Shown here: positions 1 to 64,000 of the stretch, piece by piece | Position numbering within the stretch: position 1 is the first letter of the stretch | Layout: every line of letters starts with the position of its first letter | Assembly (NCBI GenBank): GCA_964596685.1 | Contig: CAZQVA010000007.1 | Coordinates: 11,026-75,025 of the forward strand | Length of the DNA: 64,000 bases | Source of the DNA: an uncultured bacterium | GTDB lineage: Bacteria; Chlamydiota; Chlamydiia; Chlamydiales; VFKH01 | Direction: 5' to 3' | Notes under the pieces: generated by a model | The model's database searches: none | What the model saw: the letters and a program-made list of their open reading frames with translations, nothing else | What the model was told of the DNA's origin: nothing | Made by a program: the position numbers and the translations under genes

Positions 1-341
1 AAACAAAGATGACTGAAGCAGGCACAAATTTTAGCGGTGGGCAACGACAACGCTTAGAAATGGCACGCACCTTACTACTTAACCCCTCTATACTCATTAC
101 AGATGGCGCCGTAAGTGCTCTCGATGCCCATACTGAGCAAGAAATTTCTGCTAATATTCGCAAGCGCGGCTGTACGCATATATTTGTTGCGCAACGCATT
201 AGTACTGTACAACATGCAGATCAAATTATCGTTCTAGATGAGGGCAAGATTGTGCAACAAGGCAACCACAATACTCTTGTAAAACAAGATGGACTTTACC
301 GAGAACTAGCACAACAAGAAGAAGGAGCTGAACAAGGATAA
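1..341 (+). CDS. ABC exporter ATP-binding domain, 3' fragment of a gene that starts upstream of the window (degenerate NBD)
   Basis: Frame is open to the window edge. ABC signature FSGGQRQR and D-loop SALD are present, but Walker B reads SILITDG (no catalytic Glu) and the switch motif reads VAQR (no His). The stop overlaps the next start (TAATG). Confidence 0.8.
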   Translation, partial: TKMTEAGTNFSGGQRQRLEMARTLLLNPSILITDGAVSALDAHTEQEISANIRKRGCTHIFVAQRISTVQHADQIIVLDEGKIVQQGNHNTLVKQDGLYRELAQQEEGAEQG

Positions 342-3280
342 TGGTCACTAGTCCAAGTCCCCTCATCACATTTTCAGAGCAAAGCAGATGGTTTGTTAAG
401 GAATATCCGCGCGGACTTCTCATTGAAGAGGGCATTGTCAATATCATGTTGGCCGAGACATCAGCAAAAGTTGAAGATCCCCTTTTCCCTCCCATTACCT
501 TTGTCATGCAACTGACTAAAGGGTATATCATTTTTTCTACCCCAAAAACCGATCATCCCCAGGTGGAACTTTTAGCTATTGCTGAATCTGGTGTGAAATG
601 TCGTCAACTGAGCGAAAGTGACATCATGGAACATTTTCGCAGTTCTGATGATGGACAGATGCAGGTGGTCAGGAGCATGAGAAAATGGCTTTTTGGCCTT
701 GCAAGCTTTTTACAGCCTTTGCGCAATGAAGTTTATGAAGCCACTGTAGACTGGGGAGATAATACCATTGCTGCGGGTACTATCATCTCTCCAATTAATA
801 CAGCTGAAACTGAAAAACATCAAATCGTGACGTGGATAGAGGTCAAAAAGGGCACTTTAACACTCTTTGGTATTCCAGGATTAAAAATCAAAAATGGCGG
901 CGGCATCTTTCCTCTCTGTGAGCCAATGTGGGTTGCTGCAGAAGAAGATTGCCAAGTCCATGTCTGGCATGGTAGCGATCTCATTGCTGAGCCCAATTTT
1001 TTTTACCACTTAGATCACTTTCATATGGTGTATCTAGCTATTGGCGATGTATTGCTGAAGCAACGTGTCAAAAATAAACAAGAGAATATAAATACTGAAA
1101 TCAAAGATGAAGCTGAACTGCTCGATGCCTCTTTACGTCAGATGTCACTGGTCTTTGACCCTGCATCAACAGGGAAACCACTGCCTATTGGCGCTGGTCC
1201 CCTCTTCAAAGCCTGTCAAATTGTAGGCCACTCTATTGGAATCAGTTTTAAACAACCCAGGCGCCAATTCAGCACCTTTACTGAAGAATCGATCTCACAA
1301 CTCTGCCAAAACTCAAGCGTCTATTATCGACGTGTCATATTAGACAAAAATTGGTTTAAAGAAGCAGCCTTCCCTATGCTCTGCTTCAAAAAGGCTGCAG
1401 AGAGCCCAGTTGCCGTCCTTTATGACGATAAAAAAGGCGGCTATTTTCTCATTGATCCATCAAAACCTGGCAGGGAAAAGGTTACTGAAGAGTTAGCAGA
1501 AACGCTCCAACCCGATGGCTATATTTTCTATGAAGAACTCCCCCACCATGCATTATCAAGCAAAGACATCTTGCGGTTTTGTCTTTCCAAACAGGGATGG
1601 AATATCTTTTTATTGCTGGCATTTGGTTGTTTAGGGGCCCTGATCAGCTTGATTCCTTCATTTTTAAATCGCACTCTGATCGACCGCGTATTGATTGGTG
1701 GTGAACGCAATCTTTTGGGACAAGTAATCCTCGGTCTTGTTGTCGTTGCCTTGACAAGTTCATTATTTCTTTTTGCACGCGCCTATACAGCTTTGAGATT
1801 TACACGCATCATCGATATGCGTTTGAGAACTGCCACCTGGGCGCGCGTTTTACAATTACCCGTCCGCTTTATTCGCACTTTTACAACGGGTGAATTTATT
1901 CAGCGTGTTTATGCCATCAGCAGCATCCATCAAACATTAAGCAATAACGCGATTCGCGTTGTCCTTTCAGGCCTATTTTCTGTTTTTTATCTCTTTGCCA
2001 TGCTCTACTTTAGTCCGCGCCTAACGCTAATTGGCATGATTGTCATTGTGATCACGATTGCTCTTTTAGCGATCTGTGTCAGTCGAAAGATTAAATGGCA
2101 AAGACTCTATGCAGAAGAATCACAAACTCTGCAGGGATACGTTCTGCAATTGATAGAAGGGATTGAAAAATTGCGCGCAACTGGCGCAGAGAATCGTGCA
2201 TTTGCCCTATGGAGTCAGCGCTATGCTCACCTACAAAGTGTTACCTATAGAAGCTGGCGCATTAGCTCCTTTGAAACACTTACTTCGAGTGTTTTTCCCA
2301 TACTTGCCTCCCTTCTTCTATTTATTACAGCCGTTGACATTATTCAAAACCCCTCTTCGGGAGCTGATGTCCTCACACTTGGCTCTTTAATTGCATTTTT
2401 AGCTGCATTTACTCCTTTTTCCAGCGCTATTTTTAGTATGGCGAATACAATGATGCAGCTAGCCCCCATCGTGCCTCTGTGGGAGCGTGCTAGAGTCATT
2501 GTTCAAGCGCCAACAGAGGAGAGTGAAGCCAAAGCTCATCCCGGACAATTATCAGGCGCTGTTACTGTCGATAACGTCTCTTTTCGCTATGATGTTGAAG
2601 GCGCATGGGTGCTCAATGGTTTATCTCTCCACGCCAATCCAGGTGAATCAATTGCCATTGTAGGGTGGTCAGGATCAGGAAAAACGACATTAATTCGTCT
2701 GTTACTTGGATTTGAACATCCTGAAAAGGGAGCGGTCTTTTATGATGGCAAAAATCTCTCTTCCCTCTCTTTGAAAGACGTGCGCAAGCAAATTGGAACA
2801 GTATTACAAGATGGCGCTCTAGTTGCCGGTTCGGTATATGAAAACATTGTATGTGGCGGTAATTATTCCACTGCCGAAATTCAGCAAGCTTTGAAACTCT
2901 CCGGATTTGATAAAGACATAGATAACTTGCCGATGGGTTTGCATACCGTTGTTCAAACGGGTTCTACTGCATTTTGCGGAGGACAGTTACAGCGCCTTTT
3001 GATCGCTCGTGCGCTGATCGCCCAGCCTCATATTCTTATCCTCGATGAAGCAACCGCTTCCTTGGATAATATGGCGCAGAAAGCTGTCATGGAAAATCTT
3101 GCTTCTCTGCGCGTTACACGTATTATCGTGGCACATCGCATCAGCACAGTGCGCCAAGCTGATCGCATCTATGTCATGGAGAAGGGAAAAATCATCCAGT
3201 CGGGCACTTTTGAGGAATTATCTGCACAAGAAGGATTATTCAAAGAGATGCTTGGAAAACAATCAGTAGCCAGCACATAA
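341..3280 (+). CDS. ABC exporter, fused permease/ATPase with ~400-aa N-terminal extension (bacteriocin/NHLP-type exporter-like)
   Basis: 979-aa ORF with a TM-rich core at about aa 420-720. Motifs: Walker A GWSGSGKTT, signature FCGGQLQR, Walker B ILILDEATASLD, H-loop IVAHRIST. The N-terminus is long and soluble. Confidence 0.8.
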   Translation: MVTSPSPLITFSEQSRWFVKEYPRGLLIEEGIVNIMLAETSAKVEDPLFPPITFVMQLTKGYIIFSTPKTDHPQVELLAIAESGVKCRQLSESDIMEHFRSSDDGQMQVVRSMRKWLFGLASFLQPLRNEVYEATVDWGDNTIAAGTIISPINTAETEKHQIVTWIEVKKGTLTLFGIPGLKIKNGGGIFPLCEPMWVAAEEDCQVHVWHGSDLIAEPNFFYHLDHFHMVYLAIGDVLLKQRVKNKQENINTEIKDEAELLDASLRQMSLVFDPASTGKPLPIGAGPLFKACQIVGHSIGISFKQPRRQFSTFTEESISQLCQNSSVYYRRVILDKNWFKEAAFPMLCFKKAAESPVAVLYDDKKGGYFLIDPSKPGREKVTEELAETLQPDGYIFYEELPHHALSSKDILRFCLSKQGWNIFLLLAFGCLGALISLIPSFLNRTLIDRVLIGGERNLLGQVILGLVVVALTSSLFLFARAYTALRFTRIIDMRLRTATWARVLQLPVRFIRTFTTGEFIQRVYAISSIHQTLSNNAIRVVLSGLFSVFYLFAMLYFSPRLTLIGMIVIVITIALLAICVSRKIKWQRLYAEESQTLQGYVLQLIEGIEKLRATGAENRAFALWSQRYAHLQSVTYRSWRISSFETLTSSVFPILASLLLFITAVDIIQNPSSGADVLTLGSLIAFLAAFTPFSSAIFSMANTMMQLAPIVPLWERARVIVQAPTEESEAKAHPGQLSGAVTVDNVSFRYDVEGAWVLNGLSLHANPGESIAIVGWSGSGKTTLIRLLLGFEHPEKGAVFYDGKNLSSLSLKDVRKQIGTVLQDGALVAGSVYENIVCGGNYSTAEIQQALKLSGFDKDIDNLPMGLHTVVQTGSTAFCGGQLQRLLIARALIAQPHILILDEATASLDNMAQKAVMENLASLRVTRIIVAHRISTVRQADRIYVMEKGKIIQSGTFEELSAQEGLFKEMLGKQSVAST

Positions 3281-3288
3281 GGATTGAT

Positions 3289-3693
3289 ATGTCGTCGACT
3301 CAAGAATACATCACCCTATTGCAAGAGATAAAAGAGCGTTTTGAAAAAATCGCCGATCGCCTCATGCTTCTTTTTGCGTCTCATGCCGCCGCAGAGCGCC
3401 TAGTTGATGAATTTAAAAAGACACTCAAGCAGTGGCCCACTGTTGCATTGGAAGGCAATGAGGCTCGCGTATGGAAACAACTCGACCAGATTGTAGCGGG
3501 TGCAGATTTACATGGTGGCCTTGCAGATCTTCTGCGCCATTTACTTAAGTCCAGTTCTTCTTCAGAAATTCCTGAAACGACCGCCAAAAAAATACGCGAA
3601 GAACTCAATTTAGCAGCTAGCCTCCTTGTGCACTTAGCCCAGGTAAGTCAAAATCTTTTAACAATTGCGCAAGAAAAACATCAGCCGTTATAA
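3289..3693 (+). CDS. hypothetical small helical protein, co-transcribed with the ABC genes
   Basis: 134-aa ORF starting 8 nt after the ABC stop, with AAGGA 5-6 nt upstream of the ATG. No recognisable motif. Its 3' end overlaps convergent selU by 77 nt. Confidence 0.45.
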   Translation: MSSTQEYITLLQEIKERFEKIADRLMLLFASHAAAERLVDEFKKTLKQWPTVALEGNEARVWKQLDQIVAGADLHGGLADLLRHLLKSSSSSEIPETTAKKIREELNLAASLLVHLAQVSQNLLTIAQEKHQPL

Positions 3694-4651
3694 AATATTT
3701 CGTTGATTTTCGGCGCGTCATCATCATCTCATAGGCGCGGTCATAGTAATGTAACAGATCATTGACCGCAGCAGAATAATCTTGCCGCGCAATTGCTGCT
3801 GCAATGAGTTTTACTTTTTCTAAGCCTAGACGTTTTTTCAATTTATTAAGCGCTAACAAAAGGGATTCTTGCCCTAAAACACTATACTCAGCAACGATTC
3901 TCTCGATACGTTTGCGTTTTTCAGTCTCGATAAAAAAGAGCGGAGCTGCTTGCATCTGTAGGAAAAAGGGATGAGGAATACAGCATGTTCCAATCAAACG
4001 ACTTTCATCTTCGACAAGAATAAGTTTTTGAGGATCAAATGCAGCTAATTGAACGGCCATGTGATTTTCAAAAGTTTCTTGAGTTGGCTGTAGATCTGTA
4101 TGTCCAAATGCGCTGCCGCGATGTCGTGCCAATTTTTCTAAATCAAGCGTCTGCTTTTGAAAGGCGACTTGCTGGAGAAGTTCTGTCTTCCCAGATCCCG
4201 TGTAACCCCCAATTACACTAAGACTCCACGGTGCTTCAAAATGGCGCATGGCCCATTTTCTAAAAGATTTATAACCTCCTTTGATACAATGAGCCTCTAA
4301 ACCCGCCTGACGAAGTAGCCAAACCATAGATTGACTGCGCATACCACCGCGGAAGCAATAGACAAATAGCGAACGTCCCTCTGCAATCTTCCGTGCTGTT
4401 TCAACGAACTGAGCAAGTTTGGGGCCCACATAACGCAGCCCTTCTAACACAGCAGCATCTTTCCCCACCTGTTTATATACGGTTCCCACATGGGCACGTT
4501 CTTCATCAGAAAACAGGGGCATTGATTGTGCAAAGGGCACGTGGCCAGAGGAAAACTCTTTTGGGGAACGCACATCAAGCATCACTAATGTACGTTTATC
4601 GCGTACTTCTTCAAAAAGTTCTTTGCTGAAAACCGCGTCTGGTATATTCAT
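3617..4651 (-). CDS. selU: tRNA 2-selenouridine synthase (rhodanese + P-loop)
   Basis: Collinear by eye with E. coli YbbB/SelU: DVRSPKEF, ERAHVGTVYKQ, active-site loop CFRGGMRSQS, P-loop GGYTGSGKTE, LARHRGSAFG, VEDESRLIG. I chose the start MNIPDAV (4651) because its N-terminal length matches SelU. The ORF is open back to 4717. Confidence 0.85.
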   Translation of the reverse strand: MNIPDAVFSKELFEEVRDKRTLVMLDVRSPKEFSSGHVPFAQSMPLFSDEERAHVGTVYKQVGKDAAVLEGLRYVGPKLAQFVETARKIAEGRSLFVYCFRGGMRSQSMVWLLRQAGLEAHCIKGGYKSFRKWAMRHFEAPWSLSVIGGYTGSGKTELLQQVAFQKQTLDLEKLARHRGSAFGHTDLQPTQETFENHMAVQLAAFDPQKLILVEDESRLIGTCCIPHPFFLQMQAAPLFFIETEKRKRIERIVAEYSVLGQESLLLALNKLKKRLGLEKVKLIAAAIARQDYSAAVNDLLHYYDRAYEMMMTRRKSTKYFITADVFLAQLLKDFDLPGLSAQGG

Positions 4652-4657
4652 AAATGC

Positions 4658-6079
4658 ATGTGTTTTCGCAGTAAAATTTTTATCTTTGTCGTTTTTTGCT
4701 GCATGGCAGCCTTTCATTTACACGCTAATGAGCGGATTCTCACGCTGCATGAAGCGCTACAATTGGCTATTAAAAATAACAAACAAATTCAAGAACTGCA
4801 ATCTCTATATCAAAAAGCCAAGGAAGGTCGATTGGAAGCTGTATCCAAGTGGTGGCCTACCATTGAGGCGATGAGTCAAGCCTATAAAACACAGCGAACC
4901 CTAGTTCCTCTATCAACTTCTGATATGAGTTTTACCTCACTTGTCCAACTGACACAATCGATCATCTCCACAGAGCGCTACTATGGACTACAAATTTCTA
5001 TACTCTTTCAAGAAAAACTTTGCTTACTCCTTCAAGCTGCTATCAATGATGTCATCTTTGCTGTACGTACTGCCTACTTACAAGTGATTCTTGATAAACG
5101 CCTCATGGACACTGCCAAAGAAAATGTGGATCTTCTCTCTCTGCTCGTTAAGCGCTCAGAGGATCTATATAAGATTGGCCGATCGATTCCTTACAATGTC
5201 AACCAAAGCCGAGTTGCTCTTGCAAACGCATCAACAGCTTATTTTCAGGGATTAAGACAGCTAAAAAATGACCGCGATATCTTGACACAATTACTAGGAC
5301 TAGATCCCGCCTGCGTGACTGTCGAAACCGCGGAAGAAAAGATTCCCTTAAATAAACTCCCCCTCATTGCCTGCAAACTACACCTTTTTTATGGCGGAGA
5401 GAGCCAAGATTTGTCATCCGCCGACATCATTGCCAAGATGTCCGTCGCCAAAGCAAACTCCCTCTTTTCCTGTCAGGAACTTGTCGAATTTGAAAAACAA
5501 GCCGATATTTTTCGCCCCGATATACGTCTTGGCAAAAATCACATTCAAATCGCCTCACAGGAAGTCAACCTCCGCAAAGGCGAGTATTTTCCTGCTATAG
5601 ATTTTGTCGCCAATTATGGTTCACTCGCCAACCCTTATGTTCCCAACCTCTCCAATAGTTTTTTTCATCAAGACTTTGAATGGGGCTTGGGTATTGAACT
5701 CAATTGGCTTTTATTTGATAGTTTTGGTAGGGAACATCGCATCAATGAAGCGAAAGCAGAGGTCTGTGCAACAAAATTTAATTTTGAACAAACACGACAA
5801 CTTGCCCACGTCGATGTTCGCAATCAAATCTATTCCATTGAAGAAGCTCTCTCTAACTATGCGACTTCAAAAGCAAGCGTCGCTCTTGCAGATGAATTAG
5901 TCTTGCAAAGTGAACAGCAGCTAGAAATTGGATATATTACTATTTTTGATTATCAGATCGCTATTGACACGCTGATTCAATCAAAATATATTTATGAAAA
6001 AGCGCGGTTTAATTTGGCTCATTCCTATTTTGGATTGCGCCATGCAACTGGCATTGATTTGGAGTGCAAAGCAAAATGA
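4658..6079 (+). CDS. TolC-family outer membrane efflux protein
   Basis: 473 aa. Signal peptide MCFRSKIFIFVVFCCMAAFHLHA, then a helical/beta repeat pattern typical of OEP proteins. First gene of a tolC-hlyD-MFS operon. Confidence 0.7.
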   Translation: MCFRSKIFIFVVFCCMAAFHLHANERILTLHEALQLAIKNNKQIQELQSLYQKAKEGRLEAVSKWWPTIEAMSQAYKTQRTLVPLSTSDMSFTSLVQLTQSIISTERYYGLQISILFQEKLCLLLQAAINDVIFAVRTAYLQVILDKRLMDTAKENVDLLSLLVKRSEDLYKIGRSIPYNVNQSRVALANASTAYFQGLRQLKNDRDILTQLLGLDPACVTVETAEEKIPLNKLPLIACKLHLFYGGESQDLSSADIIAKMSVAKANSLFSCQELVEFEKQADIFRPDIRLGKNHIQIASQEVNLRKGEYFPAIDFVANYGSLANPYVPNLSNSFFHQDFEWGLGIELNWLLFDSFGREHRINEAKAEVCATKFNFEQTRQLAHVDVRNQIYSIEEALSNYATSKASVALADELVLQSEQQLEIGYITIFDYQIAIDTLIQSKYIYEKARFNLAHSYFGLRHATGIDLECKAK

Positions 6080-7056
6080 GCCAACCAACACCCCCACCCA
6101 CACCTCCTGCAACGCCTCCACCATCTGCAACCACGCCAGTCAAAAATCCCGCTAAAAAGCGCTCATTCCTACAATGGATTATCTATCTCATCTTACTCTT
6201 ACTTTTAGCATGGGGTATCTGGAATTGGATGAATTATGCTAAAACGCACATTTCAACTAACGATGCCAATATCGATGCTTTCCATGTAGAAGTGAGCTCA
6301 GATCTGCTGCTGAGACTCATGCAAATGGAAGTTGATATTGGAGACTATGTAGAACAGGGACAACTTCTCTGTCAACTCGACACAAGAGTCCTCTTTCCCC
6401 AGCAACAGGCAGCGCTTGCAGAGTTAGAACAAGCAAACGCCCAACTCGATCTCGCCTACGTATTGCGTGCCCGCACTTATGATGATTATGAAAGGGGTGT
6501 GCGAGGATTTAATTTTAAAATCGTTTCGGTACAGGATTTTGACCACTTACAAAAGGCCTATGCTGCAGCCGAACAAGAGGTTAATGTCGCTCTAAAGCGC
6601 ATTCAAGCCGCCAAAGAGCAATTAAACGTCATGAATGCTTATCTTGAAAAAGCGCGCATTTTTGCTCCCATGAATGGAACTATTGCTAGACGCTGGAGTA
6701 TGGAGGGAGATGTCCTATCACCTGGGCAACCTATCTACTCTCTTTATGCGATGGAAAATCCCTGGGTCACCGCTTTTCTCCAAGAAGCTGATATCGCTCA
6801 TGTTCAATTAGGTGATCGCGTAGACATCCACGTCGACGCCTTTCCCGATCGTAAATTTTTTGGTCACGTGCTTATTATTGGCCCTGCAGCTGCAGGACAG
6901 TTTTCTCTCGTACCGCCCAATAATGCAACAGGTAATTATACAAAAGTAGCACAACGTATCCCATTGAGAATTTCCATTGCTCCAGAAGATGCTGGCAAGC
7001 AGCCTCATTTACGCGCAGGTATGTCTTGTGAAATTACAATTCACACCGAGAGATGA
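6076..7056 (+). CDS. HlyD/EmrA-family membrane fusion protein with Pro-rich N-terminus
   Basis: ATGA overlap with the tolC-like stop. N-terminus PTPPPTPPATPPPSATTP, then a single TM, a coiled-coil region and a beta-barrel C-terminus (VAQRIPLRI). The ORF track starts at GTG 6064. Confidence 0.75.
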   Translation: MSQPTPPPTPPATPPPSATTPVKNPAKKRSFLQWIIYLILLLLLAWGIWNWMNYAKTHISTNDANIDAFHVEVSSDLLLRLMQMEVDIGDYVEQGQLLCQLDTRVLFPQQQAALAELEQANAQLDLAYVLRARTYDDYERGVRGFNFKIVSVQDFDHLQKAYAAAEQEVNVALKRIQAAKEQLNVMNAYLEKARIFAPMNGTIARRWSMEGDVLSPGQPIYSLYAMENPWVTAFLQEADIAHVQLGDRVDIHVDAFPDRKFFGHVLIIGPAAAGQFSLVPPNNATGNYTKVAQRIPLRISIAPEDAGKQPHLRAGMSCEITIHTER

Positions 7057-8687
7057 TGGCACAAAAAGCCCTTCTTAATTGGGATAACCCTTCTGTTGTC
7101 TCTGATACAAACACCCTCAAACCTTGGTTCATTCATGCCATCATCAGTATTGTGACTGTCTTGGCAATTATCTCATCAGTGGGCACTTCGATTATTAACT
7201 CCAGCATGGCTGGTGAACTATATCTCGGCCAGTCGGTAATCATCTGGGTGAATACTAGCTTTTTAATGATGCTCGGTGTCTGTTTACCCGTATGTGGATG
7301 GCTCGCTGAAAAAATTGGCTTTAAACGTGTTTTCTGCCTTGGAGTGATTATCTTTAGCGTTTCTTCCGCAGGAATTGCTCTGTCTCAAAATGCCACAGAG
7401 CTCATCTTATTTCGCATTTTGGAAGGAACTGGCTCCGCTCTTGTCTTTCCCGTGAGCTTAGCGATCCTAGCTCACACTTTTGCTCCCAAACAAGTTCCTA
7501 TGGCAATCTCTTTGTATGTCACCATTGGATTTGGCTTAGGGATTGTTTTAGGGTTTATATTAGCTGGGTGGATTGGTCAATATTCCAGCTGGCAAATGCT
7601 TTTTTGGATTAACCCCATACTCGGTGTGCCATGTCTCATCGGAGCCATCGCACTCTTTAAAGAGACGCCACCTAAAGTCAATCAACCTCCTTTCGATATT
7701 CCCGGATTCATTTTCTTTAGTGGCTTTCTCGTTGCGGCCCTCGTTTTAATCAATAGCGTCAAAGCACCCTGGAATACAAAAGGGTGGTATTCGAATTTTA
7801 TTTACATTTGCTATGGAATAGGCGGCATCTCCTTGATTTGTTTTTTTGTACGCCAATACTTTACCCCTGCTCCGCTCCTTAACCTTTCCCTTTTCAAAGT
7901 GCGCCCTTTTACTGTTGGCTGTACCATCTTAGCAATCGCTGCAGGGCTTATGTTTGGAACGCTCAACATTAACCCGCTTATCCTAGAAAATGTACTACAA
8001 TATGACAAAATCACTTCAGGCATCTTAATGTCAAGTTGTGGAGTAGGATTAGCTGTCATGGGCCTTTTAGCTAGTTTAATGACGCGCTTTATCAATGTCC
8101 GCTACCTCACTATCATCGGACTTAGCGTTATTATACTCAGTTGTTATCTCTCGCAATGGATCACCATTCAAACTGAAAATTATTTGCATGTCCTTCTTAT
8201 GTTATTGCGCTTCTGTGGCGTAGGGCTTGCCCTTGGTCCCGTCACGTCGCTTGCTCTCATGGAGCTTACAAAGGAAGATGCAGGTCAAGGTGCTGTAACT
8301 GCAACATTTTTTCGTCAAATGGGTGCCGCTTTTGGCAGCTCAATTCTCACCATTATTATCAATTCGCAATTTGCTTTTCACAACTTGACATATGGCAGTC
8401 AAATGGATATCTCTTCGCCAGCCTATGAATATCACTTGCGCCAACTCACTAATCATATTTACCATTACACCTCTCACTCTCTACAAGAGGCTGAGTCACT
8501 AGCGAAGGGACAAATTGTAAACTATATCGAAGGACAAGCTTATATCAGCGCGATCAATGATGCCTACATGATCGCAGGAGTTGCTCTATCGTGCGCAGCT
8601 CTTGGATTAATATTGGTCATGATTGATAATTATCGCCTTAAGAAAAAACGTGAGAAACAAGCTCATGCAGCTATATCTAGGACTTGA
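7053..8687 (+). CDS. MFS drug:H+ antiporter, EmrB/QacA (14-TMS) type
   Basis: 544 aa, highly hydrophobic with ~14 predicted TM segments. MFS motif region WLAEKIGFKRVF. Overlaps the hlyD-like stop. Confidence 0.75.
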   Translation: MMAQKALLNWDNPSVVSDTNTLKPWFIHAIISIVTVLAIISSVGTSIINSSMAGELYLGQSVIIWVNTSFLMMLGVCLPVCGWLAEKIGFKRVFCLGVIIFSVSSAGIALSQNATELILFRILEGTGSALVFPVSLAILAHTFAPKQVPMAISLYVTIGFGLGIVLGFILAGWIGQYSSWQMLFWINPILGVPCLIGAIALFKETPPKVNQPPFDIPGFIFFSGFLVAALVLINSVKAPWNTKGWYSNFIYICYGIGGISLICFFVRQYFTPAPLLNLSLFKVRPFTVGCTILAIAAGLMFGTLNINPLILENVLQYDKITSGILMSSCGVGLAVMGLLASLMTRFINVRYLTIIGLSVIILSCYLSQWITIQTENYLHVLLMLLRFCGVGLALGPVTSLALMELTKEDAGQGAVTATFFRQMGAAFGSSILTIIINSQFAFHNLTYGSQMDISSPAYEYHLRQLTNHIYHYTSHSLQEAESLAKGQIVNYIEGQAYISAINDAYMIAGVALSCAALGLILVMIDNYRLKKKREKQAHAAISRT

Positions 8688-9309
8688 TCCTACACGACTC
8701 GCTCCACATGCGCATCACTACCCAATCATTGAAATTCATCCCCTACCCCATGCACTTGATCCCCTTATCGCATTCTGGCATACAGCTTCTCATATCATTT
8801 TTTCGAGCCGAACAGCTGTAAAAATTTTTTATCAGGAATCCCTTTCTCTAAGACTTCCCATTGATCATTTTCAAATACTGAGTATAGGGCAGGCAACTAC
8901 TGAACTAGCTACCGAATTGGGCTTCCGAGTCACTGCCACAGCACCGATTGCGCAGGCTGAGGGATTTCTTACCATCCTTCCTCCTAAAAACACCCTTCTC
9001 TTTTATCCCCACGCCAAGGGGGCTCGCGACGTGCTAAAAACAATGCTCCTAGAAGGACAGTATGCCTTTAAGGAAGCTATTTTGTATGAAACGCGGCCTA
9101 AAAACACACTAGAACCTATTGACCTCAAACTTTTTACGACACTCATCTTTTCAAGTCCCTCCTGCGTTCAAGCCTTTCTCCACCATTTTGGCACATTCCC
9201 CCCTAACACCACCCTCTTAGCAATTGGTGAAATCACACTTCACGCATTGAAAACCGCTCTTAGCCAGTTGAAACTGGACTTTAGACATGCGTCAATGTGT
9301 GGGGTGTAA
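8665..9309 (+). CDS. hemD: uroporphyrinogen-III synthase-like (HEM4 family)
   Basis: Two-lobed pattern IIFSSRTAV...ILSIGQATTELA and LIFSSPSCV...LLAIGEITLHAL typical of HemD. I chose the start at ATG 8665. The last two codons and the stop lie inside repeat element B1. Confidence 0.55.
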   Translation: MQLYLGLDPTRLAPHAHHYPIIEIHPLPHALDPLIAFWHTASHIIFSSRTAVKIFYQESLSLRLPIDHFQILSIGQATTELATELGFRVTATAPIAQAEGFLTILPPKNTLLFYPHAKGARDVLKTMLLEGQYAFKEAILYETRPKNTLEPIDLKLFTTLIFSSPSCVQAFLHHFGTFPPNTTLLAIGEITLHALKTALSQLKLDFRHASMCGV

Positions 9310-9772
9310 TTCAAAGTGTTAGTTAACTATTTAGAGCTAAAATGGAAGCTTTTCTTAAGGATTCACCAGACAACCTTCTGCCAAAAAATCCTTATTTTCC
9401 CCCTCTGTGCGCTCTGTGGGCTCTGTGGTAAATATTTTTATTTAAAACTTATGTTAATTATTTTGAACCACAGAGCCCACAGAGCGCACAGAGGGTACAT
9501 AAACTGTTATACATTATTCTGAATGAGAATTAATAGGGACTGGAGTGGGTATTAAAAGAATAGACTTCTTTCGAAATTATCTTTGATGGAAAAATTTACG
9601 GTTTTTACGCAGTTTGATCGCTAAATTTTGAGAGCATATGTGGACATATGGTCGATAAATTTAGGGATCAAGATGATAAAAAACGTAATTTTAATAACAA
9701 AGATAATTTCGAAAGAAGTCTAATATGAGTCTCTAGTTTTTCATCCTTCCTAACACTTTGAATTACACCCCA
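9300..9772. mobile_element. Family-B MITE-like element, copy B1 (carries a nested D element)
   Basis: Perfect 23-nt terminal inverted repeats TGGGGTGTAATTCAAAGTGTTAG / CTAACACTTTGAATTACACCCCA, flanked by ATGTG on both sides (9295-9299 and 9773-9777). Internal perfect 28-bp hairpin arms at 9401-9428 and 9468-9495. Homologous to 18396-18714 and 57468-57774. Confidence 0.8.
9561..9722. mobile_element. Family-D palindromic element, copy D1, nested inside B1
   Basis: Termini are TAGACTTCTTTCGAAA ... TTTCGAAAGAAGTCTA. Copies B2 and B3 read straight through the insertion point (AGAAGAATAYGAGTC), so they act as empty sites. Confidence 0.8.
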
Positions 9773-9818
9773 ATGTGCGTCAAAAGTAGAATTAATGTCG
9801 ATCTCACTTTAAACTATT

Positions 9819-9984
9819 GACTGGACTTTAGACAAAATCTAATGTTTTTAAAGCGGTAGCTCCAGAGTAGATTTGAGGCGGGGTGTCATCGTGCATAGCT
9901 TCAGCTATTCGCGATGATGCACCGCCTTAAAGATGCTCTAGAGATATCCCTGTAAAAATATTAGATTTTGTCTAAAGTCCAGTC
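9819..9984. mobile_element. Family-E palindromic element, copy E1
   Basis: 166 bp with termini GACTGGACTTTAGACAAAATCTAAT ... ATTAGATTTTGTCTAAAGTCCAGTC and long internal pairing. Second copy at 54973-55138. Ends 32 nt before the sctU start. Confidence 0.8.
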
Positions 9985-10016
9985 TTAAGTAGAGCTACGC
10001 TGTGAGTTAAAAAGAT

Positions 10017-11081
10017 ATGGGTGAAAAAACCGAACAGGCGACCCCGAAGAAGCTGCGCGATGCGCGGCGCAAGGGACAAGTCGCCAAATCAGAAGACTTT
10101 CCTTCAGCCATTACCTTTATTGCAGGAATTGGTCTAACACTTGGTACAGCAGATTATATCTATACCAAGATGGGCTCATACTTTGTTGCTGTCTTTCGTA
10201 TGAGTGCATCAACAGACATTCAAACCAAAATCGGTGGGCTCATGTCCAACGCTTTGACTGTCATCATCGCTGCCTCTTTACCAATTGCAGGCATCGTTGC
10301 GGCACTGGGCATCCTAACACGCTTTCTTATCACAGGCCCTGTTTTCTCCACAGAAGTGTTCAAACCAAACTTCAAGAAATTTAATCCCGTCGAAAACATT
10401 AAACAAAAATTTAAATTTCAAACTGTTTTTGAACTTCTTAAGTCGACGCTCAAGCTACTAATCGCAGGGATATTAATTTATTATACGATGAAAGAAGGCG
10501 TCAAAGAGATCATTCAGGTTGCTTCACTGCCGCTTATGGGCTCTGTTTTGCTCTTTAAAGAGCTTCTTATTCGCGTTGTCATTCGCGTAGGAATTTTTTT
10601 CATCATTGTGGCACTTTTTGACTTGATCTACCAAAAATTGAACTTTGCAAAACAGATGAAAATGGAAAAGTTCGAAATTAAGCAGGAATATAAAGATACA
10701 GAAGGAAACCCTGAGATCAAAAGTAAACGCCGCTCGATTGCACAAGAAATTGCCTACCAAGATCCTACTTCAGCGGTTAGACGTTCAAAAGCACTCATCA
10801 CTAACCCCACACACATTGCTATTGCCATTGGCTATGAACCAGAGCAGTATTCTGCCCCTTTTATTCTCGCCAAAGGGATGAACACATTGGCTGAAAGAAT
10901 GATTCAAGAAGCACTTACTTTTAATATTCCGATCATGCGCGATGTCCCCCTAGCAAGAAAACTCTTTGAAACTGGGCAGGTGATGCAATATATCCCAGAA
11001 GACACTTATGAAGCTGTTGCAGAGATCTTGCGCACAATCTTGGCGGAAGCCCCTGGAGAATTTAATCCCGAAACAAGTTGA
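10017..11081 (+). CDS. sctU: type III secretion export-switch protein SctU (CdsU/YscU/FlhB family)
   Basis: N-terminus MGEKTEQATPKKLRDARRKGQVAKS, four TM segments, and the autocleavage motif NPTH (LITNPTHIAIAI). Confidence 0.95.
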   Translation: MGEKTEQATPKKLRDARRKGQVAKSEDFPSAITFIAGIGLTLGTADYIYTKMGSYFVAVFRMSASTDIQTKIGGLMSNALTVIIAASLPIAGIVAALGILTRFLITGPVFSTEVFKPNFKKFNPVENIKQKFKFQTVFELLKSTLKLLIAGILIYYTMKEGVKEIIQVASLPLMGSVLLFKELLIRVVIRVGIFFIIVALFDLIYQKLNFAKQMKMEKFEIKQEYKDTEGNPEIKSKRRSIAQEIAYQDPTSAVRRSKALITNPTHIAIAIGYEPEQYSAPFILAKGMNTLAERMIQEALTFNIPIMRDVPLARKLFETGQVMQYIPEDTYEAVAEILRTILAEAPGEFNPETS

Positions 11082-11084
11082 ACT

Positions 11085-11247
11085 TATACCCATTTCACCT
11101 GAAGAATTGGTTTTAGACCGAGAGAAAGCCCCGGGCTCGAGCCATCAAAAAAGTCCCCATATTAGTAATATGAGGACTTTTTTGATGGCTCGATCGCGGG
11201 AGCTTTTTCTTCGGCCTAAAACCAATTCTTCAGGTGAAATGGGTATA
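11085..11247. mobile_element. Family-A palindromic element, copy A1 (between sctU and sctV)
   Basis: 163 bp with termini TATACCCATTTCACCTGAAGAATTGG ... CCAATTCTTCAGGTGAAATGGGTATA and nearly full-length arm pairing. GTTGAAC lies on both sides (11077-11083 and 11249-11255), offset by 1 nt from each end. Confidence 0.85.
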
Positions 11248-11338
11248 TGTTGAACCACTAAAAGAAAAAAATTGGCAGCGGAAAATGCTGCTTCTAGAGT
11301 AGATTATGAGTATGCACCCACAGGCAAGAAATTAAGAA

Positions 11339-13465
11339 ATGAGCGGAATTTTCAATAAAATTGGCACCTCTCTAGGCAATGAAAAGGCGCTCACAGCTAT
11401 TTCAAAATCAAGTGATTTGATACTAGCCGGCTGGATTGTGGCGATCATCACTATGATGATTATTCCTATTCCACCTGCCATCATCGACCTTGTTATTGCT
11501 TTTAACCTGACTGTGGCTATCGGCCTTCTGATGGTGGCTATTTACATCCCCAGTGCTTTGCAACTGTCGATGTTCCCATCACTATTATTGATCACTACAC
11601 TGTTTCGCCTTGGCGTCAACATCTCTTCAACGCGCCAAATTCTATTGCACGCCTATGCAGGGCATATCATTCAGACCTTTGGTAATTTCGTCGTGGGTGG
11701 TAACTTCGTCATCGGTGGTATCATCTTCGTCATTATCGTCGTTGTACAATTCATCGTTGTGACTAAAGGTGCTGAGCGCGTTGCTGAAGTAGCTGCTCGC
11801 TTCCGCTTGGACGCGATGCCAGGTAAGCAGATGAGTATCGACGCAGATATGCGTGCAGGAGTGCTCGACGCAACACAAGCGCGTGAAAAGCGCGCGCTCA
11901 TCCAGCGCGAAAGCGAAATGTATGGTGCGATGGATGGAGCGATGAAGTTCGTCAAAGGGGACGCGATTGCTGGAATGATCATTACCGTCGTCAACGTTAT
12001 TGGCGGGCTGATCATCGGAACTGCTATGCATGGAATGTCCACGATACAAGCAGCACGCGTATATTCTCTTTTGTCAATTGGTGACGGACTCGTTTCTATT
12101 ATCCCCTCTCTGCTCATCTCCGTTACAGCAGGTATCGTCACCACTCGCGTTTCAAGTGACCGCTCAGATAGCAACCTGGGTCGTGAAATCTCTACTCAGA
12201 TTTTTAAACAACCACGTGCGATTCTTATCGCTGCAGGCGTACTCGTTTTAATTGGAATCATCCCGGGATTTCCTACCACCGTGTTTTTCCTGTTAGCTAC
12301 GGTTTTGGGACTGGTGGGCTATAATTTGACGGTCAACCAAAAGCGCAAAGCTGCAAAATCGGGTGGACCAGAAGGCGGCATTGTAGCTACCGATGTAGAA
12401 GGTCATAGTGTGGTGACTCCAGGAAAAGAAGATTTTGCGCTCACACTTCCGGTCATCTTGGAGACAGGTAAAGGGATTTCAAAACTTGTTAATGAAAAAT
12501 CAGGACAAGTCTTTATTGATGAAATGATCCCGCGCATGCGTTTGGCCCTGTACCAAGATATGGGCGTCCGCTATCCCGGCGTACACGTACGCACAGATGC
12601 TCCTCACTTGGAAGCTGATGAATATCTCATCCTTTTGAATGAAGTACCGATTATTCGTGGTAAAATTTTTCTCGGATATATTTTGTGCAATGAATCTCAA
12701 GAGAACTTATTGCGCTATAATATCCCTGCAAAGACCTACCGAAATAATTTAGGTCTTCCAAATGTCTGGGTAGAAGAGCGCTATACCGAGATTGTAAAAA
12801 AAGCGGGCATCAAAATGTGGTCCCCTTTAGAGGTGCTCATCCTTCACCTCTCCTACTTCTTTAAGCACTATTCCAATGAATTTGTTGGGATCCAGGAAGT
12901 GCGCGCCATGTTGGAATTTATGGAAAAATCTTTTCCTGATCTCGTTAAAGAAGTCACACGCCTCGTTCCTCTTCAAAAACTTACGGAGATTTTTAAGCGT
13001 CTTGTACAAGAAGAGGTCTCCATCAAAGATTTGCGCACTATTTTAGAATCACTCAGTGAATGGGCACAAACAGAAAAAGATACCGTTCTTCTCACTGAGT
13101 ACATTCGCTCTTCACTAAAGCGTTATATCAGTTTCAAACACTCACAAGGTCAATCCACACTTTCTGTTTACCTACTCGATCCTGAAATCGAAGATATGGT
13201 CCGCGGAGCAATTAAGCAGACATCAGCTGGCTCTTACCTCGCCCTTGACCCTGATTCTGTGCAGTTAATTCTCCAAGCAATGCGCACAACGATTTCTCCA
13301 ACAACAGCAAGAGGACAACCTCCCGTACTCCTGACAGCAATTGACGTGCGTCGTTTTGTTCGTAAACTTGTTGAAATGGAATTCCCCAATGTCGCGGTTG
13401 TCTCCTACCAAGAGATTATCCCTGAAATTCGCATTCAACCGCTGGGGCGTATTCAAATAAGCTAA
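11339..13465 (+). CDS. sctV: type III secretion export gate SctV (CdsV/LcrD/FlhA family)
   Basis: 708 aa. N-terminal multi-TM domain with the FHIPEP motif RFRLDAMPGKQMSIDAD, and a large cytoplasmic C-terminal domain. Confidence 0.95.
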   Translation: MSGIFNKIGTSLGNEKALTAISKSSDLILAGWIVAIITMMIIPIPPAIIDLVIAFNLTVAIGLLMVAIYIPSALQLSMFPSLLLITTLFRLGVNISSTRQILLHAYAGHIIQTFGNFVVGGNFVIGGIIFVIIVVVQFIVVTKGAERVAEVAARFRLDAMPGKQMSIDADMRAGVLDATQAREKRALIQRESEMYGAMDGAMKFVKGDAIAGMIITVVNVIGGLIIGTAMHGMSTIQAARVYSLLSIGDGLVSIIPSLLISVTAGIVTTRVSSDRSDSNLGREISTQIFKQPRAILIAAGVLVLIGIIPGFPTTVFFLLATVLGLVGYNLTVNQKRKAAKSGGPEGGIVATDVEGHSVVTPGKEDFALTLPVILETGKGISKLVNEKSGQVFIDEMIPRMRLALYQDMGVRYPGVHVRTDAPHLEADEYLILLNEVPIIRGKIFLGYILCNESQENLLRYNIPAKTYRNNLGLPNVWVEERYTEIVKKAGIKMWSPLEVLILHLSYFFKHYSNEFVGIQEVRAMLEFMEKSFPDLVKEVTRLVPLQKLTEIFKRLVQEEVSIKDLRTILESLSEWAQTEKDTVLLTEYIRSSLKRYISFKHSQGQSTLSVYLLDPEIEDMVRGAIKQTSAGSYLALDPDSVQLILQAMRTTISPTTARGQPPVLLTAIDVRRFVRKLVEMEFPNVAVVSYQEIIPEIRIQPLGRIQIS

Positions 13466-13486
13466 TAGAAGGTGCTTTGAAAGTCC

Positions 13487-14656
13487 ATGTCAGATCATGT
13501 TAATCTTAACACAGCTGCCATCGAACGCAATCTTCAACAGCAAATGTCGCGCGAAAATGCCGCACAACAAGTTGCTAGTCAAGAAAGCCTAGACTCTTTG
13601 TGTGAAGAGATTATCAATCCTTGGGCTGCCAGTCAAGCCGACAAAGAACGTTTTCAAAAATCCCTACAAGAACGTAAGACACATTTCGCTAATGCCATAC
13701 AAAAAGCCAAAGGAGAAATAGCAGAAGGGTCAACTCCCCTAGAACAAGCTGCAGCCCAGTTTGAGGCAGCGCATCCCGAACTCAATGCGCGTTCTTTAGT
13801 GAATGCTTTTCTCGCTTTAAGTGACAAAGATTCCGATGCACAACTTTTACAGCAACTACAGGAAGCTTTTCCTGATGTTACGCTCACGGATGATGCCCTT
13901 GAATTTTGCTTACAGCATGCAAAAAGCCCTCTTTTGGAAAAATTGCAAGCCGCAAAAAGCCGTTTAGAGAAACAATTTACCCGTCAAATTGCTGCTGGAC
14001 GGAATGTGAGTCATGAAGCACAAACTTTTGCTCAGAAGGGAATCGGCTCACCAACCGCTTTAAGAGAACTTTATCGCGATATTACCGGTAATCCACGCGA
14101 AGCAACTCCCCTTTTTACAGAACTCTCACAAAAATACAACTTTGGGCAATTGAAAGCTGTCATTCAGTTTCTATTGCATGCTCTAGGGAGCGATCTGCGT
14201 TCAAAAGGCCCTTCTATACAACCCGCAGAATTAACACGTCTCTTTACAGAGGCACGTACTCTGCAAGCCATCTTTGGTGTATACCGCTTTTTTCAGTCGC
14301 GCATGTCTCTTTTGGGTAAAATGTTTGCCGCCCACAATCAACACGTCCCCTCTGCCATCACTTTTGAATCGATGGCGCGTGCATTTATGAAATTACTCGA
14401 TGATCGCTTTCCCAATGCATCAAAAGCTAGACAAAGCGCCCTTCAAATGGGTTTAAGAGATGAACTCGAATGTTTAATCGCTGTCATTTCACAATGGAGA
14501 GATGCCGTACATAATGTTTCAGTCCGCTTATATCGTTCAATTGCTCACCGCGATGAGTTACTCAATTCAATTATTGCCTGTCTTGAGGAATTAGAAGATG
14601 AAGCTGACGAAGAAGAGGATACTCCCAAAAAAGACAACCCCAAAGATGGAGGATAG
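13487..14656 (+). CDS. copN: T3SS gatekeeper, CopN/SctW (YopN-TyeA-like)
   Basis: 389-aa helical protein with an acidic tail. It sits between sctV and a SycE-like chaperone, as copN does in Chlamydia (cdsU-cdsV-copN-scc1-malQ). Confidence 0.65.
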   Translation: MSDHVNLNTAAIERNLQQQMSRENAAQQVASQESLDSLCEEIINPWAASQADKERFQKSLQERKTHFANAIQKAKGEIAEGSTPLEQAAAQFEAAHPELNARSLVNAFLALSDKDSDAQLLQQLQEAFPDVTLTDDALEFCLQHAKSPLLEKLQAAKSRLEKQFTRQIAAGRNVSHEAQTFAQKGIGSPTALRELYRDITGNPREATPLFTELSQKYNFGQLKAVIQFLLHALGSDLRSKGPSIQPAELTRLFTEARTLQAIFGVYRFFQSRMSLLGKMFAAHNQHVPSAITFESMARAFMKLLDDRFPNASKARQSALQMGLRDELECLIAVISQWRDAVHNVSVRLYRSIAHRDELLNSIIACLEELEDEADEEEDTPKKDNPKDGG

Positions 14657-14659
14657 GCG

Positions 14660-15103
14660 ATGATTGACCGCGTCTTACAAGACTTAGCTCTCTTCTTTCA
14701 CACGACTCTTACCATCGACGCGAATAATACGTGCCTTTTAGAAGTAGGTGATCTAAAAGTACATATAGAGGCGAATAAAGAAAGCACTTTCGTTATTGTT
14801 GGAATTCTTTTAGATGTCTTTTTACCACCAGGAGCCTTTCGAGAGCAGGTAGCTACTCTGGCTTTAAAATGGAATTTTGCTTATGGAGAACATGAAGGGA
14901 TCTTTGCCCTCGACTCTAGAAAAAATAGCTTAATTTTTTATGACCTCTTCCCTATTGACATGGAACCTGCAGCCCTGCATAAGGCCATCACATCAATGAT
15001 CGGACAGGCTGCGCCTTGGAAAGAGGCTCTTGCAAGAGATCATCTGCCCGATATCTCTTTGGCAAAAGTCACAACTGCACCTTCAATTTTTGGGTTAAGA
15101 TGA
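14660..15103 (+). CDS. scc1: T3SS class I chaperone (Scc1/SycE/CesT-like)
   Basis: 147 aa. Starts 3 nt after copN and overlaps malQ by ATGA. Size and position match chlamydial scc1. Confidence 0.6.
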   Translation: MIDRVLQDLALFFHTTLTIDANNTCLLEVGDLKVHIEANKESTFVIVGILLDVFLPPGAFREQVATLALKWNFAYGEHEGIFALDSRKNSLIFYDLFPIDMEPAALHKAITSMIGQAAPWKEALARDHLPDISLAKVTTAPSIFGLR

Positions 15104-16680
15104 CACACTCTTCTTTATTGCGTTCTCCCTCTGCAAATAATTGGCAACGCATCGGTATCAAGCATCATCATGGGATCAACATTCCTCTCTTTGCGCTTTA
15201 TTCTGCAAAAAGTGCGGGCGTAGGAGAAATTCCCGATCTCCTACCTGTCATCGACTGGGTAAAATCAGTCGGAATGGATGTCATTCAGCTACTGCCTATT
15301 AATGATACAGGCGCCGACGCCAGCCCCTATAATGCACGCTCTGCATTTGCTCTTAACCCAATTTTTTTAGGAATCGCTTCATTAGAAAATATTCCAGAAG
15401 AACTTCTCCCTGCTTTAAAAGAGCTCCAGGGGATGACAGGCAAGCGCCCTATCCCTTACGAAGAGATCAGACCGAAGAAAATTGCTTTCATTAGAGATTA
15501 CGTCACGGCACAGGCAGCCAATTTTCGCACGTCCGAGAGCTATCAAACGTTTTTACAGGAAAACACCTATTGGCTCAGTGGCTACGCACTTTTTTGCCTG
15601 CTCAAACGCCGATTTGATCAAAAACACCACTCTTTATGGCAACCCCCATTCTCTATACCGACGCCAAAAGTCATTGAAGAATGGTTAGCACAAGAGGCCG
15701 CAGAAGTTGAGATCATCTATATGATGCAATATCTCTTGTTTCAGCAGTTCACTGCAGTCAAAGCATACGCTGAAAAGCTAGGCGTCTTTATCATGGGAGA
15801 CATCCCTATTTTAATCAGTCCAGACAGTGCCGATGTATGGCAGTGGCCAGGGTTCTTTCACGATTTATTAAGCGCTGGAGCGCCCCCAGACATGTATGCA
15901 AAAGATGGTCAGAGCTGGGGATTTCCTCTTTACCACTGGAAAGCCCTCGAGCAAGTCGATTTTATCTGGTGGCGGCAGCGCCTTAAAACAGCTGAGCGTC
16001 TTTTTCATCTCTTCCGCATCGACCACGCTGTCGGATTTTTTCGCATATGGGCAGTTTTGCAGGGGAAAATCGCCAAGGAGGGAGCCTTTGTCCCCCATGA
16101 AGAAACATTTTGGAAGGATCACGGGACACGTCTCTTAAAAATGCTTATCGATAGTTGTGCGATGCTTCCCATTGCTGAAGATCTCGGTGTAGTCCCCCCC
16201 TTCGTGCGCGATGTCCTTGTCGACTTAGGGATCTGTGGTACACGGGTAATACGCTGGGAACGTTTGTGGAAACAATGGCCTGCTCCCTTTATCCCCTATG
16301 ATCAGTATCTTCCTGAAAGTCTAACAACTGTTTCTACCCACGATTCCTCACTTTTGCGCCAATGGTGGCAGGAGCAAAAAGACGAATCTCAAGCCTTCTG
16401 CGCATTTAAAAAATGGAATTGGCAAGAAAAACCGACGTTAGATCAAATCAAGACAATCCTTAAAGATTCACATCAAACGGCTAGTCTATTTCATGTCAAT
16501 TTATGGCATGAGTACTTCGCTCTTTTCCCTGAATTGCGATATGATAGAGTGGAAGATGATCGCATCAATCAACCAGGCGTCATCTCTGATCACAACTGGT
16601 CTTTTAGGTTTAAGTGCCCCCTTGAGGAGATTTGCCAATTCGCCCCCTTGCAAAATTTAGTCAGAGAATTACTCTCCTAA
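15100..16680 (+). CDS. malQ: 4-alpha-glucanotransferase (GH77 amylomaltase)
   Basis: N-terminal pattern GIKHHHGINIPLFALYS..SAGVGEIPDL..VIDWV...VIQLLPIND is typical of MalQ. I chose the start MTHSS (ATGA overlap with scc1), giving 526 aa. The ORF-track start at 15016 lies inside scc1. Confidence 0.9.
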   Translation: MTHSSLLRSPSANNWQRIGIKHHHGINIPLFALYSAKSAGVGEIPDLLPVIDWVKSVGMDVIQLLPINDTGADASPYNARSAFALNPIFLGIASLENIPEELLPALKELQGMTGKRPIPYEEIRPKKIAFIRDYVTAQAANFRTSESYQTFLQENTYWLSGYALFCLLKRRFDQKHHSLWQPPFSIPTPKVIEEWLAQEAAEVEIIYMMQYLLFQQFTAVKAYAEKLGVFIMGDIPILISPDSADVWQWPGFFHDLLSAGAPPDMYAKDGQSWGFPLYHWKALEQVDFIWWRQRLKTAERLFHLFRIDHAVGFFRIWAVLQGKIAKEGAFVPHEETFWKDHGTRLLKMLIDSCAMLPIAEDLGVVPPFVRDVLVDLGICGTRVIRWERLWKQWPAPFIPYDQYLPESLTTVSTHDSSLLRQWWQEQKDESQAFCAFKKWNWQEKPTLDQIKTILKDSHQTASLFHVNLWHEYFALFPELRYDRVEDDRINQPGVISDHNWSFRFKCPLEEICQFAPLQNLVRELLS

Positions 16681-16686
16681 CGACAC

Positions 16687-16850
16687 TATACCCATTTCAC
16701 CTGAAGAATTGGATTTTAGACCGAGAGAAAGCCCCGGGCTCGAGCCAGCAAAAAAGTTCCCATATTGGTAATATGAGGACTTTTTTGCTGGCTCGATCGC
16801 GGGAGCTTTTTCTTCGGCCTAAAACCAATTCTTCAGGTGAAATGGGTATA
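16687..16850. mobile_element. Family-A palindromic element, copy A2
   Basis: 164 bp, nearly identical to A1 and in the same orientation. Begins 6 nt after the malQ stop. Confidence 0.85.
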
Positions 16851-16897
16851 AACTTCCTTCGAAACCATCTTTCGATGGAAAAATTCGCGATTTTTAT
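16851..16897. repeat. Family-D half element (D4) abutting A2
   Basis: AACTTCCTTCGAAACCATCTTTCGATGGAAAAATTCGCGATTTTTA aligns with the left half of D1 (TAGACTTCTTTCGAAATTATCTTTGATGGAAAAATTTACGGTTTTTA). Confidence 0.65.
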
Positions 16898-18392
16898 ATG
16901 GGGCTTCAAAAGAAGTGTGTTACTGATGACTCTTGGGATCACTCCACTTTTTACAGCTCCTTATACTCAGGATGCCTATCTTTACTCGCGCATTGATAAT
17001 GCCGATCTTTCTGCCTTATTGGCATATGCGGCGCTCTATCCAGATACTAAGGAAGGTAAGTTAGCTTTACAGCAATCATGGACACTGCTGAATGGACAGG
17101 GCCCTCTGCCTAATGAATTAAGCGGTCTTTTTCGCATCAGTTCTACATTATTAGGCAGTCATTCACAGCCATTCAACCAGCAAGAGGTTCTATTAATCCA
17201 AAAAATCAGTCAAACACTTCCCCATAAAAAATTGAAAGGTCATTCCATTACCAATTGGCGCGATGCTTTACAATTAGCCCCCGAAGAAATTGACATTGCA
17301 CGCACACTTTTTCTTCTGCAAGATCCAGAACGCGTAGATATCTATGAAGCCGAGTTGGATTGGATGGCCCTCCAATTGCTTGCACAACTAGCACCCGAAG
17401 GGGGCTTGAAGGCCTGCCCTGCGAAAAAAATCCGCTGCATGAATGAATTGATTTTTCAGCGTATGCACTTTCGCTTCCCTCCTCATGCCGCCTATTCGGC
17501 AAATATTGATTCTTACACATTCCTCGCTTCTGTTCTCGATCAACGTTTAGGGGTATGCTTAGGCGTGACAATTCTCTACACAAGCCTTGCTCAACGCCTC
17601 GATCTGGATTTAGAAATTGTCACACCCCCTGGACATATTTTCCCGCGCTGCATCACCAAAGAAGGGATCCTTAATATTGAAACAACTGCCCGAGGAGCAA
17701 ATCCCCCCAGTGACGTCTATTTAGGCATAAATACAAAGAGCCTCCATACACGTAATCATAAGGAATTAATTGGCCTTGTCTATATCAACGCAGCCTCTGT
17801 TGCAGCGCAAAATCAGGACACAAAAATAGCCATTGATAATTACCGCATTGCAGAACATTTTCTACCCAAGGACCCCCTCCTTTCTGAATATCTCGCCTAT
17901 CAACTCTATATTGACGGACAAATAGAAGAAGCTAGACCTCTTCTTGAATTTTGTCTTTCTCAAAATGATCCCCACAGTATCTATCCAGAAAGCATGGTGG
18001 ACGATCTTTTTAATGGAGTTGTTGATGGCGCGGGCATCACCGCTGTCCTAAAACATGTCGATCAGACAGAAGCTTCCGTACGCGAGAAGCAGGCTGCTCT
18101 TGAAAAGGTCCTTGAACATTCTCCCCTGTTCCAAGAAGGCTTGATGCAACTAGCCGTCACATGGATTCAGCTTGAGCGGTCACAGGAAGCGATTATGGTT
18201 CTTCAAAAACTCTTACCCCTGGCTCCAAAAAACCCCACACTGCATTATTATCTTGCGATGCTCTATCTCGAGTGTTTTGATTACGGTCAAGCAAAAGTCC
18301 ACGCACATACTCTAGAAACACTTTTAAAGGAAGCCAACCACACACCCGATGCACTTATTAAACTCAAACAAACCCTCCAAATGCATCCTTGA
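16875..18392 (+). CDS. transglutaminase-like (SirB1/YchA-like) plus TPR repeat protein
   Basis: Cys/His core LGVCLGVTILYTSLAQRL...PPGHIFPRC, and a C-terminal TPR-like region (LMQLAVTWIQLERSQEAIMVLQKLL..). The start is uncertain: ATG 16875 lies inside the D-like repeat, and the alternative is 16926. The ORF-track start at 16632 reads through repeat A2. Confidence 0.6.
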   Translation: MEKFAIFIWGFKRSVLLMTLGITPLFTAPYTQDAYLYSRIDNADLSALLAYAALYPDTKEGKLALQQSWTLLNGQGPLPNELSGLFRISSTLLGSHSQPFNQQEVLLIQKISQTLPHKKLKGHSITNWRDALQLAPEEIDIARTLFLLQDPERVDIYEAELDWMALQLLAQLAPEGGLKACPAKKIRCMNELIFQRMHFRFPPHAAYSANIDSYTFLASVLDQRLGVCLGVTILYTSLAQRLDLDLEIVTPPGHIFPRCITKEGILNIETTARGANPPSDVYLGINTKSLHTRNHKELIGLVYINAASVAAQNQDTKIAIDNYRIAEHFLPKDPLLSEYLAYQLYIDGQIEEARPLLEFCLSQNDPHSIYPESMVDDLFNGVVDGAGITAVLKHVDQTEASVREKQAALEKVLEHSPLFQEGLMQLAVTWIQLERSQEAIMVLQKLLPLAPKNPTLHYYLAMLYLECFDYGQAKVHAHTLETLLKEANHTPDALIKLKQTLQMHP

Positions 18393-18395
18393 ATG

Positions 18396-18714
18396 GGGGT
18401 GTAATTCAAAGTGTTAGGCAGGATGAAAAAACTAGGGACTCATATTCTTCTAATACCCACTCCGGTCTCCATTAATTCTCGTTCAAGATAAGGTGTAATA
18501 GCTTATGCACCCTCTGTGTGCTCTGTGGGCTCTGTGGGCTCTGTGGTTAAAAAAATTAACATACGTTTTAAATAAAAATATTCACTAAAGAGTCCACAAA
18601 GCACACAGAGGGGGGGGGAAATAAGGATTTTTTGGCAGAAGGTTGTCTGGTGAATCCTTAAGAAAAGCTTCCATTCTAGCTCTAAATAGTTAACTAAAAC
18701 CTTGAATTACACCC
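18396..18714. mobile_element. Family-B MITE-like element, copy B2 (inverted relative to B1, no D insert)
   Basis: Collinear with the reverse complement of B1. One hairpin arm has four instead of three GCTCTGTGG units and the other arm is decayed. Starts 3 nt after the upstream stop codon. Confidence 0.8.
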
Positions 18715-18715
18715 T

Positions 18716-18813
18716 CGTTGTTTCAGAGGATAGCGGGTGATAAACGCCTTGAAGGTCATGGCCAATATGCCATATCCAAGAGGAGTTTATAAGTAGATGC
18801 CTCTGAAACAACG
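18716..18813. repeat. 98-bp hairpin element (G) abutting B2
   Basis: 14-nt inverted termini CGTTGTTTCAGAGG ... CCTCTGAAACAACG. Only one copy in the window. Confidence 0.6.
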
Positions 18814-18820
18814 ATCAAAA

Positions 18821-19019
18821 GTTGATTTAAAGCCGAACTCACATTTTTTTAGTAAAACGCAACTTATTCCCTCGGAAAATGTGGTGGTATTCCACGTTTT
18901 TCGTTGGAATAACGTGTTTGAGTACCACGTTTTTCGTTGGAATAACGTGTTTGAGTACCACGTTTTTCGTTGGAATAACGTGATATCTATATAGACACGA
19001 ATTCGACTTTAAGTTGCAA
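18821..19019. repeat. Family-F unit: imperfect inverted TTTAAAGYCGAAC-type ends enclosing a tandem array
   Basis: Left end GTTGATTTAAAGCCGAACTCAC (18821-18842). Right end GAATTCGACTTTAAGTTGCAA (18999-19019) is its imperfect reverse complement. Confidence 0.5.
18892..18982. repeat. 33-bp tandem repeat, about 2.8 copies
   Basis: CCACGTTTTTCGTTGGAATAACGTGTTTGAGTA is repeated head-to-tail at 18892, 18925 and 18958 (the last copy is truncated). The first two copies are identical. Confidence 0.95.
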
Positions 19020-19036
19020 TCACCTCTATAGGTGTT

Positions 19037-21136
19037 TTAGCGCGGTGTGATCCGATAGATCTGAGTGGCTAAGGGGGCTAAAGCAATGATAGCTTTATTA
19101 GCCGTATAACGCACAGGACGCTTGATAAGGCCAGAACCGCCAAATTGACGAGCATCTGTATTAAAACACTCATACAGCATGGCGCGGATAGGTAATGCGT
19201 ATTCTTGAAAACTTTGGGGAGTAAAGTTATGGACGCATAAGAGCGTATCTCCACTTTGTGTACGGCGCAGATAAGCAATGACACTATTGTGAGCGTCACT
19301 GAAATCTACCCACTCAAATCCAGTCCAAAAGAAATCATTATCCCAAAGAGCAGGTTGCTCTAAATAGAAATGATTGAGATCAGCTACGCAGCGATGCGCT
19401 TCTTTATGCCAGGAAACATTGAGTTGTGCCCAATCTAAAGCATTTTTTGAATCCCATTCATGCCCCTGAGCCCATTCAGAACCCATAAATAAAAGCTTTT
19501 TACCGGGATGGCAAAGCATATAGCTATAAAGCAAACGGAAATTAGCAAATTTTTGCCAGCAATCACCCGGCATTTTTTCTAATAAACTCCCCTTTCCATG
19601 CACCACTTCATCGTGAGAAAGTACAAGACAAAAGCGCTCTGTAAATGCATAGATTAGGCTAAATGTTAATTCATTTTGATGATACGCTCGGTGAATCGGA
19701 TCCAATTTCATATACGCTAATGTATCGTTCATCCAACCCATATTCCATTTGAGGTCGAATCCAAGACCACCCTGATCTAATGCATGCGTAATACCACTGA
19801 AAGATGTCGATTCCTCCGCAATCATCAGCGCTGTAGGACACTCTTTATGGACAACAGAATTCAAATGCTTCATGAACTCAATCGCCTTAAGATTTTCCTT
19901 CGTCCCATATTCGTTAGGAATCCATTGTCCATTATCGCGACCATAATCGAGATAAAGCATCGAGGCAACCGCATCGACGCGCAATGCATCGATATGCATC
20001 TTTTTCAACCAAAATAGCGCACTCGCAATCAGAAAATTGCTGACCTCATTTCTTCCATAGTTAAAGATAGCGGTGTGCCAATGGGGATGGTATCCTTGTC
20101 TTTCATCCGCATGTTCATATAAACAAGTCCCATCAAAACGCGCCAAGCCCCACTGATCTTTTGGAAAATGAGCAGGCACCCAATCCAAAATAACACCGAT
20201 ATTATTTGCATGAAGTGTATTCACAAAATACTGGAAGTCCAACGGTGTTCCAAAACGACTAGTAGGTGCAAAAAAACCTGTCACTTGATAGCCCCAAGAC
20301 TCATCAAGAGGGTGTTCGGCGATTGGCAGTAACTCAATATGTGTGAACCCCATATCTTGACAATACTCCACAAGCTGATCGGCAATCTGACGATAATTCA
20401 TGAACGAATTATCAGGATTGCGACGCCAAGAGCCAAGGTGAATCTCATAGATTAACATGGGGCGGTCAGCAATGCGCCGATCTTTATGCCAATTGGCATC
20501 CGTCCAGGTAAAGTGATCTAAGTTAGCAATGATGGAAGCATTGTTGGGACGCAATTCTGCTGCAAGGGCAAAAGGGTCGGCCTTTAAGACGACATCCTTA
20601 TTTGCAGATCGCACTTCAAATTTATACTTTTGACCCTCTTTTAACCCAGGAATGAAAATTTCCCAAATTCCTGATGCCCCTAGTAGGCGCATAGGATTGA
20701 TTCTTCCATCCCAGAAATTAAAATCACCCACAAGAGATACGTTGCGTGCACTGGGTGCCCAAACAGAAAATCGCACTCCCTCAATCCCTTGATGTGTGCA
20801 CAATCTGCCCCCCATTTTTTCATATAGCTCGTAATGCACGCCCTTTGAAAAAAGGTATTCATCAACTGGACCAAGTGTCGGCATCATAGCATAAGGATCG
20901 TGGTCTAAAAGACCATTGGAATGCCACACACGATAATCATGGGGCTGGGTATGCTCTGGGACAATAAGTTCAAAGATGCCCTTATGATGGTAGCGTACCA
21001 TCTCTTGAAGTTTGCCAAATAATTCAATATGACATTGTTCGGCGCCAGGTCGCCACACGCGAATGACTTTTTCACTTCTCTTGGCAAGTGAGTGTAACCC
21101 TAGATAGGCGTGCGGTTGAAATGCAGGTAATATCAT
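19037..21136 (-). CDS. glgB: 1,4-alpha-glucan branching enzyme (GH13)
   Basis: 699 aa with GH13 catalytic regions IDALRVDAVASMLYLDY and LMIAEESTSF, and an N-terminal CBM48-like region. Confidence 0.95.
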   Translation of the reverse strand: MILPAFQPHAYLGLHSLAKRSEKVIRVWRPGAEQCHIELFGKLQEMVRYHHKGIFELIVPEHTQPHDYRVWHSNGLLDHDPYAMMPTLGPVDEYLFSKGVHYELYEKMGGRLCTHQGIEGVRFSVWAPSARNVSLVGDFNFWDGRINPMRLLGASGIWEIFIPGLKEGQKYKFEVRSANKDVVLKADPFALAAELRPNNASIIANLDHFTWTDANWHKDRRIADRPMLIYEIHLGSWRRNPDNSFMNYRQIADQLVEYCQDMGFTHIELLPIAEHPLDESWGYQVTGFFAPTSRFGTPLDFQYFVNTLHANNIGVILDWVPAHFPKDQWGLARFDGTCLYEHADERQGYHPHWHTAIFNYGRNEVSNFLIASALFWLKKMHIDALRVDAVASMLYLDYGRDNGQWIPNEYGTKENLKAIEFMKHLNSVVHKECPTALMIAEESTSFSGITHALDQGGLGFDLKWNMGWMNDTLAYMKLDPIHRAYHQNELTFSLIYAFTERFCLVLSHDEVVHGKGSLLEKMPGDCWQKFANFRLLYSYMLCHPGKKLLFMGSEWAQGHEWDSKNALDWAQLNVSWHKEAHRCVADLNHFYLEQPALWDNDFFWTGFEWVDFSDAHNSVIAYLRRTQSGDTLLCVHNFTPQSFQEYALPIRAMLYECFNTDARQFGGSGLIKRPVRYTANKAIIALAPLATQIYRITPR

Positions 21137-22197
21137 GCAAAATGGTCCAAATAATGACTCTCACCACTTGGAATCACCATCAAACCATCTAGCTTTTTGC
21201 AAACTCCCTTGTCTCTCACAGACTTTCTTAACCTCGCCTGTTGCATTTGCATGCAGCTGAATGAAAAACTAAATGAGTCTTCTGATTGATTAAAGAAATG
21301 AACGCGACGAATCTGCTTCTTACTCCACTCAAATTCTACTTTCACTTGATGTGACAACTCCATATGAATAATCCTACCACAGTGGCATTCGACAGGAAGA
21401 GCAGGCAGTAATGCAAGATGTGAGCCATCCCATCGCACAAAGCACTCCATAAGCACTTGAGAACTTTCCTGCAATACGAGAAGAGGTGATCCAGGTCCTA
21501 CATCGCACTGCCATCCACGGTGATAGTGGTCTTGCAACTGAGGATGCATCAGTCCATCAAAAGCTGCAACAAAAAGTGCATGTATATGGCGAAAAAGCAC
21601 TGTCCGTTCATGTGTTTTTTGCGCTTGAATTACCTGATCTAAAAGTTGCCTACCAATCCCTGTACATTTTCCAGCAAGAGCTGGGATCTGTAATCCCATT
21701 AAAATCCAAATAGGAAGAATTTGCAGAAGGTCCATGCGGCGCCCTACAAGACGCCAATCCAACTTTTGATGTGCCCCAAAAGAAATCCGCATCGGCGTGG
21801 ATTTAATGGGTGTGATGACCTCGCCAAGAAGTAGGGGTACTTTTACTTTGCAAGGAACCTCTTTTCCATTAAGAATAAAAGCACCTTGCGCGCGTTGCAA
21901 GAATAATTCAAGTGAAGTAGGTGCAGAAGGGGTTAAATAATATTCAAAAAACGTCGCGCTCCCTTTTAAGCGTACGTGAATTCTCCCACTTTCTAAATCA
22001 TTAATCATTTGAAAATCAAAGATCACTTCAGGCAGCGTTATCTGCCAACTTCCAAGTAATGATCCATCGCAAAGATTAATGACTGAAAATTGCCCTGGAA
22101 ATAGAATTAAGGACATCCATGAAGAGGGAATAATTGTTGGCACTCCCGGTTCGATGGTATAGGGTCTTAAGCGCTGAGCAATCTTAATACCCTTCAT
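21133..22197 (-). CDS. hypothetical protein, translationally coupled between mtaB and glgB
   Basis: 354-aa ORF with 4-nt overlaps at both ends (ATGA-type). No motif I recognise. Confidence 0.6.
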   Translation of the reverse strand: MKGIKIAQRLRPYTIEPGVPTIIPSSWMSLILFPGQFSVINLCDGSLLGSWQITLPEVIFDFQMINDLESGRIHVRLKGSATFFEYYLTPSAPTSLELFLQRAQGAFILNGKEVPCKVKVPLLLGEVITPIKSTPMRISFGAHQKLDWRLVGRRMDLLQILPIWILMGLQIPALAGKCTGIGRQLLDQVIQAQKTHERTVLFRHIHALFVAAFDGLMHPQLQDHYHRGWQCDVGPGSPLLVLQESSQVLMECFVRWDGSHLALLPALPVECHCGRIIHMELSHQVKVEFEWSKKQIRRVHFFNQSEDSFSFSFSCMQMQQARLRKSVRDKGVCKKLDGLMVIPSGESHYLDHFA

Positions 22198-23462
22198 ACA
22201 CCTTCCACCACGCGTCCTATCAAACCTTCTGGCGTGTTCGCAATCATCTCAACGAGTACCATTTGATTAGCTACTAAGGAAGGCTCTTCGATCCACACTC
22301 CTAAAAAATTACCCGTATGTCCAAAAATGCGTGATGCTCCTTCTTCACGATGCTCACAAAGAACATGCAGGCGGCGACCCACATATTTTTCTCTTAAAGA
22401 GTATGCCACCCTTTCTGCTTCTTGTAGGAGCCGCGTTTTACGCTCTTGCATCACTTCTTTTGATACTTTATTGGGATATTGCGCAGCGCGAGTACGCGGT
22501 CTTTCGCTGTAGGGAAACATGTGAATTTTTGCAAATTCTACTTCTTGAATAATCTCAAGGGTCTCCTTAAAGTCTTCTTCAGTTTCACCAGGGAAACCTA
22601 CAATGACATCTGTCGTAAAGGCAAAATCGGGACACAATGCTTTTAATCTTTCCACTGTTTCTAGAAAAATTTGGCGCGTATATTTACGATTCATCCGCTT
22701 GAGAATAGCATTAGAACCAGATTGTAAAACGAGGTGCAAGCTAGGTGCGGTATTTTTCCCCTGTAAAATAGCAGAAGCTAATTCATCATCTACTTCATCC
22801 GGATCAATAGAAGAAAGGCGCAAGCGCTTGATCCCTTCGATTGCATCCACTGCACGCACCAGTTGTGCAAGGCGATAGGGAGCATCCTTTTCTCCTCCAT
22901 CAAAATCCCCAATATTAATTCCAGTTAAGACAATCTCTTGGTAGCCATTAGCGACTAACTCTTGCACCTCTTTAACAATATCTGCGATAGTGCGTGAGCG
23001 TGAACGTCCCCTTACATAAGGAATAATACAATAGGTACAAAAGGAATTACATCCATCCTGCACCTTAACAAAGGCACGCGTATGCGCATCAAAAGTACGA
23101 ATGGAGAACTCAGGCACCTCTTCATCTGGAAAGACTTGAGCTATGAGCTGCTCTTTCTCCAAATTGCCCACAACCTTCCAAATTTCGGGGTATTTATCGA
23201 CAAGATCTTTATGTGCCTCTGTTGCACACCCCGTGACTACGATCCGTGAATCGGGATATTTCTTTTTTAACTGCCGTATACTCGACAAACTATCTTTATC
23301 AGCATTTGCAGTCACTGTACACGTATTGACAATGCATAGATCAGCTGCTGTGCCTTCCAAGACCTCAGTATACCCCATCTGCTCCAATTGATTGCGAAAA
23401 GCTTCAGATTCATACTGATTAGTTCTGCAACCAAGGGTGACTATCTTAAAATGTTTAGCCAT
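22194..23462 (-). CDS. mtaB: radical-SAM methylthiotransferase, MtaB-like
   Basis: N-terminal TLGCRTNQYES, radical SAM motif GCNSFCTYCIIP, and a C-terminal TRAM-like region. 422 aa. Confidence 0.8.
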   Translation of the reverse strand: MAKHFKIVTLGCRTNQYESEAFRNQLEQMGYTEVLEGTAADLCIVNTCTVTANADKDSLSSIRQLKKKYPDSRIVVTGCATEAHKDLVDKYPEIWKVVGNLEKEQLIAQVFPDEEVPEFSIRTFDAHTRAFVKVQDGCNSFCTYCIIPYVRGRSRSRTIADIVKEVQELVANGYQEIVLTGINIGDFDGGEKDAPYRLAQLVRAVDAIEGIKRLRLSSIDPDEVDDELASAILQGKNTAPSLHLVLQSGSNAILKRMNRKYTRQIFLETVERLKALCPDFAFTTDVIVGFPGETEEDFKETLEIIQEVEFAKIHMFPYSERPRTRAAQYPNKVSKEVMQERKTRLLQEAERVAYSLREKYVGRRLHVLCEHREEGASRIFGHTGNFLGVWIEEPSLVANQMVLVEMIANTPEGLIGRVVEGV

Positions 23463-24066
23463 GAGCGCCTAAAAAAGAAGCATGCCAAAACTGCGTAAAT
23501 CCTGTGACGATCATTTGTGAAGAGATAAATATCAGCAACATACCTGAAAGTCTCTCAAGCGCTAATAGACCTTTTGTTCCTAGCAATTTTTTTAAAGTAG
23601 AAGAGAGTAAGAGAATAATCAGAGAGGGAATCCAAGAAAGGAGAATGATCCACCACAATTGCCATCCCGAAGAAGCTTGTGACCCCATGACCATGACAAG
23701 AGAAATAGAACCTGCGCCGGCACATACAGGAGTTGCAAGTGGCACAATAAACGGCTCTTGCTGATCTTCTTCTTTTTCACCCGACTGATTGCGAGGAAAA
23801 AGTAAAGTCAGTGCGATCAAGAAGAGAATAATCCCTCCTGCGATCCTCACAGTATGAAGATCAAGATGCAACAATCCTAAAATTTCATTACCAACAAACC
23901 CAAAGAGCAAGAGAATAATAAGGGCAAAAGTGACCTCACGCACGATAATCTTTCGCTGCCTTGATTCATCATAGCGCTTGAGCAGGCTGATAAAAATCGG
24001 CACGTTGCCGATGGGGTTGAGAGTGACAAAAAGAGTCACAATAGAGGAAATAACAAATTGATCCAT
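23455..24066 (-). CDS. MarC-family (UPF0056) integral membrane protein
   Basis: 203 aa with six hydrophobic segments. N-terminal NPIGNVPIFISLL is typical of MarC. Confidence 0.75.
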   Translation of the reverse strand: MDQFVISSIVTLFVTLNPIGNVPIFISLLKRYDESRQRKIIVREVTFALIILLLFGFVGNEILGLLHLDLHTVRIAGGIILFLIALTLLFPRNQSGEKEEDQQEPFIVPLATPVCAGAGSISLVMVMGSQASSGWQLWWIILLSWIPSLIILLLSSTLKKLLGTKGLLALERLSGMLLIFISSQMIVTGFTQFWHASFLGAHG

Positions 24067-24285
24067 AATTTTCTTCTAACTTAATGCAGGCAGTAGACTG
24101 GTAAGAAGTATTTTACCTTAGAAGAAGGCAAAAAGGGAATAAAAAACACCTGCCTTTTGCATACTAGCTGCTAAAGACAGGTGCCTGTCGCCATGATATT
24201 TATTTACTATAATGAACGCAGTTTCCTTTTCAGCTATATGGGCAATTTTTTCCCTAGCTAAAAAGCATCTGCTAAACTAAAAAAA

Positions 24286-25128
24286 CTAGAAACGGAACTC
24301 CGCGCCAACTGCTGCAGCTTTTTCATCGCCGAAGCGAGCTTCTGCAGTCAGAGACATACGTCCAATATCTACTAATGATACACCGATGACATAACCAAAG
24401 TTGCGTCTAGAACGTAGTGAATTGTAATCTGCTGAGACACTAGCATCATGAATACTTGTCAAATCGCCAAATATCGACGCCGTCAAAGAAGACCACTTGA
24501 TCGCCACATAAGGGACCATAAAGCCAATTTTATGGGAGATGCCCAACGCTACCTGCCATTCTCTTGGCTGATAACCATATCCTGCAGGCAGGAATATGTC
24601 GATTGCCTCATCAGAGCGCACTAAAGTTGCCTGATAGAGACTAGGTCTTCCAAAATTTGCATATTGCGCATCCAACCCTAAATAGGTCGTTCCACAATTA
24701 GGTCCCCAACCACATTCAAAGAGCACGGCTTTAATACCAACACCCCACGAAGTCGTGGTTTGACTATTCGCTGTTAACTGTTGCGTGACATCTGTTGAAC
24801 CAACAGTGCCTTCACCGTAGCTCGTGAAATTGTGATTAGAGGCACCGACAAATCCGTAGATATCGATGCGATCAAACAAATTCAACGTCAACACACCAGC
24901 ATTTGTCCACATCTGGAAAGGTCTAAAGGTGTTTCCGTTATTATCGCGTACATAACGATCGTACACGAAGTCGCCACGGTAACCGACTTTCAACGCCCAG
25001 CATGAACAATCATCGGCAAAAAACACTCCGTCTGTTAAAAGGGCGGGTGCTGCAGGGTTCAGAACTGCCAAGCCAAACACTGTTGAGCTTGCGACAAGTC
25101 CTGTGATCAAAGATAAAAACTTTTTCAT
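24286..25128 (-). CDS. chlamydial MOMP-family outer membrane porin (short paralogue)
   Basis: Signal peptide, then LNPAAPALLTDGVFF..C.CWALKVGYRGDFVYDRYV...MWTNAGVLTLNLFDRIDIYGFVGAS. This parallels Chlamydia MOMP [59 protein letters not shown]. Ends in the beta-barrel terminus EFRF. Confidence 0.65.
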   Translation of the reverse strand: MKKFLSLITGLVASSTVFGLAVLNPAAPALLTDGVFFADDCSCWALKVGYRGDFVYDRYVRDNNGNTFRPFQMWTNAGVLTLNLFDRIDIYGFVGASNHNFTSYGEGTVGSTDVTQQLTANSQTTTSWGVGIKAVLFECGWGPNCGTTYLGLDAQYANFGRPSLYQATLVRSDEAIDIFLPAGYGYQPREWQVALGISHKIGFMVPYVAIKWSSLTASIFGDLTSIHDASVSADYNSLRSRRNFGYVIGVSLVDIGRMSLTAEARFGDEKAAAVGAEFRF

Positions 25129-25481
25129 GTTACCTCCAAAAAGGGTATGTCACTAACCCCCCATTTACAGTTGGATTAGAAACATCCTTTCCAGTATCCC
25201 GAAAACAGAATATTGGCGCAAACCATTTTCCCGTCTTCAGTCATACCGTGACTCCCTTTTAGGGTTGCTTTTTTTTTTGTTTTAAAAGCCATCCTAAATA
25301 GGTCATCTTGGTTTCTTTCACAATGAAGACTAGGTGTTCTTTTTGTCAAACAAAAATATATTATACTTATTTTTCAGAGGTGATATTTTCACGATCATGC
25401 AAGATAAATCTGCCTGAAAAGTTAATATAAAGGCTATATTGACGCACACAGCCTTTACAAGATTGATTGAAATATTTTTTT

Positions 25482-26336
25482 TTAATATCCGTACGCTAGC
25501 TTAAACTGTGCGTAATTTGTGCGATAGATTTGAAGCTGCCCATCTGGATCATACCCATCGTACCACTCGATCGAAATGCGCGCTTTTCTGATATTGCAGG
25601 ACATCTTACCGATTTCCATACCGATAGCATAACTTTGGTTCGTATACCATCCGTTCATCTCACGATTTTGCAAGAAGACAGCGATAAAAGGTTTCCAAAT
25701 CAAATCACGGCAATAATCGCGCCACCAAGTTGGCTTATATTCAAATCCGTAGTTGATATAGAGGGGCCATTGACGAAAGCTTGTGTCTGAAATAAGGAAA
25801 TCTCCAATAGCTGCGTAAATCTTTAGATCGCATGTCCACTGATACACTGCATAGACGTCGACCGCTTCAATGGATGGGTTCGTACGTACGACATCGGGAT
25901 GGTCTAGTAAATATTCATCACCCAAGTGACTAGAGATATGGTAAAGACGTGCGCGGAATGTCCACTGCTTATTCCTATAGGTCAGCGGCACACCTACGTA
26001 ATAGTCGGCATTAACCAAGTCGTGTGAGAAAGTATCTAGATTAAATAATCCATAAACGTCACCCTCAATACCTATCTGCAAGGCATCTCTACAATTCCAT
26101 ACATTTGTCCACTGATAGATAGGAAAATCATCTCCAAATGAAACAGCTGCCAAAGTTTGGCCAATAATATCGCTTCCTGAGCGGTAGGCAGCATAAAAAC
26201 ACACCTGCCTAGGGTCAGCTAAAAGAGGCTGCCAGAGGGGAAACTGGGGCAACCATCCCGTACAACAATTCGCTTGTAGTGCAATCGGTGAAACGGCACA
26301 TAAAAGGCCGAAGAATAGGGAGCAGCATTTTCTCAT
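25482..26336 (-). CDS. putative outer membrane protein, DUF1207-like
   Basis: Signal peptide with a Cys-rich start. Motifs PLLADPRQ and RLYHISSHLGDEY match my recollection of DUF1207. Aromatic C-terminus AYGY. Confidence 0.45.
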   Translation of the reverse strand: MRKCCSLFFGLLCAVSPIALQANCCTGWLPQFPLWQPLLADPRQVCFYAAYRSGSDIIGQTLAAVSFGDDFPIYQWTNVWNCRDALQIGIEGDVYGLFNLDTFSHDLVNADYYVGVPLTYRNKQWTFRARLYHISSHLGDEYLLDHPDVVRTNPSIEAVDVYAVYQWTCDLKIYAAIGDFLISDTSFRQWPLYINYGFEYKPTWWRDYCRDLIWKPFIAVFLQNREMNGWYTNQSYAIGMEIGKMSCNIRKARISIEWYDGYDPDGQLQIYRTNYAQFKLAYGY

Positions 26337-26435
26337 ATAATTTATACTTCCTTGCGTGCAGTGAAGGAAGCTGTATACAATATTTAGATTTTTGCTGCAA
26401 AAGTATTTTTAAATAGAAAAAGGGCCTTGGCAAGT

Positions 26436-26601
26436 TATACCCATTCCATCTGAAGAATTGGATTTTAGGCCGAAGAAAAAGCTCTCGCGATCGAGGCAGA
26501 AAAAAAAGGCCTCATATTACTAATATGGGGGCTTTTTTTCTGCCTCGAGCTCGGAGGATTTTCTCGGCCTAAAATCCAATTCTCTAGGTGGAATGGGTAT
26601 A
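26436..26601. mobile_element. Family-A palindromic element, copy A3 (opposite arm order to A1/A2)
   Basis: 166 bp with termini TATACCCATTCCATCTGAAGAATTGG ... CCAATTCTCTAGGTGGAATGGGTATA. Ends 18 nt downstream of the minus-strand ahpC stop. Confidence 0.85.
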
Positions 26602-26619
26602 GGCCCTCTTGAAATCACT

Positions 26620-27201
26620 CTACTGGAAATATTCTCTTACGCCAGCGGTTGTAGGCTTCATTCGTTTCTCGCCAGCTTTCCAGTTTGCGGGGCATACTTC
26701 CCCGTATTTTTCAAAATCGGAAAGAGCATCTAGAATACGTAAAGCCTCATCAACCGATCTTCCCAGCGGTAGATCATTGACTAACTGGTGACGCACTATG
26801 CGGTTGCGATCAATGAGAAACAACCCTCTTAAGGCTACACCAGAATCTTCCAATAATACGCCATAAGATCTAGCGATCTCTTTATTGAGATCCGCCAGCA
26901 ACGGATACTGGACCCCTTGAATTCCGCCCTTCTCTTTAGGAGTTGCCAACCATGCAAGATGCGTATATGGGCTATCTACAGAACATCCAATCACTTGGGT
27001 TCCTCGCTCTTCAAAAGCATGTAAACGCTCTTGAAAGGCATGCAATTCTGTCGGACAGACAAACGTAAAATCTAAAGGATAAAAAAAGAGAAGAATGTTT
27101 TTATTTTCACAGTGATTCAGATCGAAGTTATCGATCACTTGCTCACCATGAACGGCCTGACAAGAAAAAGCGGGCGCCTTCCTTCCAACTAAAACAGCCA
27201 T
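26620..27201 (-). CDS. ahpC: 2-Cys peroxiredoxin (AhpC/Tsa family)
   Basis: Peroxidatic Cys in FYPLDFTFVCPTE and resolving Cys in EVCPANW. I chose ATG 27201, which has AAGGTGG upstream. The ORF track uses TTG 27216. Confidence 0.9.
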   Translation of the reverse strand: MAVLVGRKAPAFSCQAVHGEQVIDNFDLNHCENKNILLFFYPLDFTFVCPTELHAFQERLHAFEERGTQVIGCSVDSPYTHLAWLATPKEKGGIQGVQYPLLADLNKEIARSYGVLLEDSGVALRGLFLIDRNRIVRHQLVNDLPLGRSVDEALRILDALSDFEKYGEVCPANWKAGEKRMKPTTAGVREYFQ

Positions 27202-27227
27202 GGACACCACCTTCAAAAAAAAAGAAA

Positions 27228-27301
27228 TGCACCGGAGAGGATTCGAACCACTAACCGCCCGGTTCGTAGCCGGGTACTCTATCCAATTGAGCTACCAGTG
27301 C
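27228..27301 (-). tRNA. tRNA-Arg (anticodon ACG)
   Basis: The reverse complement GCACTGGTAGCTCAATTGGATAGAGTACCCGGCTACGAACCGGGCGGTTAGTGGTTCGAATCCTCTCCGGTGCA folds as a cloverleaf with anticodon loop CTACGAA. Close to E. coli tRNA-Arg(ACG). No encoded CCA. Confidence 0.9.
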
Positions 27302-27342
27302 ATCGGGCCACTATTATAGCCAGCTGCCCTTTTTTTGCAAAC

Positions 27343-27386
27343 ACAAAAAAAAACATAAGTTCGACTTTAAAGTCGAACTTATGTTT
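27343..27386 (-). terminator. intrinsic terminator of glyQS (perfect 18-bp palindrome plus U-run)
   Basis: AAACATAAGTTCGACTTT/AAAGTCGAACTTATGTTT at 27351-27386 overlaps the glyQS stop by 1 nt. On the minus strand it is followed by a run of T (27343-27350). Confidence 0.75.
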
Positions 27387-28777
27387 TATACAAAATCCTT
27401 GTGGATCATTTGCATAATGGCACCCTTCAAGTCACTAAGCGCTACGCGGTGTTGCTTCATTGTATCTCTATGGCGCAGCGTGACTGTACCTTGTTCTAAA
27501 GTATCGTAATCCACTGTTAAACAAATCGGTGTGCCAATTTCGTCGTGGCGACGGTAGCGCTTACCAATTGCTCCTGCAACATCAAAATCTACCACCCAAT
27601 CTTGTTGCAATTCTTCAAAAATGGTGTTTGCCTGGGCTACTAACTCCTCTTTCTTCATCAAAGGGAATACCGCAATTGTGTAAGGAGCAACGCGAGGATG
27701 CAAATGCAATACTGTACGCGTGTCACCACCCTCCAGCATCTCTTCTTCATAGGCATCACACAGAAGCGCTAAAATTGTACGATCAAGACCAAAAGTAGGC
27801 TCGATCACATGAGGAACAAATCTCTCTCCTGTTTTAGGATCAAGGTACTCTAATCTCTCACCCGAATGCTCTGCGTGACGTTTCAGATCAAAATCTGTGC
27901 GATATGCCAAGCCATATAATTCACTACAACCAAAAGGGAATTCGTAGTGTATATCCACGGTACGCTTAGAATAATGTGAAAGTTTCTCTTTAGGGTGTTC
28001 GTGTAGTTTGAGATGATTGGAGTCAAGACCAATGAACTGGCACCATTCCTGCATAGATTTTAGCCATTGTTCAAATAGCAGTTCCCACTGACTTTCATGA
28101 ATAAAGTACTCAATTTCCATTTGTTCAAATTCAATTTGACGAAAGAGGAAATTGCCTGGTGTGATTTCATTGCGGAAAGCTTTACCAATTTGTGCAACAC
28201 CAAAAGGCACGTGTACGCGCATCGTATCAACGATGTTTTTAAAATCTAAAAAGATGGCTTGTGCTGTTTCTGGACGCAGATAGATCAGATCTTGTGCTCC
28301 CGCTTCAGCAACCTTGCTCAATTGTGTAGCAAACATCAAGTTGAAGTGCCGCGCAGCCGTCCAATCGAATCCTTTGCATTTCGGGCAACGAATCTGTTTT
28401 TCTAAGATAAGCGCTGTCATCTCCTCACAAGACTTACCTTCTACATCCACTCCAATCGCCTCTTCAATGAGATGGTCGACGCGCAAACGCGCTTTACAAG
28501 CCTTACAATCAATTAGTGCATCACTAAAGCCATCGACATGACCAGAAGCCTTCCATGTTTTTGGATGTAAAAAAATAGGGCCATCGAGAGCAAGCATATC
28601 TTTGCGTTGATGAATAAAACGCTTCCACCACAATTCTTTGACGCGACGTTTCATCTCTGCGCCCAATGGACCATAGCTATAGGTGTTTGCAAAACCACCA
28701 TAAATTTCAGAACCAGGGAAAATGAACCCACGACGCTTACAAAGCGCGACGACCGATTTTAGATCTGCTGCACTCAT
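27386..28777 (-). CDS. glyQS: glycyl-tRNA synthetase, homodimeric (alpha2, class IIa) type
   Basis: 463 aa from MSAADLKSVVALCKRRGFIFPGSEIYGG, with class II motifs (YLRPETAQ, FRNEITP, GLDR). The ORF-track start at 28834 adds 19 unlikely residues. Confidence 0.9.
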   Translation of the reverse strand: MSAADLKSVVALCKRRGFIFPGSEIYGGFANTYSYGPLGAEMKRRVKELWWKRFIHQRKDMLALDGPIFLHPKTWKASGHVDGFSDALIDCKACKARLRVDHLIEEAIGVDVEGKSCEEMTALILEKQIRCPKCKGFDWTAARHFNLMFATQLSKVAEAGAQDLIYLRPETAQAIFLDFKNIVDTMRVHVPFGVAQIGKAFRNEITPGNFLFRQIEFEQMEIEYFIHESQWELLFEQWLKSMQEWCQFIGLDSNHLKLHEHPKEKLSHYSKRTVDIHYEFPFGCSELYGLAYRTDFDLKRHAEHSGERLEYLDPKTGERFVPHVIEPTFGLDRTILALLCDAYEEEMLEGGDTRTVLHLHPRVAPYTIAVFPLMKKEELVAQANTIFEELQQDWVVDFDVAGAIGKRYRRHDEIGTPICLTVDYDTLEQGTVTLRHRDTMKQHRVALSDLKGAIMQMIHKDFV

Positions 28778-28878
28778 GATATCTCCATCCAATTTAAGGA
28801 GCGCAATAATACGAAAAAATTCGATAAAACGCAAATTTTGCTTGAAGATGGTAGATTAAAAAATTAATCTAAAAGTAT

Positions 28879-29475
28879 ATGAAGACTTTTTTACTTTGCC
28901 TCCTTGCTCCATTATTCTGTTTATCTGCACTACAAGCAGAAGAGCCCTCTTTGCGGTTGAGGGAACTGCCCGAATTTATTAAAGACCAACATACCAATGA
29001 ATGGTTAGCCCCTCCTCTCGGCAAAAACCTCTCCCCTGCCCTTGCATGGACCCATCCTCCTCTCAACACAAAAAGCTTTACGCTGATCATGGAAAGTTCC
29101 GATGGCACAACATGCTACTGGGCCCTCGCTCGCCTTCCTTGTGGCATTAATGAATTGAAAGAGGGTATTTCAAAAAGTAATTTTTTGATCAACGGAGGGA
29201 TGCAAGGTGCTAATAGCACAGGGTCTATCGGATATCAAGGTCCAAAAGCCGCTGAAGATAAGGTACAGCACATTAATCTGACGCTTTATGCATTAGATAT
29301 CTTCCCCACTTTACACATTGGTTTTTCATGTAAAGAAATCAAAGAAATTATGGAAGGACATATCTTAGCTAGTGCAACACTTGAATTTATTGTAGATGGC
29401 TCTGGACGTATGAATCTTGAACCACTCCCCTTTCAGGAGGTTTATGATGAAGTTTCTTCAACTGAACATTTATAA
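28879..29475 (+). CDS. secreted PEBP/YbhB-family protein (divergent)
   Basis: Signal peptide, then NLSPALAWTHPPLNTKSFTLIM and GYQGP...HINLTLYALD, resembling YbhB/YbcL. The usual DPDAP and GPCPP motifs are altered. Confidence 0.5.
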   Translation: MKTFLLCLLAPLFCLSALQAEEPSLRLRELPEFIKDQHTNEWLAPPLGKNLSPALAWTHPPLNTKSFTLIMESSDGTTCYWALARLPCGINELKEGISKSNFLINGGMQGANSTGSIGYQGPKAAEDKVQHINLTLYALDIFPTLHIGFSCKEIKEIMEGHILASATLEFIVDGSGRMNLEPLPFQEVYDEVSSTEHL

Positions 29476-30363
29476 GGGCCGCTGCCTCAAAGAGCTGATT
29501 GCCTACATCAATAAAGAACAATTTGATTTACTTCACTTGCAAGAAGTGACAAGCGGTGTGTTAAGCTTTGCAGATGACACTTTCGAGACATTAAAGCGCG
29601 CCACTGGGCTTCATGGGACTTTGGTCATGGATTCAAAAGTCGATCAACAAGCAAATAGTTATACCCATCCCACCTGAAGAATTGGATTTTAGGCCGAAGA
29701 AAAAGCTTCCGCGATCGCGCCAGAAAAAAAGTCTCCATATTACTAATATGAGGACTTTTTTTCTGACTCGAGCCCGGGGCTTTCTCTTTAGTCTAAAATC
29801 CAATTCTTCAGGTGGGATGGGTATACATAGGAAATGCCACTTTATACCGCCCCCAATGGGTCTACTTAGACCATCATTTCATGCGTTTTCAGCCAGCAGA
29901 AATCATTTCCTATCCGGACACCAAAGATCCTAGTTTACACACTAGATCTGCCATTTTCATTAAATTTAAAACACCCAAAGAGGTATTTTGGAGCATTAAC
30001 ACCCATCTTGCCTGGGGGCCCACTCCACTTGATGAACCTTATAAAGTTAAAGAAGCTACCCTTCTTTCTGAAAAAATCATCACTTTAGACGCCCCTTTTA
30101 TCCTTTCTGGTGATTTCAATGTCACCAGAGAAACACAAACGGCTCATTTACTTGAGCAACATGGCTTTAGCCTAACGCGGCAGCACCAAATACCCAACAC
30201 TCTCAACCCAACTATTCACCGCAGCAAGCATCTTTTTCCAAAGGGTCTAGCTGTCGACTACTTAATTGTTCATCCTTCATTACACTGCGGAGGGTTTACC
30301 TGTGTCACCGAGCCTTCTCTCTCCGACCATTTCGCACTACGCGCCAATTTTAACGATTTATAA
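29444..30363 (+). pseudogene. endonuclease/exonuclease/phosphatase (EEP) family gene interrupted by repeat A4
   Basis: The N-terminal part (MMKFLQLNIY...LLHLQEV, strong AGGAGG RBS) stops at a TGA inside the repeat. The C-terminal part (INTHLAW, ILSGDFNV, SLSDHFAL) resumes in another frame right after the repeat. Removing 164 or 167 nt joins them in frame. Confidence 0.8.
29660..29825. mobile_element. Family-A palindromic element, copy A4, inserted in the EEP gene
   Basis: 166 bp with termini TATACCCATCCCACCTGAAGAATTGG ... CCAATTCTTCAGGTGGGATGGGTATA. ATAG lies next to both ends (29655-29658 and 29827-29830). Confidence 0.85.
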
Positions 30364-30916
30364 AATCCCATAGTGTCTGCACGCTCTTTTCAACACGACG
30401 GATCATTTTTGGATCCTTGAGATGTCCCTGCTCATCAAAGGCCTCATACGCATTTGCTAGTGTCACGAGAGAGGGAAGAACTAAAATGCCATTGATTTGT
30501 AAAATATCGCGCAGATGATGCAGACCACGCACGCCCCCAAAAGGCGATGGAGAAGCGCTCATAAGAGAGGCTGTCTTGTTGCGGAAAGCGGCTACCTCCG
30601 TTTCACCTTGAACCGGACGAGAAACCCAATCGAGCAAATTTTTGAATGGACCTGCAACGGAGCTATTATACTCAGGTACGGCAAATAAAAAGGCGTCATG
30701 TTCGCTGAAAATGGTTTTTAATTTTATCACATTTTCTGGCAACCCCACTGCCTCAATGTCACCATTATAAACTGGAACTTGCAAATCTTCCATAGCCACA
30801 TGCGTTATGGGCAATCCTTTAATCTTTGCATACTCAAGCGCGTTATTAAGTAATTTTTTGTTTACCGAATCACGCCGCATGCTGCCAGCAATTGCCAATA
30901 TTTTTTTACCACTCAT
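30350..30916 (-). CDS. NAD(P)H-dependent FMN reductase family protein
   Basis: 188 aa. KILAIAGSMRRDSVNKKLL and FAVPEYNSSVAGPFKNLLDW are typical of the FMN_red (ChrR/YieF) family. Its 3' end overlaps the EEP gene by 14 nt. Confidence 0.75.
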   Translation of the reverse strand: MSGKKILAIAGSMRRDSVNKKLLNNALEYAKIKGLPITHVAMEDLQVPVYNGDIEAVGLPENVIKLKTIFSEHDAFLFAVPEYNSSVAGPFKNLLDWVSRPVQGETEVAAFRNKTASLMSASPSPFGGVRGLHHLRDILQINGILVLPSLVTLANAYEAFDEQGHLKDPKMIRRVEKSVQTLWDFINR

Positions 30917-31040
30917 AATTACCTCCTTAATCGATTGTGGTGGAATTTTATCCCAGATTGAGCCGTTTTAAGTTCTATAGTCTCTTAAGCCATGCTTAAA
31001 ATGTGATCTGTGAAAGATAGTCATGGTGCACACACCAAAG

Positions 31041-31063
31041 GTTGATTTAAAGTCGAACTCACC
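31041..31063. repeat. Family-F 22-nt motif, solo copy abutting the recJ stop
   Basis: GTTGATTTAAAGTCGAACTCACC. The same motif occurs at 18821 and 57788. Confidence 0.7.
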
Positions 31064-32854
31064 TCAACCCTTTCTTTCGTCCGATCGAGCGGCAGCACGC
31101 ACAGCTGCAGGCTCATTCAACAGGCGAAAATCTCTTAACACTAACTGAATGCTCAATTTATTTTGAAACTTATTAATCACCGGGGTAAAGAGAATGCGTA
31201 GCCAAAGGTTGCGTTTCTTCAACTCCTCGACGCGATCTGCCATCCCAAAAGCAATTCCCTCCAATAAGCGATCGTTTTGTTCTAGATATAGCTTTAAATG
31301 CGATTTACCCACCTGCCTAGCAGGCCATACTTGACGCGCATCACAATAAAAAATGGGTGGTGCGTTATCGTTTCCATACGGCTCCAAGAGGGCCAGGGAT
31401 TCCATGAAATCGAATGTTAATTCGCAAAAATCCACTTTCGCATCAATGTTGATCTTAGTTGTTAAATCTTCATCTTTTAATGAACGATTGGCGATTTCTA
31501 GAAAGCGCTGTTTAAATTCACTAATACGCGAGTTATGAATCGTTAAGCCAGCAGCAAAATCATGCCCGCCAAAATTAATTAACAACTGAGCGTGTTCTTT
31601 GAGGGCAGGCAAAAGAGGGAATTCGCGTATTGTACGCGCAGACCCCTTACCAAGCTGCTTATCTACTGCAATCATAATAGTTGGTCGATTGTACTGCTTT
31701 GCAATGCGCGCAGTAACAATTGGAATCACCCCTGAATGCCATTGATCGGAATGGATAATGATTGCTTTTTCCTTCAGGATCTCAGGATGATCGCGGATAT
31801 AATCCTCAACACTCTCTGAAACCTGCTGTTCTATTTTTTGTCTCGCCGTGTTATAAAGATCCAACTCTTTTGCCAGTTGCTGAGCCTCATTTGAATCGCG
31901 AATAAGAAGCAATTCCACCCCTTTGCGAGGCTCCGCTACTCGTCCTAGGCTGTTAAGCCGAGGAGCGATTTTGGAAGCAATATCTCCTGCGCTCAACTCA
32001 CTAAGCTCGAGGCCACACACTGACACAAGTCGAATTAACCCTACACGCGGCGTACGTCGCAATTGACGCAGCCCATACCGCACCAAAATACGATTCTCAC
32101 TTTGCAGTGCGCCCATATCCGCAATTGTACCTAAAGCAACTAAGTCCAAATACCCCTGTAAATCAATCTTATAGTGATCGGGATCGACAGCAGAGAGGTG
32201 GTTGGTAATTGCATGCACTAGCTTAAAAGCGACTCCTACCCCTGTCAACTCGCGATTAGGATAGGGACTTCCTACAAGCTTCGGATTGAGTGTCGCAATA
32301 CAGTGAGGAATAGCATTCGTAGGCTCATGATGATCCGTCACTATAACATCGACATGATTAGCAACAATTTCCTCAATTTCTTTTGCTGCAGTAATTCCAC
32401 AATCAACAGTGATCATGAGACGGCATTGGTTGTGAATCGCATATTGCAAGGCATCTAATAAGACACTTTGCTTCAATGATGTTCGATTCGGTACATAGAA
32501 ATGCACAGTAGCTCCTAACTGACGCAAAAAATCAGTTAATAATGCTGTGCCAGTCATGCCATCGACATCATTATCTCCATACACTAAAATCGCTTCTTGC
32601 CGTTGGAGTGCTTCTTCAATACGACAAACTGCACGATCCATCTCCGCAAATAATTGCGGGTCAAAAAGATCGGGCAAAGTTGCATATAGGAAATCATGGA
32701 TCTCTTGATGATCCACAATTCCTCTAGAGATGAAAAATTGTCCTAAAATGGGCGATAAATGAAAATCGCCCATAATCTGCGACTGAAGCGCCGGGTTTTC
32801 TACGGGGTAAATCCACCGCGCCGAATCGGTTCTCGGCTTGTCTACACGCTTCAT
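31064..32854 (-). CDS. recJ: single-stranded-DNA-specific exonuclease RecJ
   Basis: 596 aa with DHH-family motifs YGDNDVDGMTG, VDCG, VTDHHEP, and a DHHA1 region GGHDFAAG. Confidence 0.9.
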   Translation of the reverse strand: MKRVDKPRTDSARWIYPVENPALQSQIMGDFHLSPILGQFFISRGIVDHQEIHDFLYATLPDLFDPQLFAEMDRAVCRIEEALQRQEAILVYGDNDVDGMTGTALLTDFLRQLGATVHFYVPNRTSLKQSVLLDALQYAIHNQCRLMITVDCGITAAKEIEEIVANHVDVIVTDHHEPTNAIPHCIATLNPKLVGSPYPNRELTGVGVAFKLVHAITNHLSAVDPDHYKIDLQGYLDLVALGTIADMGALQSENRILVRYGLRQLRRTPRVGLIRLVSVCGLELSELSAGDIASKIAPRLNSLGRVAEPRKGVELLLIRDSNEAQQLAKELDLYNTARQKIEQQVSESVEDYIRDHPEILKEKAIIIHSDQWHSGVIPIVTARIAKQYNRPTIMIAVDKQLGKGSARTIREFPLLPALKEHAQLLINFGGHDFAAGLTIHNSRISEFKQRFLEIANRSLKDEDLTTKINIDAKVDFCELTFDFMESLALLEPYGNDNAPPIFYCDARQVWPARQVGKSHLKLYLEQNDRLLEGIAFGMADRVEELKKRNLWLRILFTPVINKFQNKLSIQLVLRDFRLLNEPAAVRAAARSDERKG

Positions 32855-32860
32855 GCTTCA

Positions 32861-35800
32861 CTACTTAATAACCCGTAATGACGGATTAGAGGATTTAGTT
32901 TCTTGTTTACTTTCTTCTTTATTGTGGAAGTAGAGCAGAAGCGGTGCTGCCACAAAAAGGGAGGAAAGTGTACCGACCACAACCCCTAAGGTCATAACCA
33001 AAGAGAAGTCGAATATTGAACGTCCACCAAGAACTAGAAGTGCAATCAGCACGACTAATGTAGTTCCTGAAGTCATCAATGTGCGGCTCAAAGTTGCATT
33101 TAAAGCATGGTTGATCAATGTCTTAAAGTTAGTGCTATGTTTTGCTCGCACATCTTCGCGAATGCGGTCGAAGATAATGATCGTATCATTAAGAGAGTAT
33201 CCAATGATTGTCATTAAAGCAGCAATGACATTGAGATCGATCTGTACATCGACTCCAAAGAGACGAATGAGTGTAAAGATCGCCATCGCAATGACTAAGT
33301 CATAGACAATCCCTAAAAGAGCACTAATCGCATACTTAAATTCAAAGCGAATGGTGATATAAATTAAAATTGCCAACATCGCCAAGAATAATCCCAGCAA
33401 TGCCTGATTGCGCATTGTTTCGGAAAACTGTCCACTTACAGCACTCCATTGTTGATCCAATTGCGCTAACTGGTGGCTCTTAATTGTTAATCCATTCTCT
33501 TGTAAAGCATGCACCACCCAACCGATGCGTGGATTATTCTCATAAGAATACGTCACATCATCAGCATCATTCTCAAGCGGCATATCCGCAAAAGGATGCC
33601 CTGCATCATTCATATTGTGGCTGAACTGCATGCGCAGGGTACTGCCCGCCCCTGTACTACGAATTTGGAAATCTCTATCAGAAGCTCCCGCTTTTACAAA
33701 GGCTTCGCGAGCGGCAGCAACGTAATTGCCCCCCTGCTTTTCCTCTAAGTCTACAGTTAGGGTATACCCACCTTGGAAGTCCATGCCGATAAGACTACTT
33801 CCTTCGCGCCAAACAGCCAATAGGCCCAAAACAACAATCACTAAGGAAACAACGACAGTGATACGCGTTTTATTCATAAAGGAGAAATTAGGCTTATCGA
33901 TCCACTTGGCCATCGATAATTTCTTATGCTTTGGATTTTGTACCCAACCTGCAAAGAAGTATCTCGTCATGAAAAGAGAGGTGAACATGGATGTCACAAT
34001 ACCGACAATCAGCGTCACTGCGAATCCCTTTACTGGCCCTGAATCAAATTGCATTAAAATCAAAGCCGCAATGATGGTTGTCAGGTTAGAATCAACAATC
34101 GCAGTAAAGGCTTTTCTGTAGCCTGCTTGTACCGATGAAGGCAATTTATGCGTACGTGCAAATTCTTCTCGAATACGCTCGAATACAAGCACGTTGGCAT
34201 CTACCGCCATACCGATTGTTAAAATGATCCCTGCAATACCTGGGAGTGTTAGAGCCGCATCAATGTTCTGCAATACTCCCCACATGATCAACAAGTTAAA
34301 GAGCACAGCAATCGAAGCAACAAACCCTGCAAATCGATAGTAAGCAATCATCACAACGATGACTAAGAGTGTTCCAACGAGTGCAGCAAGCATGCCATAC
34401 ATACGCTCTTGCTTACCAAGTTCAGGACTAATGTTTTCTTCAGAAAGAATTGTAGGAGTAAAACTCAAAGCTCCTGCCTTCAAATCCGCGGCTAATTCAT
34501 TCACTTCACTTTGCGTAAAGTGCCCGGTAATCATGGCATGGTCACGCAATGGAGCATTGAGTGTTGGTGCATTGATGACATTGCCATTCAACACAACTGC
34601 CATACGCCAACCAGCACCACCTGAATAGTTTTCATTAACGGTGCCTACGATCTTCTCTTGAGCAAACTGCGAAGTCCACGCAAAGAATTGGTCGCGATAA
34701 TTCACATTCTGACCATCTGCATTTTGACCACTTCCACGCACGCTAAAGGACAACATGTTTCCTTTTGCTTGGTCATAACCTACTTGAATGTTTTCAAGAT
34801 TAGCCCCTTCTAGAGCGTAGTTATAAAATACGATCATCAAAGGATGACTCTGTCCATGCCACTCAGAAAAATCATCGCCACGCAGACGTGTGATCATCGA
34901 CAAGGTGTCATCAAAAACTCCAGTTTGTGGATCAAGAGAAAGATTGGCCAAACGCAAACCCTGCTCTTTAAGAGTTGCAGCGGCATCACTTTGTGGAATT
35001 TCTTCTTGAAGAGGATTGTCAGATCCCCCCATATGTCTCCAAGCAATCTGATGAATGCTTAAGGCATCTGTGCGATTTGTCAGCAGAGCTTCATTCCATA
35101 CTTGCTGCAAAAATTCATTCACTGATGGTGCGAGTGCTTTGTTTCCATTGCTAAATTTTTCATTTACAATATGGAAACTCATCGAGGCAGCTTGTACTAA
35201 TTCCTTCGCAGAAAGTCCTTGAGAACCTGGGAAATCGAGTACAATGAATTGATCTTGCGTGCGAATGCCGACATCAGAGACACCCAATTTATTGACACGT
35301 TGATACAATTCATTAACAGCTTGTTGCAGATCTTCTGGATTGCTTAAAAGCTTGCCACTCTTGTCTTGTAATCCTAAATGAACACTCTTTCCACCCGAAA
35401 GATCTAACCCCCATTTGAGAACTTTACGCTCATCGCCATAGAAGTATTTTTTCCAGTTGAGAACTAGATTATTAAGATAAACATTCTTTGATGGAGGGGG
35501 CACATCCATACGGGCATTGAGATCTAGATTCACCTGTGCCGCTTGATATGTATCTCTCCACTTAATTAACTCACCGTGCATCGCATCTTCAATACGATTC
35601 CACGCTAAAATGCGCTGCTGAACGTCTGTAAACTCTAAAGTAGAAAAACGTCCAGTACCATGAACAGTAAACTGTTCGCGTGTTGCATCAATAAGAGCCG
35701 CATAGTAGTTCGGTAATTCAAAAATCACATCTTTGGCGTACGTTTTACCAAAGCCGTTTTCACTCGCACTATACCCAAAAAAACCTTGTTGTTCTAATAG

Positions 35801-37402
35801 ACTTTTGAGTGACTTTAAATCTTTGAAAAACTCTTGAGCAACTGCAGTATCTTTTTGCCCCTGATATTGATCGATCAAAGACTGTAAGCCTCTTGCAACT
35901 ACATAGATGGATTGATTGCGGAATTGTTCTGGCAGAGAGTCTCTCGATACACCAGGACTGATGATCCATAAACCAAGTGCGCGATCTTCTGCTGGCGCAG
36001 AAAGAACTTCTTGCTGCGTTAAAATCGGAAAATTCTTTGCAATGAGATCGCGATTTGTAGGATGCCACAGTCTTTCTAAACGTCCCTTAATTTGCTCTGT
36101 ACGCTGTTTTGCCACCTGGGGAAGGTGCAACACCAACATGCTTTGGCTGCCTGTCAATTCATTGAAGCTAAAACCATAGTTTGCATTAACAGGAACGATC
36201 TTTTCTTTTGAAAGACTGGCAAGATTTGCCATTTCATCGATGATGAGCTGGTTTATCTGTTCTACTTGTCGCGCTTGTGACTCATCTTTTGTACTTTGTT
36301 CGCGTAACTGTTGCACATCTGCATGTAAAACAAATGTGACTGTATCATGTGCCCAATCGACTATCAGCTTGCTCACAAAAGGATCTTGTTGCTCAAAAGT
36401 GATTGTCTGAATTAACTCATGCTGATCACCCCATGTTTTTTGAAGCAATGCATGTGAAGAAGTGGCATTTAAAGGATCTTGACCCGAGGCAAAAACACTC
36501 TTTTGAGCGCGAACAATTGCCGCAGCCTGTTCTAAAGCAATTTTTTCTTTTTCGAGAATTTTGCGCTGCAAGATATTCTCTTCTGCTGCGGTTTTTTTAA
36601 TCGCATCGATCGCCTTAGTGCGCTCTTGCGCCATCTCCGTAAGCAATTTTTCGAATTTTTCAATCGTTTGGCCTGTTACCCCTTGCCCCTGTGTAAAGGA
36701 AGCATAGTAGCGACGCGCTGGGCCATTCTTCTTACCGAAAAGCTTGTCGAATAAAACAATTTTTTGTGCCAACTGCACAACCATTTGATCTTGATCCGGA
36801 TTAGCTCTCTTCTGCGACAAAGATTTCAATACCTGTGCTGGGTAACTTGTACCACCCAAGCCAATCAATACAGGTTCCAAACGATCAAAAACAATCTCTT
36901 GATATTCTTCAGTGATTTGATGGTCTTTCTGCTTTTGAACAAACGTAAAGTAATTGCCAGCCTGTTTTGCATCCAGGGTTGTTGTCAAACGACGCTCGAT
37001 CCAAACCTCACTACCATTGGTATCGGGCAGCGCAACGAGTTCAACGCGTGCAGGAACAAAGGGAAATAAAGTTGCAGCACGTGGGACTACTGCAGAAAAA
37101 ATACGCGCATCTTTTTGATTGTCAAAAGTCAAGTGCAACAAACTGCTATCTTCTTTAGAGACTTCTAACTGCTTGAGATTGAGCCCAAGATGCTTTACCA
37201 AAGCATGCACCCACTCTACTGACTGTTCTTGCACACCTTGAATGCGCTCTGAAACCTCTACAGCAACACCTGCAGCTCGTCTTTGATCAATGGGATCAGA
37301 AAGCGGTTTAGAGTAATAAAAAATTGTAGGCAATATGTTGTAAAGCGTCAATGCGAGCACAGCTATAATGAGAAAAAGCTGCCACTTCTTTTGTTTTTCC
37401 AT
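32861..37402 (-). CDS. secDF: fused protein-export membrane protein SecD/SecF
   Basis: 1513 aa. Long periplasmic N-terminal region followed by two SecD/SecF-type 6-TM modules. The fused long form matches chlamydial secDF. Confidence 0.9.
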   Translation of the reverse strand: MEKQKKWQLFLIIAVLALTLYNILPTIFYYSKPLSDPIDQRRAAGVAVEVSERIQGVQEQSVEWVHALVKHLGLNLKQLEVSKEDSSLLHLTFDNQKDARIFSAVVPRAATLFPFVPARVELVALPDTNGSEVWIERRLTTTLDAKQAGNYFTFVQKQKDHQITEEYQEIVFDRLEPVLIGLGGTSYPAQVLKSLSQKRANPDQDQMVVQLAQKIVLFDKLFGKKNGPARRYYASFTQGQGVTGQTIEKFEKLLTEMAQERTKAIDAIKKTAAEENILQRKILEKEKIALEQAAAIVRAQKSVFASGQDPLNATSSHALLQKTWGDQHELIQTITFEQQDPFVSKLIVDWAHDTVTFVLHADVQQLREQSTKDESQARQVEQINQLIIDEMANLASLSKEKIVPVNANYGFSFNELTGSQSMLVLHLPQVAKQRTEQIKGRLERLWHPTNRDLIAKNFPILTQQEVLSAPAEDRALGLWIISPGVSRDSLPEQFRNQSIYVVARGLQSLIDQYQGQKDTAVAQEFFKDLKSLKSLLEQQGFFGYSASENGFGKTYAKDVIFELPNYYAALIDATREQFTVHGTGRFSTLEFTDVQQRILAWNRIEDAMHGELIKWRDTYQAAQVNLDLNARMDVPPPSKNVYLNNLVLNWKKYFYGDERKVLKWGLDLSGGKSVHLGLQDKSGKLLSNPEDLQQAVNELYQRVNKLGVSDVGIRTQDQFIVLDFPGSQGLSAKELVQAASMSFHIVNEKFSNGNKALAPSVNEFLQQVWNEALLTNRTDALSIHQIAWRHMGGSDNPLQEEIPQSDAAATLKEQGLRLANLSLDPQTGVFDDTLSMITRLRGDDFSEWHGQSHPLMIVFYNYALEGANLENIQVGYDQAKGNMLSFSVRGSGQNADGQNVNYRDQFFAWTSQFAQEKIVGTVNENYSGGAGWRMAVVLNGNVINAPTLNAPLRDHAMITGHFTQSEVNELAADLKAGALSFTPTILSEENISPELGKQERMYGMLAALVGTLLVIVVMIAYYRFAGFVASIAVLFNLLIMWGVLQNIDAALTLPGIAGIILTIGMAVDANVLVFERIREEFARTHKLPSSVQAGYRKAFTAIVDSNLTTIIAALILMQFDSGPVKGFAVTLIVGIVTSMFTSLFMTRYFFAGWVQNPKHKKLSMAKWIDKPNFSFMNKTRITVVVSLVIVVLGLLAVWREGSSLIGMDFQGGYTLTVDLEEKQGGNYVAAAREAFVKAGASDRDFQIRSTGAGSTLRMQFSHNMNDAGHPFADMPLENDADDVTYSYENNPRIGWVVHALQENGLTIKSHQLAQLDQQWSAVSGQFSETMRNQALLGLFLAMLAILIYITIRFEFKYAISALLGIVYDLVIAMAIFTLIRLFGVDVQIDLNVIAALMTIIGYSLNDTIIIFDRIREDVRAKHSTNFKTLINHALNATLSRTLMTSGTTLVVLIALLVLGGRSIFDFSLVMTLGVVVGTLSSLFVAAPLLLYFHNKEESKQETKSSNPSLRVIK

Positions 37403-37582
37403 GTGATCCTTACCAGTGTATCGTGACGAAAATTCAATTTTTCAATGCGCTATTCCACTGAAAAATCCATCCAAATAGCATCTACAGACCGATTCACGCT
37501 ATAAATCGTCCTTATGAAACTAGGTCGCGTCTTTAATGTTGAGAACAAAAATAGCATCCTGGACGATTTTTCTCTATCCAAA

Positions 37583-37749
37583 GACGTGAGCCTTTTGCAA
37601 AACTATCCGTAATATGAACTGGTTGCCTAGCAGCGATCTAAGGAGAAAACCTCCTTACGCATGGCTATGGTCATTCATGCGTCGCTTTTTTTTGAATCCT
37701 GCAGCCCTCACTCAGGTCCTATTATGGATAGTTTTTCAAAAGGCTCACG
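37583..37749. repeat. 25-nt inverted repeat pair enclosing ~117 nt (unclassified)
   Basis: CGTGAGCCTTTTGCAAAACTATCC (37583-37606) matches GGATAGTTTTTCAAAAGGCTCACG (37725-37749) apart from a one-nt bulge. Lies in the secDF upstream region. Confidence 0.5.
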
Positions 37750-37757
37750 TGAGTTCT

Positions 37758-37838
37758 ATATATGAGAGCTTTTTTTATGACTCGAGCTCAGGGCTTTCTC
37801 TTCTGTCTACAACCAATTCTTCAAGTGGAATGGGTATA
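37758..37838. repeat. Family-A half element (A5), broken at the palindrome centre
   Basis: ATATGAGAGC...CTCGAGCTCAGGGCTTTCTCTTCTGTCTACAACCAATTCTTCAAGTGGAATGGGTATA. Only one arm is present, and its terminus faces the RND operon. Confidence 0.8.
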
Positions 37839-37839
37839 T

Positions 37840-37863
37840 TAGACTTCTTTCGAAAGAAGTCTA
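37840..37863. repeat. Family-D minimal 24-bp perfect palindrome (D3), possible terminator of the RND operon
   Basis: TAGACTTCTTTCGAAAGAAGTCTA. Lies 2 nt downstream of the RND pump stop (minus strand) and 1 nt from A5. Confidence 0.75.
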
Positions 37864-37865
37864 TT

Positions 37866-40800
37866 TTAAATCGATGCATCCATGTCCTTTATTTTGGGTT
37901 GCAAGCGATCTAGGTAGATAAAGACAACTGGCATCAGGAAAAGTGTGAGTAGCTGAGAAAAGAGCAACCCTCCAATGAGTACCAAACCTAAAGGTTTACG
38001 CGCTTCACCCCCAGCACCGAGCCCTACAGCTACGGGCAAAGCCCCCATGATTGCTGCCAGAGTGGTCATTAAGATCGGACGAAAACGAATCAAAGCTGCC
38101 TCAAAGATCGCATCATGGGCGCCTTTGCCATTTTTTTTCATCTCATTAGCATAGTCGATCATCATGATCCCATTCTTTTGTACAATCCCAATCAAAAGCA
38201 CGAGACCTAATAACGCATACAAGGAAAGGATTTGATCAAAAGCTAGGAGAGTCAATAGTCCGCCAAGCACAGCAATGGGGAGTGCAGATAAAATGGTCAG
38301 CGGTAGAATAAAGCTCTCATATAGAATACCGAGAAGAATATAGATGAAGATAACCGCTATAATAATTAGGAAACGAAAGTCAGACATCGTCTCTTCAAAC
38401 TGTTGCGCTACCCCCTGCAAATCTCCATTCACCGACTGTGGCAACACTTCATCAGCAATTCCTCTCAATGTGGAAATTGCATCACTTAAAGGAATTTGAG
38501 GGGCCAAGCTAAAGGAAAGTGTCACCGAAGGGAACTGATTAAAGTGATTTACACTTGAAACACCTACCCCCTCCTTCATCTGTAAAATATTACTGAGTGG
38601 CACTACATTGCCTGGCGCAGATGGATTTTGAATATATAAAGCATTGAGATTATCAGGCTGATTGCTATAACTGGGTGTAACTTCCAGCACGACATTGTAT
38701 TCGTTGGCGGGAGTTTGCATCGTCGATACTTTTCCCCCACTCAATGCATAGCCCAAATTACCCTGCAGTGCTTGAGCGCTAATGCCATAGGAGGAAGCTG
38801 CATCTCTGTCGAGGGTTAATTCGATTTGCGGGGTCGTATTTTGTAGGTCATTGTTGACATTTATAAATCCAGGAACCATTTGCAGGCGTTGTGTCAATTT
38901 TGTGGCAGCATTATAGAGATCCTCTGGATTTAAACTTGACAAGACATACTGATAGTCCGCATTGCTCGTGGCCCCAACAGAAAGATTTAAAAATGGCAGT
39001 GCCTTGACATACGTAGCAATTCCGGGGATTTGCCAGAGGTCCACATTTAAATCCTGTAAAACATGCTGCACGGATGGCCTTTCATTAGCTGGTTTCAAAC
39101 GCGCAAACAATAAACCACTATTATTGCTAAGACCAGCAAGTGTTACGTAATCCACAATGTGTTTATTATCTGTAAACTCCTTGTTGACCTCCTGCTGCAA
39201 CTCTACGGAATGGCGTGTCGAAGAATTTTGCGCTGTCTGGGTATAGGCAATCAAAAATCCTAAATCGTCAGAGGCGGTTAAACTAGTTGGCAATTTTTGG
39301 AAAACAAAAACCGTTCCTATGAGGGCAGCCAAACCAATAATTAAAGTGAGTTTTGGCCAAACAAGCACCCATTCCAGTCCCTTGCGATATCCCTTGATCA
39401 AGGTGCGATTGATCTTTTCAGAAAAATGCACTTTGTTGTCTTCATCCGATTTTTTATGTGGAGGAAGAAAACGGCTACACAATAAAGGCGTTAATGTCAG
39501 TGAAATGACGCCCGAAGACATAATCGCCATCACCATAGTCACTGCAAACTCTCTAAATAACCTCCCCAACATGCCACTCAAGAATAGTAATGGAATAAAT
39601 ACCGCACACAGGGCAAGGGTCATTGTCATGACTGTGATACTAATTTGCGCTGAGCCATCTAATGCTGCCTTGTAAGGAGGTTTTCCCCCTTCAATATGGC
39701 GAACGATATTCTCCAGAACCACGATCGCATCATCGATGATGAATCCAATTGCCAATAAGAGGGCCATTAGAGAAAGGTTATCAAGTGTAAAACCGGCCAA
39801 ATCCATCAACATAAAAGTTGAAATCATACTCATGGGAATGACGACAACGGGGATAATCGTATCTTTGAATTTTCCAAGATAAATAAAAATTACAGCAACG
39901 ACCAAAATAAAGGCGACGAGCAAGGTGAACTCGACATCCTGAACAGAGGCAATAATGGAATCAGCACGATTGAAGATCGAATCAAAATAAATATTTGCAG
40001 GAATTTCCTTGCGCAAGTGAGGGAGTAATTGATCAATACCTTTAACAACTGCAATGGTATTCGCTTTTGGTTGTTTTTGAACCGCGATCACTGCTGTTGG
40101 CTGGTTAATACCTCGGCTAGCATTGACATAATTACAATAAAGGTAAGGCTGCTGCTGGCTATTAATCGCATACCCGACATCCCTAATTGAAAGAGGCGCT
40201 CCATTTTGTGTCGAGATGACAAGATTGTCATACCCTTCTGCGCGTAAGATTTGCCCATTGGGATTTTGTATCAGAAAATACCGCAAAACACCGTCATAGT
40301 CCCCTAATGGATAGTTGACATTCCCACCTGCAATTGTTGTTGCAATATTTGTTAAATCTAATCCCTTTGCAGCAAGGTTTTGAGGATCAATACGCACTCT
40401 TACAGCGTAAGGAGAGCCATAAGTAACAATTTGAGCAACCCCAGGAACCATTGACAATCGTTTTCCTACATAACTATCGGCATACTCATAGAGTTTATCA
40501 GGTTCCATAGTGGGAGAACTGACCACCATATATTGAATAGGCGCGGCTGAAGGGTTCACCTTTTCATAAGTCGGATTACTTGGCATCTGAGGCAAGAGAG
40601 GCAATGTAGCTGAAATTGCCGCATTAACATCCTGTGCTGCTGCATCAATATTCACAGAAAGATCAAACTGCAAGACGATTGTCGATGCCCCTTGTGTACT
40701 GGAAGACGTCATGACACGGATGCCATTAATAGCCATGAAGGCGCGCTCTAAAGGAGTCGCCACTGTGTCCGCCATCGTTTTAGGGCTACCACCTGGCAAA

Positions 40801-40949
40801 TAAGCAGACACTTCTAAAGTAGGGTATTCGACATCCGGCAAATCACTAACAGGCAGTCGATAGTAGGCTAAAAGACCTACACAAAGAATCGCTATCATCA
40901 CCAATGTGGTCATCACAGGACGACGGATGAAAGGTTCTGAAAGATTCAT
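37866..40949 (-). CDS. RND multidrug efflux pump, inner-membrane subunit (MdtB/AcrB-like, HAE1)
   Basis: 1027 aa. The N-terminus FIRRPVMTTLVMIAILCVGLLAYYRLPVSDLPDVEYPTLEVSAYLPGGSP..VATPLER parallels MdtB/AcrB. 12-TM architecture. Confidence 0.9.
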   Translation of the reverse strand: MNLSEPFIRRPVMTTLVMIAILCVGLLAYYRLPVSDLPDVEYPTLEVSAYLPGGSPKTMADTVATPLERAFMAINGIRVMTSSSTQGASTIVLQFDLSVNIDAAAQDVNAAISATLPLLPQMPSNPTYEKVNPSAAPIQYMVVSSPTMEPDKLYEYADSYVGKRLSMVPGVAQIVTYGSPYAVRVRIDPQNLAAKGLDLTNIATTIAGGNVNYPLGDYDGVLRYFLIQNPNGQILRAEGYDNLVISTQNGAPLSIRDVGYAINSQQQPYLYCNYVNASRGINQPTAVIAVQKQPKANTIAVVKGIDQLLPHLRKEIPANIYFDSIFNRADSIIASVQDVEFTLLVAFILVVAVIFIYLGKFKDTIIPVVVIPMSMISTFMLMDLAGFTLDNLSLMALLLAIGFIIDDAIVVLENIVRHIEGGKPPYKAALDGSAQISITVMTMTLALCAVFIPLLFLSGMLGRLFREFAVTMVMAIMSSGVISLTLTPLLCSRFLPPHKKSDEDNKVHFSEKINRTLIKGYRKGLEWVLVWPKLTLIIGLAALIGTVFVFQKLPTSLTASDDLGFLIAYTQTAQNSSTRHSVELQQEVNKEFTDNKHIVDYVTLAGLSNNSGLLFARLKPANERPSVQHVLQDLNVDLWQIPGIATYVKALPFLNLSVGATSNADYQYVLSSLNPEDLYNAATKLTQRLQMVPGFINVNNDLQNTTPQIELTLDRDAASSYGISAQALQGNLGYALSGGKVSTMQTPANEYNVVLEVTPSYSNQPDNLNALYIQNPSAPGNVVPLSNILQMKEGVGVSSVNHFNQFPSVTLSFSLAPQIPLSDAISTLRGIADEVLPQSVNGDLQGVAQQFEETMSDFRFLIIIAVIFIYILLGILYESFILPLTILSALPIAVLGGLLTLLAFDQILSLYALLGLVLLIGIVQKNGIMMIDYANEMKKNGKGAHDAIFEAALIRFRPILMTTLAAIMGALPVAVGLGAGGEARKPLGLVLIGGLLFSQLLTLFLMPVVFIYLDRLQPKIKDMDASI

Positions 40950-42181
40950 GAATGATCTCTCCCTTCAAGATGTGCAATTTTACGAAGGATACGCCTCGAT
41001 GGGTGCATTGAAGGGCTCTTCAATTCATGCTCATCCTTTGTAAGGTCATGTGTAATATTGACAGGTGCATCAGGATAAAGATTTAACTGCCCCACAGTAA
41101 CTACCTCTGTGTTTGCTTCAAGACCACTTTTAATCTCTGTCCATTCATCTGTTGCCACTCCAGTCACTACTTCTTGCATTTTTACTGTATGGTCTTTTGT
41201 CACTACATAAACGAATTTGCCCTTAGCCCCCACCTGGATAGCCAATGTAGGCACGACGACAGCATCTTTATTCACATACATCTGTAGTTCACCGCGCACA
41301 AATTGCCCTGGCCAACCATCTAAATTCTCGTTTTTAAAGCGGGCTTTGATATTGATGGTTCCAGTTTGTGCATTGACTACGTTGTCAATGGCTATTAATT
41401 CTCCTTCAAGATGTGGCTGTGTTGGGCTCGAAAAAGAAATCACAATCTTTAATGGCGCTTCCTTTTGACGATTTTTAACGGTGTCCAGCCAAATTTCTGG
41501 TAAATTTAAGATGGCATCAATTGGGCTAACTTGAGCGACTGTCGCAATAAATGGGTTGCTGTATGAAAGGTTAAAAACGTTACCCACTGTCACCTGCACT
41601 AAACCAAAGATACCATCGACAGGAGCACGTAATTCAGTAAACCCTAATTGCGCTTGTGCATAGACTAAAGCTCCCTTATCGGACAGCAACTGTCCTTCAG
41701 CAGCTAGGACAGCGGCCTGATACTGTGCCATTGTCAAAGGTGCCACAAAGTTTTGAGGCACAAGGGCCGCATAGCTTTTGAGCTGTTCTTTGGCATATTG
41801 TAAATTCGCCTCATCCTTCATAATATTTCCTTGAACTTGCTCCACAAGCCCTAAGAAGGGTGTCGGATCAATGCGAACTAACAAATCTCCCGTTTTAACC
41901 ATTGCCCCATCTTTGGGAACAATTTCAACGACCTCTCCCGACACCTGAGGCACAAGCTGGACGAGATTGGGAGACTGCAAATGGCCAATGACGCGCAAGG
42001 TCACAGGCACATCGCGCGTATAACTCTTATCAACTTTCACGGGGAAACTAAAGGCTGCAGGCTGCGCCACATGCGCGCTTGCTTTATCTTGAGCCTTCTT
42101 CTTGCAGCCAGAGACTTGTAAAAGTAAAATACCTAGTGAGCAAACATAGACCAAATGTATGATATACTTCTTTTTAAGCAT
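40946..42181 (-). CDS. RND efflux membrane fusion protein (lipoprotein)
   Basis: 411 aa with lipobox LLQVSGC and HlyD/biotinyl-lipoyl-like plus beta-barrel regions. 4-nt overlap with the pump gene. Confidence 0.85.
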   Translation of the reverse strand: MLKKKYIIHLVYVCSLGILLLQVSGCKKKAQDKASAHVAQPAAFSFPVKVDKSYTRDVPVTLRVIGHLQSPNLVQLVPQVSGEVVEIVPKDGAMVKTGDLLVRIDPTPFLGLVEQVQGNIMKDEANLQYAKEQLKSYAALVPQNFVAPLTMAQYQAAVLAAEGQLLSDKGALVYAQAQLGFTELRAPVDGIFGLVQVTVGNVFNLSYSNPFIATVAQVSPIDAILNLPEIWLDTVKNRQKEAPLKIVISFSSPTQPHLEGELIAIDNVVNAQTGTINIKARFKNENLDGWPGQFVRGELQMYVNKDAVVVPTLAIQVGAKGKFVYVVTKDHTVKMQEVVTGVATDEWTEIKSGLEANTEVVTVGQLNLYPDAPVNITHDLTKDEHELKSPSMHPSRRILRKIAHLEGRDHS

Positions 42182-43565
42182 CTACAAGCCCTCCTCTTGC
42201 ATAAGCCAAGTTAGCCAACGAAATAAAATATGTTGTTTCTGCCTGAATTAATGCACTGCGCGCATCACTTAACGTTGCTTGTGCTTGCAACAGATCGACA
42301 ATATCGTTAATACCAGACCTATACCCAACCAATATTGCATCATATGCTTCTTCTGCATATTCTAAATATTCTCTACTATACTCAACACTTGCAACCGATC
42401 CACGCACAGTATAGTAATTTGTCAACAGCGTTAAGAAAACTGCATTCTCTTGCACTTGTAGTGCAGCAACTGCTTCTTCCCAATCGGCAATTGCTTGTAA
42501 ATAACTGTTTAAGTCATTGAAGCCGTTAAAAATCGGTAAATTCATCACTAATTCAAAGTTAAAATCCGCTCCATCACTTCCCAAATGTTTAAAGTAGGTC
42601 GTTCCATACTGCCCATTAAAGTTTAAAGTGGGGTAAAAGGCGGAGTTTGCTTGTGCAATGAGAGCAGCTTGCGATTGGATGCGTGCGCGCAAGGCTTGTA
42701 GATCGGCGCGACAATATTTTGCCTCCTGTACTAAACGACAGGTATCAGCTTGCACCTCATGGATATTAGATAGATCTGGATAAACGACATCAAACTGTGT
42801 GTCGGGGCGCACACCTACAGCACTTGCTAATGTGGCTTGGGCTGTTTCAAGAGAGACCTCTTGGTTAACGAGATTCAATTTCGCATTATAATACTGCGCT
42901 TTAGCCTGTAATACATCCACAATTGTATCAATACCAGCACTAAACTGAGCTTCAGAGGCTGCAAGCGTCATTTCTGCATTCTCTAAATCAGCTTGGCGCG
43001 CCACCAATAATTCCTCAGCGGCGATGAGTTGATAATAAGCTTGAATCACATTGATCATCACTGTCTGGATTTGCCAGCTATAATTCCAATTTGCTGCCAC
43101 TAAAGCTGCTTTTGCTGATTCAATTCCCGCATCACGACCACCAAAATCAAGCAATAAATAATTTACATACAGCGAAGCCGCATAGGTAGTATATCCATAA
43201 ATTGACCCCAACAGCGTCAATTGAGCTGGATGCGCACGCGTTACCGTGAGAGTTCCATCGACTGTCGGATAAAGGCTGCTTTCAGCAATCCCTAAAGCGG
43301 CTACTGCTTGCTTGGCTTGAGCCCATATCTCTTTACTTGTAGGTTGATTACAAAGACCAATATCCACAAGTTGTGCTAGCGCAATACGCTGCCCGTCATA
43401 AATGTAAGGAGGGGGTTGACAAAGAGGAGCAGGAGGAGTGGCGCGTTCCTTATGGCAAGGCGACAGAGGCAAAAGGGCTGGCATGCGGGGCTTCCAACAC
43501 CCTGTCAGCGTTGCCGCTAAAAGGGTACAAATGCATGTTAGTTCAAGCCACCGCCGATTCTTCAC
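42174..43565 (-). CDS. RND efflux outer membrane factor lipoprotein (NodT/OprM-like)
   Basis: 463 aa with lipobox TLTGC and two OEP repeats. 8-nt overlap with the MFP gene. Confidence 0.85.
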   Translation of the reverse strand: MKNRRWLELTCICTLLAATLTGCWKPRMPALLPLSPCHKERATPPAPLCQPPPYIYDGQRIALAQLVDIGLCNQPTSKEIWAQAKQAVAALGIAESSLYPTVDGTLTVTRAHPAQLTLLGSIYGYTTYAASLYVNYLLLDFGGRDAGIESAKAALVAANWNYSWQIQTVMINVIQAYYQLIAAEELLVARQADLENAEMTLAASEAQFSAGIDTIVDVLQAKAQYYNAKLNLVNQEVSLETAQATLASAVGVRPDTQFDVVYPDLSNIHEVQADTCRLVQEAKYCRADLQALRARIQSQAALIAQANSAFYPTLNFNGQYGTTYFKHLGSDGADFNFELVMNLPIFNGFNDLNSYLQAIADWEEAVAALQVQENAVFLTLLTNYYTVRGSVASVEYSREYLEYAEEAYDAILVGYRSGINDIVDLLQAQATLSDARSALIQAETTYFISLANLAYARGGLVDA

Positions 43566-44961
43566 TCCGCTTCCTCACCGTCATCCACACGTTGTATACG
43601 AAAAGACAATTTCCAAAAAGAATTATTACACCACTAATCGCGCGCGCGACCCAAAATGGAAACATTTTTGCTAATGTGTCTAAGAATGAGAGAGCACCAA
43701 ACTGCGCCTGCATGACAGGATATGAGTCGCCTTGTCCCCAGGAGTTCCACATTAATCCCTGCCAGTATCCTCCCAGCATCAATGAGAAAAACATTAAAAG
43801 AGCTCCCCAAAAATTGCAGTGAAAGTGCCACTTACTGAGGGATTCTGAATGCATAGGGCGTTTATACATGATCATCAAAGCCCCATAAATGCCACCAAAA
43901 GCAAAAAACGAGAAACTTCCAAAGAGAGCCAGATGCGCGTGGCCAATTATCCAGTCTGTTTTGGAGGTAATCGCATTCACTGAACGCAGCGATTGAAGTG
44001 GCCCTTGAATGCATGTAACAAGGTAGAATAGAGTGCCGGCAGCAAAAAACCGCAATGGTATACTCTTTAACCCTTCCTTCCAACGCACTTTTAAGGTGCC
44101 AAAGAAGTTTGTTACTACTGTCCAAACGGGGATAAAAAGCCAAATTGAAAAAATAATACTTGTTGTTTGTAACCACTGTGAAATAGGACCATGAATCATA
44201 TGATGAGCTCCTACCCAGGCGTATACAAATGCCACCGACCAAAACCCAATCATAGAAAGTCGATGGCTATAAAGTGGAGTATCCGAAATTTTAGGGATAA
44301 AATAGTAGGCGATTGCCAGCCCCATGGGAGTAAAAATTAGACCCACAAGATTGTGCACATAAAAAAAGTTCACATTCACGCGTGCCACGCCACCAGGCAC
44401 CCAATCCATGACTAAATTTCCTGCAATAAAAGTAATAGCTGTCCAAAAGAGCGTTCCTAAACCATACCAAAGAGCAACATAAATCTTTTTGTAGTGTCTG
44501 CGTACAACCGTCATGGTTAAATTAAGTGAAAAGAGTACCCAGATAAACGCAATCAACCCCTTAATGGGTAACCAGCCAAAAAGCCACATGGGCAATTCCG
44601 CGTATTCCCACCCCCAATTATATCCAAATGGCAGTGAGAAGACGCCTAAACATAAGACAATCCACCACAAAATATTGGTTACATAGGCGAGTTTTATGCT
44701 CCATAGAGGCACTCCAGCCAAACGCGGTACGATAAAATAGAAAAGGCCCATATTAGCTGATAAAAGCCATAACCAAGCGATTGCATTGACATGTACAGGC
44801 CTTAAACGGCCAAATTGCAATAAAGGTTCATTGATCACATTAGGAAAAAGAAATGTACTTATTGCGAGAAATAGCCCTATACCCATCCCTAAGATAAGAA
44901 AGAAAATAGAAGGAAAGAGCATCTGGCGAGAAGGGCGATCATCGAAAGTTGTCATATTCAT
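43543..44961 (-). CDS. ccoN: cbb3-type heme-copper oxidase subunit I (CcoN-like), no ccoO/ccoP adjacent
   Basis: ~472 aa with 12 or more TM segments. All canonical ligand regions are present: LRPVHVN (helix II His), FFYVHNLVGLIFT (CuB His), FVYAWVGAHHMIHGP (Tyr at -6 plus HH), DWIIGHAHLALFG (HxH). I chose the start MNMTTF. The ORF-track N-terminus runs through repeat A6 and rnpB. Confidence 0.8.
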   Translation of the reverse strand: MNMTTFDDRPSRQMLFPSIFFLILGMGIGLFLAISTFLFPNVINEPLLQFGRLRPVHVNAIAWLWLLSANMGLFYFIVPRLAGVPLWSIKLAYVTNILWWIVLCLGVFSLPFGYNWGWEYAELPMWLFGWLPIKGLIAFIWVLFSLNLTMTVVRRHYKKIYVALWYGLGTLFWTAITFIAGNLVMDWVPGGVARVNVNFFYVHNLVGLIFTPMGLAIAYYFIPKISDTPLYSHRLSMIGFWSVAFVYAWVGAHHMIHGPISQWLQTTSIIFSIWLFIPVWTVVTNFFGTLKVRWKEGLKSIPLRFFAAGTLFYLVTCIQGPLQSLRSVNAITSKTDWIIGHAHLALFGSFSFFAFGGIYGALMIMYKRPMHSESLSKWHFHCNFWGALLMFFSLMLGGYWQGLMWNSWGQGDSYPVMQAQFGALSFLDTLAKMFPFWVARAISGVIILFGNCLFVYNVWMTVRKRSEESAVA

Positions 44962-45030
44962 CAAATGTTTGATACAATAAGAGAAAGCTACACTGCTTTG
45001 ATTTAAGGTGTCTAGCAATTTTCTGGACTT

Positions 45031-45080
45031 TATACCCATTCCACTTGAAGAATTGGTTTTAGACAGAAGAGAAGGCCCTT
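45031..45080. repeat. Family-A half element (A6), terminus facing the ccoN-RND block
   Basis: TATACCCATTCCACTTGAAGAATTGGTTTTAGACAGAAGAGAAGGCCC. 47 of its first 49 nt are identical to the reverse complement of A5. Confidence 0.8.
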
Positions 45081-45097
45081 CAAATCTAAAATTTCGT

Positions 45098-45478
45098 TGT
45101 GGGAAGAGATGCAATCGCTCGTTCAAAGTTTGACCGAGAGGAAAGTCTGGACTTTTTAGGGACAAGATACCAGTGAAAGACTGGGGACCATCAGAAGGTC
45201 ACGGAAAGTGCAACAGAAAATACCCCTCCCAGATTTAATGGGTAAGGATGAAAATGCTTCTTTAATAAAAGAGGCCTGATTTTAGGCAACTAAAACAGCT
45301 GTAAACCCTATCTAAAGCAAGATCGGATGTTGTTCATATGCTGTGGTCCGCGGCGAACAACATATTTTTAGTATCGCTTGAGGGCAGTGGTGACACTGCT
45401 CCTTAGACAAATGATTGCACGCATTGTCTCTTTTATTAGCGACAATGCCGACAGAATCCGGCTTATTATCTTCCCACA
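45098..45478 (+). ncRNA. rnpB: RNase P RNA, bacterial type A
   Basis: Conserved blocks GAGAGGAAAGTCTGGAC, AGTGCAACAGAAAATACC, GGGTAAGGATGAAA and CGACAGAATCCGGCTTA. The P1 helix pairs TGTGGGAAGA (45098-) with TCTTCCCACA (-45478). Confidence 0.9.
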
Positions 45479-45975
45479 TTTTTTTTGTTGTAATCGGACT
45501 CACGTTTTTCAAGCAGAAGTAGAGCTTGCTTCCTCTCTACTCCCCCAGCATATCCGTGCAAACGCCCATCTGAACCAATCACCCTATGACAAGGAATAAT
45601 GATAGACAAGGGATTGCATCCAACAGCATTGGCGACGGCTCGCACCGCATCCACTCTACCTATCTGCTGCGCAATCTCTTTATACGTAGTAACTGTTCCA
45701 TAAGGGATCTTTTGCAATGCTTTCCAAGTATCCTGTTGCAAAGGAGTGCCACCTAATAAATGGTAGGGCATGTCAAAGCGCGTGCGGCATTTATGAAAGT
45801 ATTCATTCAATGCTTGATGTAGCTCTAAAAATAAGGGATGCTCGTGATCATGAATCCATGTGGGTTGAATCGCAGGCAGAGCCTTCTGTGGCACAAAGTA
45901 AAGTCCACAAAGAGCGCCGTCCTGCGCTACCACCCGCATCTGTCCAAGAGGCGTATCAATATGCGTATATTCCAT
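45466..45975 (-). CDS. ogt: methylated-DNA--protein-cysteine methyltransferase
   Basis: 169 aa with active site IIIPCHRVIGSDG and a helix-turn-helix region TYKEIAQQIG. Its 3' end overlaps the rnpB 3' end by 13 nt (convergent). Confidence 0.9.
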   Translation of the reverse strand: MEYTHIDTPLGQMRVVAQDGALCGLYFVPQKALPAIQPTWIHDHEHPLFLELHQALNEYFHKCRTRFDMPYHLLGGTPLQQDTWKALQKIPYGTVTTYKEIAQQIGRVDAVRAVANAVGCNPLSIIIPCHRVIGSDGRLHGYAGGVERKQALLLLEKRESDYNKKNVGR

Positions 45976-46049
45976 AAAAATTCCGAATAATCACGTTAAT
46001 TCTACTCCATAAAGAGAGGATTTTGCTATGATTTTAAAGGCCCATTTCA

Positions 46050-46122
46050 GGGGCGTTAGCTCAGTTGGTAGAGCGCAACAATGGCATTGTTGAGGTCACC
46101 GGTTCGAATCCGGTACGCTCCA
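46050..46122 (+). tRNA. tRNA-Ala (anticodon GGC)
   Basis: GGGGCGTTAGCTCAGTTGGTAGAGCGCAACAATGGCATTGTTGAGGTCACCGGTTCGAATCCGGTACGCTCCA. G3:U70 identity pair and anticodon loop ATGGCAT. No encoded CCA. Confidence 0.92.
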
Positions 46123-46170
46123 CATTTCTTAAACGCATTCTTTCACAACACTTCGTCTCCTTAGTTGTTA

Positions 46171-46800
46171 CTAACAGTGCAATTTCTTCCACAACCATCT
46201 GCTCCATCGATACTGCTGGTAAAACTTTTTGTATTCATCCTCTAAGTGCACTCTCAAGACAGAAGTTGTTTGTAAAAGCCCATGAACGTGATCCCCTCCT
46301 ATGCAGCGAAAAGCCTGTGATTTATGCCACCTAAACCACCATTTGAGCAAAGGATCCTTCAATTTATCAATGTCATGAGGCTGCAGTATAGCGTCAAATG
46401 TGAGCAGGCTGCGCGGTAGGCGATAGTTTGCAAGCCGCCCTTCTTCATAAACACTCCCCTCTCCTGTCGCCTGAATGTCAGTATAATAAAAAATATAAGG
46501 GCTTAGATGGCGCTCTGTAATAGAAAGGCGCGCTCGATTGAACTGCACTACATGCAGGATCCAAATACATTCCCATCCGATGCTGCGATAGTCGGCAATA
46601 CGAGAAATCGCCTCCTTAACGGAAAGAGGCGAGCATTGCACTTCAAAAACTACGCGCCATTCAGGAACAGCAACATCAGCAATGCGACCAATTTCAGGAA
46701 AACGCCTCTCTAAAATTGCTTCAGGGATGTGACTGAGTAAGTGATTTTGCACCTGTTGATGCTCTAGTGATTTTGTTAAATGGCTCAAGATCTCGCTCAA
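46171..46800 (-). CDS. CoiA-like competence-family nuclease-fold protein
   Basis: 209 aa. The pattern GRIADVAVPEWRVVFEVQCSPLSVKEAISRIADYRSIGWECIWILH resembles the CoiA core (R.ADV...EFQ.S.i....R...Y...g..v.Wi). Confidence 0.5.
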   Translation of the reverse strand: MSEILSHLTKSLEHQQVQNHLLSHIPEAILERRFPEIGRIADVAVPEWRVVFEVQCSPLSVKEAISRIADYRSIGWECIWILHVVQFNRARLSITERHLSPYIFYYTDIQATGEGSVYEEGRLANYRLPRSLLTFDAILQPHDIDKLKDPLLKWWFRWHKSQAFRCIGGDHVHGLLQTTSVLRVHLEDEYKKFYQQYRWSRWLWKKLHC

Positions 46801-46925
46801 TCAAATCCGGGAAAAATATTATTTGCAACCATTGCGAATGAGCGTTATACTCCTAACAGGAGTTTTTTCACCTGTAATTTGTACACACTCGTCTCTAATC
46901 CCTCAACTTTTGGGTGCAAGCAAAA

Positions 46926-48590
46926 ATGGCACAAACAGAAACAACTGAGATTCTTGATGCTCAGATTGAGCAAAAAGTTGAAGAACTTTTAGCCATTTCA
47001 AAAGAGCAGGGGTATATTACCTATGAGGAGATCAACGATCTACTCCCCCTCACTTTTGATACTCCTGAAATTCTCGATGCTGTCCTCATCCAGCTCATTG
47101 GCATGGATGTCCAAATCCTCAATTTGGCAGATGTCGAAAAACAAAAAGAGCGCACAAAAGAGGCGAAAGAAGCCGAAACCTATCGCCGTGCAGAAGGTGC
47201 TGCCGACGACCCTGTACGCATGTATCTCAAGGAGATGGGGTCCGTTCCTCTACTCTCGCGTGAAGAAGAAGTCGAAATCTCCAAACGGATTGAGAAGGCA
47301 CAAGTTCAGATTGAAAGCATCTTGATGCGCTTTCGCTATGCTGTAAGAGAAGCCACTTCCATTGGTCAATTTCTAGTTGCAGGGAAGGATCGTTTTGACA
47401 AGATCATTGCTGAAAAAGAACTGGACGATAAGCCGCTCTTTATCAAGATGCTACCTCGCCTATGTCAGCTGTTAAAAGATGAAGATCGCACCTTTGAATC
47501 GCTCTATCTGCTTGCGCAAAACCCAAATAACAAACCCGAAGAAGTCGAAAAGATTCAACAGGATCTTGAAAAATGCCGCATCCGTACTCAAGGGTATTTA
47601 AGACGGTTTCATTTCCGTCATAATATCATTGAAGACTTCGGTGAAGTCATCTCACGTGCTTATGAGCGATTTTTACATTTAGAGAAAGAGATTCAAGAGT
47701 TGATCCCTCGCGCTGAGAAAAATAAATTCGCAGCGGCCAAGCTCCATGCAGCAAAACGCAAACTCGCCAAGCGAGAGATTGCAGCTGGAAGAAGCTTAGA
47801 AGACTTTAAGAAAGATGTGCGCATGCTCCAGCGTTGGATTGATAAGAGCCAAGAAGCAAAACGCGAGATGGTTAAATCCAACCTGCGCCTCGTCATTTCC
47901 ATTGCTAAAAAATATACCAATCGCGGTCTTTCCTTCCTTGACTTGATTCAAGAAGGTAACATGGGGTTAATGAAAGCAGTAGAAAAATTTGAATACCGTC
48001 GCGGCTATAAATTTTCTACTTACGCTACCTGGTGGATTCGTCAAGCGATTACACGAGCTATCGCCGATCAAGCTAGAACGATTCGCATCCCTGTGCATAT
48101 GATTGAGACCATCAATAAAGTGCTACGCGGTGCAAAAAAATTAATGATGGAAACGGGACGTGAGCCGACACCCGAGGAATTGGCCGTTGAGTTAGGCCTG
48201 ACGCCTGAACGCGTACGAGAAATTTATAAAATCGCGCAGCATCCTATCTCATTACAAGCAGAAGTAGGCGACGGCGGTGAGAGCCAATTTGGAGATTTTC
48301 TCGAAGATACCGGCGTAGAATCCCCTTCAGAAGCAACGGGGTATGCAATCTTAAAGGATAAAATGGGTGAGGTCCTCTCCACCCTCACTGACAGAGAGCG
48401 CACTGTTTTAATTCAGCGCTTTGGACTCCTTGACGGCAAACCCAAGACCCTTGAAGAGGTCGGCCTTGAATTTAACGTCACTCGTGAACGTATTAGACAA
48501 ATTGAAGCGAAGGGCTTGCGCAAAATGCGACACCCGACACGTTCTAAGCAATTAAAGGCCTTTTTAGATTTAATGGAAGGCGAAAGTTAA
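46926..48590 (+). CDS. rpoD: primary RNA polymerase sigma factor (sigma-66/70)
   Basis: Region 2 [54 protein letters not shown] and region 4 [29 protein letters not shown] chose ATG 46926. The ORF track uses GTG 46914. Confidence 0.95.
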
Positions 48591-48640
48591 CAGCCCCTTA
48601 TCTTTTCACAGATTTTAGTTTTACTTATAGGTAGATTGTC

Positions 48641-49408
48641 ATGCAGGCAGCATTGAAGACCATATTAGCTATCCAAGAACTCGACATGAAAATGATTCGC
48701 TTAATGCGCGTCAAAAATGATCGCAAGCGTGAAAATGAGCAAATGCAGCACGCACAGAAGGAACTCTGCGAAAATACAGCGCGTCAAGAAGCCAATCTTT
48801 TGCAGATTAAAAAAAATATGCGCATCCTTGAGACACAAGTCAATGAGGTATCAGCGCGTATCGAACAACTCGAAAAAAAGCAAAACAGCTTGAAAAAAGT
48901 TGAAGAATTTGCGGCAATCGGTCAAGAAATCACTGCTGCAAATCGCGAAAAAGCACATCTTGAGCAACAGTTAAGTGATTTGACTGATCAGTCCATCTTT
49001 GAAGAAGAACAAGTAAAACAGAAAAAATCTTCGCTCGTTGAAGTGCAAGCACAACATGCTCAAACAGCAGAAGAAATCCATTCTAGTATTATTTCCATCA
49101 ATGAAGAAGGGCAGGTCCTCCTGAATGAGCGTCAAGAATTGGCAAAAGAGGCTGATGCAGAACTACTTGCCATCTACGAACGCTTATTGCAGAATAAAAA
49201 AGATCGCGTTATCGTGCCAATTGAAAACCGCACTTGCAGTGGTTGTCATATTTTATTGACAGCGCAACATGAAAACTTGGTTCGTCGCGGCGAACGCCCT
49301 GTTTTCTGCGAACACTGTTCCCGCATGAACTACTGGCAAGATGCGGATAGCGATCTCACTGTTGCAGGACCTAAAAAACGCAAGCGTCGTTCTCCTTCTG
49401 CAGCGTGA
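48641..49408 (+). CDS. coiled-coil zinc-ribbon protein, COG1579 (HP0958 / chlamydial CT398 CdsZ-like)
   Basis: 255 aa. Long heptad-rich region followed by a C4 zinc ribbon CSGCHILL...FCEHCSRMNYW. Confidence 0.65.
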   Translation: MQAALKTILAIQELDMKMIRLMRVKNDRKRENEQMQHAQKELCENTARQEANLLQIKKNMRILETQVNEVSARIEQLEKKQNSLKKVEEFAAIGQEITAANREKAHLEQQLSDLTDQSIFEEEQVKQKKSSLVEVQAQHAQTAEEIHSSIISINEEGQVLLNERQELAKEADAELLAIYERLLQNKKDRVIVPIENRTCSGCHILLTAQHENLVRRGERPVFCEHCSRMNYWQDADSDLTVAGPKKRKRRSPSAA

Positions 49409-49437
49409 TCTTGTTCAACGTGAGTTAAGGATGGATT

Positions 49438-50460
49438 ATGTTCAAGACTGCCTTGAGGGCGTTATTTAGCACATTATTTGGTGTCATTGGTTTAGGTATC
49501 GGTATTGTAGTCATCGTTTGGTTTATTGCCTGGATGAGTGCAAATGATCCTCGTGCTCACATTCTAGAGCGCTATGATTATGAAATTGTTGCTAACCCTG
49601 CAGGGCAGCGCATCCAATTAGATAGTGATTCGTCTGTTATTTTACAATTACCCATTCATGGTGTAATTGGAGTAGACGTGCGCAGCTGCCAAATCGAAGA
49701 AATTCTCCTCCAATCTCGTGAAGGTGAGTTTGAAAAAAATCGAGTCAAAGCAATTTTGCTCACCATCAATTCTCCAGGTGGCACTGTCTTTGATACCGAT
49801 ACAATTTACCGCGCCATTTTAGAATATAAAAAACAGTATAACACCCCTGTTTACGCCTATGTTGATGGGCTTTGTGCCTCGGGGGGAATGTATATCGCCT
49901 CCGCTGCAGATAAAATTTATGCCACAGACGTCAGCATCATTGGTTCTGTCGGTGTAATCGCCAATTACTTTAATGTACATCAATTATTTGAAAAATTGGG
50001 CGTTGATTCACTCACCCTAACTGCAGGGAAGGACAAAGATACCCTCAATCCTTTCAGACAGTGGAAGCCGGATGAAGATGCTCATATGAAAGAGATTTTT
50101 GGTCAGATGTATGACCGCTTTCTTCATATCGTTTCTTCAGCACGCCCCAAACTCACTGAAACTTTGCTGCGCGATACATATGGAGCCCGCATTTATTCAG
50201 CGGAACAGGCGAAAGAATATGGCTATATTGATGCGCTGACAGCAAATAAATCCTCTGTAATTACTGAATTAGCACGTGAAGCGCGTATTCCGGTTAATCA
50301 CCCTTATCAAATCGTGCAATTTAAGAAGAGCAGTTTTTTGAGCAATTTTAACGAATGCCAGGAAGCAATTTTTAAAGGCAAGGTCATTCACACAGTTGAA
50401 TTACCAGGTCAATTCCATATGGAACTTTTGAATAAACCTCTCTACCTCTATACAAATTAA
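49438..50460 (+). CDS. sppA: signal peptide peptidase SppA/SohB (S49 family)
   Basis: 340 aa with an N-terminal TM. Motifs ILLTINSPGGTV and LCASGGMYIASAADKIYA. Confidence 0.85.
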   Translation: MFKTALRALFSTLFGVIGLGIGIVVIVWFIAWMSANDPRAHILERYDYEIVANPAGQRIQLDSDSSVILQLPIHGVIGVDVRSCQIEEILLQSREGEFEKNRVKAILLTINSPGGTVFDTDTIYRAILEYKKQYNTPVYAYVDGLCASGGMYIASAADKIYATDVSIIGSVGVIANYFNVHQLFEKLGVDSLTLTAGKDKDTLNPFRQWKPDEDAHMKEIFGQMYDRFLHIVSSARPKLTETLLRDTYGARIYSAEQAKEYGYIDALTANKSSVITELAREARIPVNHPYQIVQFKKSSFLSNFNECQEAIFKGKVIHTVELPGQFHMELLNKPLYLYTN

Positions 50461-50480
50461 ATCGAGCACACAGTAGACTT

Positions 50481-50555
50481 CAGACTTCTTTTGAAAGCAT
50501 CTTTGTTGTTAAAATTGCACTTTTTAGCATCAAAGACAATTTCGAAAGAAGTCTG
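50481..50555. repeat. Family-D short element (D2)
   Basis: CAGACTTCTTTTGAAAGCATCTTTG...CAAAGACAATTTCGAAAGAAGTCTG is a 75-bp hairpin 20 nt after the sppA stop. Confidence 0.75.
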
Positions 50556-50615
50556 GTAAGAAGATATTTCTTTTCGACAGAAAGTTCAACTGTTGCTTTC
50601 CCTCTGGAGTTTTTA

Positions 50616-53018
50616 GTGCCCCTCTACCTCTTTGATCTTTCTAGCATTCTCTTCCGCTCTTATTATGCTCTTCCCCCTATGAAAAATCATGCGGGTGAAT
50701 CGACACACGCCTTATTCGGTTTTGTCCGCTTCATGCTCAAATTTCTTAAAGATTACTCCCCCTCTCACATGGCTGTGTTATGTGATGGACCCAATCATAA
50801 ACAAAAGCGGACTGAGATCTTTACAGACTATAAAGCGACAAGGGAAAAAGCCCCGGAAGATTTAGGCCATCAAATTGAATGGGCAAAAGATTTTTGTACC
50901 ATGATGGGAATCCCCTTTTTAAGTGTTCCCCATGCAGAAGCAGATGATCTGGCTGCAAGCGTTACCCGCTTTGCGTTAGAGCAAAAGTGGGATGTCGTAC
51001 TATGCACGAGTGATAAAGACTGGTGGCAGCTTTTAGGGCCCCATGTCAAAGGACTCAAAGAAGGCAAATGGGTCACTGTCAAAGATGTTGAAGAGCAATT
51101 TGGTGTTAAAATCGATCAACTTGGTGATGCCTTAGCAATCATTGGAGATGCAAGTGATCATATCCCAGGTGTCACAGGTTTTGGCCCCAAAAAAACAGCG
51201 CGCTTTTTGCAAGATTATCCCTCTCTCGACGCCTTTTTTAAAGACCCCTCAAACACAAAATATGAAGCCATTTTTGCCGCTAAAGAGTTACTTCAGCGGA
51301 ATCAACGCTTGATCCGCCTTGATGAAACCGTCAAAATCCCTCATGATCCTGCGTTCTACGAAAAGGCCTCCTCTGATGAGTCATCACTACAAGAATTCTA
51401 TCAACGCATGGATTTCAAGGCACTTTATCACAAAACCCCCTCTCACTCCGACATTAAGCCTCTTCCCAACAGCTCTCATCCATTTTCTCCCCAAAAAACA
51501 ACAACCTATTCTATTGCGCTCAATCATGTCGAAGGGATCATCGTCGCCGATCATGAGCATCAATGGCATCTCAAGTGGAAAGAAGTCAAAGATATTGAAT
51601 GGGCACACACCCAAGCTATTGGACAAGATGTTAAAAAGATCATAGAAGCCTTTTTTGATCATGCTATCCCCTCTCTTCCCCTTTTCATCTTTGATCTTTC
51701 AATTGCTGAATACCTCCTTGACCCTGAGGGCATCAATAAAAAACGAATTTCCACCATTGAAGAGATCGCTCAACGAAAAAATGATTTGGAGACTGCTTTA
51801 AAGGAAGCGCATTTACTACTGTGGTTACAACAAGTTGAACTACCTTTAAGCCTTGTACTAGCTAAAATGCATCACAGGGGTATTTATCTCGATACTCAAG
51901 TCCTATTTGAGCAAAAAAAAATCCTACAAGAACAACTACACTCTCTACAAAATCGCATCTTTGCTGCTACAGGAGAGGCGATTAACCTCAATTCTCCGAA
52001 ACAACTTGGCACGCTTCTTTTCGAAACTCTTAAACTTGCAGGTGGCAAGAAAACACGTACGGGACAGTACTCAACTGATAATGACACTTTAATAGAATTG
52101 CAGGGTAGCCATCCCGTTGTAGAACTTATCATTGAGTATCGCACATTAGAAAAACTACGTTCTACTTATGTGGATGCACTACTCGCTCTAGTTAATGAGG
52201 ATGCTCCTCGCATTCATTGTTCTTTTGAGCAGTGTGTCACCGCCACAGGTCGTCTTTCCTGCCAAAACCCCAACCTTCAGAATATTCCTCCTTCCATTAG
52301 AAAAGCATTTCGACCTGAAAAAACAGGATGGCATTTTCTTGCTGCAGATTACTCTCAAATTGAATTGCGCCTGCTTGCTCACTATAGCCGTGATGAACAA
52401 ATGTGTGAGGCGTTTTCAAAAGGATTAGATATCCACCGCTATACCGCTAGCTTGATTTTTGACGTCCCCCTTGAAAAAGTACAGGCGGAACAACGAGCCA
52501 TTGCAAAAACAGTGAATTTCGGCATTCTCTATGGCCAAACCCCTTTTGGACTTTCTAAAGTCATCCGCATTTCTCCTGCGAAGGCAAAAGAATTTATCGA
52601 TGCCTACTTCAAACGTTATCCTCAAGTAACAAATTATCTTGAAAAAGTGAAAGAAGAGGCGCGTAAAAGTGGAAAAATCTATACAGAAGCCGGTCGATGG
52701 CGTTTTGTTCCTGGGATCACCAGCCAAAATTCCCTGTTGCGTCAGGCAGCAGAAAGAATCGCTTTAAATACTCCCTTACAAGGTTTTGCTGCGGATTTAA
52801 TTAAAATCGCCATGCTGCGCATTGATGAACAACTCCCCCACTTCCCTCACTGCACACTATTATTGCAAATTCATGATGAATTGCTCTTTGAAGGCCCTGA
52901 AAAGGAAATACAAAAACTGGCCCCCGTTGTAAAAAGAATAATGGAAGAGGTATGGCCTCCATTATCAGTACCTTTAGATGTTCACATTGCAATTGGAGAA
53001 AATTGGCAAGAGTGTTAG
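50616..53018 (+). CDS. polA: DNA polymerase I (short form with vestigial 3'-5' exonuclease domain)
   Basis: 800 aa with a GTG start. 5' nuclease domain, then the polymerase motifs DYSQIELRLLAH, RAIAKTVNFGILYG and QIHDELLFE. Confidence 0.92.
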   Translation: MPLYLFDLSSILFRSYYALPPMKNHAGESTHALFGFVRFMLKFLKDYSPSHMAVLCDGPNHKQKRTEIFTDYKATREKAPEDLGHQIEWAKDFCTMMGIPFLSVPHAEADDLAASVTRFALEQKWDVVLCTSDKDWWQLLGPHVKGLKEGKWVTVKDVEEQFGVKIDQLGDALAIIGDASDHIPGVTGFGPKKTARFLQDYPSLDAFFKDPSNTKYEAIFAAKELLQRNQRLIRLDETVKIPHDPAFYEKASSDESSLQEFYQRMDFKALYHKTPSHSDIKPLPNSSHPFSPQKTTTYSIALNHVEGIIVADHEHQWHLKWKEVKDIEWAHTQAIGQDVKKIIEAFFDHAIPSLPLFIFDLSIAEYLLDPEGINKKRISTIEEIAQRKNDLETALKEAHLLLWLQQVELPLSLVLAKMHHRGIYLDTQVLFEQKKILQEQLHSLQNRIFAATGEAINLNSPKQLGTLLFETLKLAGGKKTRTGQYSTDNDTLIELQGSHPVVELIIEYRTLEKLRSTYVDALLALVNEDAPRIHCSFEQCVTATGRLSCQNPNLQNIPPSIRKAFRPEKTGWHFLAADYSQIELRLLAHYSRDEQMCEAFSKGLDIHRYTASLIFDVPLEKVQAEQRAIAKTVNFGILYGQTPFGLSKVIRISPAKAKEFIDAYFKRYPQVTNYLEKVKEEARKSGKIYTEAGRWRFVPGITSQNSLLRQAAERIALNTPLQGFAADLIKIAMLRIDEQLPHFPHCTLLLQIHDELLFEGPEKEIQKLAPVVKRIMEEVWPPLSVPLDVHIAIGENWQEC

Positions 53019-53596
53019 AATCGAAAAAGATAGCAGTTACTGGTAGCATCGGCTGTGGAAAATCGACTTTTTGTCGCTTTCTTGAGCAGCAAGGTGCTTA
53101 CTACGTGAGTGCAGATGCGATTGTCCATCACATCCTTGACAGTGATCTAGCCGTTCAGCAGAGCATGATTGCTTTGCTTGGGAATGATATCGCCATAGAG
53201 AACCGCATCGACCGTAAAAAAGTTGCTCATAAGGTTTTTCGAAACTCTCACCTCCTCCAACAACTTGAGACTCTTCTCCATCCGAAAGTCAAAAAAGTCA
53301 TTGAAGCAGCTTTTTTAGATGCGAAAAAAAAACACATTCCACTCTTTGTTGCTGAAGTGCCCCTGCTCTTTGAAATTGGAATGGAGCACGCCTTTGATGT
53401 GACTGTACTCGTAACCGCTCCTGAAGAAGAGTGTTTGAAACGCTATCAAGGTACTGAAGAAGATTTTCGTCTCCGTATGAAGCGGCATTGGCCGCAAGAA
53501 AAGAAAAGTCAGCTTGCCGATTGGATCATCGATAATCGCGCTGATATTAGTGAATTAAAAAAGCAATCTGAGACTTTCATAAGATCATTACACTAA
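53012..53596 (+). CDS. coaE: dephospho-CoA kinase
   Basis: P-loop IAVTGSIGCGKST near the N-terminus. I chose GTG 53012 (7-nt overlap with polA). The ORF-track ATG 52952 lies deep inside polA. Confidence 0.8.
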   Translation: MLESKKIAVTGSIGCGKSTFCRFLEQQGAYYVSADAIVHHILDSDLAVQQSMIALLGNDIAIENRIDRKKVAHKVFRNSHLLQQLETLLHPKVKKVIEAAFLDAKKKHIPLFVAEVPLLFEIGMEHAFDVTVLVTAPEEECLKRYQGTEEDFRLRMKRHWPQEKKSQLADWIIDNRADISELKKQSETFIRSLH

Positions 53597-53647
53597 CCTT
53601 ATGAAAGGACTCACCAACAAAAACTTAATTGGCACACCTACCCTCTT

Positions 53648-54970
53648 ATGAATGATGAAGAGCTCAATGAGGAGCTAAATAACGCTCCTGACAAGATCAT
53701 ATCCTCTGGAAATATCATTAAAATTGCCGACCTACAGCGTATGAGCATCGAAGATCTACATGCCTATGCTCGTGCTGGAGGCGTCAAAAATCTTGGCTCT
53801 TTGACAAAGTCGCAAATTGTTTTCGAAATTGTCAAAGTAAAGTCTCATGAACGTGCTGGAGACCTTCTTTACGGCGAAGGCGTTCTTGAAGTTCTTCCCG
53901 ATGGATTTGGGTTTTTAAGATCCCCCATGTATAACTACATGCCCTCCGTTGAGGACATCTACGTGTCCCCCGTACAAATTCGTCGTTTTGATTTGAAAAA
54001 GGGCGATACGATTGGCGGCACGATTCGCCCTCCAAAGGATAAAGAGAAATATTTTGCTCTTCTGAAAGTCGATAGTTTAAATGGCAAGGCACCTGAGCGC
54101 TTCAGAGAGCGTACACTCTTTGAAAATCTTACTCCCTTATACCCCAATGAGCGTTTGGTGATGGAAACACACCAAGACTGCTATGCAACACGCGTGCTTG
54201 ATCTTGTAACCCCTATCGGTAAAGGACAACGCGGTCTTATCGTCGCTCCACCTCGCTCCGGTAAAACGATGATTTTGCAGAACATGGCCATCGCCATTGC
54301 AAAAAACAATCCTGAAGTTAGTCTCATTGTTCTTCTCATCGATGAGCGTCCTGAAGAAGTCACGGAAATGGTGCGTTTGGTGAAGGGGGAAGTGATCGCT
54401 TCTACTTTTGATGAGCCACCAGAACGCCACGTACAAGTGGCAGAAATGGTGATTGAAAAGGCGCGCCGTTTGGTAGAATGTGGCCAAGATGTCGTTATTC
54501 TTTTAGATTCTCTCACTCGTTTAGCGCGCGCTTACAACACAGTGCAGCCGCATTCTGGAAAAATTCTAAGTGGTGGTGTCGACGCTAACGCCCTCCACAA
54601 ACCAAAAAGATTTTTTGGTGCCGCTCGTAATATCGAGCAAGGTGGTTCCCTAACTATTATCGCATCTGCTCTGATCGAAACTGGATCAAGAATGGATGAG
54701 GTAATCTTTGAAGAATTTAAGGGAACTGGTAATATGGAATTGGTACTTGATCGACGTTTGGCTGATCGCCGCGTTTATCCTGCTATCGATATGATCAAGA
54801 GTGGAACGCGTCGAGAAGAACAACTCTACCACCCCAGCGAATTGGAGAAGGTTCACCAACTTCGTCAGGCTACGTCAGAGCTCTCACCTATTGATGCAAT
54901 GAACTTACTATTGGGCCGTTTGAAAAAAACGCGCAATAATATCGAGTTTCTTTTATCCATGAAGGATTAA
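53648..54970 (+). CDS. rho: transcription termination factor Rho
   Basis: 440 aa. RNA-binding domain (GFGFLR), P-loop APPRSGKT, and [13 protein letters not shown]. Confidence 0.95.
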
Positions 54971-54972
54971 AA

Positions 54973-55138
54973 ACTGGACTTTAGGCGAAATCTAATATTT
55001 TTAAAGCGGTAGCTCCAGGGCGTATTTAAGGCGTGGTATCATCTGTGCATGGCTTTAGCTATCCGCAATGGCGCACCTCCTGAAAGATGCTTTAAAGCTA
55101 TCCCTAATAAAACCGCTAGATTTTGTCTAAAGTCTAGT
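54973..55138. mobile_element. Family-E palindromic element, copy E2
   Basis: 166 bp, collinear with E1 (AACTGGACTTTAGGCGAAATCTAAT...CTAGATTTTGTCTAAAGTCTAGT). Begins 2 nt after the rho stop. Confidence 0.8.
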
Positions 55139-55183
55139 AACAACCCGCCCTTTTAAAATCTCTTTGAAGGGGCACCCAGAGCT

Positions 55184-55227
55184 AAGGCCGGATGCAAATT
55201 AGGTAACCTTCCGGCCTTCTTTATTTT
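55184..55227 (+). terminator. possible intrinsic terminator
   Basis: 9-bp GC-rich stem AAGGCCGGA / TCCGGCCTT followed by CTTTATTTT. The loop is long at 17 nt. Confidence 0.4.
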
Positions 55228-55318
55228 CCAGTGACTTCTTATTGTTCAAAATTGGTATCCGCGCTAGTATTTTAGCGTGTTATTTACCCCTTCCTTTTGT
55301 GGACCATAAGAGCCAATC

Positions 55319-57466
55319 TTGCAAACGCGTATTCGTTTTTTTATTTTTACAGCTCTTTGTGGCACCTTCTTTAGCAGTATATTATATGCACAAACCACAC
55401 CAGAGCAATGGCTTGAAGTGTGTGAAGAGCTCGAATGCTTAGAACGCACGCGTGCTGCCTGCCTTCCGCCCCCCACTCTTTATAATTACTATGGGCAAAT
55501 TGGCTACTTTCAAATGCCAAGTGCGCGTTGTAAAGAAGAGGGCACGGGTGCAATTGGGTTCTCTCTTGTCGATCCTTATGACAATTATTATGCCAGTTTT
55601 CAACTCTTTCGTTTTTTAGAACTCTCAGGTATTTATCGCGTTTTTACGGGGATTGAAGATTTAAATTTGAGCAAATTTGGCTTTGGGGATTTTTCGGACA
55701 AGGGTGTGAATGCTAAATTTACTCTTTTACATGCCCAGGATACTGATTATCGCTTTCCCAGTATTGCTATAGGTGTTGATGACTTCCTAGGATCGTGCGG
55801 TTTTTATGCCTGGTATATTGTGGCTACGCAAGTCCTTCCCAAATACAATTTAGAACTTAGCTTGGGATATGGAATTGAAAGAATGCGCGGTCTCTTTGGT
55901 GGAATCGCCTTTTCTCCCTTTGCTCGTTCTAAAGACCCCGTCCATAAAGGACTGACATTAACAGCTGAATATGACTGTATCGATTATAGCGATCCCGACT
56001 CAGAACCACACCCCGATGGTAGAACTCAAAAGTCCAAAATTAATTGGGGTTTTCAATACCAGCTTGGTCCTTATCTACAACTAACGGCGAGTCGATTGAG
56101 GGGGGAGACCTGGGCAGGAGGTGCAACATTTAACTACAATATCGGAAAGACAACAGGTCTCTTTCCAAAATTTATGGATCCCCCTCTCTACTCTACACCG
56201 ATTGACCATGATCCGATGGGAGAATATCGATCGTTGCGTGCCGTAGTTTGTCAGATGGGTTTTACCTTTGATGACCAGGGGTTTACCCTCTTAGAAGCTG
56301 CCTATTATCCTGCATGCGATGTCTTACGTTTGTATGTTTCAAATGATACTTATCTCAAAGAATGTGTCGTCCATGAACGCATCGTTGCCATCTTAACAGC
56401 TTTAATTCCTCAAAATCTTCATCGCATCGATATCGTTATCGTTGCTGAAAGTATTCCATGCCAGGAATATCATTTTCGTCATAGTGATCTAATACGTTAT
56501 GCAAAAGGATTGATCAGCCCCTGTGAACTAGCCATTCTATCGCGCCTGCGCGAAGTGCCGGGATCAATCAACCACAAGTGTGTTCCCCTGTACAAAAACA
56601 ATGATGTACTGATCGACTGGATCGCTCGTCCACGTTTGCGCACATTTTTTGGTAGCTCTACAGGGAAACTGAAATATGCCATCGATTTAATTGCGTGTTT
56701 TGAGGGATATTTTGGACCAAAAATCTATTACGAACTTGTTCCCGGCTATACTCCCCTTTCAAATACGCAATCACTCGGCAGCTTTGACATCCTCAATCCT
56801 TCTCAATTACTCAACGTCAATTCCGATCGGATTCTTTATTACCAAGCGCGCAATATACGCCTAGAGCAGGGTTTTGTTCAGCGCGCCTGGAATTTAGGCA
56901 AGGGATTCTATCAACGCTTTGGCCTTGGTTTTTTTGATATTGCCTATGCTGGCGTCGCTGCAGAATGGCTCTACTACCCTTTGCACTCCACATGGGCCGT
57001 CGGTCTGGAAGGCGCCCTCTTGCGTAAACGTAATTACTGTGGTTTTGGCTTCCAGGATAAAATTAGAAGATATAGCGGTTACGTTGCAGAATATGTCCCT
57101 TATGTTGCGCTCTTTCAAGGCTTCCTCAATGTCTGGTGGAACCCTGAGCACTTCCCAATCGCCGTAAAATGGAGCCTCGGGCAATTTTTAGCGCGCGATA
57201 TTGGATTAAAAACAGAGGTATTTCGTATCTTTGAAAACGGTCTGCGCCTATCGTTATGGTATACTGTTACCAATGGGCATGATGTCATCAACGGATCTGT
57301 CTACTATGATAAAGGAATTTCTTTTTCCATCCCTCTCGATATCTTCCTTCCAAAATCCACACATACACGTCTTGGCTACGGGATGAGCGCATGGCTACGC
57401 GATGTCGGCTACTGTATTGAAGCGGGGCGTCCTCTCTATACAACACTTTCCGAAGAGCGCAACTAA
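55319..57466 (+). CDS. YjbH/GfcD-family outer membrane beta-barrel protein
   Basis: 715 aa. Signal peptide (TTG start). YGQIGYFQMPSARCKEEG...YYASFQLFRFLE parallels E. coli YjbH FGGVGLLQTPTARMAREG...YSASVQLFPWLE. C-terminal blocks AAEWLYYPLHSTWAVGLEG and GQFLARD...FSIPLDIF also match. Confidence 0.8.
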   Translation: MQTRIRFFIFTALCGTFFSSILYAQTTPEQWLEVCEELECLERTRAACLPPPTLYNYYGQIGYFQMPSARCKEEGTGAIGFSLVDPYDNYYASFQLFRFLELSGIYRVFTGIEDLNLSKFGFGDFSDKGVNAKFTLLHAQDTDYRFPSIAIGVDDFLGSCGFYAWYIVATQVLPKYNLELSLGYGIERMRGLFGGIAFSPFARSKDPVHKGLTLTAEYDCIDYSDPDSEPHPDGRTQKSKINWGFQYQLGPYLQLTASRLRGETWAGGATFNYNIGKTTGLFPKFMDPPLYSTPIDHDPMGEYRSLRAVVCQMGFTFDDQGFTLLEAAYYPACDVLRLYVSNDTYLKECVVHERIVAILTALIPQNLHRIDIVIVAESIPCQEYHFRHSDLIRYAKGLISPCELAILSRLREVPGSINHKCVPLYKNNDVLIDWIARPRLRTFFGSSTGKLKYAIDLIACFEGYFGPKIYYELVPGYTPLSNTQSLGSFDILNPSQLLNVNSDRILYYQARNIRLEQGFVQRAWNLGKGFYQRFGLGFFDIAYAGVAAEWLYYPLHSTWAVGLEGALLRKRNYCGFGFQDKIRRYSGYVAEYVPYVALFQGFLNVWWNPEHFPIAVKWSLGQFLARDIGLKTEVFRIFENGLRLSLWYTVTNGHDVINGSVYYDKGISFSIPLDIFLPKSTHTRLGYGMSAWLRDVGYCIEAGRPLYTTLSEERN

Positions 57467-57467
57467 A

Positions 57468-57774
57468 GAGTGTCATTCAAAGTGTTAGGAGGGGTGAGAA
57501 AAACTAGGGACTCGTATTCTTCTAATACCCACTCCGCTCCTCATTAATTCTCATGCAGCATAAAGCGCAACAGCTTATATGCCCTCTGTATGCTCTGTGA
57601 GCTCTGTGGTTAAAAAAATAATACAAGTTAAAATAAAAATATCTACCACAGAGCCCACAGAGCACACAGAGGGGGAAAATAAGGGTTTTTTGGCAGAAGG
57701 TTATCTGCTGAATCCTTAAGAAGGGCTCCCATTCTAGCTCTGAATAGTTAACTAACACTTTGAATTACACCCCC
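57468..57774. mobile_element. Family-B MITE-like element, copy B3 (same orientation as B2)
   Basis: Collinear with B2 and the reverse complement of B1. The left terminus is slightly eroded. ACTAAA lies on both sides (57462-57467, which includes the yjbH-like TAA stop, and 57776-57781). Confidence 0.8.
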
Positions 57775-57787
57775 GACTAAACGTGCA

Positions 57788-57810
57788 GTTGATTTAAAAT
57801 CGAACTCACG
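57788..57810. repeat. Family-F 22-nt motif, solo copy
   Basis: GTTGATTTAAAATCGAACTCACG, 13 nt after B3. The same B-then-F arrangement occurs at B2. Confidence 0.7.
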
Positions 57811-58140
57811 CTAAAAAAAGCAACTAGGGAAGGAGGAAAAAATGGCTATAGAAGAAGGTAAACAAAAAAAGTACCGAAGAAGCTTTTGAAAGGAAAAAAA
57901 GAGCTAAGCACGACACGCGGGGGGGAATCCAGCATATTCACCGGGCATGGACTCGGGCCAATCCAGGACCCATCGCCAGGTTTTCAAAACTTGCCTGGAA
58001 TCTAATTCAAACCCACGCTGGAATATAGGAGACCATGATCCTGAAAGTGGTCGGCCTTCGGACGCTATGAAGGTATTTGTGCAATAATGCCTTTCTCTAT
58101 GTGGTTATTTTCAGTGCTGTAAAAGATTTTCACATGAAAT

Positions 58141-58167
58141 TAAGCACTCAAGCAAGCTATCTGCTAA
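58141..58167 (+). promoter_or_regulatory. degenerate CIRCE-like (HrcA operator) inverted repeat upstream of groES
   Basis: TAAGCACTC-N9-ATCTGCTAA against consensus TTAGCACTC-N9-GAGTGCTAA. The 9-nt spacer is correct. Half-sites match 8/9 and 6/9. About 170 nt upstream of the groES ATG. Confidence 0.4.
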
Positions 58168-58335
58168 AAAATCACTCGCTACGATTGACACAATTTGAGT
58201 ATTTCCCTACAATTGCCCTCTCAAAAGATGAATTTGGATAACAACTTTAAATCGGCCTTTGGTGCGTGTAAACATGCATCAGTATTTTAAAGATCCTAAG
58301 TGCACGTTTTAAATATCAATCAGGAGATAAAAGAT

Positions 58336-58623
58336 ATGACATCGATAAAACCTTTAAGCAATCGTGTTTTGGTTAAACGCAGCGAAGCAAAAACGACAAA
58401 AGGCGGTATTTTACTCCCTGATGCCGCACAAGAAAAGCCAAAGGAAGGCTCTATTGTTGCAGTAGGTCCTGGCAAAATTGATGACCAAGGTCAACTACAC
58501 GCCCTTACAGTAAAAGTTGGCGATAAAGTCCTTTTTGGTGCCTATGCAGGAACAGACGTAAAACTTAACGACGAAGAATATTTGATTATGTCTGAAGATG
58601 ATATTCTGGGCATTTTGAACTAA
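58336..58623 (+). CDS. groES: co-chaperonin GroES
   Basis: [22 protein letters not shown], 95 aa, with AGGAGA RBS. The ORF-track GTG 58300 is unlikely. Confidence 0.95.
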
Positions 58624-58644
58624 TTTTAAGGAATCAAAAAAGTT

Positions 58645-60306
58645 ATGGCTACAAAGTTACTGCAATTTGACCAAGAGGCACTTAACTCATTAGTGCATGG
58701 AGTGCGCAAGCTCGCCAAAGCTGTGATCGTAACGCTCGGCCCAAAAGGGCGCAATGTGGTCATTAAGCGAGGGGCTGCGGCACCTCTTTCCACGAAAGAC
58801 GGCGTCACTGTTGCCAAAGAGATCTCTCTCAAAGATAAATTCGAAAATATGGGCGCGCAACTCGTAAAAGAAGTTGCTTCCAAGACTGCCGATGTCGCTG
58901 GTGATGGCACAACCACAGCTATTGTTCTCGCCCAGGCTATTTTTACTGAGGGAGTCAAACATGTGGCAGCCGGTATTAACCCCATGAGCTTGAAGCGTGG
59001 TATTGATCGCGCTGTTGATGCGATGCTGACTGCTTTAACAGAAATTTCACAACCGGTCAAAAGCTCTCAGGAAATTTTACAAATCGCGACTATTTCCGCC
59101 AATAATGACCTCACGATTGGACGCATTATTGCCGATGCCATGGAAAAGGTAGGCAAAGATGGTGTGATCACTGTAGGAGAGGCAAAGGGACTAGAAACTG
59201 AATTAGATGTTGTTGAAGGTTTGCAATTTGATAAAGGCTACCTGTCTCCCTATTTTGTGACAAATCAAGAAAAAATGAGTGTTGAGCTCGACAATTGCCT
59301 TGTTCTTCTTTGCGATAAGAAAATCTCAAATGTTAAAGATCTCGTCCCTATTCTAGAAAAAGTCATGGAAAAGGGAGCTCGCCCATTTTTGATCATCGCA
59401 GATGATGTCGATGGCGAAGCACTTTCAACGCTCGTGTTGAATAAGTTACAAGGCGGACTGCCTTTGTGCTGTGTCAAAGCACCAGGCTTTGGCGATCAAA
59501 GAAAGGCCTTCTTACAAGACATCGCTATTCTTACAGGGGCCACTGTTATCTCTGATGAGGTAGGCCTACATTTAGAAGATGCTGATCTAGCTGCACTCGG
59601 CGGCGTTAAAAAAGTAAAAGTGACTAAAGAAACAACTACGCTTGTTGAAGGGGGCGGTCAGAAGAAGCATATTGAAGCGCGAGCGGCACAAATCCGTCAA
59701 GAGCTTGCTAATAGCACTTCTTCATTTGATCGCGAAAAACTAGAAAAACGTCTTGCAAATATTGCTGGAGGCGTGGCTGTCATCAATCTTGGAGCAGCTT
59801 CTGAAACAGAACTCAACGAGAAAAAAGCACGCGTAGAAGATGCATTACATGCAACACGCGCAGCGGTTGCTGGAGGCATTGTTCCTGGAGGCGGCGTCGC
59901 TCTTTTACGAGCAGCAAGAACATTGGATCACTTAAAGGGCTCTCAGGACGAACTCGTGGGAATTCAGCTCATTAAACAAGCTGCTTTCACGCCTGCTGCC
60001 GCCATTGCAGAAAACTGCGGTAAACGTGGCGCATTAATTGCTGAGAAAATCTTCGAACAAGAGGATGCATGGGGCTACAATGGGATGCACGATCGCTTTG
60101 AGGATCTTATTGAAGCAGGCGTCACCGATCCGGTTCTCGTGACAAAGAGTGCGCTAGCGCACGCAGCATCTATTGCAGGATTATTATTGACCACTGCAGC
60201 CATGATCACAGAAAAACCACAGCCAAAAAGTGCTTCACCAGCGCCTGACATGGGTGGCATGGGCGGTATGGGTGGTATGGGTGGCATGGGCGATATGATG
60301 ATGTAA
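58645..60306 (+). CDS. groEL: chaperonin GroEL
   Basis: 553 aa with [21 protein letters not shown] and a C-terminal GGM repeat tail. Confidence 0.97.
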
Positions 60307-60328
60307 CGAAATTAAAATCGTCACCTCA

Positions 60329-60371
60329 TAAAAAAGGCCACTATCTACAGATGATCTGCTGATAGTGGCCT
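60329..60371 (-). terminator. intrinsic terminator of hctA (may also stop groEL transcripts)
   Basis: 11-bp stem AGGCCACTATC / GATAGTGGCCT (60335-60371). On the minus strand it is followed by TTTTTT. Confidence 0.7.
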
Positions 60372-60414
60372 GTCGCTGCGCATTTCTATGCAGCTTTTTC
60401 AACTTTAAAAGAAA

Positions 60415-60639
60415 TTACTTCTTTTTTCCGTGCTTTGTATCAGCACTTTTCTTATCTTTCAGTTTCTTTTCTTCTGCGATAGACTCTTTACGGTACACTT
60501 TCGCTAATTTTTCAAGCTTAATTGTGCCTGTACGTACGCGCTGAGCAGCCGCTTTATTGTGGTGTTCAGCTTTTTGTAAGTCGATCGTGAGGTGTTCTAA
60601 CAACTCGCGAATTCCATGAATTGTTGACTTCAATGACAT
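60415..60639 (-). CDS. hctA: chlamydial histone H1-like protein Hc1 (short form)
   Basis: LLEHLTIDLQKAEHHNKAAAQRVRTGTIKLEKLAKVYRKESI parallels C. trachomatis Hc1 LLESIQQDLLKAEKGNKAAAQRVRT.SIKLEK.AKVYRKESI. Short Lys-rich tail. 74 aa. Confidence 0.85.
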   Translation of the reverse strand: MSLKSTIHGIRELLEHLTIDLQKAEHHNKAAAQRVRTGTIKLEKLAKVYRKESIAEEKKLKDKKSADTKHGKKK

Positions 60640-60762
60640 GTTTTTTTTCTCCTAAAAACTATAACGTAGCTCATAGAGCTTATAAGTATGGCGACAAAAC
60701 TAGTGATAACGCCTTTGAAAATATTGTGCAACAATTTCTTCATTACTCTATAATCTTAAGCT

Positions 60763-63700
60763 ATGTCATTTTCTGAATCTAATGCACAAGAAACGCGTTT
60801 TGCCACTATTGAAAAGCGCATTTTACAATTTTGGCGTGAAAAAAAATGCTTTGAAAAATCTTTAGAGCTGCGCCAGCACGCTCCTTTATTTTCATTTTAC
60901 GATGGGCCCCCTTTTGCAACGGGATTGCCTCACTATGGACATCTTTTGGCCGGCACAATCAAAGATGTCATTCCGCGCTATAAAACAATGCAAGGCTATT
61001 ATGTTCCTAGACGTTTTGGATGGGATTGTCACGGCGTCCCCATCGAATATGAAATTGAGAAGACATTAGGCATTTCAGGTCCTCAAGCAATCGAAGCTTT
61101 GGGTATTAAAAAATTCAATCAAGAATGCCGCAATATTGTTCTTCGATATACTGAAGAATGGAAAGAACGCGTTGCTCGCATGGGCCGCTGGGTTGATTTT
61201 AATAATCCCTATCACACCATGGATCTTAACTTCATGGAATCGGTATGGTGGGTATTTAAACAGTTATTTGACAAAGGGTTGGTCTATGAAGGGCATAAAG
61301 TCATGCCTTTTTCTACAGCACTAGGCACACCTCTCTCTAATTTTGAAGCAAGTAGCCACTACCAAGAAGTCCAGGACCCTGCAGTCACAGTAGCTTTCAA
61401 ACTCATCGATGAAGATGCTGCTATTCTTGCATGGACCACTACTCCATGGACTTTACCCTCTAACCTAGCATTGATGGTATGCCCCACCTCAACATATGCA
61501 GAAGTTTCCCTAGAAGGCGTTAACTACATTGTAGCCTCACCACGCCTTCCTGTTGTTTTTAAAGATCTTCCTTACACGGTCATCAGGGAATTTTCTGGCG
61601 CAGAGCTCGTTGGAAAACGCTATCATCCCCTCTTTTCTTTCTTTGCCGATCAGCCGAACGCCTTTCAAGTCATCGAAGAACCTACCGTGTCGATGGAAGA
61701 AGGGACGGGCATTGTTCATTCTGCACCTGCTTTTGGTGAAGTTGACTTTTATGCCTGCTCACGAGCAAACATTGAACTTGTATGTCCTGTAGATAACTCA
61801 GGATGTTTCACAGAAAAAGTAGCTCCGTATGCTGGCCTGCACGTTAAAAAGGCGGATAATATCATTATCAAAGCCTTACAAGAAAAAGGCGCGCTTTTCA
61901 AACGAGAGACAATCCATCACCGCGTTCCTTTTTGCTGGCGCTCCGATACCCCACTGATTTATAAAGCAGTTACCACTTGGTTTGTGGCTGTGGAACAAAT
62001 TAAAGAGCGCCTGCTCACTGCAAACGCACAGATACACTGGATCCCTGAACATATCAAGAGTGGCCGCTTCGGGAAATGGCTCGAGAATGCACGCGACTGG
62101 GCCATTAGCCGCAATCGCTATTGGGGAACCCCTATTCCTATTTGGCGCTCTAAAACAGGCCGCCTTCATGTCATCAGCTCAATTGCAGAATTAGAAGCCC
62201 TGACAGGTAAGCCAGTTACTGATTTGCATAGAGATAATATCGATGATCTTACTTTCCATCTCGATAGTGAAGAGATGCGTCGCATTCCAGAAGTTTTTGA
62301 CTGTTGGTTTGAGTCGGGTTCTATGCCCTATGCACAAGTGCACTATCCCTTTGAAAATTCCCCGCTCAAAGGTTTTCCAGCAGACTTTATCGCAGAAGGC
62401 GCGGACCAAACGCGCGGATGGTTTTATACTTTGACAGTGCTCGCAGCAGCTTTATTTGATCAGCCTGCTTTTCAAAATGTTATCGTCAATGGCATCATTC
62501 TTGCCGAGGATGGCAATAAGATGTCAAAACGTCTTAAAAACTATCCCGAACCTGAGCTCGTCATTGAAAAATATGGTGCAGATGCTGTGCGTCTGTATCT
62601 TTTGAATAGCCCTGCTGTACGCGCTGACGACCTACGTTTTTCTGAAAAAGGGGTCGAGCAGCAGTTGCGTCAAGTATTGATTCCCTACTGGAATGCTTTA
62701 AGTTTTTTTGAAACATATGCACAAATTTATCAATGGAAGTATGCAGGAGCCATTAGTCCACAACATTTAATGGATCGATGGATCCTTGCCCAGATGCATC
62801 GCATGATCGAGCGCTTTACTACTGCGATCAATGATTATCGCTTGCAAGATGCTATTGAAGAACTACCTCTCTTTATTGATGGATTGACTAACTGGTATAT
62901 CCGTCGTTGTCGCGATAGATTCTGGCAAGATGAGGCAACAATTGATCGCCATGAAGCATTTACTACGCTTTATACAGTACTCATTACCTTAGCACAGGTA
63001 GCAGCTCCCGTTGTTCCCTTCCTGACAGAAGAGATCTACCAGCGCCTCCGTAGGGAGCACGATCCACTTTCTGTTCACCTATGCGATTTTCCGCGTTGCG
63101 ATCCATCTTTACGCGATACAGCACTTGAAGAGCAAATGGCACTTGTCAGGCAGGTAGTCAGCATGGGACATGCTTTAAGAAAAGAACATCAGCTAAAAGT
63201 CCGACAGCCGCTAAAAGCCCTCTATATTTCTTGTGCAGATGGCTCCTCTTTGGCGCATCTTGCCCTCCACAAAGCCTTGATAAGTGACGAGTTGAACCTC
63301 AAAGAGGTCCATTTCGAAACCAATGATCGTTTTGTAACCCTAACAGCGAAACCAAATTTCCGTCTCTTGGGTAAGAAAATAGGAGCGAAGATGGCTCTTG
63401 CACAAAAGCGTATTCAGTTGCTTACTGCTGATGAACTCTCTCGTTTTCACGATGAGAAACAATTAGCTCTTACTCTTGAAGATGGCACTGCCCTTGTATT
63501 GACTGAAGAAGATCTTCTCGTGCAACGCGATGTAGCACCTAATATTGTTGCTGTTCACGAACAGGGCATCACGACAGCTTTAGATACTGTCCTCACCGAG
63601 GAACTATTATTAGAAGGTGTTGCGAGAGAGTTAAAAAATAAAGTCAACCAGATGCGCCGACAGGAAAATCTTCAGGTCACGGACCGCATTCATTTGACGC

Positions 63701-63864
63701 TCGACACCTCTGAGTACGTGAAAAAAGCGGTTCATAATTTTGAAGAGACTTTAAAACATGATCTTCTCATCCATACACTTACCTTTGCGCCAGTTTCAAA
63801 TGGCTCAACATGGGATTTAAACGGGCATCCTTGTCACATGAAAATCGTCCTCGTAGCTCAGTAG
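60763..63864 (+). CDS. ileS: isoleucyl-tRNA synthetase (long, type 2)
   Basis: 1033 aa with HIGH motif PHYGHLLAG and KMSKS motif KMSKRLKN. The last 6 codons overlap the following tRNA. Confidence 0.95.
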   Translation: MSFSESNAQETRFATIEKRILQFWREKKCFEKSLELRQHAPLFSFYDGPPFATGLPHYGHLLAGTIKDVIPRYKTMQGYYVPRRFGWDCHGVPIEYEIEKTLGISGPQAIEALGIKKFNQECRNIVLRYTEEWKERVARMGRWVDFNNPYHTMDLNFMESVWWVFKQLFDKGLVYEGHKVMPFSTALGTPLSNFEASSHYQEVQDPAVTVAFKLIDEDAAILAWTTTPWTLPSNLALMVCPTSTYAEVSLEGVNYIVASPRLPVVFKDLPYTVIREFSGAELVGKRYHPLFSFFADQPNAFQVIEEPTVSMEEGTGIVHSAPAFGEVDFYACSRANIELVCPVDNSGCFTEKVAPYAGLHVKKADNIIIKALQEKGALFKRETIHHRVPFCWRSDTPLIYKAVTTWFVAVEQIKERLLTANAQIHWIPEHIKSGRFGKWLENARDWAISRNRYWGTPIPIWRSKTGRLHVISSIAELEALTGKPVTDLHRDNIDDLTFHLDSEEMRRIPEVFDCWFESGSMPYAQVHYPFENSPLKGFPADFIAEGADQTRGWFYTLTVLAAALFDQPAFQNVIVNGIILAEDGNKMSKRLKNYPEPELVIEKYGADAVRLYLLNSPAVRADDLRFSEKGVEQQLRQVLIPYWNALSFFETYAQIYQWKYAGAISPQHLMDRWILAQMHRMIERFTTAINDYRLQDAIEELPLFIDGLTNWYIRRCRDRFWQDEATIDRHEAFTTLYTVLITLAQVAAPVVPFLTEEIYQRLRREHDPLSVHLCDFPRCDPSLRDTALEEQMALVRQVVSMGHALRKEHQLKVRQPLKALYISCADGSSLAHLALHKALISDELNLKEVHFETNDRFVTLTAKPNFRLLGKKIGAKMALAQKRIQLLTADELSRFHDEKQLALTLEDGTALVLTEEDLLVQRDVAPNIVAVHEQGITTALDTVLTEELLLEGVARELKNKVNQMRRQENLQVTDRIHLTLDTSEYVKKAVHNFEETLKHDLLIHTLTFAPVSNGSTWDLNGHPCHMKIVLVAQ

Positions 63865-63920
63865 GATAGAGCGGTTGCCTCCTAAGCAACAGGTCGTGCG
63901 TTCAATTCGCGCCGAGGACA
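63847..63920 (+). tRNA. tRNA-Arg (anticodon CCT)
   Basis: GTCCTCGTAGCTCAGTAGGATAGAGCGGTTGCCTCCTAAGCAACAGGTCGTGCGTTCAATTCGCGCCGAGGACA folds as a cloverleaf with anticodon loop CTCCTAA. No encoded CCA. Confidence 0.9.
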
Positions 63921-64000
63921 ATAACCTTCCATAGAAGTCTATTCACAAAATGTATACCGTTCCCCTTATCAATCCTTTTTCTCTTACGCAAGTAGAATTT

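Follow-up and report, generated by a model that had tools for sequence, protein, structure and literature searches.

The window analysed here, a 64-kb stretch of DNA from an uncultured member of the Chlamydiota, carries palindromic repeats of families A, B, D, E and F, whose occurrence in this stretch is far above chance (Table 1). The elements lie among hemD, sctU, sctV, malQ, ahpC, the glycine-tRNA ligase gene, recJ, an RND pump gene, sppA, rho and a YjbH-domain gene, all of which retain the names assigned to them in the initial annotation. The five families recognized in that annotation are real, although more kinds exist, as G and IR97 are further palindromic elements, each present as a single copy in the window. 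The elements measure 24-472 nt, their sole internal ORFs run across hairpins, and no match to known RNA families was found. The sample comprises this window and ~35 kb of one sister strain (ERR7015365).

Palindromic elements of the window

Table 1. Positions of palindromic elements, fragments and related motifs in the window.
Feature	Position	Strand	Description
A1	11085..11247 (including both TA copies)	.	Family A MITE, 3 nt after sctU stop; folds at -122 kcal/mol
A2	16687..16850	.	6 nt after malQ stop; inserted at terminal TA of D arm
A3	26436..26601	.	18 nt after ahpC stop; at TA in ahpC terminator loop
A4	29660..29825	.	Splits endonuclease/exonuclease/phosphatase gene; no stop codon before element
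A5	37751..37838	.	Right half of family A element; abuts D3
A6 and E-terminus fragment	45022..45095	.	Truncated A6 (45031-45078) at TA of E; divergent ccoN/rnpB spacer
B1	9300..9771	.	6-bp duplication AATGTG at 9294-9299 and 9772-9777; carries D1
B2	18395..18715	.	2-3 nt after stop of transglutaminase/TPR gene
B3	57468..57775	.	0-3 nt after stop; ACTAAA at 57462-57467 and 57776-57781
D1	9561..9722	.	Nested in B1; 3-bp duplication AAT
D2	50473..50555	.	75-83 nt; 20 nt after sppA stop, 13 nt counting duplicated terminus
D3	37840..37863	.	Perfect palindrome of 24 nt with ATT on either side; 2 nt after RND pump stop
D left-arm fragment	16851..16896	+	Abuts A2
E1	9820..9983	.	164 nt; palindromic across full length
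E2	54973..55138	.	2 nt after rho stop; upstream of rho's own terminator (~55175-55235)
Solo E terminus	9273..9286	+	Within last 13 codons of hemD reading frame
F1	9781..9807	+	27-nt F motif, 3 nt past target duplication of B1
F2	18816..18842	+	F motif downstream of B2 and IR97
F3	31036..31062	+	F motif 1 nt after recJ stop; no B element beside it
F4	57783..57809	+	F motif 1-2 nt past target duplication of B3
F-like motif	18999..19019	-	17 nt after glgB stop
Perfect 38-nt palindrome	27350..27387	-	Overlaps glycine-tRNA ligase stop; shares F core; followed by T9
G	37584..37750	.	167-nt palindromic element, 38-nt terminal repeats; in or next to A5
IR97	18716..18813	.	98-nt palindromic element, 14-nt terminal repeats; between B2 and F2

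Family A possesses terminal inverted repeats of 26-47 nt and a TA target duplication. A2 is 97% identical to A1, and the left half of A5 has been replaced or interrupted by G. Family B, with terminal inverted repeats of 22-26 nt and a 6-bp target duplication that is perfect at B1 and B3, is found in both orientations, the interior of B1 being inverted relative to B2 and B3. The hemD stop codon TAA (9307-9309) lies inside the terminal repeat of B1, which supplies that stop. B2 sits in a convergent spacer and B3 is shared with the sister strain. Free spacer DNA amounts to 225 nt at B2 and 526 nt at B3, both elements still being located at the stop codon, and a strong groES promoter lies 700 nt from B3. 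Motif F, with the consensus CAAAAGTTGATTTAAAGYCGAACTCAC, is an imperfect palindrome of 27 nt that folds weakly (-1.5 to -7.7 kcal/mol).

Family D has terminal inverted repeats of 16-34 nt and a 3-bp target duplication, AAT/ATT; the probable start codon (16875) of the gene next to A2 falls inside the D left-arm fragment. The arms of family E are 82 nt long. The solo E terminus and the terminal repeat of B1 together encode the last 13 residues of HemD, whose NCBIfam match stops at residue 215 of 228. The perfect 38-nt palindrome corresponds, on its predicted structure, clearly to the intrinsic terminator of the glycine-tRNA ligase gene, while the long B and E forms and motif F fall outside the definition of a rho-independent terminator.

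Mobility, nesting and decay

Evidence for mobility comes from the terminal inverted repeats, dispersed copies, target duplications of families A, B and D, comparison of filled and empty sites and nesting, which together with the small size of the elements argue for a MITE nature. On these sequence features, the uncultured chlamydial genome contains several unrelated families of transposase-less MITEs. This agrees with their initial description as non-autonomous elements and with the reported lack of a transposase, as no transposase domain was present among the window genes scanned. An autonomous partner was not recovered for any family from genome and metagenome collections, viral contigs or plasmids, and for family A none was present among the 13 matches to its terminal repeat in genome and metagenome collections. 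Target duplications are typical of DDE transposition, and IS200/IS605-type elements make none. The TA duplication of family A is that of IS630/Tc1-mariner-derived MITEs; an assignment to IS630 would be tentative, since some IS5-family groups likewise duplicate 2-3 bp.

Family A has been recently active, since the 99.5%-identical sister strain lacks A1. The empty site in that strain reads GTTGAAC-GTAC-GTTGAAAC and corresponds to a 10-nt palindrome, AACGTACGTT. The initial annotation had pointed to two flanking direct repeats containing a stop codon. ACTAAA, whose left copy at B3 holds the stop codon of the YjbH-like gene, plausibly represents a target duplication of 6 bp, but GTTGAAC at sctU predates the insertion, being present in the empty sister-strain site, and hence is not a target duplication. 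Removal of A copies with one TA restores two interrupted genes exactly, as well as D and E termini. In the case of A4, a 251-aa ORF is obtained with a PF03372 match over positions 1-225 of 225, and the excision join is spanned by more than 100 full-length homologues. In a chlamydial MAG, a related copy lies in an ISAs1-type transposase gene, and removal of this copy and one TA restores the motif QLHWVLDTIFNED, the target being GGTAT-TAG-ATACC. Families B, D, E and F were not found in the MAG loci fetched. Nesting is further exemplified by A2 and A5 at D termini, A6 at an E terminus and D1 within B1; the corresponding position in B2 and B3, GAAGAATAYGAG, represents a paralogous empty site for D1.

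Comparison of the two strains revealed a divergence of 2.6% in the elements, 0.9% in other intergenic DNA and 0.78% in coding DNA, so that elements diverge ~3 times faster than their flanks; in G, divergence reaches 4.8% and the changes seen break pairing. Collapse has occurred in opposite strains: D3 is a collapsed D element in the window, where both sister-strain contigs continue into long D arms, and in the sister strain E1 has shrunk to 31 nt. In the nearest other species, the orthologous spacers are free of the elements: E2 is missing after rho, and the spacer at the D2 locus measures just 23 nt.

Placement after stop codons

Seven of the ten intergenic clusters begin at most 6 nt after a stop codon, as compared to 6% expected if they were spread evenly over intergenic DNA free of elements (binomial P = 3e-7 with p0 = 0.06 and the 10 clusters taken as independent), and a Fisher combined P of 4e-6 is obtained when every cluster is conditioned on the spacer in which it lies. 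Upon re-measurement, all stop-to-element distances listed in the initial annotation agree within 3 nt. The placement after stop codons described there is thus partly confirmed, but the wording that it holds almost always was drawn from a chosen list and is too broad, with A4 inside a gene and A6 with its E fragment in a divergent promoter region; the solo E terminus in the hemD frame and D1 nested in B1 are further exceptions. Among related copies in the MAG, only ~5-8 of 13 are near an ORF stop, most of those ORFs being unverified.

The sites used by families A and B are partly in line with the earlier proposal that gene 3' ends or terminator hairpins are targeted. A3 sits at a TA in the loop of the reconstructed ahpC terminator, the flank being predicted to fold, after excision of A3 in silico, into a stem of 10 bp with a U tract behind it. 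Of the four primary A/A' targets that could be resolved, three are small palindromes with TA at their centre, as compared to a background of 7.7%, in a test defined post hoc with n=4. Motif F follows closely downstream of each of the three B copies. The proposal does not extend to E2, whose target between the rho stop and the rho terminator has no hairpin, nor to A4 and one MAG copy, which lie inside genes, and no target rule for D or E was found in the sites examined.

On balance, we consider it probable that these are selfish elements with a preference for hairpin-like sites at the 3' ends of genes, and that selection purges harmful insertions. Stop-proximal placement would then be due to insertion preference and selective filtering combined. 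Family A would preferentially insert at a TA that occupies the middle or the loop of a small palindrome, for instance a terminator hairpin or the terminus of another element, and family B within a few nucleotides upstream of motif F, both kinds of target being themselves concentrated in the first bases after genes. Given very short spacers, copies striking coding sequence or promoters would mostly be lost, while a self-folding element between a stop and a terminator, or in a terminator loop, may cause little harm. Long palindromes are reduced to short stubs through internal deletion. Any terminator or mRNA-stabilising effect would be a by-product and not the cause of placement. A preference of B for F would only shift the question one step back, to F itself.

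Random insertion without any preference, with survivors confined to the few harmless post-stop bases of a gene-dense genome, appears unlikely. The presence of five unrelated families with differing target duplications at the same position does argue for a family-independent cause and counts against a combination of targeting and selection. Element-free spacers are indeed short (median well below 100 nt), insertions into genes do occur, as A4 and the MAG copy reveal, and the same argument has been made for pneumococcal repeats (PMC3049150). However, B2 and B3 remain within 3 nt of the stop despite the free DNA available to them, the B copies adjoin F without exception, palindromes are enriched among A targets, and nesting takes place at exact element termini, all of which are better accommodated by an insertion preference.

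Also weakly disfavoured, and regarded by us as quite unlikely, is the retention of the elements as transcription terminators or as 3' hairpins protecting or processing the upstream mRNA, a putative role of the kind suggested for REP/BIME, ERIC, Correia and SPRITE. All elements are predicted to form very stable hairpins, and every full A copy has a central module of A6-8, a 12-bp AU-rich stem and U6-8 resembling a bidirectional intrinsic terminator. In addition, E2 is located within the rho 3' UTR, D3 with its T run was flagged as terminator-like, and the four A copies close to a stop all point the same way with respect to the gene before them (4/4, not significant with n=4). Nevertheless, the A core stems are weak, with -6 to -8 kcal/mol as compared to -14 to -21 kcal/mol for real terminators in the window, and rho's own terminator follows E2, which is thus not needed as a terminator. 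A1 between sctU and sctV could be polar and is missing in the sister strain, B occurs in both orientations, copies are also found inside a gene and a promoter region, and the nearest other species has none in its orthologous spacers. The ~3-fold faster evolution, with pairing disrupted in G, the polymorphism and the decay by collapse also speak against retention for such a role.

Highly improbable is a REP/BIME-type system in which a RAYT, a tyrosine transposase of the IS200/IS605-like kind, would mobilize the elements through hairpins in single-stranded DNA: F as a short imperfect palindrome directly after stops is reminiscent of REPs (PMC3733652), the F-like perfect palindrome is predicted to serve also as a terminator and B beside F recalls IS elements targeting REPs, but the F consensus lacks a conserved GTAG or CGTC head and forms only weak structures, target duplications accompany A, B and D, and no RAYT-like gene was observed among the window genes scanned.

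Relation to known repeat systems

The post-stop pattern itself is already well described for REPs, pneumococcal BOX/RUP/SPRITE and Coxiella QMITEs. Within the literature that could be searched, the statement that no multi-family system has been described in this lineage holds up. Family A shares with the Correia elements of Neisseria (CREE/NEMIS) a size of ~100-170 bp, long terminal inverted repeats starting with TATA, a TA duplication, many intergenic copies near genes, transcripts expected to form long hairpins and the lack of an own transposase. It differs in having the central A-run/stem/U-run module and a chlamydial host, and the likeness is presumably architectural only, the Correia consensus not being known to share sequence similarity with A beyond TA.

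The pneumococcal BOX, RUP and SPRITE repeats are unrelated small repeats that are overrepresented behind coding sequences. One of the families is terminator-like, and the repeats have been viewed as parasites that 3' ends tolerate and that may have been co-opted (PMC3049150). They resemble the present case in the coexistence of several unrelated small families in one genome and in downstream enrichment, but have other sequences and belong to another phylum, and strain insertion polymorphism, nesting and collapse to stubs are directly seen here. QMITE1 and QMITE2 of Coxiella burnetii, likewise MITE families of an obligate intracellular bacterium, occupy mainly 3' UTRs, sometimes supply C-terminal codons and stops, and attract frequent insertion of another element; QMITE2, which carries a GTAG REP, is targeted by IS1111, an element with its own transposase (PMC5896051). 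In contrast, the nested parasites in the chlamydial window are MITEs themselves and there is no REP tag.

REPs are palindromic units located <20 bp from ORF 3' ends that sometimes supply the stop and are targets of mobile elements (PMC3733652). Motif F and the short collapsed palindromes behave similarly, yet there is no GTAG/CGTC tag, no RAYT was seen among the window genes scanned, and very few copies were sampled. Families A, B, D and E greatly exceed REPs in length, and target duplications accompany A, B and D. Family E, as a ~165-nt full-length palindrome in a transcribed 3' region right after a stop, resembles ERIC/IRU and YPAL of enterobacteria, to which it is unrelated in sequence. Rickettsia palindromic elements (RPE) are likewise palindromic repeats of an obligate intracellular bacterium that can enter reading frames, as the repeats at the end of hemD have done. 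RPEs typically insert in frame within genes and are retained, whereas the in-gene copy A4 of the chlamydial window breaks its gene.

Position of the elements and gene ends

The placement of palindromic elements directly behind stop codons is real and statistically solid. With nested elements merged, ten independent intergenic clusters entered the position test, seven of which start within 6 nt after a stop codon as against 6% of element-free intergenic positions (binomial P ~3e-7), and nine within 20 nt as against 16% of such positions; conditioning each cluster on its own spacer gave a Fisher combined P of 4e-6. All stop-to-element distances listed in the initial annotation were re-measured and hold within 3 nt, and its gene names hold as well. 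Its wording that the elements lie almost always after stops is thus sustained as clustering, but is somewhat overstated, as the family A copy A4 lies in a gene and another, A6, in a promoter region.

Self-comparison of the window confines the repeats to intergenic spacers, plus one gene. Deletion of A4, which does not follow a stop codon, together with one TA fuses the two gene fragments into a 251-aa reading frame with a full-length match to an endonuclease/exonuclease/phosphatase domain (positions 1-225 of 225). Over 100 homologues, each about 250 aa in length, align to 97-100% of this frame and bridge the junction. Truncated A6 with a family E fragment is located between the divergent genes ccoN and rnpB. 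Gene ends are affected at hemD, whose 3' end is composed of element sequence, and with B1 removed its frame would extend past motif copy F1 and close at a TGA that takes in the first base of E1. The family D arm fragment may supply the 5' end of the transglutaminase/TPR gene.

Coordinates of elements, insertion sites and neighbouring features (window positions, except in the last line)
Coordinates	Feature	Observation
9268-9309	Last 13 hemD codons	Solo E terminus, B1 target duplication and B1 terminal repeat; beyond the end of the family match
9289-9785	hemD site	Without B1, 7-nt direct repeats GCGTCAA-TGT-GCGTCAA
9316-9522, 57522-57758	B elements	68-78-aa ORF spanning the central hairpin
11077-11255	sctU insertion site	Pre-existing 7-nt direct repeats, GTTGAAC-GTAC-GTTGAAAC in the empty site of the sister strain
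16851-16896	D-arm fragment	Contains ATG at 16875 (MEKFAIFIWGF...), the most plausible start of the transglutaminase/TPR gene
18716-18813	IR97	
18864-18982	33-nt tandem repeat	About 3.6 copies in the convergent spacer between TPR gene and glgB; CACGTT...AACGTG palindrome in each unit; unrelated to the other families
27350-27387	Palindrome	
29660-29825	A4	Splits a gene
37584-37750	G	
37584-37863	Cluster between RND pump gene and secDF	4-5% diverged between strains (comparison with Logan contig L028); adjoining 181 nt of ordinary spacer identical
45022-45481	rnpB region	E-terminus fragment with truncated A6 directly precedes the RNase P RNA gene; 3' end of ogt (opposite strand) overlaps 3' end of rnpB by 16 nt
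60415-60639 (minus)	74-aa lysine-rich ORF	Resembles chlamydial histone-like Hc1; in the spacer between groEL and a synthetase gene
60763-63864	Long class I tRNA-synthetase ORF (probably ileS)	Ends at a TAG placed 18 nt into the tRNA-Arg(CCU) gene
63847-63920	tRNA-Arg(CCU) gene	Overlaps a coding gene, the synthetase ORF
L004 6640-8000	Locus of MAG P01_G01_bin.8	ISAs1-type DDE transposase gene split by a copy of A', a family related to A

Element families and their mobility

Family A elements (four full and two partial copies) are about 165 nt long with the terminal repeat TATACCCATTTCACCTGAAGAATTGG, extending to 47 nt, while the three copies of family B measure 305-472 nt and carry the terminal repeat GGGGTGTAATTCAAAGTGTTAG and, in their centre, a 29-bp stem composed of CTCTGTGNG repeats. 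Family D is represented by four copies with the terminal repeat TAGACTTCTTTCGAAA, three of them 24, 75 and 162 nt long and the fourth an arm fragment, and family E by two copies of about 165 nt, palindromic over their entire length, and two terminal fragments. F is a 27-nt motif and not a bounded element, with four copies, one F-like copy and one perfect palindromic relative. The element ends read TACCCATTTCACCTGAAGAATTGG in A, GGGGTGTAATTCAAAGTGTTAG in B and AGACTTCTTTCGAAA in D, and pattern searches for the families gave 3-9 matches in the window as compared to 0.01-1.1 in shuffles. The initial count of five families proved too low, since two further palindromic elements, G and IR97, are each seen once, with IR97 adjoining B2. 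At the gathering threshold, Rfam matched only rnpB and the tRNAs and none of the elements; at E-values up to 1 only sub-threshold matches to eukaryotic microRNA hairpins were obtained, which mean generic long hairpins. The ORF within the B elements is probably not a gene, its similarity between copies being due only to DNA repetition.

The elements are mobile and non-autonomous, and no transposase domain was found among the window genes scanned, in agreement with the earlier statement. Family A duplicates TA: reconstruction of the A4-split gene requires exactly one TA, and A2 and A6 sit at the TA of a D terminus and an E terminus, respectively, which are complete only with one TA returned. The related 160-180-nt family A' with the same terminal repeat occurs in a distant chlamydial MAG, in which one copy splits the ISAs1-type transposase gene and a second abuts the upstream end of that gene. 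Removal of the splitting copy with one TA restores QLHWVLDTIFNED, and with it the conserved LHWVLD...ED motif; this enzyme was rejected as the partner transposase, being itself a victim of A'. A scan for the A terminal repeat with one genome per species, the host genome not among them, retrieved only this MAG and one other, and searches of metagenomes, viral contigs and plasmids yielded just three more A' copies. B, D, E, F, G and IR97 were not found at the MAG loci examined. The tally of A' positions in the MAG is ambiguous as a replicate, most flanking ORFs being without domain support.

B1 and B3 each lie between perfect repeats of 6 bp, and the ACTAAA around B3, previously noted to include the stop codon, is a good 6-bp duplication. 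D1 is nested in B1, and the empty sequence seen in B2 and B3 defines a duplication of 3 bp (AAT); on either side of D3 stands ATT. The GTTGAAC repeat at sctU, put forward alongside ACTAAA, is already present in the empty site of the sister strain and no other A copy has a 7-bp duplication, hence such a duplication was rejected for family A. The pre-existing 7-nt repeats at sctU and hemD may have been left behind by earlier insertions into these sites.

Strain differences, target choice and selection

The sister strain (run ERR7015365) is 99.2-99.7% identical, and the comparison covers part of the window. A1 is absent there, leaving a sctU-sctV spacer of 96 nt as against 257 nt in the window, and E1 measures only 31 nt instead of 164 nt. 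D3 is a 24-nt perfect palindrome in the window and both sister-strain contigs continue into long D arms; therefore, D3 arose by deletion between two internal TTTCGAAA cores. A2, A4, A5, A6, B1, B3, D2 and E2 are all shared by the two strains. In the nearest other species, sppA-polA spacing is 23 nt and a plain terminator follows rho, without long palindromes at these two places. Independent short-read assemblies break at these repeats, with at least 14 contig ends inside A, B, D or E elements or the palindrome at 27350-27387 (Logan contigs L001, L012-L016, L020-L024, L026 and L028).

A selected function of the elements, such as transcript termination, is not supported by divergence, pairing, E2 position or B orientation. 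The A core, with a run of A, a 12-bp AU-rich stem (-6 to -8 kcal/mol) and then U6-8, resembles a weak bidirectional terminator, and hence an effect on transcripts is possible. However, elements diverge faster between the strains (26 of 1003 aligned positions) than other intergenic DNA (11 of 1203; Fisher P = 0.0025) or coding DNA (0.78%), base pairing in G is weakened by its changes, rho has a strong terminator of its own downstream of E2 and B is found in both orientations. For the diverged cluster that separates the RND pump gene from secDF, mutation driven by hairpins or gene conversion from one copy to another is suggested. Motif F was rejected as a terminator hairpin due to its weak folding, and a consensus promoter/terminator scan was too noisy to settle anything.

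Some insertion preference is probable. Without A3, the ahpC flank forms a stem of 10 bp with UUUUUCUAUUU directly behind it, and A3 is placed at a TA in the loop; the empty site of A1 is a palindrome of 10 nt, AACGTACGTT, and the A' target in the MAG is GGTAT-TAG-ATACC. Three of four primary A/A' targets thus have their TA at the centre or in the loop of a perfect stem with 5 bp or more, as compared to 7.7% of TA sites in the window (P ~0.002, in a test defined post hoc on this tiny sample). The positions of three further A copies coincide exactly with termini of other palindromic elements, and all three B copies lie a few bases upstream of an F motif, although free spacer of 225 nt for B2 and 526 nt for B3 was on offer, the groES promoter being far downstream of B3. 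F alone is found 1 nt after the recJ stop, and the F-like copy 17 nt after that of glgB. Besides this preference, selection must also filter insertions, because unrelated families with different duplications share the same position, element-free spacers are short and in-gene copies are rare.

A further scheme, which we regard as unlikely, is that MITE insertion and collapse keep seeding short post-stop stem-loops, some of which are co-opted as terminators and then serve as landing pads for site-specific MITEs (small transposase-less mobile palindromic elements). Motif F, the D3 palindrome and the terminator-like palindrome at the glycine-tRNA ligase gene would then be products of such seeding, B beside F and A in hairpin loops would be landing-pad cases, and gene 3' ends of this chlamydial lineage would harbor a self-reinforcing ecosystem.

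Host lineage and known repeat systems

By its gene content the window belongs to the Chlamydiota; it includes a type III secretion cluster (sctU, sctV, a copN-like gene and a chaperone), a fused SecDF of 1513 aa of chlamydial type, a Chlam_OMP protein, a CT398-like protein, an Hc1-like histone whose 74-aa ORF falls under the 100-aa cut-off, and glycogen genes, at a G+C content of 43%. The host represents an undescribed lineage, since no other Rho on record exceeds 85% identity to its own, that of Parachlamydia having about 80%.

This uncultured lineage carries an active community of at least five MITE families. One insertion, two collapses and fast decay are visible at the strain level, which makes it a convenient natural system for separating insertion site from survival and for asking whether collapsed elements become terminators. 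In practical terms, such repeats fragment short-read assemblies, lead to wrong annotation of gene ends and have split one gene.

That palindromic repeats gather at gene ends has long been known from REP, ERIC, Correia and BOX/RUP/SPRITE elements. The earlier remark that no multi-family system of this kind is described for the lineage agrees with the literature searches made here, which yielded no report of MITEs in the phylum. Classical Chlamydia genomes are almost entirely without repeats, and the Waddlia genome paper recorded many repeats in a Chlamydia-related genome without dissecting them (PMC2878342). For REPs, the majority of copies are documented at a distance under 20 bp from an ORF 3' end, and the stop codon can come from a REP terminus (PMC3733652). 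Architecturally, Correia elements and other TA-duplicating MITEs come nearest to family A, and family E can be likened to ERIC-type whole-length palindromes. As a whole, the pattern corresponds to that of pneumococcal BOX/RUP/SPRITE, whose enrichment downstream of genes was interpreted as tolerance with possible co-option (PMC3049150), and also to that of the Coxiella QMITEs, which reside in 3' UTRs, contribute stop and other codons to genes and are hot spots for further insertion (PMC5896051).

Follow-up and report, generated by a model that had tools for sequence, protein, structure and literature searches.

Probable stacking and nesting of MITE-like elements between hemD and the type III secretion gene sctU of a chlamydia-like bacterium

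The roughly 700 bases between hemD and sctU of a chlamydia-like bacterium were found to consist almost wholly of small non-coding, hairpin-forming elements. With a probability of roughly 85 %, this spacer is a pile-up of non-autonomous MITE-like DNA transposons belonging to three unrelated families, designated B, D and E. The elements are regarded as MITE-like because they recur in the window (the whole stretch of 64,000 nucleotides that was analysed, GC content 43 %), lack coding capacity and have no match in Rfam. A member of a neighbouring family, A, lies directly downstream of sctU. The ends of the element families read TGGGGTGTAATTC..., AGACTTCTTTCG..., ACTGGACTTTAGAC... and TACCCATTTCACC.... 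The region harbours the following features, with strand given where assigned:

8665..9309, + strand: hemD-like gene (uroporphyrinogen-III synthase), 214 aa, with a tail made of repeat-element ends
9273..9287, + strand: solo E-family terminus of 15 nt (ACTGGACTTTAGACA) in the hemD 3' end, coding for KLDFRH
9295..9299: ATGTG target-site duplication, left copy of B1, read from the sequence
9300..9772, + strand: B1, MITE-like B element, 310 bp plus a 163-bp D1 insert including duplication
9401..9495: internal B1 hairpin, 29-nt perfect arms of CACAGAG(C) repeats and a 37-nt AT-rich loop
9559..9561: AAT duplication flanking D1, left copy (B1, B2 and B3 compared manually)
9562..9721: D1, D-family palindromic element, full length 160 bp, nested in B1 (AGACTTC...GAAGTCT)
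9722..9724: AAT duplication flanking D1, right copy; a single AAT stands at this point in B2 and B3
9773..9777: ATGTG target-site duplication, right copy of B1, read from the sequence
9778..9818, + strand: unique spacer, the former hemD 3' end, read through to TGA before B1
9819..9984, + strand: E1, E-family palindromic element, full length 166 bp, TIR cores at 9821-9843 and 9960-9982
10017..11081, + strand: sctU, type III secretion export-apparatus switch protein (PF01312), closest other SctU 65 % identical
11085..11248: A1, palindromic element of family A in the sctU-sctV interval, missing from the second strain

B1 is bounded by terminal inverted repeats (TIRs) of 23 nt that are 100 % complementary (TGGGGTGTAATTCAAAGTGTTAG / CTAACACTTTGAATTACACCCCA at 9300-9322 and 9750-9772; 0 chance matches expected) and carries ATGTG on both sides, as the original prediction had read it. 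The window harbours three B copies, where 0 are expected in shuffled sequences, and B1 is ~86 % identical over its full length to both of the others:

18394..18716, - strand: B2, D-free B copy whose start lies 1 nt past the stop of a transglutaminase/TPR gene
57466..57774, - strand: B3, B copy without D, its end straddled by the TAA stop of a yjbH-like gene

The flanks of B3 (TAGTC / TAGTT) match at four of five positions, and a flank duplication is absent at B2. The internal hairpin (MFE -65 kcal/mol, z -15 vs shuffles) is kept in both other copies, where one compensatory change (C-G to T-A) is seen. The B terminus contains stop codons in all three frames. The longest ORFs inside the elements span 68-78 aa; the one B1 ORF scanned showed no Pfam domain, and a search among 5.8 billion proteins for homologues of the pseudo-ORF encoded by B3, as a route to further B copies, returned none. 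The exact B-TIR 21-mer had 0 matches in 185,579 species genomes, a collection without the source genome, and JGI metagenomes yielded a single solo B-like terminus on an unrelated contig (L011).

D1 has perfect TIRs of its own, 23 nt long, and a strong predicted fold (MFE -68.5, z -12 vs shuffles). Comparison of the B1, B2 and B3 sequences confirmed that it interrupts B1 exactly where B2 (...AGAAGAATATGAGTC...) and B3 (...AGAAGAATACGAGTC...) are continuous. The TA/ATA duplication that had been proposed for this insertion did not hold, as with TA alone the empty site would exceed that of B2 and B3 by 3 nt. The duplication is register-ambiguous (1-4 nt), its symmetric solution being the 3-bp AAT. 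Assignment to the IS630/Tc1-mariner-type MITEs, which duplicate TA, was rejected: D1 fails on length, and B1 and E1 have no TA flanks. Family D is represented by four copies in the window when short forms are included (0 expected in shuffles), and D sequences outside B elements are found at these positions:

16851..16896, + strand: fragment of the left half of D, adjoining A2 at its right end
37841..37862: mini-D, perfect palindrome of 22 bp composed of both D termini, flanks ATT / ATT
50474..50481: solo D 8-mer
50482..50554: D2, short D copy of 73 bp

No flank duplication was found at D2. Mini-D adjoins the end of an A half-copy, and a stop codon is found 3 nt away.

The gap between B1 and E1 measures 46 nt (47 in the original prediction), and E1 ends 32 nt before the ATG of sctU at 10017, as had been claimed. 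The unique spacer within this gap has no second copy in the window and is also present in the second strain described below (L002:37-77). The TIRs of E1 are perfect over 23 nt and its predicted fold is likewise strong (MFE -103.5, z -13.6 vs shuffles). The window contains two E copies and the solo end, with 0 expected in shuffles, and neither complete copy has a convincing target duplication:

54973..55138, + strand: E2, second E copy, its start 2 nt past the rho stop, orientation as E1

A degenerate E-TIR 21-mer gave two unpaired matches in the 185,579 species genomes (Saccharibacteria and Chloroflexia), about the number expected by chance. A promoter scan of the E1-sctU junction revealed no site above shuffled background, and a scan of B1, D1 and E1 found no terminator-like sites, a U-tract after the hairpins being absent.

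The hemD-like product was identified by Pfam HEM4 (E=1.9e-24, residues 16-196). The identical 214-aa gene call is present in the protein collection (P0122), and a word-based protein search detected no hemD homologues except hemD itself. The final hemD codons and the TAA stop were confirmed to lie within the left terminus of B1, which holds the third base of a Cys codon, the codons GGG GTG and TAA (ORF end 9309). The claim that the insertion rewrote the hemD C-terminus stands in so far as the tail was changed, but the extent is small: GV* replaces VKSRINVDLTLNY*, shortening the product from 225 aa to 214 aa, and just two codons and the stop of the ORF are owed to B1. Without B1 the ORF would be 11 codons longer and its stop, the former TGA at 9818-9820, would overlap the first bases of E1. 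The solo 15-nt E terminus further upstream is an exact direct repeat of the left terminus of E1; no E similarity was detected past it when a degenerate E copy was sought in the following sequence. It has no clean explanation under the reading of the spacer as a MITE pile-up.

The elements were compared with the descriptions of prokaryotic MITEs in the literature (PMC10969869; PMC4133298). B (310 bp, or 473 bp with D1), D (160 bp) and E (166 bp) stay below the limit of ~500 bp and encode no transposase, B1, D1 and E1 each have perfect 23-nt TIRs, and all three families are multi-copy within 64 kb. No transposase was detected in the window among the 20 of ~40 long ORFs scanned, and the scanned ORFs contained neither a Y1 transposase nor a RAYT-like gene; the window holds no IS with matching ends, the TIRs being confined to miniature copies. 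Rfam recognised none of the three families, either at the gathering threshold over the whole window or at a permissive E-value over 9000-10300, where sub-threshold generic miRNA-precursor hairpins only were returned. Blastn of the whole region gave no match among 72,556 plasmids or among phages. Membership of the REP / BIME class was rejected, as the elements are 160-310 bp long with ends TGGGG, AGACTTC and ACTGGAC and the scanned ORFs include no RAYT-like gene, while REPs are 20-40 nt long with GTAG or CGTC heads (PMC3733652).

B resembles the Tn3-derived miniature elements (TIMEs) in size (~310 vs 262 bp), lack of an ORF, the start of the termini ((T/G)GGGG) and a 5-bp target duplication; the 5-6 bp typical of TIMEs are matched by ATGTG at B1 and TAGTC / TAGTT at B3. 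TIMEs have 38-bp IRs homologous to those of the Tn3 family, however, whereas the B ends are complementary over no more than 23 nt, and membership of B was rejected. Blastn against the 72,556 plasmids, a test that is insensitive for a 23-mer, revealed no similarity of B to Tn3-family ends. The Tn3 IR matches the B ends by eye at ~13 of 21 positions, which is a lead only. No Tn3-family transposase is known from the organism of the window.

Correia elements of Neisseria are ~100-160 bp long, have ~25-nt TIRs, are largely palindromic and intergenic, are co-transcribed with their neighbours and are polymorphic between strains; they duplicate TA. The window elements are similar in size, TIRs, palindromes, intergenic sites, strain polymorphism (E1 and A1) and presumed co-transcription, but only family A fits a TA duplication. 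D1 has 3 bp and B1 5 bp duplicated and E shows no clear duplication. Correia elements and other TA-duplicating MITEs have been reviewed (PMC3184786; PMC2229807). QMITE1 and QMITE2 of Coxiella burnetii extend 1-50 bp into functional genes at the 3' end, where they provide the stop codon or shift it (PMC5896051). Like the window elements, they are MITE families of an obligate intracellular bacterium that overlap gene ends in this way, with full-length and short forms, other mobile elements inserted in copies, linkage from strain to strain with occasional differences, and stable stems in transcripts (PMC5896051). There is no sequence relationship between them. Nesting in Coxiella involves a full IS (IS1111) inside a MITE (PMC5896051), in the window a MITE inside a MITE, and the window differs further in having at least four families in one 64-kb region, one of them within a type III secretion operon. 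Rickettsia palindromic elements (RPEs) are ~150-bp palindromic repeats that typically enter ORFs in frame, contributing a peptide (PMC10969869). Like the window elements, they are palindromic repeats that an intracellular bacterium has incorporated into its coding sequences (PMC10969869), but whereas RPEs as a rule lie in frame within ORFs, the window elements are placed at or just past stops, the B1 terminus ending the ORF after two codons.

A second strain (ERR7015365), 97.5-99.7 % identical to the window strain, has B1 and B3 at the same sites, B1 being read at its ends since the contigs break inside it. These insertions therefore predate the split of the strains, and no B insertion polymorphism was seen between the two. 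E1, in contrast, is 166 nt long in the window strain and a 31-nt remnant in ERR7015365, a difference most simply explained by internal deletion rather than by insertion. A1 is present in the window strain and absent in the second. In a TA-duplication model the inferred empty site of A1 is exactly as long as that in L002, with four of 21 positions differing. The A1 difference could also reflect allele replacement by recombination, which is conceivable because the site is the boundary between blocks of 97.5 % and 99.7 % identity. The claim of real or recently real mobility is thus borne out in part: recent turnover is seen for the neighbouring elements E1 and A1, not for B. The operon of the second strain is intact despite the loss of most of E1 and all of A1. 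Exact-protein look-ups with rho and ahpC, aimed at the E2 and A3 sites of the second strain, matched nothing but the window strain. In the nearest relatives (SctU 63-65 % identical) sctU and sctV are compact, with gaps of 5-16 nt and no such elements. An orthologous hemD-sctU spacer does not exist in these relatives; ychF lies divergently upstream of sctU instead.

It is extremely improbable that the stacked arrangement is an assembly artefact of collapsed or chimeric repeats. The repeats do break short-read contigs: in both strains breaks occur ~30 nt inside B1, E1, A1 and A2, as multi-copy termini would give, and independent confirmation covers the outer junctions alone. However, the hemD/B1, B1/spacer/E1 and E1/sctU junctions were found independently in Logan assemblies of five runs (L001, L002, L007-L010), the outer junctions, sctU/A1 included, are identical across several runs and the second strain, and the D1 junctions show a clean duplication, something that chimeric assembly does not generate. 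Highly improbable, too, is a single ancestral B+D composite from which B2 and B3 derive by deletion of D. The window offers just three B copies for judging this and the interior of B1 cannot be read in the second strain, yet such a loss must have removed the element and one AAT exactly, twice. D is a self-contained palindrome with TIRs of its own and occurs alone at three other loci, at one of them flanked by ATT / ATT. One ancestral unit, the circumstance that would have undone the original prediction, thus fails within the window, because D is found outside B and B without D twice. The same observations, with the paralogous empty site and its 3-bp duplication at B1/D1 and the flank duplications at B1 (perfect, 5 bp) and B3 (4/5), support the successive, independent insertions that had been proposed.

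A REP/BIME-type or IS200/IS605-derived origin, with movement by RAYT or TnpA(Y1) through single-strand hairpins instead of TIR-binding DDE transposases, is very unlikely. This reading is most plausible for E, as E lacks a clear duplication and is a palindrome over its full length. E is 166 nt long and starts with ACTGGAC, though, unlike REPs; E1, E2 and the solo terminus share no conserved flanking tetra- or pentanucleotide; B and D carry duplications; and the scanned part of the window has no Y1 transposase gene. More weight, though still a low probability, is given to the elements being functional hairpin modules at the RNA or DNA level under selection (for instance terminators, processing sites or 3'-UTR stabilisers) whose mobile look is secondary. 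They stand directly after stop codons far more often than expected if their placement in the spacers were uniform (Fisher combined p ~4e-6), E1 and E2 are co-oriented with the upstream gene, and their sense RNA hairpins are ~20 kcal/mol stabler than the antisense ones. Mismatches in the arms of E1 and E2 are G.U rather than A.C at ratios of 7:1 and 12:5, and compensatory changes are found in family A (5 of 76 pairs, 4 copies) and once in the B hairpin. On the other hand, TIRs, flank duplications, nesting and presence/absence polymorphism are hallmarks of transposons, a U-tract and terminator-like sites are missing in B1, D1 and E1, the operon of the second strain is undisrupted without most of E1 and all of A1, and the relatives have none of these elements. 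Moreover, samples are tiny (two E copies), and a transposase binding both ends also maintains arm symmetry. A function is also compatible with exaptation after insertion and would not exclude mobility.

Under the reading of the spacer as a pile-up of MITE-like elements, an E-type element or elements may have landed first at the hemD 3' end, giving the solo 15-nt terminus and the complete E1, the first bases of which would then have supplied the hemD stop codon (TGA, 9818-9820). B1 would have inserted next, upstream of E1 at a distance of 41 nt, duplicating the 5 bp ATGTG and cutting hemD from 225 to 214 codons. D1 presumably entered a B copy and duplicated three A/T base pairs (AAT), its host being either B1 in place or a progenitor of B1 before transposition to this site. 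The length of the duplication differs per family (B 5 bp, D 3 bp, E none clear, A 2 bp (TA)) and, together with the termini particular to each family, this points to different transposases encoded elsewhere in the genome. These would recognise the TIRs and move the elements in trans, probably by cut-and-paste or copy-and-paste. After insertion the long palindromes may decay by internal deletion to mini-forms retaining both termini, as the size series suggest (D 160, 73 and 22 bp; E 166 and 31 nt). The elements may also affect expression of hemD or sctU.

Literature searches found no paper on MITEs in Chlamydiae. The chlamydial symbiont of Hydra (PMC13229535) was rejected as the source organism on account of its GC content, 51 % as opposed to 43 % in the window. 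B, D, E and A are previously undescribed MITE-like families, with nesting and turnover at the strain level, in a deep-branching, chlamydia-like and previously undescribed lineage that is rich in repeats and whose nearest SctU is 65 % identical. Their architecture is an ordinary kind of bacterial junk DNA, a further example of a well-known phenomenon and no new mechanism. The repeats explain why short-read assemblies fragment at these points, and the elements are usable as strain markers. They show mobile elements successively trimming the 3' end of a gene and entering a type III secretion operon whose counterparts in relatives are compact. It is also conceivable, though unlikely, that at least some families (B, E and D) prefer stop codons or positions a few bases from them, possibly by recognition of something at gene 3' ends, that the E hairpin is kept as a sense-strand 3'-UTR structure, and that the stack and the A copy modulate type III secretion transcripts. 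If this were true, read-through, processing or stability of these transcripts would be modulated, and the strain-specific alleles (E1 full or mini, A1 present or absent) would lead to differing expression.

The stack of elements between hemD and sctU is real, and the original prediction read it well: every element it described is present in the sequence. Three families, B, D and E, meet there; each is found again elsewhere in the window, where shuffled controls led us to expect no matches. A fourth family, A, consists in full length of palindromes of ~163 bp with ends TA-TACCCATTTCACC and is represented by six copies or fragments.

Repeat elements and type III secretion genes in the window
9300-9772, B1, family B copy
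9562-9721, D1, family D copy inside B1
9819-9984, E1, full family E copy
10017-11081, sctU, chlamydial-type type III secretion cluster
11085-11248, A1, family A copy 3 nt past the sctU stop, within the sctU-sctV operon
11339-13465, sctV, chlamydial-type type III secretion cluster, after sctU
16687-16850, family A copy or fragment
16851-16896, D half fragment
18394-18716, minus strand, B2, B copy without D
26436-26601, family A copy or fragment
29660-29825, family A copy or fragment
37760-37838, family A copy or fragment
37841-37862, mini-D, 22-bp form with both termini kept
45031-45078, family A fragment 20 nt upstream of the RNase P RNA gene
50482-50554, short D, 73-bp form
54973-55138, E2, full family E copy
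57466-57774, minus strand, B3, B copy without D

B1 has perfect 23-nt terminal inverted repeats (TIRs) and ATGTG at each flank. The hemD ORF stops at 9309, inside the element, and its last two codons and TAA stop are supplied by B1; the left terminus of B carries stop codons in all three frames. In-silico removal of B1 and one ATGTG yields a hemD ORF of 225 codons, the stop of which (TGA 9818-9820) overlaps the first two bases of E1. The proposed rewriting of the hemD C-terminus thus holds as an exchange of residues, 13 C-terminal residues having been replaced by 2, and the earlier stop itself arose at an element boundary. The hemD product matches Pfam HEM4 over residues 16-196 of 214; a word-indexed protein search detected no homologues beyond its own species, and it is therefore very divergent. 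Should hemD start at ATG 8665 (start region 8623-8687), its first 23 nt would be shared with the 3' end of the MFS transporter gene that precedes it (7053-8687).

The three B copies are ~86% identical across ~310 bp. An internal hairpin (9401-9495 in B1), with 29-nt perfect arms of CACAGAG repeats, is conserved in both other copies with a single compensatory change, and the end of B3 overlaps the TAA stop of a yjbH-like gene. A solo B-like terminus of ~36 nt, 23 nt of which are identical to the B TIR, was seen in an otherwise unrelated AT-rich metagenome contig (Ga0180433_10069587, 1139-1174), 30 nt after the stop codon of a gene for an MFS transporter; it has no inverted partner within 3 kb.

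D1 is a palindrome complete in itself, bounded by 23-nt ends of its own that match perfectly, and B2 and B3 are uninterrupted at the exact point of its insertion, reading AGAAGAATATGAGTC and AGAAGAATACGAGTC. The triplet duplicated at the B1/D1 junctions is single in both. The TA originally proposed as the duplication was not upheld, as under a TA-only model the empty site would exceed by 3 nt the one seen in B2 and B3. The register of the duplication can be set in more than one way, giving 1-4 nt; the element ends are symmetric if AAT flanks AGACTTC...GAAGTCT, and mini-D is flanked on both sides by ATT, the reverse complement of AAT. These A-N-T triplets presumably recall the ISL2 group of IS5. 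Descent of B+D as one ancestral unit, the case that would have undone the nesting, fails in the window: two B copies lack D, and D occurs at three other loci away from B. Together with the duplicated triplet, these D-free B copies and B-free D loci bear out the successive, independent insertions originally proposed. At two places (16851 and 37841) D lies against the right end of an A copy, and insertion of elements into or next to each other is therefore common in this genome. Short-read assemblies of several runs, made independently, reproduce the outer junctions of the stack.

E1, a near-perfect palindrome of 166 nt, ends 32 nt upstream of the sctU ATG as described. The two full E copies are 82.5% identical. 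An exact 15-nt copy of the E terminus lies within the hemD tail (9273-9287), with no E similarity in the sequence that follows; this solo end has no clean explanation and may be the remnant of an older E copy. E1 and E2 have the same orientation as their respective upstream genes, their sense (plus-strand) RNA hairpins exceed the antisense hairpins in stability by ~20 kcal/mol, and their arm mismatches are of G.U type versus A.C type at 7:1 and 12:5; in these two related copies the strand asymmetry hints at an RNA-level constraint. In the family A hairpin, compensatory changes were seen at 5 of 76 pairs among four copies compared.

No coding capacity was found in B, D or E, and none matched an Rfam family; the folds of D, E and the B internal hairpin are far better than those of shuffled sequences. 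Small size, TIRs, several dispersed copies, AT-rich intergenic sites, predicted stable stem-loop transcripts and, in better-preserved copies, flank duplications are hallmarks of prokaryotic miniature non-autonomous transposons (MITEs) according to published accounts (PMC10969869; PMC4133298). Duplications measure 5 bp for B, 3 bp for D and 2 bp (TA) for A, with none clear for E; the different ends and duplication lengths mark separate families, each presumably served by a different transposase. Full-length and mini forms with both termini kept (D of 160, 73 and 22 bp; E of 166 versus 31 nt) suggest that the latter come from internal deletion of long palindromes. Anatomy, nesting, duplications and polymorphism were observed directly; mobilisation in trans would depend on transposases that are encoded elsewhere and recognise the TIRs. 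A Pfam scan of 20 of the ~40 long ORFs in the window revealed no transposase, no longer element bearing B, D or E ends occurs in the window, and searches of plasmid, phage and genome collections gave nothing.

A second strain (run ERR7015365), 97.5-99.7% identical to the window strain across the region, has B1 and B3 where the window strain has them, B1 with identical junctions on both sides, so the B insertions predate the strain split. Its contigs end ~30 nt inside B1, with the B1 interior, including the D1 site, beyond them. In place of E1 it has a 31-nt remnant, ACTGGACATTAGATTTTTTCTAAAGTCCAGT, with both termini kept (contig L002, 78-110), most simply explained by internal deletion of the long palindrome. 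A promoter scan found no site above background at the E1-sctU junction, and a promoter essential for sctU inside E1 is unlikely because the second strain lacks the E1 interior. A1 is missing from L002, which reads GTTGAAC-GTAC-GTTGAAA instead; under a TA-duplication model for A1 the empty site would read GTTGAAC-TTAT-GTTGAAC, equal in length to that sequence. A1 may have been inserted or excised de novo; alternatively, recombination may have replaced the allele, since interstrain identity shifts from 97.5% (window 9960-11086) to 99.7% (11246-16711) exactly at A1, a shift suggestive of a recombination breakpoint there. The recent mobility proposed originally thus finds support for the repeat system as a whole, E1 and A1 differing between strains, but no insertion polymorphism was seen for B, B1 and B3 being fixed in both.

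The window has a GC content of 43%, and past sctV the gene order is copN, a CesT-like chaperone gene and malQ. The best SctU match outside the species is just 65% identical, exact window proteins turned up only in one NCBI contig and in the Logan assemblies of a small number of runs, and the 185,579 species representatives searched do not include the source genome; the organism therefore belongs to an undescribed chlamydia-like lineage. In relatives with 63-65% SctU identity, ychF lies upstream of sctU in divergent orientation, the sctU-sctV spacing is just 5-16 nt and there is no trace of any of the present repeat elements, so invasion of the operon is specific to the source lineage. Elsewhere in the window, a perfect 38-nt palindrome, AAACATAAGTTCGACTTTAAAGTCGAACTTATGTTT, bordered by an A-run and a T-run (27350-27387), separates tRNA-Arg (minus strand) from the stop codon of a class II tRNA synthetase gene and resembles a terminator acting in both directions. 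A match to Rfam RF00010 (206 bits) places the RNase P RNA gene at 45099-45481.

Nine insertion loci lie 0, 0, 1, 2, 3, 6, 13, 18 and 184 nt from a stop codon, eight of them, with elements of all families, within 0-21 nt (stop codons near element ends: 11081, 16680, 18392, 26620, 37866, 50460, 54970 and 57466). With the hemD-sctU locus left out, the loci were much nearer to stop codons than under uniform placement in the pre-insertion spacer (Fisher combined p ~4e-6). The same bias towards gene 3' ends, with overlaps of 1-50 bp among them, has been published for Coxiella QMITEs (PMC5896051). This proximity may result from selection against promoter disruption rather than from targeting.

No account of MITEs in Chlamydiae emerged from a literature search. 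In its GGGG-type ends and 5-bp duplication B is like the Tn3-derived miniature elements (TIMEs), but assignment to them was rejected, the inverted repeat being 23 nt in B versus the 38 given for TIMEs (PMC4133298). The closest described systems are Coxiella QMITEs, Correia-type MITEs, TIMEs and Rickettsia palindromic elements, to which the present families are unrelated in sequence and alike in behaviour: the families are new, and the type of system is already known.

Follow-up and report, generated by a model that had tools for sequence, protein, structure and literature searches.

Duplication of a TA target is the hallmark of IS630/Tc1-mariner transposition, and the MITEs of this group, such as the Stowaway-like elements and Nezha of cyanobacteria, combine that duplication with short terminal inverted repeats and a length of 100-300 bp. 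The Correia elements of Neisseria also duplicate a TA target. The Rickettsia palindromic elements (RPE), palindromes of 100-150 bp in an obligate intracellular host, lie inside protein genes, where they are in frame and translated. Correia elements (CREE/nemis) are ~100-200 bp long, non-coding and dispersed, with inverted repeats that begin TATA..; they are mostly intergenic and near gene ends, at times disrupt coding sequences, and form long RNA hairpins (PMC10969869). The same 2024 review of prokaryotic MITEs describes SPRITE, a terminator-like MITE of Streptococcus pneumoniae; it mentions chlamydiae 0 times, and its 'spider endosymbiont' example is Cardinium (PMC10969869).

Here we describe a gene of the EEP family (Pfam PF03372), from an uncultured bacterium related to the chlamydiae, that is broken by a near-perfect palindrome of 166 nt, at positions 29660-29825 of the window, the whole 64-kb stretch of DNA that was analysed. 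A preliminary description of the locus had proposed that a mobile repeat split a single EEP gene. Our results establish an insertion with exact boundaries and a TA duplication in what was once one gene, both halves of which are intact. The best explanation of the locus as a whole, with a probability of about 0.9, is that a MITE inserted at the TA in codon 73 and left the gene an insertional pseudogene.

Boundaries of the insertion and the repaired gene

The two parts of the gene stand in different frames. The N-terminal open reading frame continues from its last native codon through YTHPT and ends within the element, at TGA 29675-29677; the second, of 183 aa, opens at GTG 29812 in another frame and closes with the stop 30361-30363. 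The second ATG, at 29447, is better spaced from the AGGAGG than the first, and gene callers begin the N-terminal fragment there; its product, of 76 aa, is recorded as P0234. The preliminary description had given the same layout, with an N-terminal frame preceded by AGGAGG and ending at the TGA of the repeat, and the remainder in a different frame after it. Direct reading and the ORF list agree with this and with all of its coordinates, and its motifs LQLN, LQEV, THLAW, SGDFN and SDH are intact, every one on invariant columns of the family alignment.

We tried symmetric excision models of 162, 163, 164, 165 and 166 nt by a frame test. The 164-nt deletion (29662-29825, the element and one TA) gave an open frame of 251 aa and was the sole symmetric model to do so; deletions of 166 nt (no duplication), 165, 163 and 162 nt (a 4-bp TATA duplication) all led to an early stop. 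Excision of 167 nt (29660-29826) is also in frame, with 250 aa, but it is asymmetric to the palindrome and drops a residue that is present in 18 of 18 homologues. Fusions by 164 and by 167 nt had both been put forward in the preliminary description, and both do restore the frame, but the longer is disfavoured, as the junction is gapless only with the repair that retains a TA. The excision models and the Tyr column of the homologues together yield the structure TA, 162-nt element, TA, with the target TA in the Tyr73 codon TAC (Table 1). The predicted empty site is ...CAAGCAAATAGT-TA-CATAGGAAATGCC..., and a synthetic empty-site sequence for this locus would be ...GTCGATCAACAAGCAAATAGTTACATAGGAAATGCCACTTTATACC.... 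The state of the gene before insertion would be that seen in its intact homologues, which are at most 50% identical and are the only form in which it is known.

Table 1. Features of the EEP locus and copies of the element in the 64-kb window
Feature	Positions	Strand	Basis and remarks
Full copy, intergenic, between sctU (Bac_export_2) and sctV (FHIPEP), type III secretion	11085..11247	-	blastn, profile search
Full copy, intergenic, 7 nt past the 4-alpha-glucanotransferase stop	16687..16850	-	blastn, profile search
Full copy, intergenic, between a DUF1207 gene and a peroxiredoxin gene	26436..26601	+	blastn, profile search
Shine-Dalgarno AGGAGG of the EEP gene	29435..29440	+	Direct reading; 3 nt before ATG 29444, 6 nt before ATG 29447
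EEP N-terminal part, codons 1-72	29444..29659	+	ORF list and homologue alignment; invariant N8, D28, Q33, E34
TA target-site duplication, left copy	29660..29661		Frame restoration by the 164-nt model and the homologues' Tyr
MITE, 162 nt	29662..29823		Inverted repeats, fold, family alignment, profile search
In-frame GTG in the right arm	29812..29814	+	Start of the 183-aa ORF P0001 in the public (NCBI) annotation; probably no real start
TA target-site duplication, right copy	29824..29825		With C29826 gives the Tyr73 codon TAC of the repaired gene
EEP C-terminal part, residues 74-251 from 29827	29826..30363	+	THLAW, SGDFN, NTLN and SDH motifs; stop 30361-30363
Half copy (right half), intergenic, between secDF and an acrB-like gene	37760..37838	+	blastn, profile search; the second strain has the same
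Terminal remnant, one arm, 20 nt upstream of the RNase P RNA gene	45031..45078	+	blastn, profile search

Only the repaired protein matches PF03372 (Exo_endo_phos) from end to end, residues 5-241 covering positions 1-225 of the 225 in the profile at 36 bits (cutoff 24.5). No NCBIfam equivalog was found for it, the score being 19 bits against a cutoff of 144. A homologue search of 5.8 billion proteins returned 111, including the 183-aa fragment (P0001). Each of the remaining 110 is a single protein of some 250 aa (~240-300 aa); their coverage of the query is 86-100%, mostly 97-100%, and the best are 49-50% identical. At 43 of 43 genome loci the EEP relative is one continuous match. Alignment with 18 homologues sets the junction ..QQANS-Y-IGNATLY.. 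against the consensus ..S-Y-F-G-N-A-T-F-Y.. without a gap, and the TA-derived codon specifies Tyr, as in 14 of the 18. All 30 of 30 invariant columns are kept, including N8, E34, D169, N171, D217 and S239-D240-H241, and the EEP catalytic and metal-binding set (N8, E34, D169, N171, D217, D240, H241) is complete.

AlphaFold2, run on the homologue alignment, predicts that the repaired 251-aa protein forms one compact domain (pLDDT 92.7, pTM 0.92), and the insertion breaks this model at residue 73, the start of strand beta4. The model has the four-layer alpha/beta-sandwich of the EEP fold. Foldseek matches it to BVU_0621 (3g6s), the mannosyl-6-phosphatase Bt3783 (4c1r) and TDP2 with probability 1.0 and TM 0.70-0.74, and sequence-profile matches to solved structures agree with the assignment. 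The full fold and the catalytic residues are shared with these proteins, while identity to the solved structures is 12-18% at most.

Repeats do cause mis-assemblies, and the element might have been placed in the gene by one; equally, the two ORFs might naturally have been separate genes from the start. No intact homologue comes closer than ~50% identity, and gene order differs: the contigs of the nearest three proteins (P0002, P0003 and P0004) have no neighbours in common with the window. The junctions are nevertheless found in independent assemblies. Logan contigs from SRR14271332, SRR14271335 and SRR14271336, which are 100% identical to the window, recover the left and right junctions, and a contig from ERR7015365, at 99.14%, has an identical right junction. 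The preliminary description had named orthologues encoded as two separate genes without a repeat as the observation that would tell against it, and none of the 110 proteins or 43 genome loci is split. The check that it had proposed, an alignment of intact homologues across the junction, was run with sequences of no more than 50% identity and gave the gapless result above. The predicted fold is a single domain that is indivisible between beta3 and beta4. We give an artefact or an original pair of genes practically no credence, and the view of the locus as one EEP gene that has been split holds.

Structure, family and class of the element

The arms of the EEP copy (29660-29706 and 29779-29825) are 47 nt long and 91% complementary, and enclose an inner pair of arms at 29709-29777. 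The terminal inverted repeats are perfect over the outer 31 nt, or 33 when the TA is counted, and the interior is palindromic about a centre made up of an A-run, a hairpin with a 12-13-bp stem and a T-run. A single hairpin is predicted for the complete 166 nt, with -105.6 kcal/mol (z = -15.3) for RNA and -60.7 kcal/mol (z = -15) for DNA. The element has no coding capacity: the ORFs that span it are all short, read through the palindrome and match no family.

Searches with blastn and a profile found four full and two partial copies in the 64-kb window, and matches to the 29-nt terminus numbered five, with 0 expected in shuffles. The full copies start TATACCCAT and end ATGGGTATA in unrelated flanks, the search motif for the family termini being TACCCATYYCAYYTGAAGAATTGG, and 4 of 4 are bounded by TA-TA...TA-TA. 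Identity of the other three to the EEP copy is 83-89%, a divergence that gives no obvious sign of a burst under way. The termini of the EEP copy are more nearly perfect than those of the other three, and it is the only full copy within a gene, the others being intergenic. Three copies sit a few nt past stop codons.

Small size, terminal inverted repeats, a 2-bp TA duplication, the lack of an ORF and dispersed copies make the element a MITE with TA target-site duplication. The dispersed family, the duplication and the single-gene homologues thus bear out the earlier proposal of insertion by a mobile repeat. The TA target with its 2-bp duplication is that of the IS630/Tc1-mariner group, and the element is also like the Stowaway-like and Nezha MITEs in length and in its short terminal inverted repeats. 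Unlike those, it was found with neither a cognate IS630-type transposase nor a full-length element bearing these ends; no transposase with matching ends was detected in the window, beside any copy or in three metagenome loci that carry the termini. It is therefore by the TA duplication, taken by itself, that the element is assigned to the IS630 type. Probably a TA-specific DDE transposase of the IS630/Tc1-mariner type, whose gene would lie elsewhere in the genome, moved it in trans.

The element is like the Correia elements in that both are small, non-coding, dispersed and mostly intergenic, with TATA.. termini and TA duplication. The present element differs in that it occurs in another phylum, is palindromic over nearly its whole length, has no detected sequence relationship to them, and shows no promoter-like hexamers. 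It resembles the RPE as a palindromic repeat inside a protein-coding gene, but the host frame does not stay open: 164 nt is not a multiple of 3 and an in-frame TGA stands at 29675, so the protein is truncated and the element is not of the RPE type. With SPRITE it shares a centre that resembles a bidirectional intrinsic terminator and the position of three copies just past stop codons. It differs from SPRITE in that a simple terminator scan by consensus called the central hairpin in only 1 of 4 full copies; a terminator role for the centre is putative and weakly supported.

The MITE family is previously undescribed. An exact scan of GTDB representative genomes with the element core gave no match, nor did plasmid and phage collections. 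A metagenome scan with the 26-nt terminus found the three loci mentioned above, which hold remnant termini only and one degenerate relative of 180 nt (L054, 86-265). No Rfam family reached threshold; the best matches below it were plant miRNA hairpins, such as MIR1435 (48 bits; gathering score 94). Plant miRNA hairpins of this kind are derived from MITEs of the IS630/Tc1-mariner group. The sub-threshold matches (these hairpins, rli53 and others) are driven by shape and do not reflect homology.

Consequences for the EEP gene

The course of events that we propose begins with a 162-nt non-autonomous transposon, which would have entered the TA of codon 73 (TAC, Tyr) in a 251-codon EEP gene and duplicated the TA. 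The 164 nt so added would shift the frame and bring a TGA into it five codons into the element, so that translation would end after 72 native residues. The remaining 178 codons are left without a credible start, which makes the gene an insertional pseudogene. In addition, the stable hairpin with its terminator-like centre may block transcription or translation into the 3' half. The 76-aa and 183-aa ORFs of the public record are better described as the halves of one pseudogene.

The preliminary description had suggested that a C-terminal protein might be made from GTG 29812. This codon, the one potential start of the 3' part, is indeed in frame and is the annotated start, but the 20 nt upstream (TCTAAAATCCAATTCTTCAG) contain no Shine-Dalgarno-like (purine-rich) sequence, the codon is base-paired inside the 47-bp stem, and no promoter-like site was found in or after the element. 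The fragment would lack strands beta1-beta3 together with the invariant N8 and E34. In EEP enzymes such as ExoIII, APE1 and DNase I, the residues that correspond to Asn8 and Glu34 bind the metal. To judge from the sequence, a useful product from this start is unlikely. The wider proposal, that the 183-aa ORF is expressed and retains some function, alone or complemented by the 76-aa peptide, draws on the presence of both P0001 and P0234 in the public annotation, and the hint of constraint on the C-terminal fragment discussed below applies to it equally. Set against the missing initiation signals and the missing strands and residues, we consider it very improbable.

Comparison of strains, age of the insertion and host lineage

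Both halves are free of further stops and frameshifts. Of 56 conserved positions (at least 85% agreement), 3 differ from the consensus in the repaired protein, against 0-10 in intact homologues. The intact halves and the most perfect termini of the family fit a young insertion.

The Logan contigs that are identical to the window end at 29688 and 29796, 29-30 nt inside each arm, because the inverted repeat of the element necessarily interrupts a graph built with k = 31. In no sample was an empty site seen, and no Logan contig branches at the TA; as the contigs run unbranched for 29-30 nt into the element, no empty-site allele is detectable in those samples. The ERR7015365 contig comes from a different strain, with 67 differences in 8 kb. 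Both available strains thus carry the insertion, and the identical right junction of the second means that the insertion predates the split of the strains or has spread between them. On the left side the ERR7015365 contig stops short of the junction, and look-ups of the N-terminal fragment, GlyRS and PEBP, with their cluster members, gave no variant proteins. The preliminary description had called the inactivation recent, and the undecayed gene, with its 3 deviations in 56, agrees with this, but, given the shared junction in a strain at 99.14% identity, the word applies only in this sense of a lack of decay.

Between the two strains, the C-terminal half of the EEP gene has 5 synonymous and 2 non-synonymous substitutions, and three neighbouring genes have 42 and 0. 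Under neutrality, 71.5% of substitutions would be non-synonymous, given the observed transition/transversion spectrum, and the probability of 2 or fewer in 7 is 0.023. At the synonymous rate of the neighbours 8.1 non-synonymous changes would be expected, and the probability of 2 or fewer is 0.013. The fragment is nevertheless less constrained than its neighbours (2/7 against 0/42 non-synonymous, Fisher 0.018), so it is relaxed but not clearly neutral. All 7 substitutions lie beyond 30050, and the 250 nt that adjoin the junction are identical between the strains. Recent recombination of the insertion allele between the strains could explain these 250 identical bases. Possible causes of the non-synonymous deficit are chance, the numbers being small, such a recombinational transfer, and a retained or reversible function.

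The last of these would mean that the gene is alive, the palindrome being lost at a frequency that keeps the coding sequence under selection and serving as a reversible off-switch. Removal could come about by precise excision, through slippage between the TA repeats or through a transposase, or during translation by ribosomal bypass, with take-off at TAT 29660 and landing at TAC 29824, at the hairpin's base. If true, this would account for both the deficit of non-synonymous changes in two strains that bear the insertion and the lack of decay at conserved residues, and for bypass the take-off and landing codons, both Tyr, do stand at the base of the stem. The deficit is drawn from just 7 substitutions, with constraint below that of the neighbours, and the Logan contigs show neither an empty-site allele nor branching at the TA. 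Bypass is further disfavoured, as the putative take-off codon is not immediately followed by a stop. In T4 gene 60, 50 nt are skipped, and we know of no ribosomal bypass of the length needed here. A switch of this kind seems to us unlikely, with a small chance of being correct, and we prefer to read the locus as an insertional pseudogene.

The window also contains type III secretion genes, a fused SecDF of 1513 aa and GlyRS, whose nearest relatives, in Simkania sp., Chlamydiales and Parachlamydiales MAGs, are 71% identical. To judge from these genes, the host branches deeply within the Chlamydiota and lacks a close relative among sequenced organisms. Inactivation of a gene by a MITE is well known, a textbook event, and so the value of the finding is mainly practical: with the exact ends and the TA target fixed, other copies and the partner transposase become searchable. 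It also documents small transposons that are active, or were so recently, in a chlamydial lineage that branches deeply. Some copies in the window lie beside type III secretion genes and the RNase P RNA gene, whose expression they may alter.

Symmetry and central hairpin of the MITE

Comparison of the four full copies of the 162-nt palindromic MITE showed that the arms do not drift independently. Between the copy that splits the EEP phosphoesterase gene and each of the other three, both arms change in concert within each copy, so that variants such as CATCCCACC, CATTTCACC and CATTCCAYC are found on both arms. At 5 of the 77 stem pairs both bases had changed with pairing preserved, a count drawn from four copies only. 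As both arms vary together, palindromic symmetry is maintained: either selection acts on the hairpin, or some process of copying or repair keeps the arms matched.

The middle of every copy (29722-29764 in the EEP gene) is a 12-13-bp stem with an A-run before it and a T-run after it, and looks like a bidirectional intrinsic terminator. Stop codons lie 4-7 nt upstream of, or close to, three of the copies. A consensus terminator scan detected the central hairpin in only one copy, at 26510-26530.

The best Rfam matches to 29659-29825 (minus strand) were two families of plant miRNA precursors, MIR1435 (48 bits against a gathering score of 94) and MIR7504 (36 bits against 83), both below threshold. 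MIR1435 precursors derive from Stowaway-type MITEs. We rejected kinship with plant miRNAs, as the likeness is one of long perfect hairpins, not of sequence.

Age and relatives of the MITE family

The 26-nt terminus of the MITE occurs as solo remnants in three metagenome contigs of other chlamydia-like organisms (L052-L054), and L054 carries a degenerate palindromic relative as well. These matches show that the family, or else its parent IS, is older than the species of the window. Within the species, the degenerate half copy between secDF and an acrB-like gene is kept in the second strain (L006 29-108), whose contig stops shortly past it. As it is present in both strains, this half copy predates their split.

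The two strains differ at 67 positions in 8 kb overall. The intergenic spacer between the FMN-reductase gene and recJ (30992-31031) has 8 differences in 40 nt, a density far above the rest.

Features in the window and in metagenome contigs L052-L054
Feature	Position	Remarks
Full MITE copy	11085-11247	between sctU (10017-11081) and sctV (11339-13465)
Full MITE copy	16687-16850	
Full MITE copy	26436-26601	
PEBP-family gene (PF01161)	28879-29475	upstream of EEP gene; overlaps its start (29444) by 32 nt
Full MITE copy	29660-29825	inside EEP gene
MITE half copy	37746-37838	degenerate
One-arm MITE remnant	45031-45078	ends 20 nt upstream of RNase P RNA gene
Bacterial RNase P RNA gene	45099-45481	206 bits
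26-nt terminus	L052 1743-1768	
26-nt terminus	L053 810-835	
Palindromic MITE relative, 180 nt	L054 86-265	contig also encodes cytochrome oxidase and heme O synthase

Neighbouring genes and the EEP subfamily

The type III secretion genes sctU and sctV are usually co-transcribed, and the 160-nt hairpin between them could influence sctV expression. A long COX1-family ORF, 43543-45165(-), reaches into the one-arm remnant and the RNase P RNA gene solely by a 5' extension that lacks support; the Pfam match of the ORF begins at residue 79.

The overlap of the PEBP-family and EEP genes suggests that, until the MITE inserted, the two shared a transcript or had coupled translation. The EEP subfamily is spread patchily at 35-50% identity (43 genome loci, L009-L051, and 110 single proteins, P0002-P0111), in chlamydiae, many Patescibacteria (Levyibacteriota, Doudnabacteria, Saccharimonadales) and MAGs labelled uncultured Gammaproteobacteria, a distribution that may reflect exchange between host-dependent bacteria.

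Follow-up and report, generated by a model that had tools for sequence, protein, structure and literature searches.

The first gene of a tripartite RND efflux operon in a chlamydial genome encodes a genuine, full-length catalytic subunit (CcoN) of the C family (cbb3 type) of haem-copper oxidases. The gene is located on the minus strand at positions 43543–44961 of the window, i.e. the whole 64-kb stretch of DNA analysed, which is chlamydial. With a probability of roughly two in three (0.68), it represents a functional, displaced ccoN of an environmental chlamydia that was split from the bc-cbb3 cluster and whose partner CcoO is encoded elsewhere in the genome. Most likely, the arrangement arose as a side effect of genome shuffling and does not constitute a new machine.

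The catalytic subunit and its cofactor sites

The coding region starts with an ATG at 44961, within a longer open reading frame (43543..45165, minus strand), and specifies a protein of 472 amino acids. Its product was matched by the Pfam COX1 profile (2.4e-77), and a PDB sequence search aligned it over its length with CcoN chains of known structure (9g6b_A, 9.6e-65; 3mk7_A, 2.5e-63, residues 4–465). The initial annotation had described the canonical CcoN ligands as complete, and alignment to P. stutzeri CcoN and to the chlamydial family bore this out for the six histidines and the cross-link tyrosine, with the Ca-site glutamate in addition. By role, and with the P. stutzeri equivalents in brackets, the histidines are H57 (H60) and H343 (H347) for haem b, H341 (H345) for haem b3, and H203 (H207, in the motif YVHNLVG), H253 (H257) and H254 (H258) for CuB. 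The cross-link tyrosine, Y247 (Y251), is found at the C-family position in helix VII, six residues before the first histidine of the motif YAWVGAHH, and the covalent cross-link itself is putative. The Ca-site glutamate is E119 (E122). The ligand residues, the cross-link tyrosine and the glutamate are invariant across the chlamydial family alignment, and the window CcoN retains nine of nine catalytic or cofactor residues together with 144 of the 156 family-conserved columns.

An AlphaFold model (pTM 0.83) was compared with known structures using Foldseek. It showed a full-length, 12-helix CcoN fold with TM scores of 0.86–0.88 to CcoN (3mk7_A: TM 0.87, E 6.8e-24), a better match than that to NorB (TM 0.79–0.80) or to subunit I of the A and B families. 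NorB of cNOR and qNOR shares a related fold of the haem-copper superfamily (TM 0.73–0.80), but its fold match is far weaker (E 1e-12 versus 6e-24), its identity to the window CcoN is 18–21%, and neither NCBIfam nor the PDB sequence search yielded a match to a NorB family. Unlike qNOR, the protein lacks an N-terminal extension, and it carries the CuB histidine triad and cross-link tyrosine as found in C-family oxidases. An assignment as NorB was rejected on the basis of the weaker fold match, the missing sequence match and the presence of these residues; NorB itself is marked by an FeB site with Glu ligands and by the lack of the cross-link tyrosine.

The NCBIfam equivalog model TIGR00780 (cutoff 583 bits) gave only 266.5 bits. 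Since chlamydial CcoNs from complete ccoN-ccoO operons score only 269–288 bits, the low value is a trait of the phylum and not specific to this gene.

Organisation of the locus

Downstream of ccoN, three contiguous genes on the minus strand constitute a tripartite RND efflux operon. They encode an outer-membrane factor (OMF) of the TolC/NodT type (42174..43565; Pfam OEP 1.4e-54, 185 bits; NCBIfam TolC/NodT subfamilies), a periplasmic adaptor (MFP) similar to MdtA/MuxA (40946..42181; TIGR01730, 209.7 bits at a cutoff of 94.9) and an RND permease of the HAE1 group, similar to MdtB/C (37866..40949; Pfam ACR_tran, 899 bits). The OMF is a lipoprotein, with an N-terminal n-region (KNRR) and the lipobox LTGC. 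The ccoN stop codon (TGA, 43545–43543) lies beyond the GTG start codon of the OMF gene (43565–43563), producing a 23-nt overlap (43543..43565), and a Shine-Dalgarno-like GAGGA motif (43576–43572) precedes this GTG within ccoN. The coordinates confirmed this overlap as well as those of 8 nt between the OMF and MFP genes and 4 nt between the MFP and RND genes.

The 500 nt upstream of ccoN are not empty, which corrects the initial annotation: they contain the RNase P RNA gene (45099..45481, plus strand; Rfam RF00010, 206.5 bits, full length), which is divergent from ccoN and marks the upstream limit of the ccoN-pump transcription unit. Its position renders the start of the longer reading frame and that of the 498-aa protein predicted by NCBI doubtful. 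Between rnpB and ccoN, about 137 nt are available for a ccoN promoter, and ccoN is probably transcribed together with the pump genes from this short interval. Promoter and terminator scans detected fewer promoter-like sites than in shuffled sequences and nothing usable to define the transcript.

Copies of a dispersed 163-nt palindromic repeat flank the 7.2-kb ccoN-pump block. A 49-nt inverted-repeat arm, an end piece of this repeat family, is found directly upstream of ccoN (45031..45079), and a matching arm (37790..37838; 47/49 complementary) lies directly downstream of the RND gene, within a half-copy of the repeat element (~37740–37838). The presence of copies on both sides of the block points to rearrangement rather than design. 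CoiA and rpoD are encoded about 1–2 kb from ccoN. The GC and GC3 values of ccoN are native, and the composition is uniform. The window also contains hemD, a haem-synthesis gene.

The reported absence of ccoO, ccoP and ccoQ downstream of ccoN was confirmed and extended to the whole 64 kb by tblastn and HMM searches. Neither tblastn nor profile HMMs built from 47–81 orthologues (--max) detected CcoO, FixP_N, Rieske, cytochrome b, giant cytochrome c or Fe-S oxidoreductase in the window, and no plausible open reading frame for a c-type cytochrome was present. Across these 64 kb and a further stretch of about 4 kb adjoining one end, no ccoO, cytochrome c or assembly gene was seen. At the 23-nt ccoN/OMF overlap there is neither an open reading frame nor room for ccoQ, and the FixP_N/small-subunit HMM gave no match. 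Remnants of the giant cytochrome c gene or ccoO were sought at both borders of ccoN; the HMMs returned no hits, and sensitive blastx of 44940–45480 yielded nothing below E=3.9. A 54-kb contig (P0041) considered as the carrier of a second ccoN of the same organism was rejected because of its GC content (54.7% versus 43.3%) and zero repeat copies.

Comparison with related chlamydial loci

The locus was compared with about 85 related loci, comprising the ccoN loci of 80 species-representative chlamydial genomes and metagenome contigs. In every related chlamydial locus with downstream sequence, ccoO directly follows the 3' end of ccoN, and the genes for Rieske protein, cytochrome b and giant cytochrome c usually precede it. 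An OMF, MFP or RND gene within 8 kb of ccoN was found in none of the ~85 loci. The description of the gene as an orphan, catalytically complete ccoN at the head of an RND operon is thus right and unusual, and the arrangement is specific to the window lineage, because no related locus has a pump beside ccoN or lacks an adjacent ccoO. The closest CcoN homologue, from another sample (P0003), is encoded in the normal order cytochrome c-ccoN-ccoO. In some relatives, homologues of rpoD/CoiA and YjbH are encoded within a few kb of the cbb3 cluster, and in Parachlamydiaceae rpoD/CoiA adjoin it.

The window CcoN is 52–63% identical to chlamydial CcoNs over its full length, with no value above 61% among the 80 genome loci. 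The best homologues of the RND permease are likewise chlamydial (55% identity), and a scan of metagenome contigs found no relatives of this protein.

Divergence and selection

Among the family members sampled, the window CcoN diverges most. Its mean identity to the family is 0.56 (family value 0.65 +/- 0.03), it ranks 91st of 96 among the matches to the CcoN of a sister lineage, and its branch from the node common to the sisters is the longest in the family (0.35 versus 0.15–0.29). At columns conserved to at least 95%, it carries 12 private changes, compared with a family mean of 2 and 7–10 in the sister lineages. According to the AlphaFold topology and the P. stutzeri alignment, about half of these changes (N35S, G45E, T114Y, S193A, N327S, E330A) map to predicted periplasmic loops. 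The divergence of CcoN could reflect an altered role, although the RND protein is no less isolated. The identity of the window rpoD product to its relatives is 79–80% and that of CcoN 53–57%; within Parachlamydiaceae pairs, the values are 87–96% for rpoD and 75–88% for CcoN.

Comparison with a strain of 98.6% identity that a different study had sampled (L093) revealed nine synonymous changes and one nonsynonymous change in ccoN, the latter conservative (I301V), corresponding to a dN/dS of 0.031 based on only 10 substitutions. The neutral probability of at most one nonsynonymous change among 10 is 9.7e-6. The pump genes yielded dN/dS values of 0.034–0.054, from which that of ccoN is indistinguishable. 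Strong purifying selection has thus acted on ccoN after the arrangement arose, and a dN/dS of about 0.03, equal to that of the pump genes, indicates that the gene is in use. The initial annotation had named relaxed selection on ccoN, combined with a complete ccoNOQP operon elsewhere, among the observations that would count against its reading; as regards selection, the outcome was the opposite. The divergence at the family level had given relaxed selection some support, but this explanation was rejected on the basis of the dN/dS at the strain level and of the RND protein, which is as isolated as CcoN (best match 55%).

Origin of the arrangement and alternative explanations

In the preferred reading, the ancestral chlamydial bc-cbb3 cluster would have encoded an Fe-S oxidoreductase, a Rieske protein, cytochrome b, a giant multihaem cytochrome c, CcoN, a long CcoO and small subunits; a cbb3 oxidase (CcoNO) has been reconstructed as ancestral in Chlamydiae (PMC9816063). 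In the window lineage alone, ccoN would have been separated from the rest of this cluster. A local rearrangement in a repeat-rich genome may have left it about 1–2 kb from CoiA and rpoD and joined it to the front of the OMF-MFP-RND operon through the 23-nt translational overlap. We infer that CcoN still reduces O2 within a cbb3 oxidase and would be fed by a CcoO, and a cytochrome c, whose genes lie at other sites of the genome. CcoO might be supplied either by relocated fragments of the operon or by a second complete operon, in which case the window CcoN would serve as an alternative N subunit; alternatively, the operon may have been split, with this gene as the only ccoN present and not a spare isoform. 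Co-expression of ccoN with the pump would be incidental. The reading is supported by the intact ligands and fold, the purifying selection, the native composition, the rpoD/CoiA and YjbH homologues near the cluster of relatives, the hemD gene and the bracketing repeat copies; weighing against it are the lack of ccoO, cytochrome c and assembly genes in the sequence covered and the divergence of CcoN.

Of the three meanings proposed for the locus at the outset, a catalytic subunit that would rely on CcoO from elsewhere, by analogy with the orphan CcoNs of Pseudomonas, fits best. A functional enzyme requires at least CcoN and CcoO, and CcoO from other loci serves orphan CcoNs (PMC5697931). For the other two, an NO/O2-detoxifying module co-regulated with efflux and a new functional coupling with the tripartite pump, no support was found beyond adjacency in one lineage, nor any sign of a conserved coupling.

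It is unlikely that the protein is a pump-linked CcoN acting independently of CcoO, i.e. a stand-alone haem-copper scavenger of O2 or NO or a redox sensor that receives electrons from quinol or another donor and is co-expressed with efflux. Such a role would accord with the selection that keeps CcoN in an arrangement without ccoO, with the translational overlap between ccoN and the first pump gene, and with the private substitutions at family-conserved positions, which outnumber those of any other member and about half of which map to predicted periplasmic loops. However, sister lineages with complete operons also show 7–10 private changes, the arrangement occurs in one lineage only (0/~85 related loci), the 472-aa protein is collinear with CcoN and has no added domain or qNOR-like extension, and activity in the absence of CcoO is not known for any C-family enzyme (PMC5697931). 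Quite unlikely, too, is the loss of CcoO and of the bc/cytochrome c module from this lineage, with CcoN kept under selection because, alone or with a donor other than cytochrome c, it would consume O2 or NO or sense redox as a partner co-expressed with the RND pump. An origin of CcoO elsewhere in the genome is much more likely than its true absence.

Less likely still, ccoN is a non-functional remnant of a cbb3 operon that was taken apart, its reading frame kept open solely because expression of the downstream pump depends on its being translated or transcribed. The absence of the partner genes at the locus, the longest branch in the family and the position of the OMF ribosome-binding site and start codon inside ccoN are compatible with decay. 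Translational coupling, however, constrains only the integrity of the reading frame and not the identity of the amino acids, yet nine of ten changes between strains are synonymous and the tenth replaces I by V; moreover, all nine catalytic or cofactor residues and 144/156 family-conserved columns have been kept.

An assembly artefact was excluded because three independent assemblies, from two strains and two studies, have the same junction: it is identical in the Logan assemblies of SRR14271335 and SRR14271332 (L089 and L090; 0 mismatches over 12.9 and 12.1 kb) and recurs without gaps in the 98.6%-identical strain (ERR7015365, L093). A chimera in which assembly or binning fused a piece of ccoN with the operon of an unrelated pump is hardly credible even for a window from a metagenome-assembled contig, given that the junction is interior to all three contigs and the composition uniform, and that the breaks of L089 and L093, both at 45060 just upstream of ccoN, fall at the 49-nt repeat and not at the ccoN-OMF junction.

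Implications and comparison with known systems

If CcoO is encoded elsewhere, this gene would be the first case of an orphan or split ccoN to be documented outside Proteobacteria and would illustrate how repeat-driven rearrangement scatters the genes of respiratory complexes in intracellular bacteria while their function is kept. Its main use would then be as a caution for pathway calls in metagenome-assembled genomes, against equating 'ccoN without ccoO' with a pseudogene. If CcoO were truly absent, a CcoN maintained by selection on its own would call into question the rule that C-family oxidases consist at minimum of CcoN and CcoO, and the stand-alone reading, if true, would make it the first CcoO-independent haem-copper protein of this family.

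The chlamydial cbb3 cluster (Parachlamydiaceae, Waddliaceae, Simkania and many metagenome-assembled genomes) encodes the same CcoN family, with the same invariant residues and a sub-threshold TIGR00780 score. In these relatives, ccoN overlaps or abuts ccoO, whereas in the window it is followed by the OMF, MFP and RND genes, and the locus is devoid of ccoO, of genes for the small subunits and of the bc/cytochrome c genes otherwise found upstream. With CcoN of P. stutzeri and P. aeruginosa (PDB 3MK7, 5DJQ, 8SMR, 9G6B), the window protein shares the 12-helix fold, the ligands of haem b, haem b3 and CuB, the helix-VII cross-link tyrosine and the Ca-site glutamate, but just 28–31% identity. The replacement of P. 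stutzeri E323 by Gln and of H243 by Gly is a trait of the chlamydial family and not peculiar to this gene. A parallel in gene arrangement is provided by the orphan ccoN3Q3 and ccoN4Q4 loci of P. aeruginosa (Hirai 2016; Jo et al. 2017, PMC5697931), in which a complete ccoN is likewise located away from ccoO and ccoP and maintained by selection, and the orphan CcoN subunits of Pseudomonas assemble with CcoO and CcoP from complete operons (PMC5697931). The window ccoN differs from these in that it lacks ccoQ, belongs to another phylum and heads an efflux operon.

Identity of the CcoN protein

The ccoN gene (43543–44961, minus strand) is contained in a mechanically called ORF of 540 aa (43543..45165, minus strand). 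Translation from the ATG at 44961 yields a protein of 472 aa starting with MNMTTFDDRP, whose N-terminus agrees with those of its homologues. The RNase P RNA gene rnpB (45099–45481, plus strand; RF00010, 206.5 bits, full-length bacterial) is oriented divergently from ccoN, lies antisense to the 5' extension of its ORF and overlaps the ogt ORF by 16 nt at the latter's 3' end. Because of its position, the 540-aa ORF and the 498-aa start annotated in the NCBI record (P0001) are both unlikely, and the ccoN transcription unit must begin in the about 137 nt that separate rnpB from the ATG.

The protein was assigned to COX1 by Pfam (2.4e-77) and to cbb3 subunit I models by NCBIfam, with 266.5 bits for TIGR00780, under the equivalog cutoff of 583. 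Residues 4–465 were aligned to solved CcoN chains (9g6b_A, 9.6e-65; 3mk7_A, 2.5e-63), and the same search returned no non-CcoN proteins at E ≤ 1e-3. In the alignment, H57, H203, Y247, H253/H254 and H341/H343 correspond to P. stutzeri H60, H207, Y251, H257/H258 and H345/H347, respectively, and E119 to the Ca-site residue E122. The nearest fold to an AlphaFold2 model (pTM 0.83) was CcoN (TM 0.86–0.88, E about 6e-24), with NorB clearly more distant (TM 0.79–0.80, E about 1e-12). The residue-level account in the initial annotation, which credited the protein with every canonical CcoN ligand, is thus correct. At the positions of P. stutzeri E323 and H243, residues that figure in proton-pathway models, all aligned chlamydial CcoNs (15/15) carry Gln (Q319) and Gly (G239); these exchanges are a family-level trait, not particular to the orphan copy.

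Genomic context and probable function

The window DNA is chlamydial, as marked by a match to the chlamydial-type RpoD model, Chlam_OMP and CT398-like and CT584-type neighbours; it also holds T3SS genes and a fused SecDF. CcoN homologues at 52–63% identity belong without exception to Chlamydiota, and the window protein is a new, divergent member of this known family. By reconstruction, cbb3 (CcoNO) is ancestral in the phylum (PMC9816063).

The surroundings of ccoN were scored by tblastn in 80 species-representative genomes and several metagenome contigs (about 85 related loci in all). At every locus with downstream sequence, ccoO lies directly 3' of ccoN and encodes an unusually long form (407–429 aa), of which only about residues 250–357 are CcoO-like. 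Most loci carry genes for an Fe-S/FAD oxidoreductase, a Rieske protein, cytochrome b and a multihaem cytochrome c (1150–1330 aa) upstream, and 1–2 small ORFs on the downstream side. The order at L001 (2262–12878), L005 (2337–13039), L094 (1205–11404) and most of L009–L088 is Fe-S/FAD oxidoreductase, (FixS), Rieske protein, cytochrome b, multihaem cytochrome c, CcoN, CcoO and the small ORFs; this chlamydial 'cbb3' cluster, unusual in itself, has the look of an operon for a hard-wired bc-cbb3 supercomplex. At L001, in the 3.3-Mb MFD00082 MAG, rpoD is called in three pieces of 217, 81 and 117 aa (17494–19061), probably frameshift errors of long-read assembly and not a pseudogene. L094 is a chlamydia-like contig (JBFPED010012961.1; 54 kb, 54.7% GC) of GCA_041166445.1; this assembly, of >12,000 contigs, presumably represents the genome of a eukaryotic host together with symbiont or contaminant sequence.

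At none of the about 85 related loci did tblastn detect genes for an OMF, MFP or RND protein in the 8 kb around ccoN. Neither tblastn nor unfiltered profile HMMs applied to all six-frame ORFs detected any trace of ccoN partner genes in the 64-kb window, and a search for a cytochrome c gene remnant 5' of ccoN was negative there. Since partner genes are absent from the window and ccoO adjoins ccoN in the relatives, the ccoN–pump arrangement is unique to this lineage among these loci; because the linkage is confined to a single lineage, functional coupling of CcoN with efflux has no comparative support.

In six Parachlamydiaceae loci, rpoD/CoiA lie 4.5–6.5 kb downstream of the cbb3 cluster, and two other loci have a YjbH homologue a few kb away on the downstream side. 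Distances from ccoN in the window are 1.2 kb for CoiA, 2 kb for rpoD and 10 kb for YjbH. With only moderate confidence, ccoN would still be close to its ancestral neighbourhood, the other cluster genes having moved away or been lost around it. The best reading (probability about 0.68) is an ordinary O2-reducing CcoN that would obtain CcoO and electron donors from elsewhere in the genome, because the gene is under strong purifying selection, its ligands are complete and the window contains a haem-synthesis gene. A split operon, or service as an alternative subunit to a second complete operon, would account for ccoN standing alone; Pseudomonas orphan CcoNs assemble with CcoO/P from other loci, and the minimal functional unit is CcoN plus CcoO (PMC5697931). 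The main rival, a CcoO-independent role for a CcoN found here without partner genes, is improbable.

Divergence and selection

Window CcoN has the lowest mean identity in the family (0.56 vs 0.65 ± 0.03), the longest terminal branch and the most private substitutions at columns conserved to at least 95% (12/156; family mean 2). Because sister lineages with complete cyt c–ccoN–ccoO clusters also carry 7–10 such changes, and this organism's RND protein is as isolated as CcoN (best match 55%), much of this divergence is a property of the whole lineage.

A second strain is represented by Logan contig L093. Its ccoN differs from that of the window by 9 synonymous changes and 1 nonsynonymous change (I301V), giving a dN/dS of 0.031 (OMF, 0.054; MFP, 0.050; RND, 0.034); the neutral probability of ≤1 nonsynonymous change in 10 is 9.7e-6. 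The relaxed selection named beforehand as evidence against a functional orphan is therefore not seen in this two-strain comparison. As both strains have the orphan arrangement, purifying selection acted after ccoN had lost its neighbours, which argues strongly against a non-functional, decaying relic, a reading less probable still than a CcoO-independent role. An ORF merely held open for translational coupling is likewise disfavoured, because coupling would leave amino-acid identity unprotected.

Along the block (37840–45060 vs L093), inter-strain dS climbs from 0.029 in ccoN to 0.035 in OMF, 0.063 in MFP and 0.076 in RND, and the 99 nt 5' of the ccoN ATG show zero differences. This gradient may reflect recombination or stronger constraint toward the ccoN end.

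The efflux genes and flanking repeats

The OMF (42174–43565), MFP (40946–42181) and RND permease (37866–40949) genes, all on the minus strand, gave strong family matches. The GTG at 43565 is the sole OMF start giving a signal peptide (KNRR...LTGC lipobox), with GAGGA 7 nt 5' of it, within ccoN. The overlaps described initially are real (ccoN/OMF, 23 nt; OMF/MFP, 8 nt; MFP/RND, 4 nt); together with the absence of a terminator and of space for another gene, the ccoN/OMF overlap makes co-transcription of ccoN with the pump genes likely. Consensus scans, which gave fewer promoter-like sites than shuffled sequence, weighed neither for nor against it. A second tripartite system (OMF, HlyD-type MFP, MFS transporter) occupies 4658–8687 (plus strand), followed by hemD (8623–9309).

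The ccoN–pump arrangement is real. The ccoN–OMF junction is present in the Logan assemblies of SRR14271335 and SRR14271332, which agree with the window at every base for 12.9 and 12.1 kb, and L093, from the unrelated run ERR7015365, is 98.6% identical and gapless with the same four genes in unchanged order; as ccoN also matches the adjoining genes in base composition and GC3, an assembly artefact joining it to the pump genes can be dismissed, although short-read contigs do end at palindromic repeats.

The four-gene block is bracketed exactly by two 49-nt arms, one between rnpB and the ccoN ATG (45031–45079) and its reverse complement (47/49 positions) just past the RND stop (37790–37838). Both belong to a dispersed family with partial copies at about 37740–37838 and at 45031–45079 and four complete, intergenic 163-nt elements (11085–11247, 16687–16850, 26436–26601 and 29660–29825). 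The latter are MITE-like, near-perfect palindromes with terminal inverted repeats, ends reading TATACCCATTYCAYCTGAAGAATTGG and a central A-run/hairpin/T-run, whose A7-hairpin-T7 is reminiscent of a bidirectional terminator; folding of one element as RNA gave -121 kcal/mol (z = -21.6), and an Rfam search with them gave no match. The repeats are a substrate for frequent recombination in this genome. The two flanking copies are closer to each other than to the remaining copies, and their outer ends point to the block, which fits DNA enclosed by two elements of the same subfamily; these copies leave the ccoN–OMF junction, inside the block, unexplained. The 460-nt SecDF–RND intergenic region also contains a separate inverted repeat (37584–37750; 38-nt arms, 89% complementary, 91-nt spacer), adjoined by a terminator-like hairpin with a perfect 10-bp palindrome (37840–37863).

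The arrangement would gain interest only if the complete genome proves to lack ccoO. In comparison with known 'orphan ccoN' cases, the present one concerns a different phylum, is without ccoQ and has ccoN as the first cistron of an RND operon.
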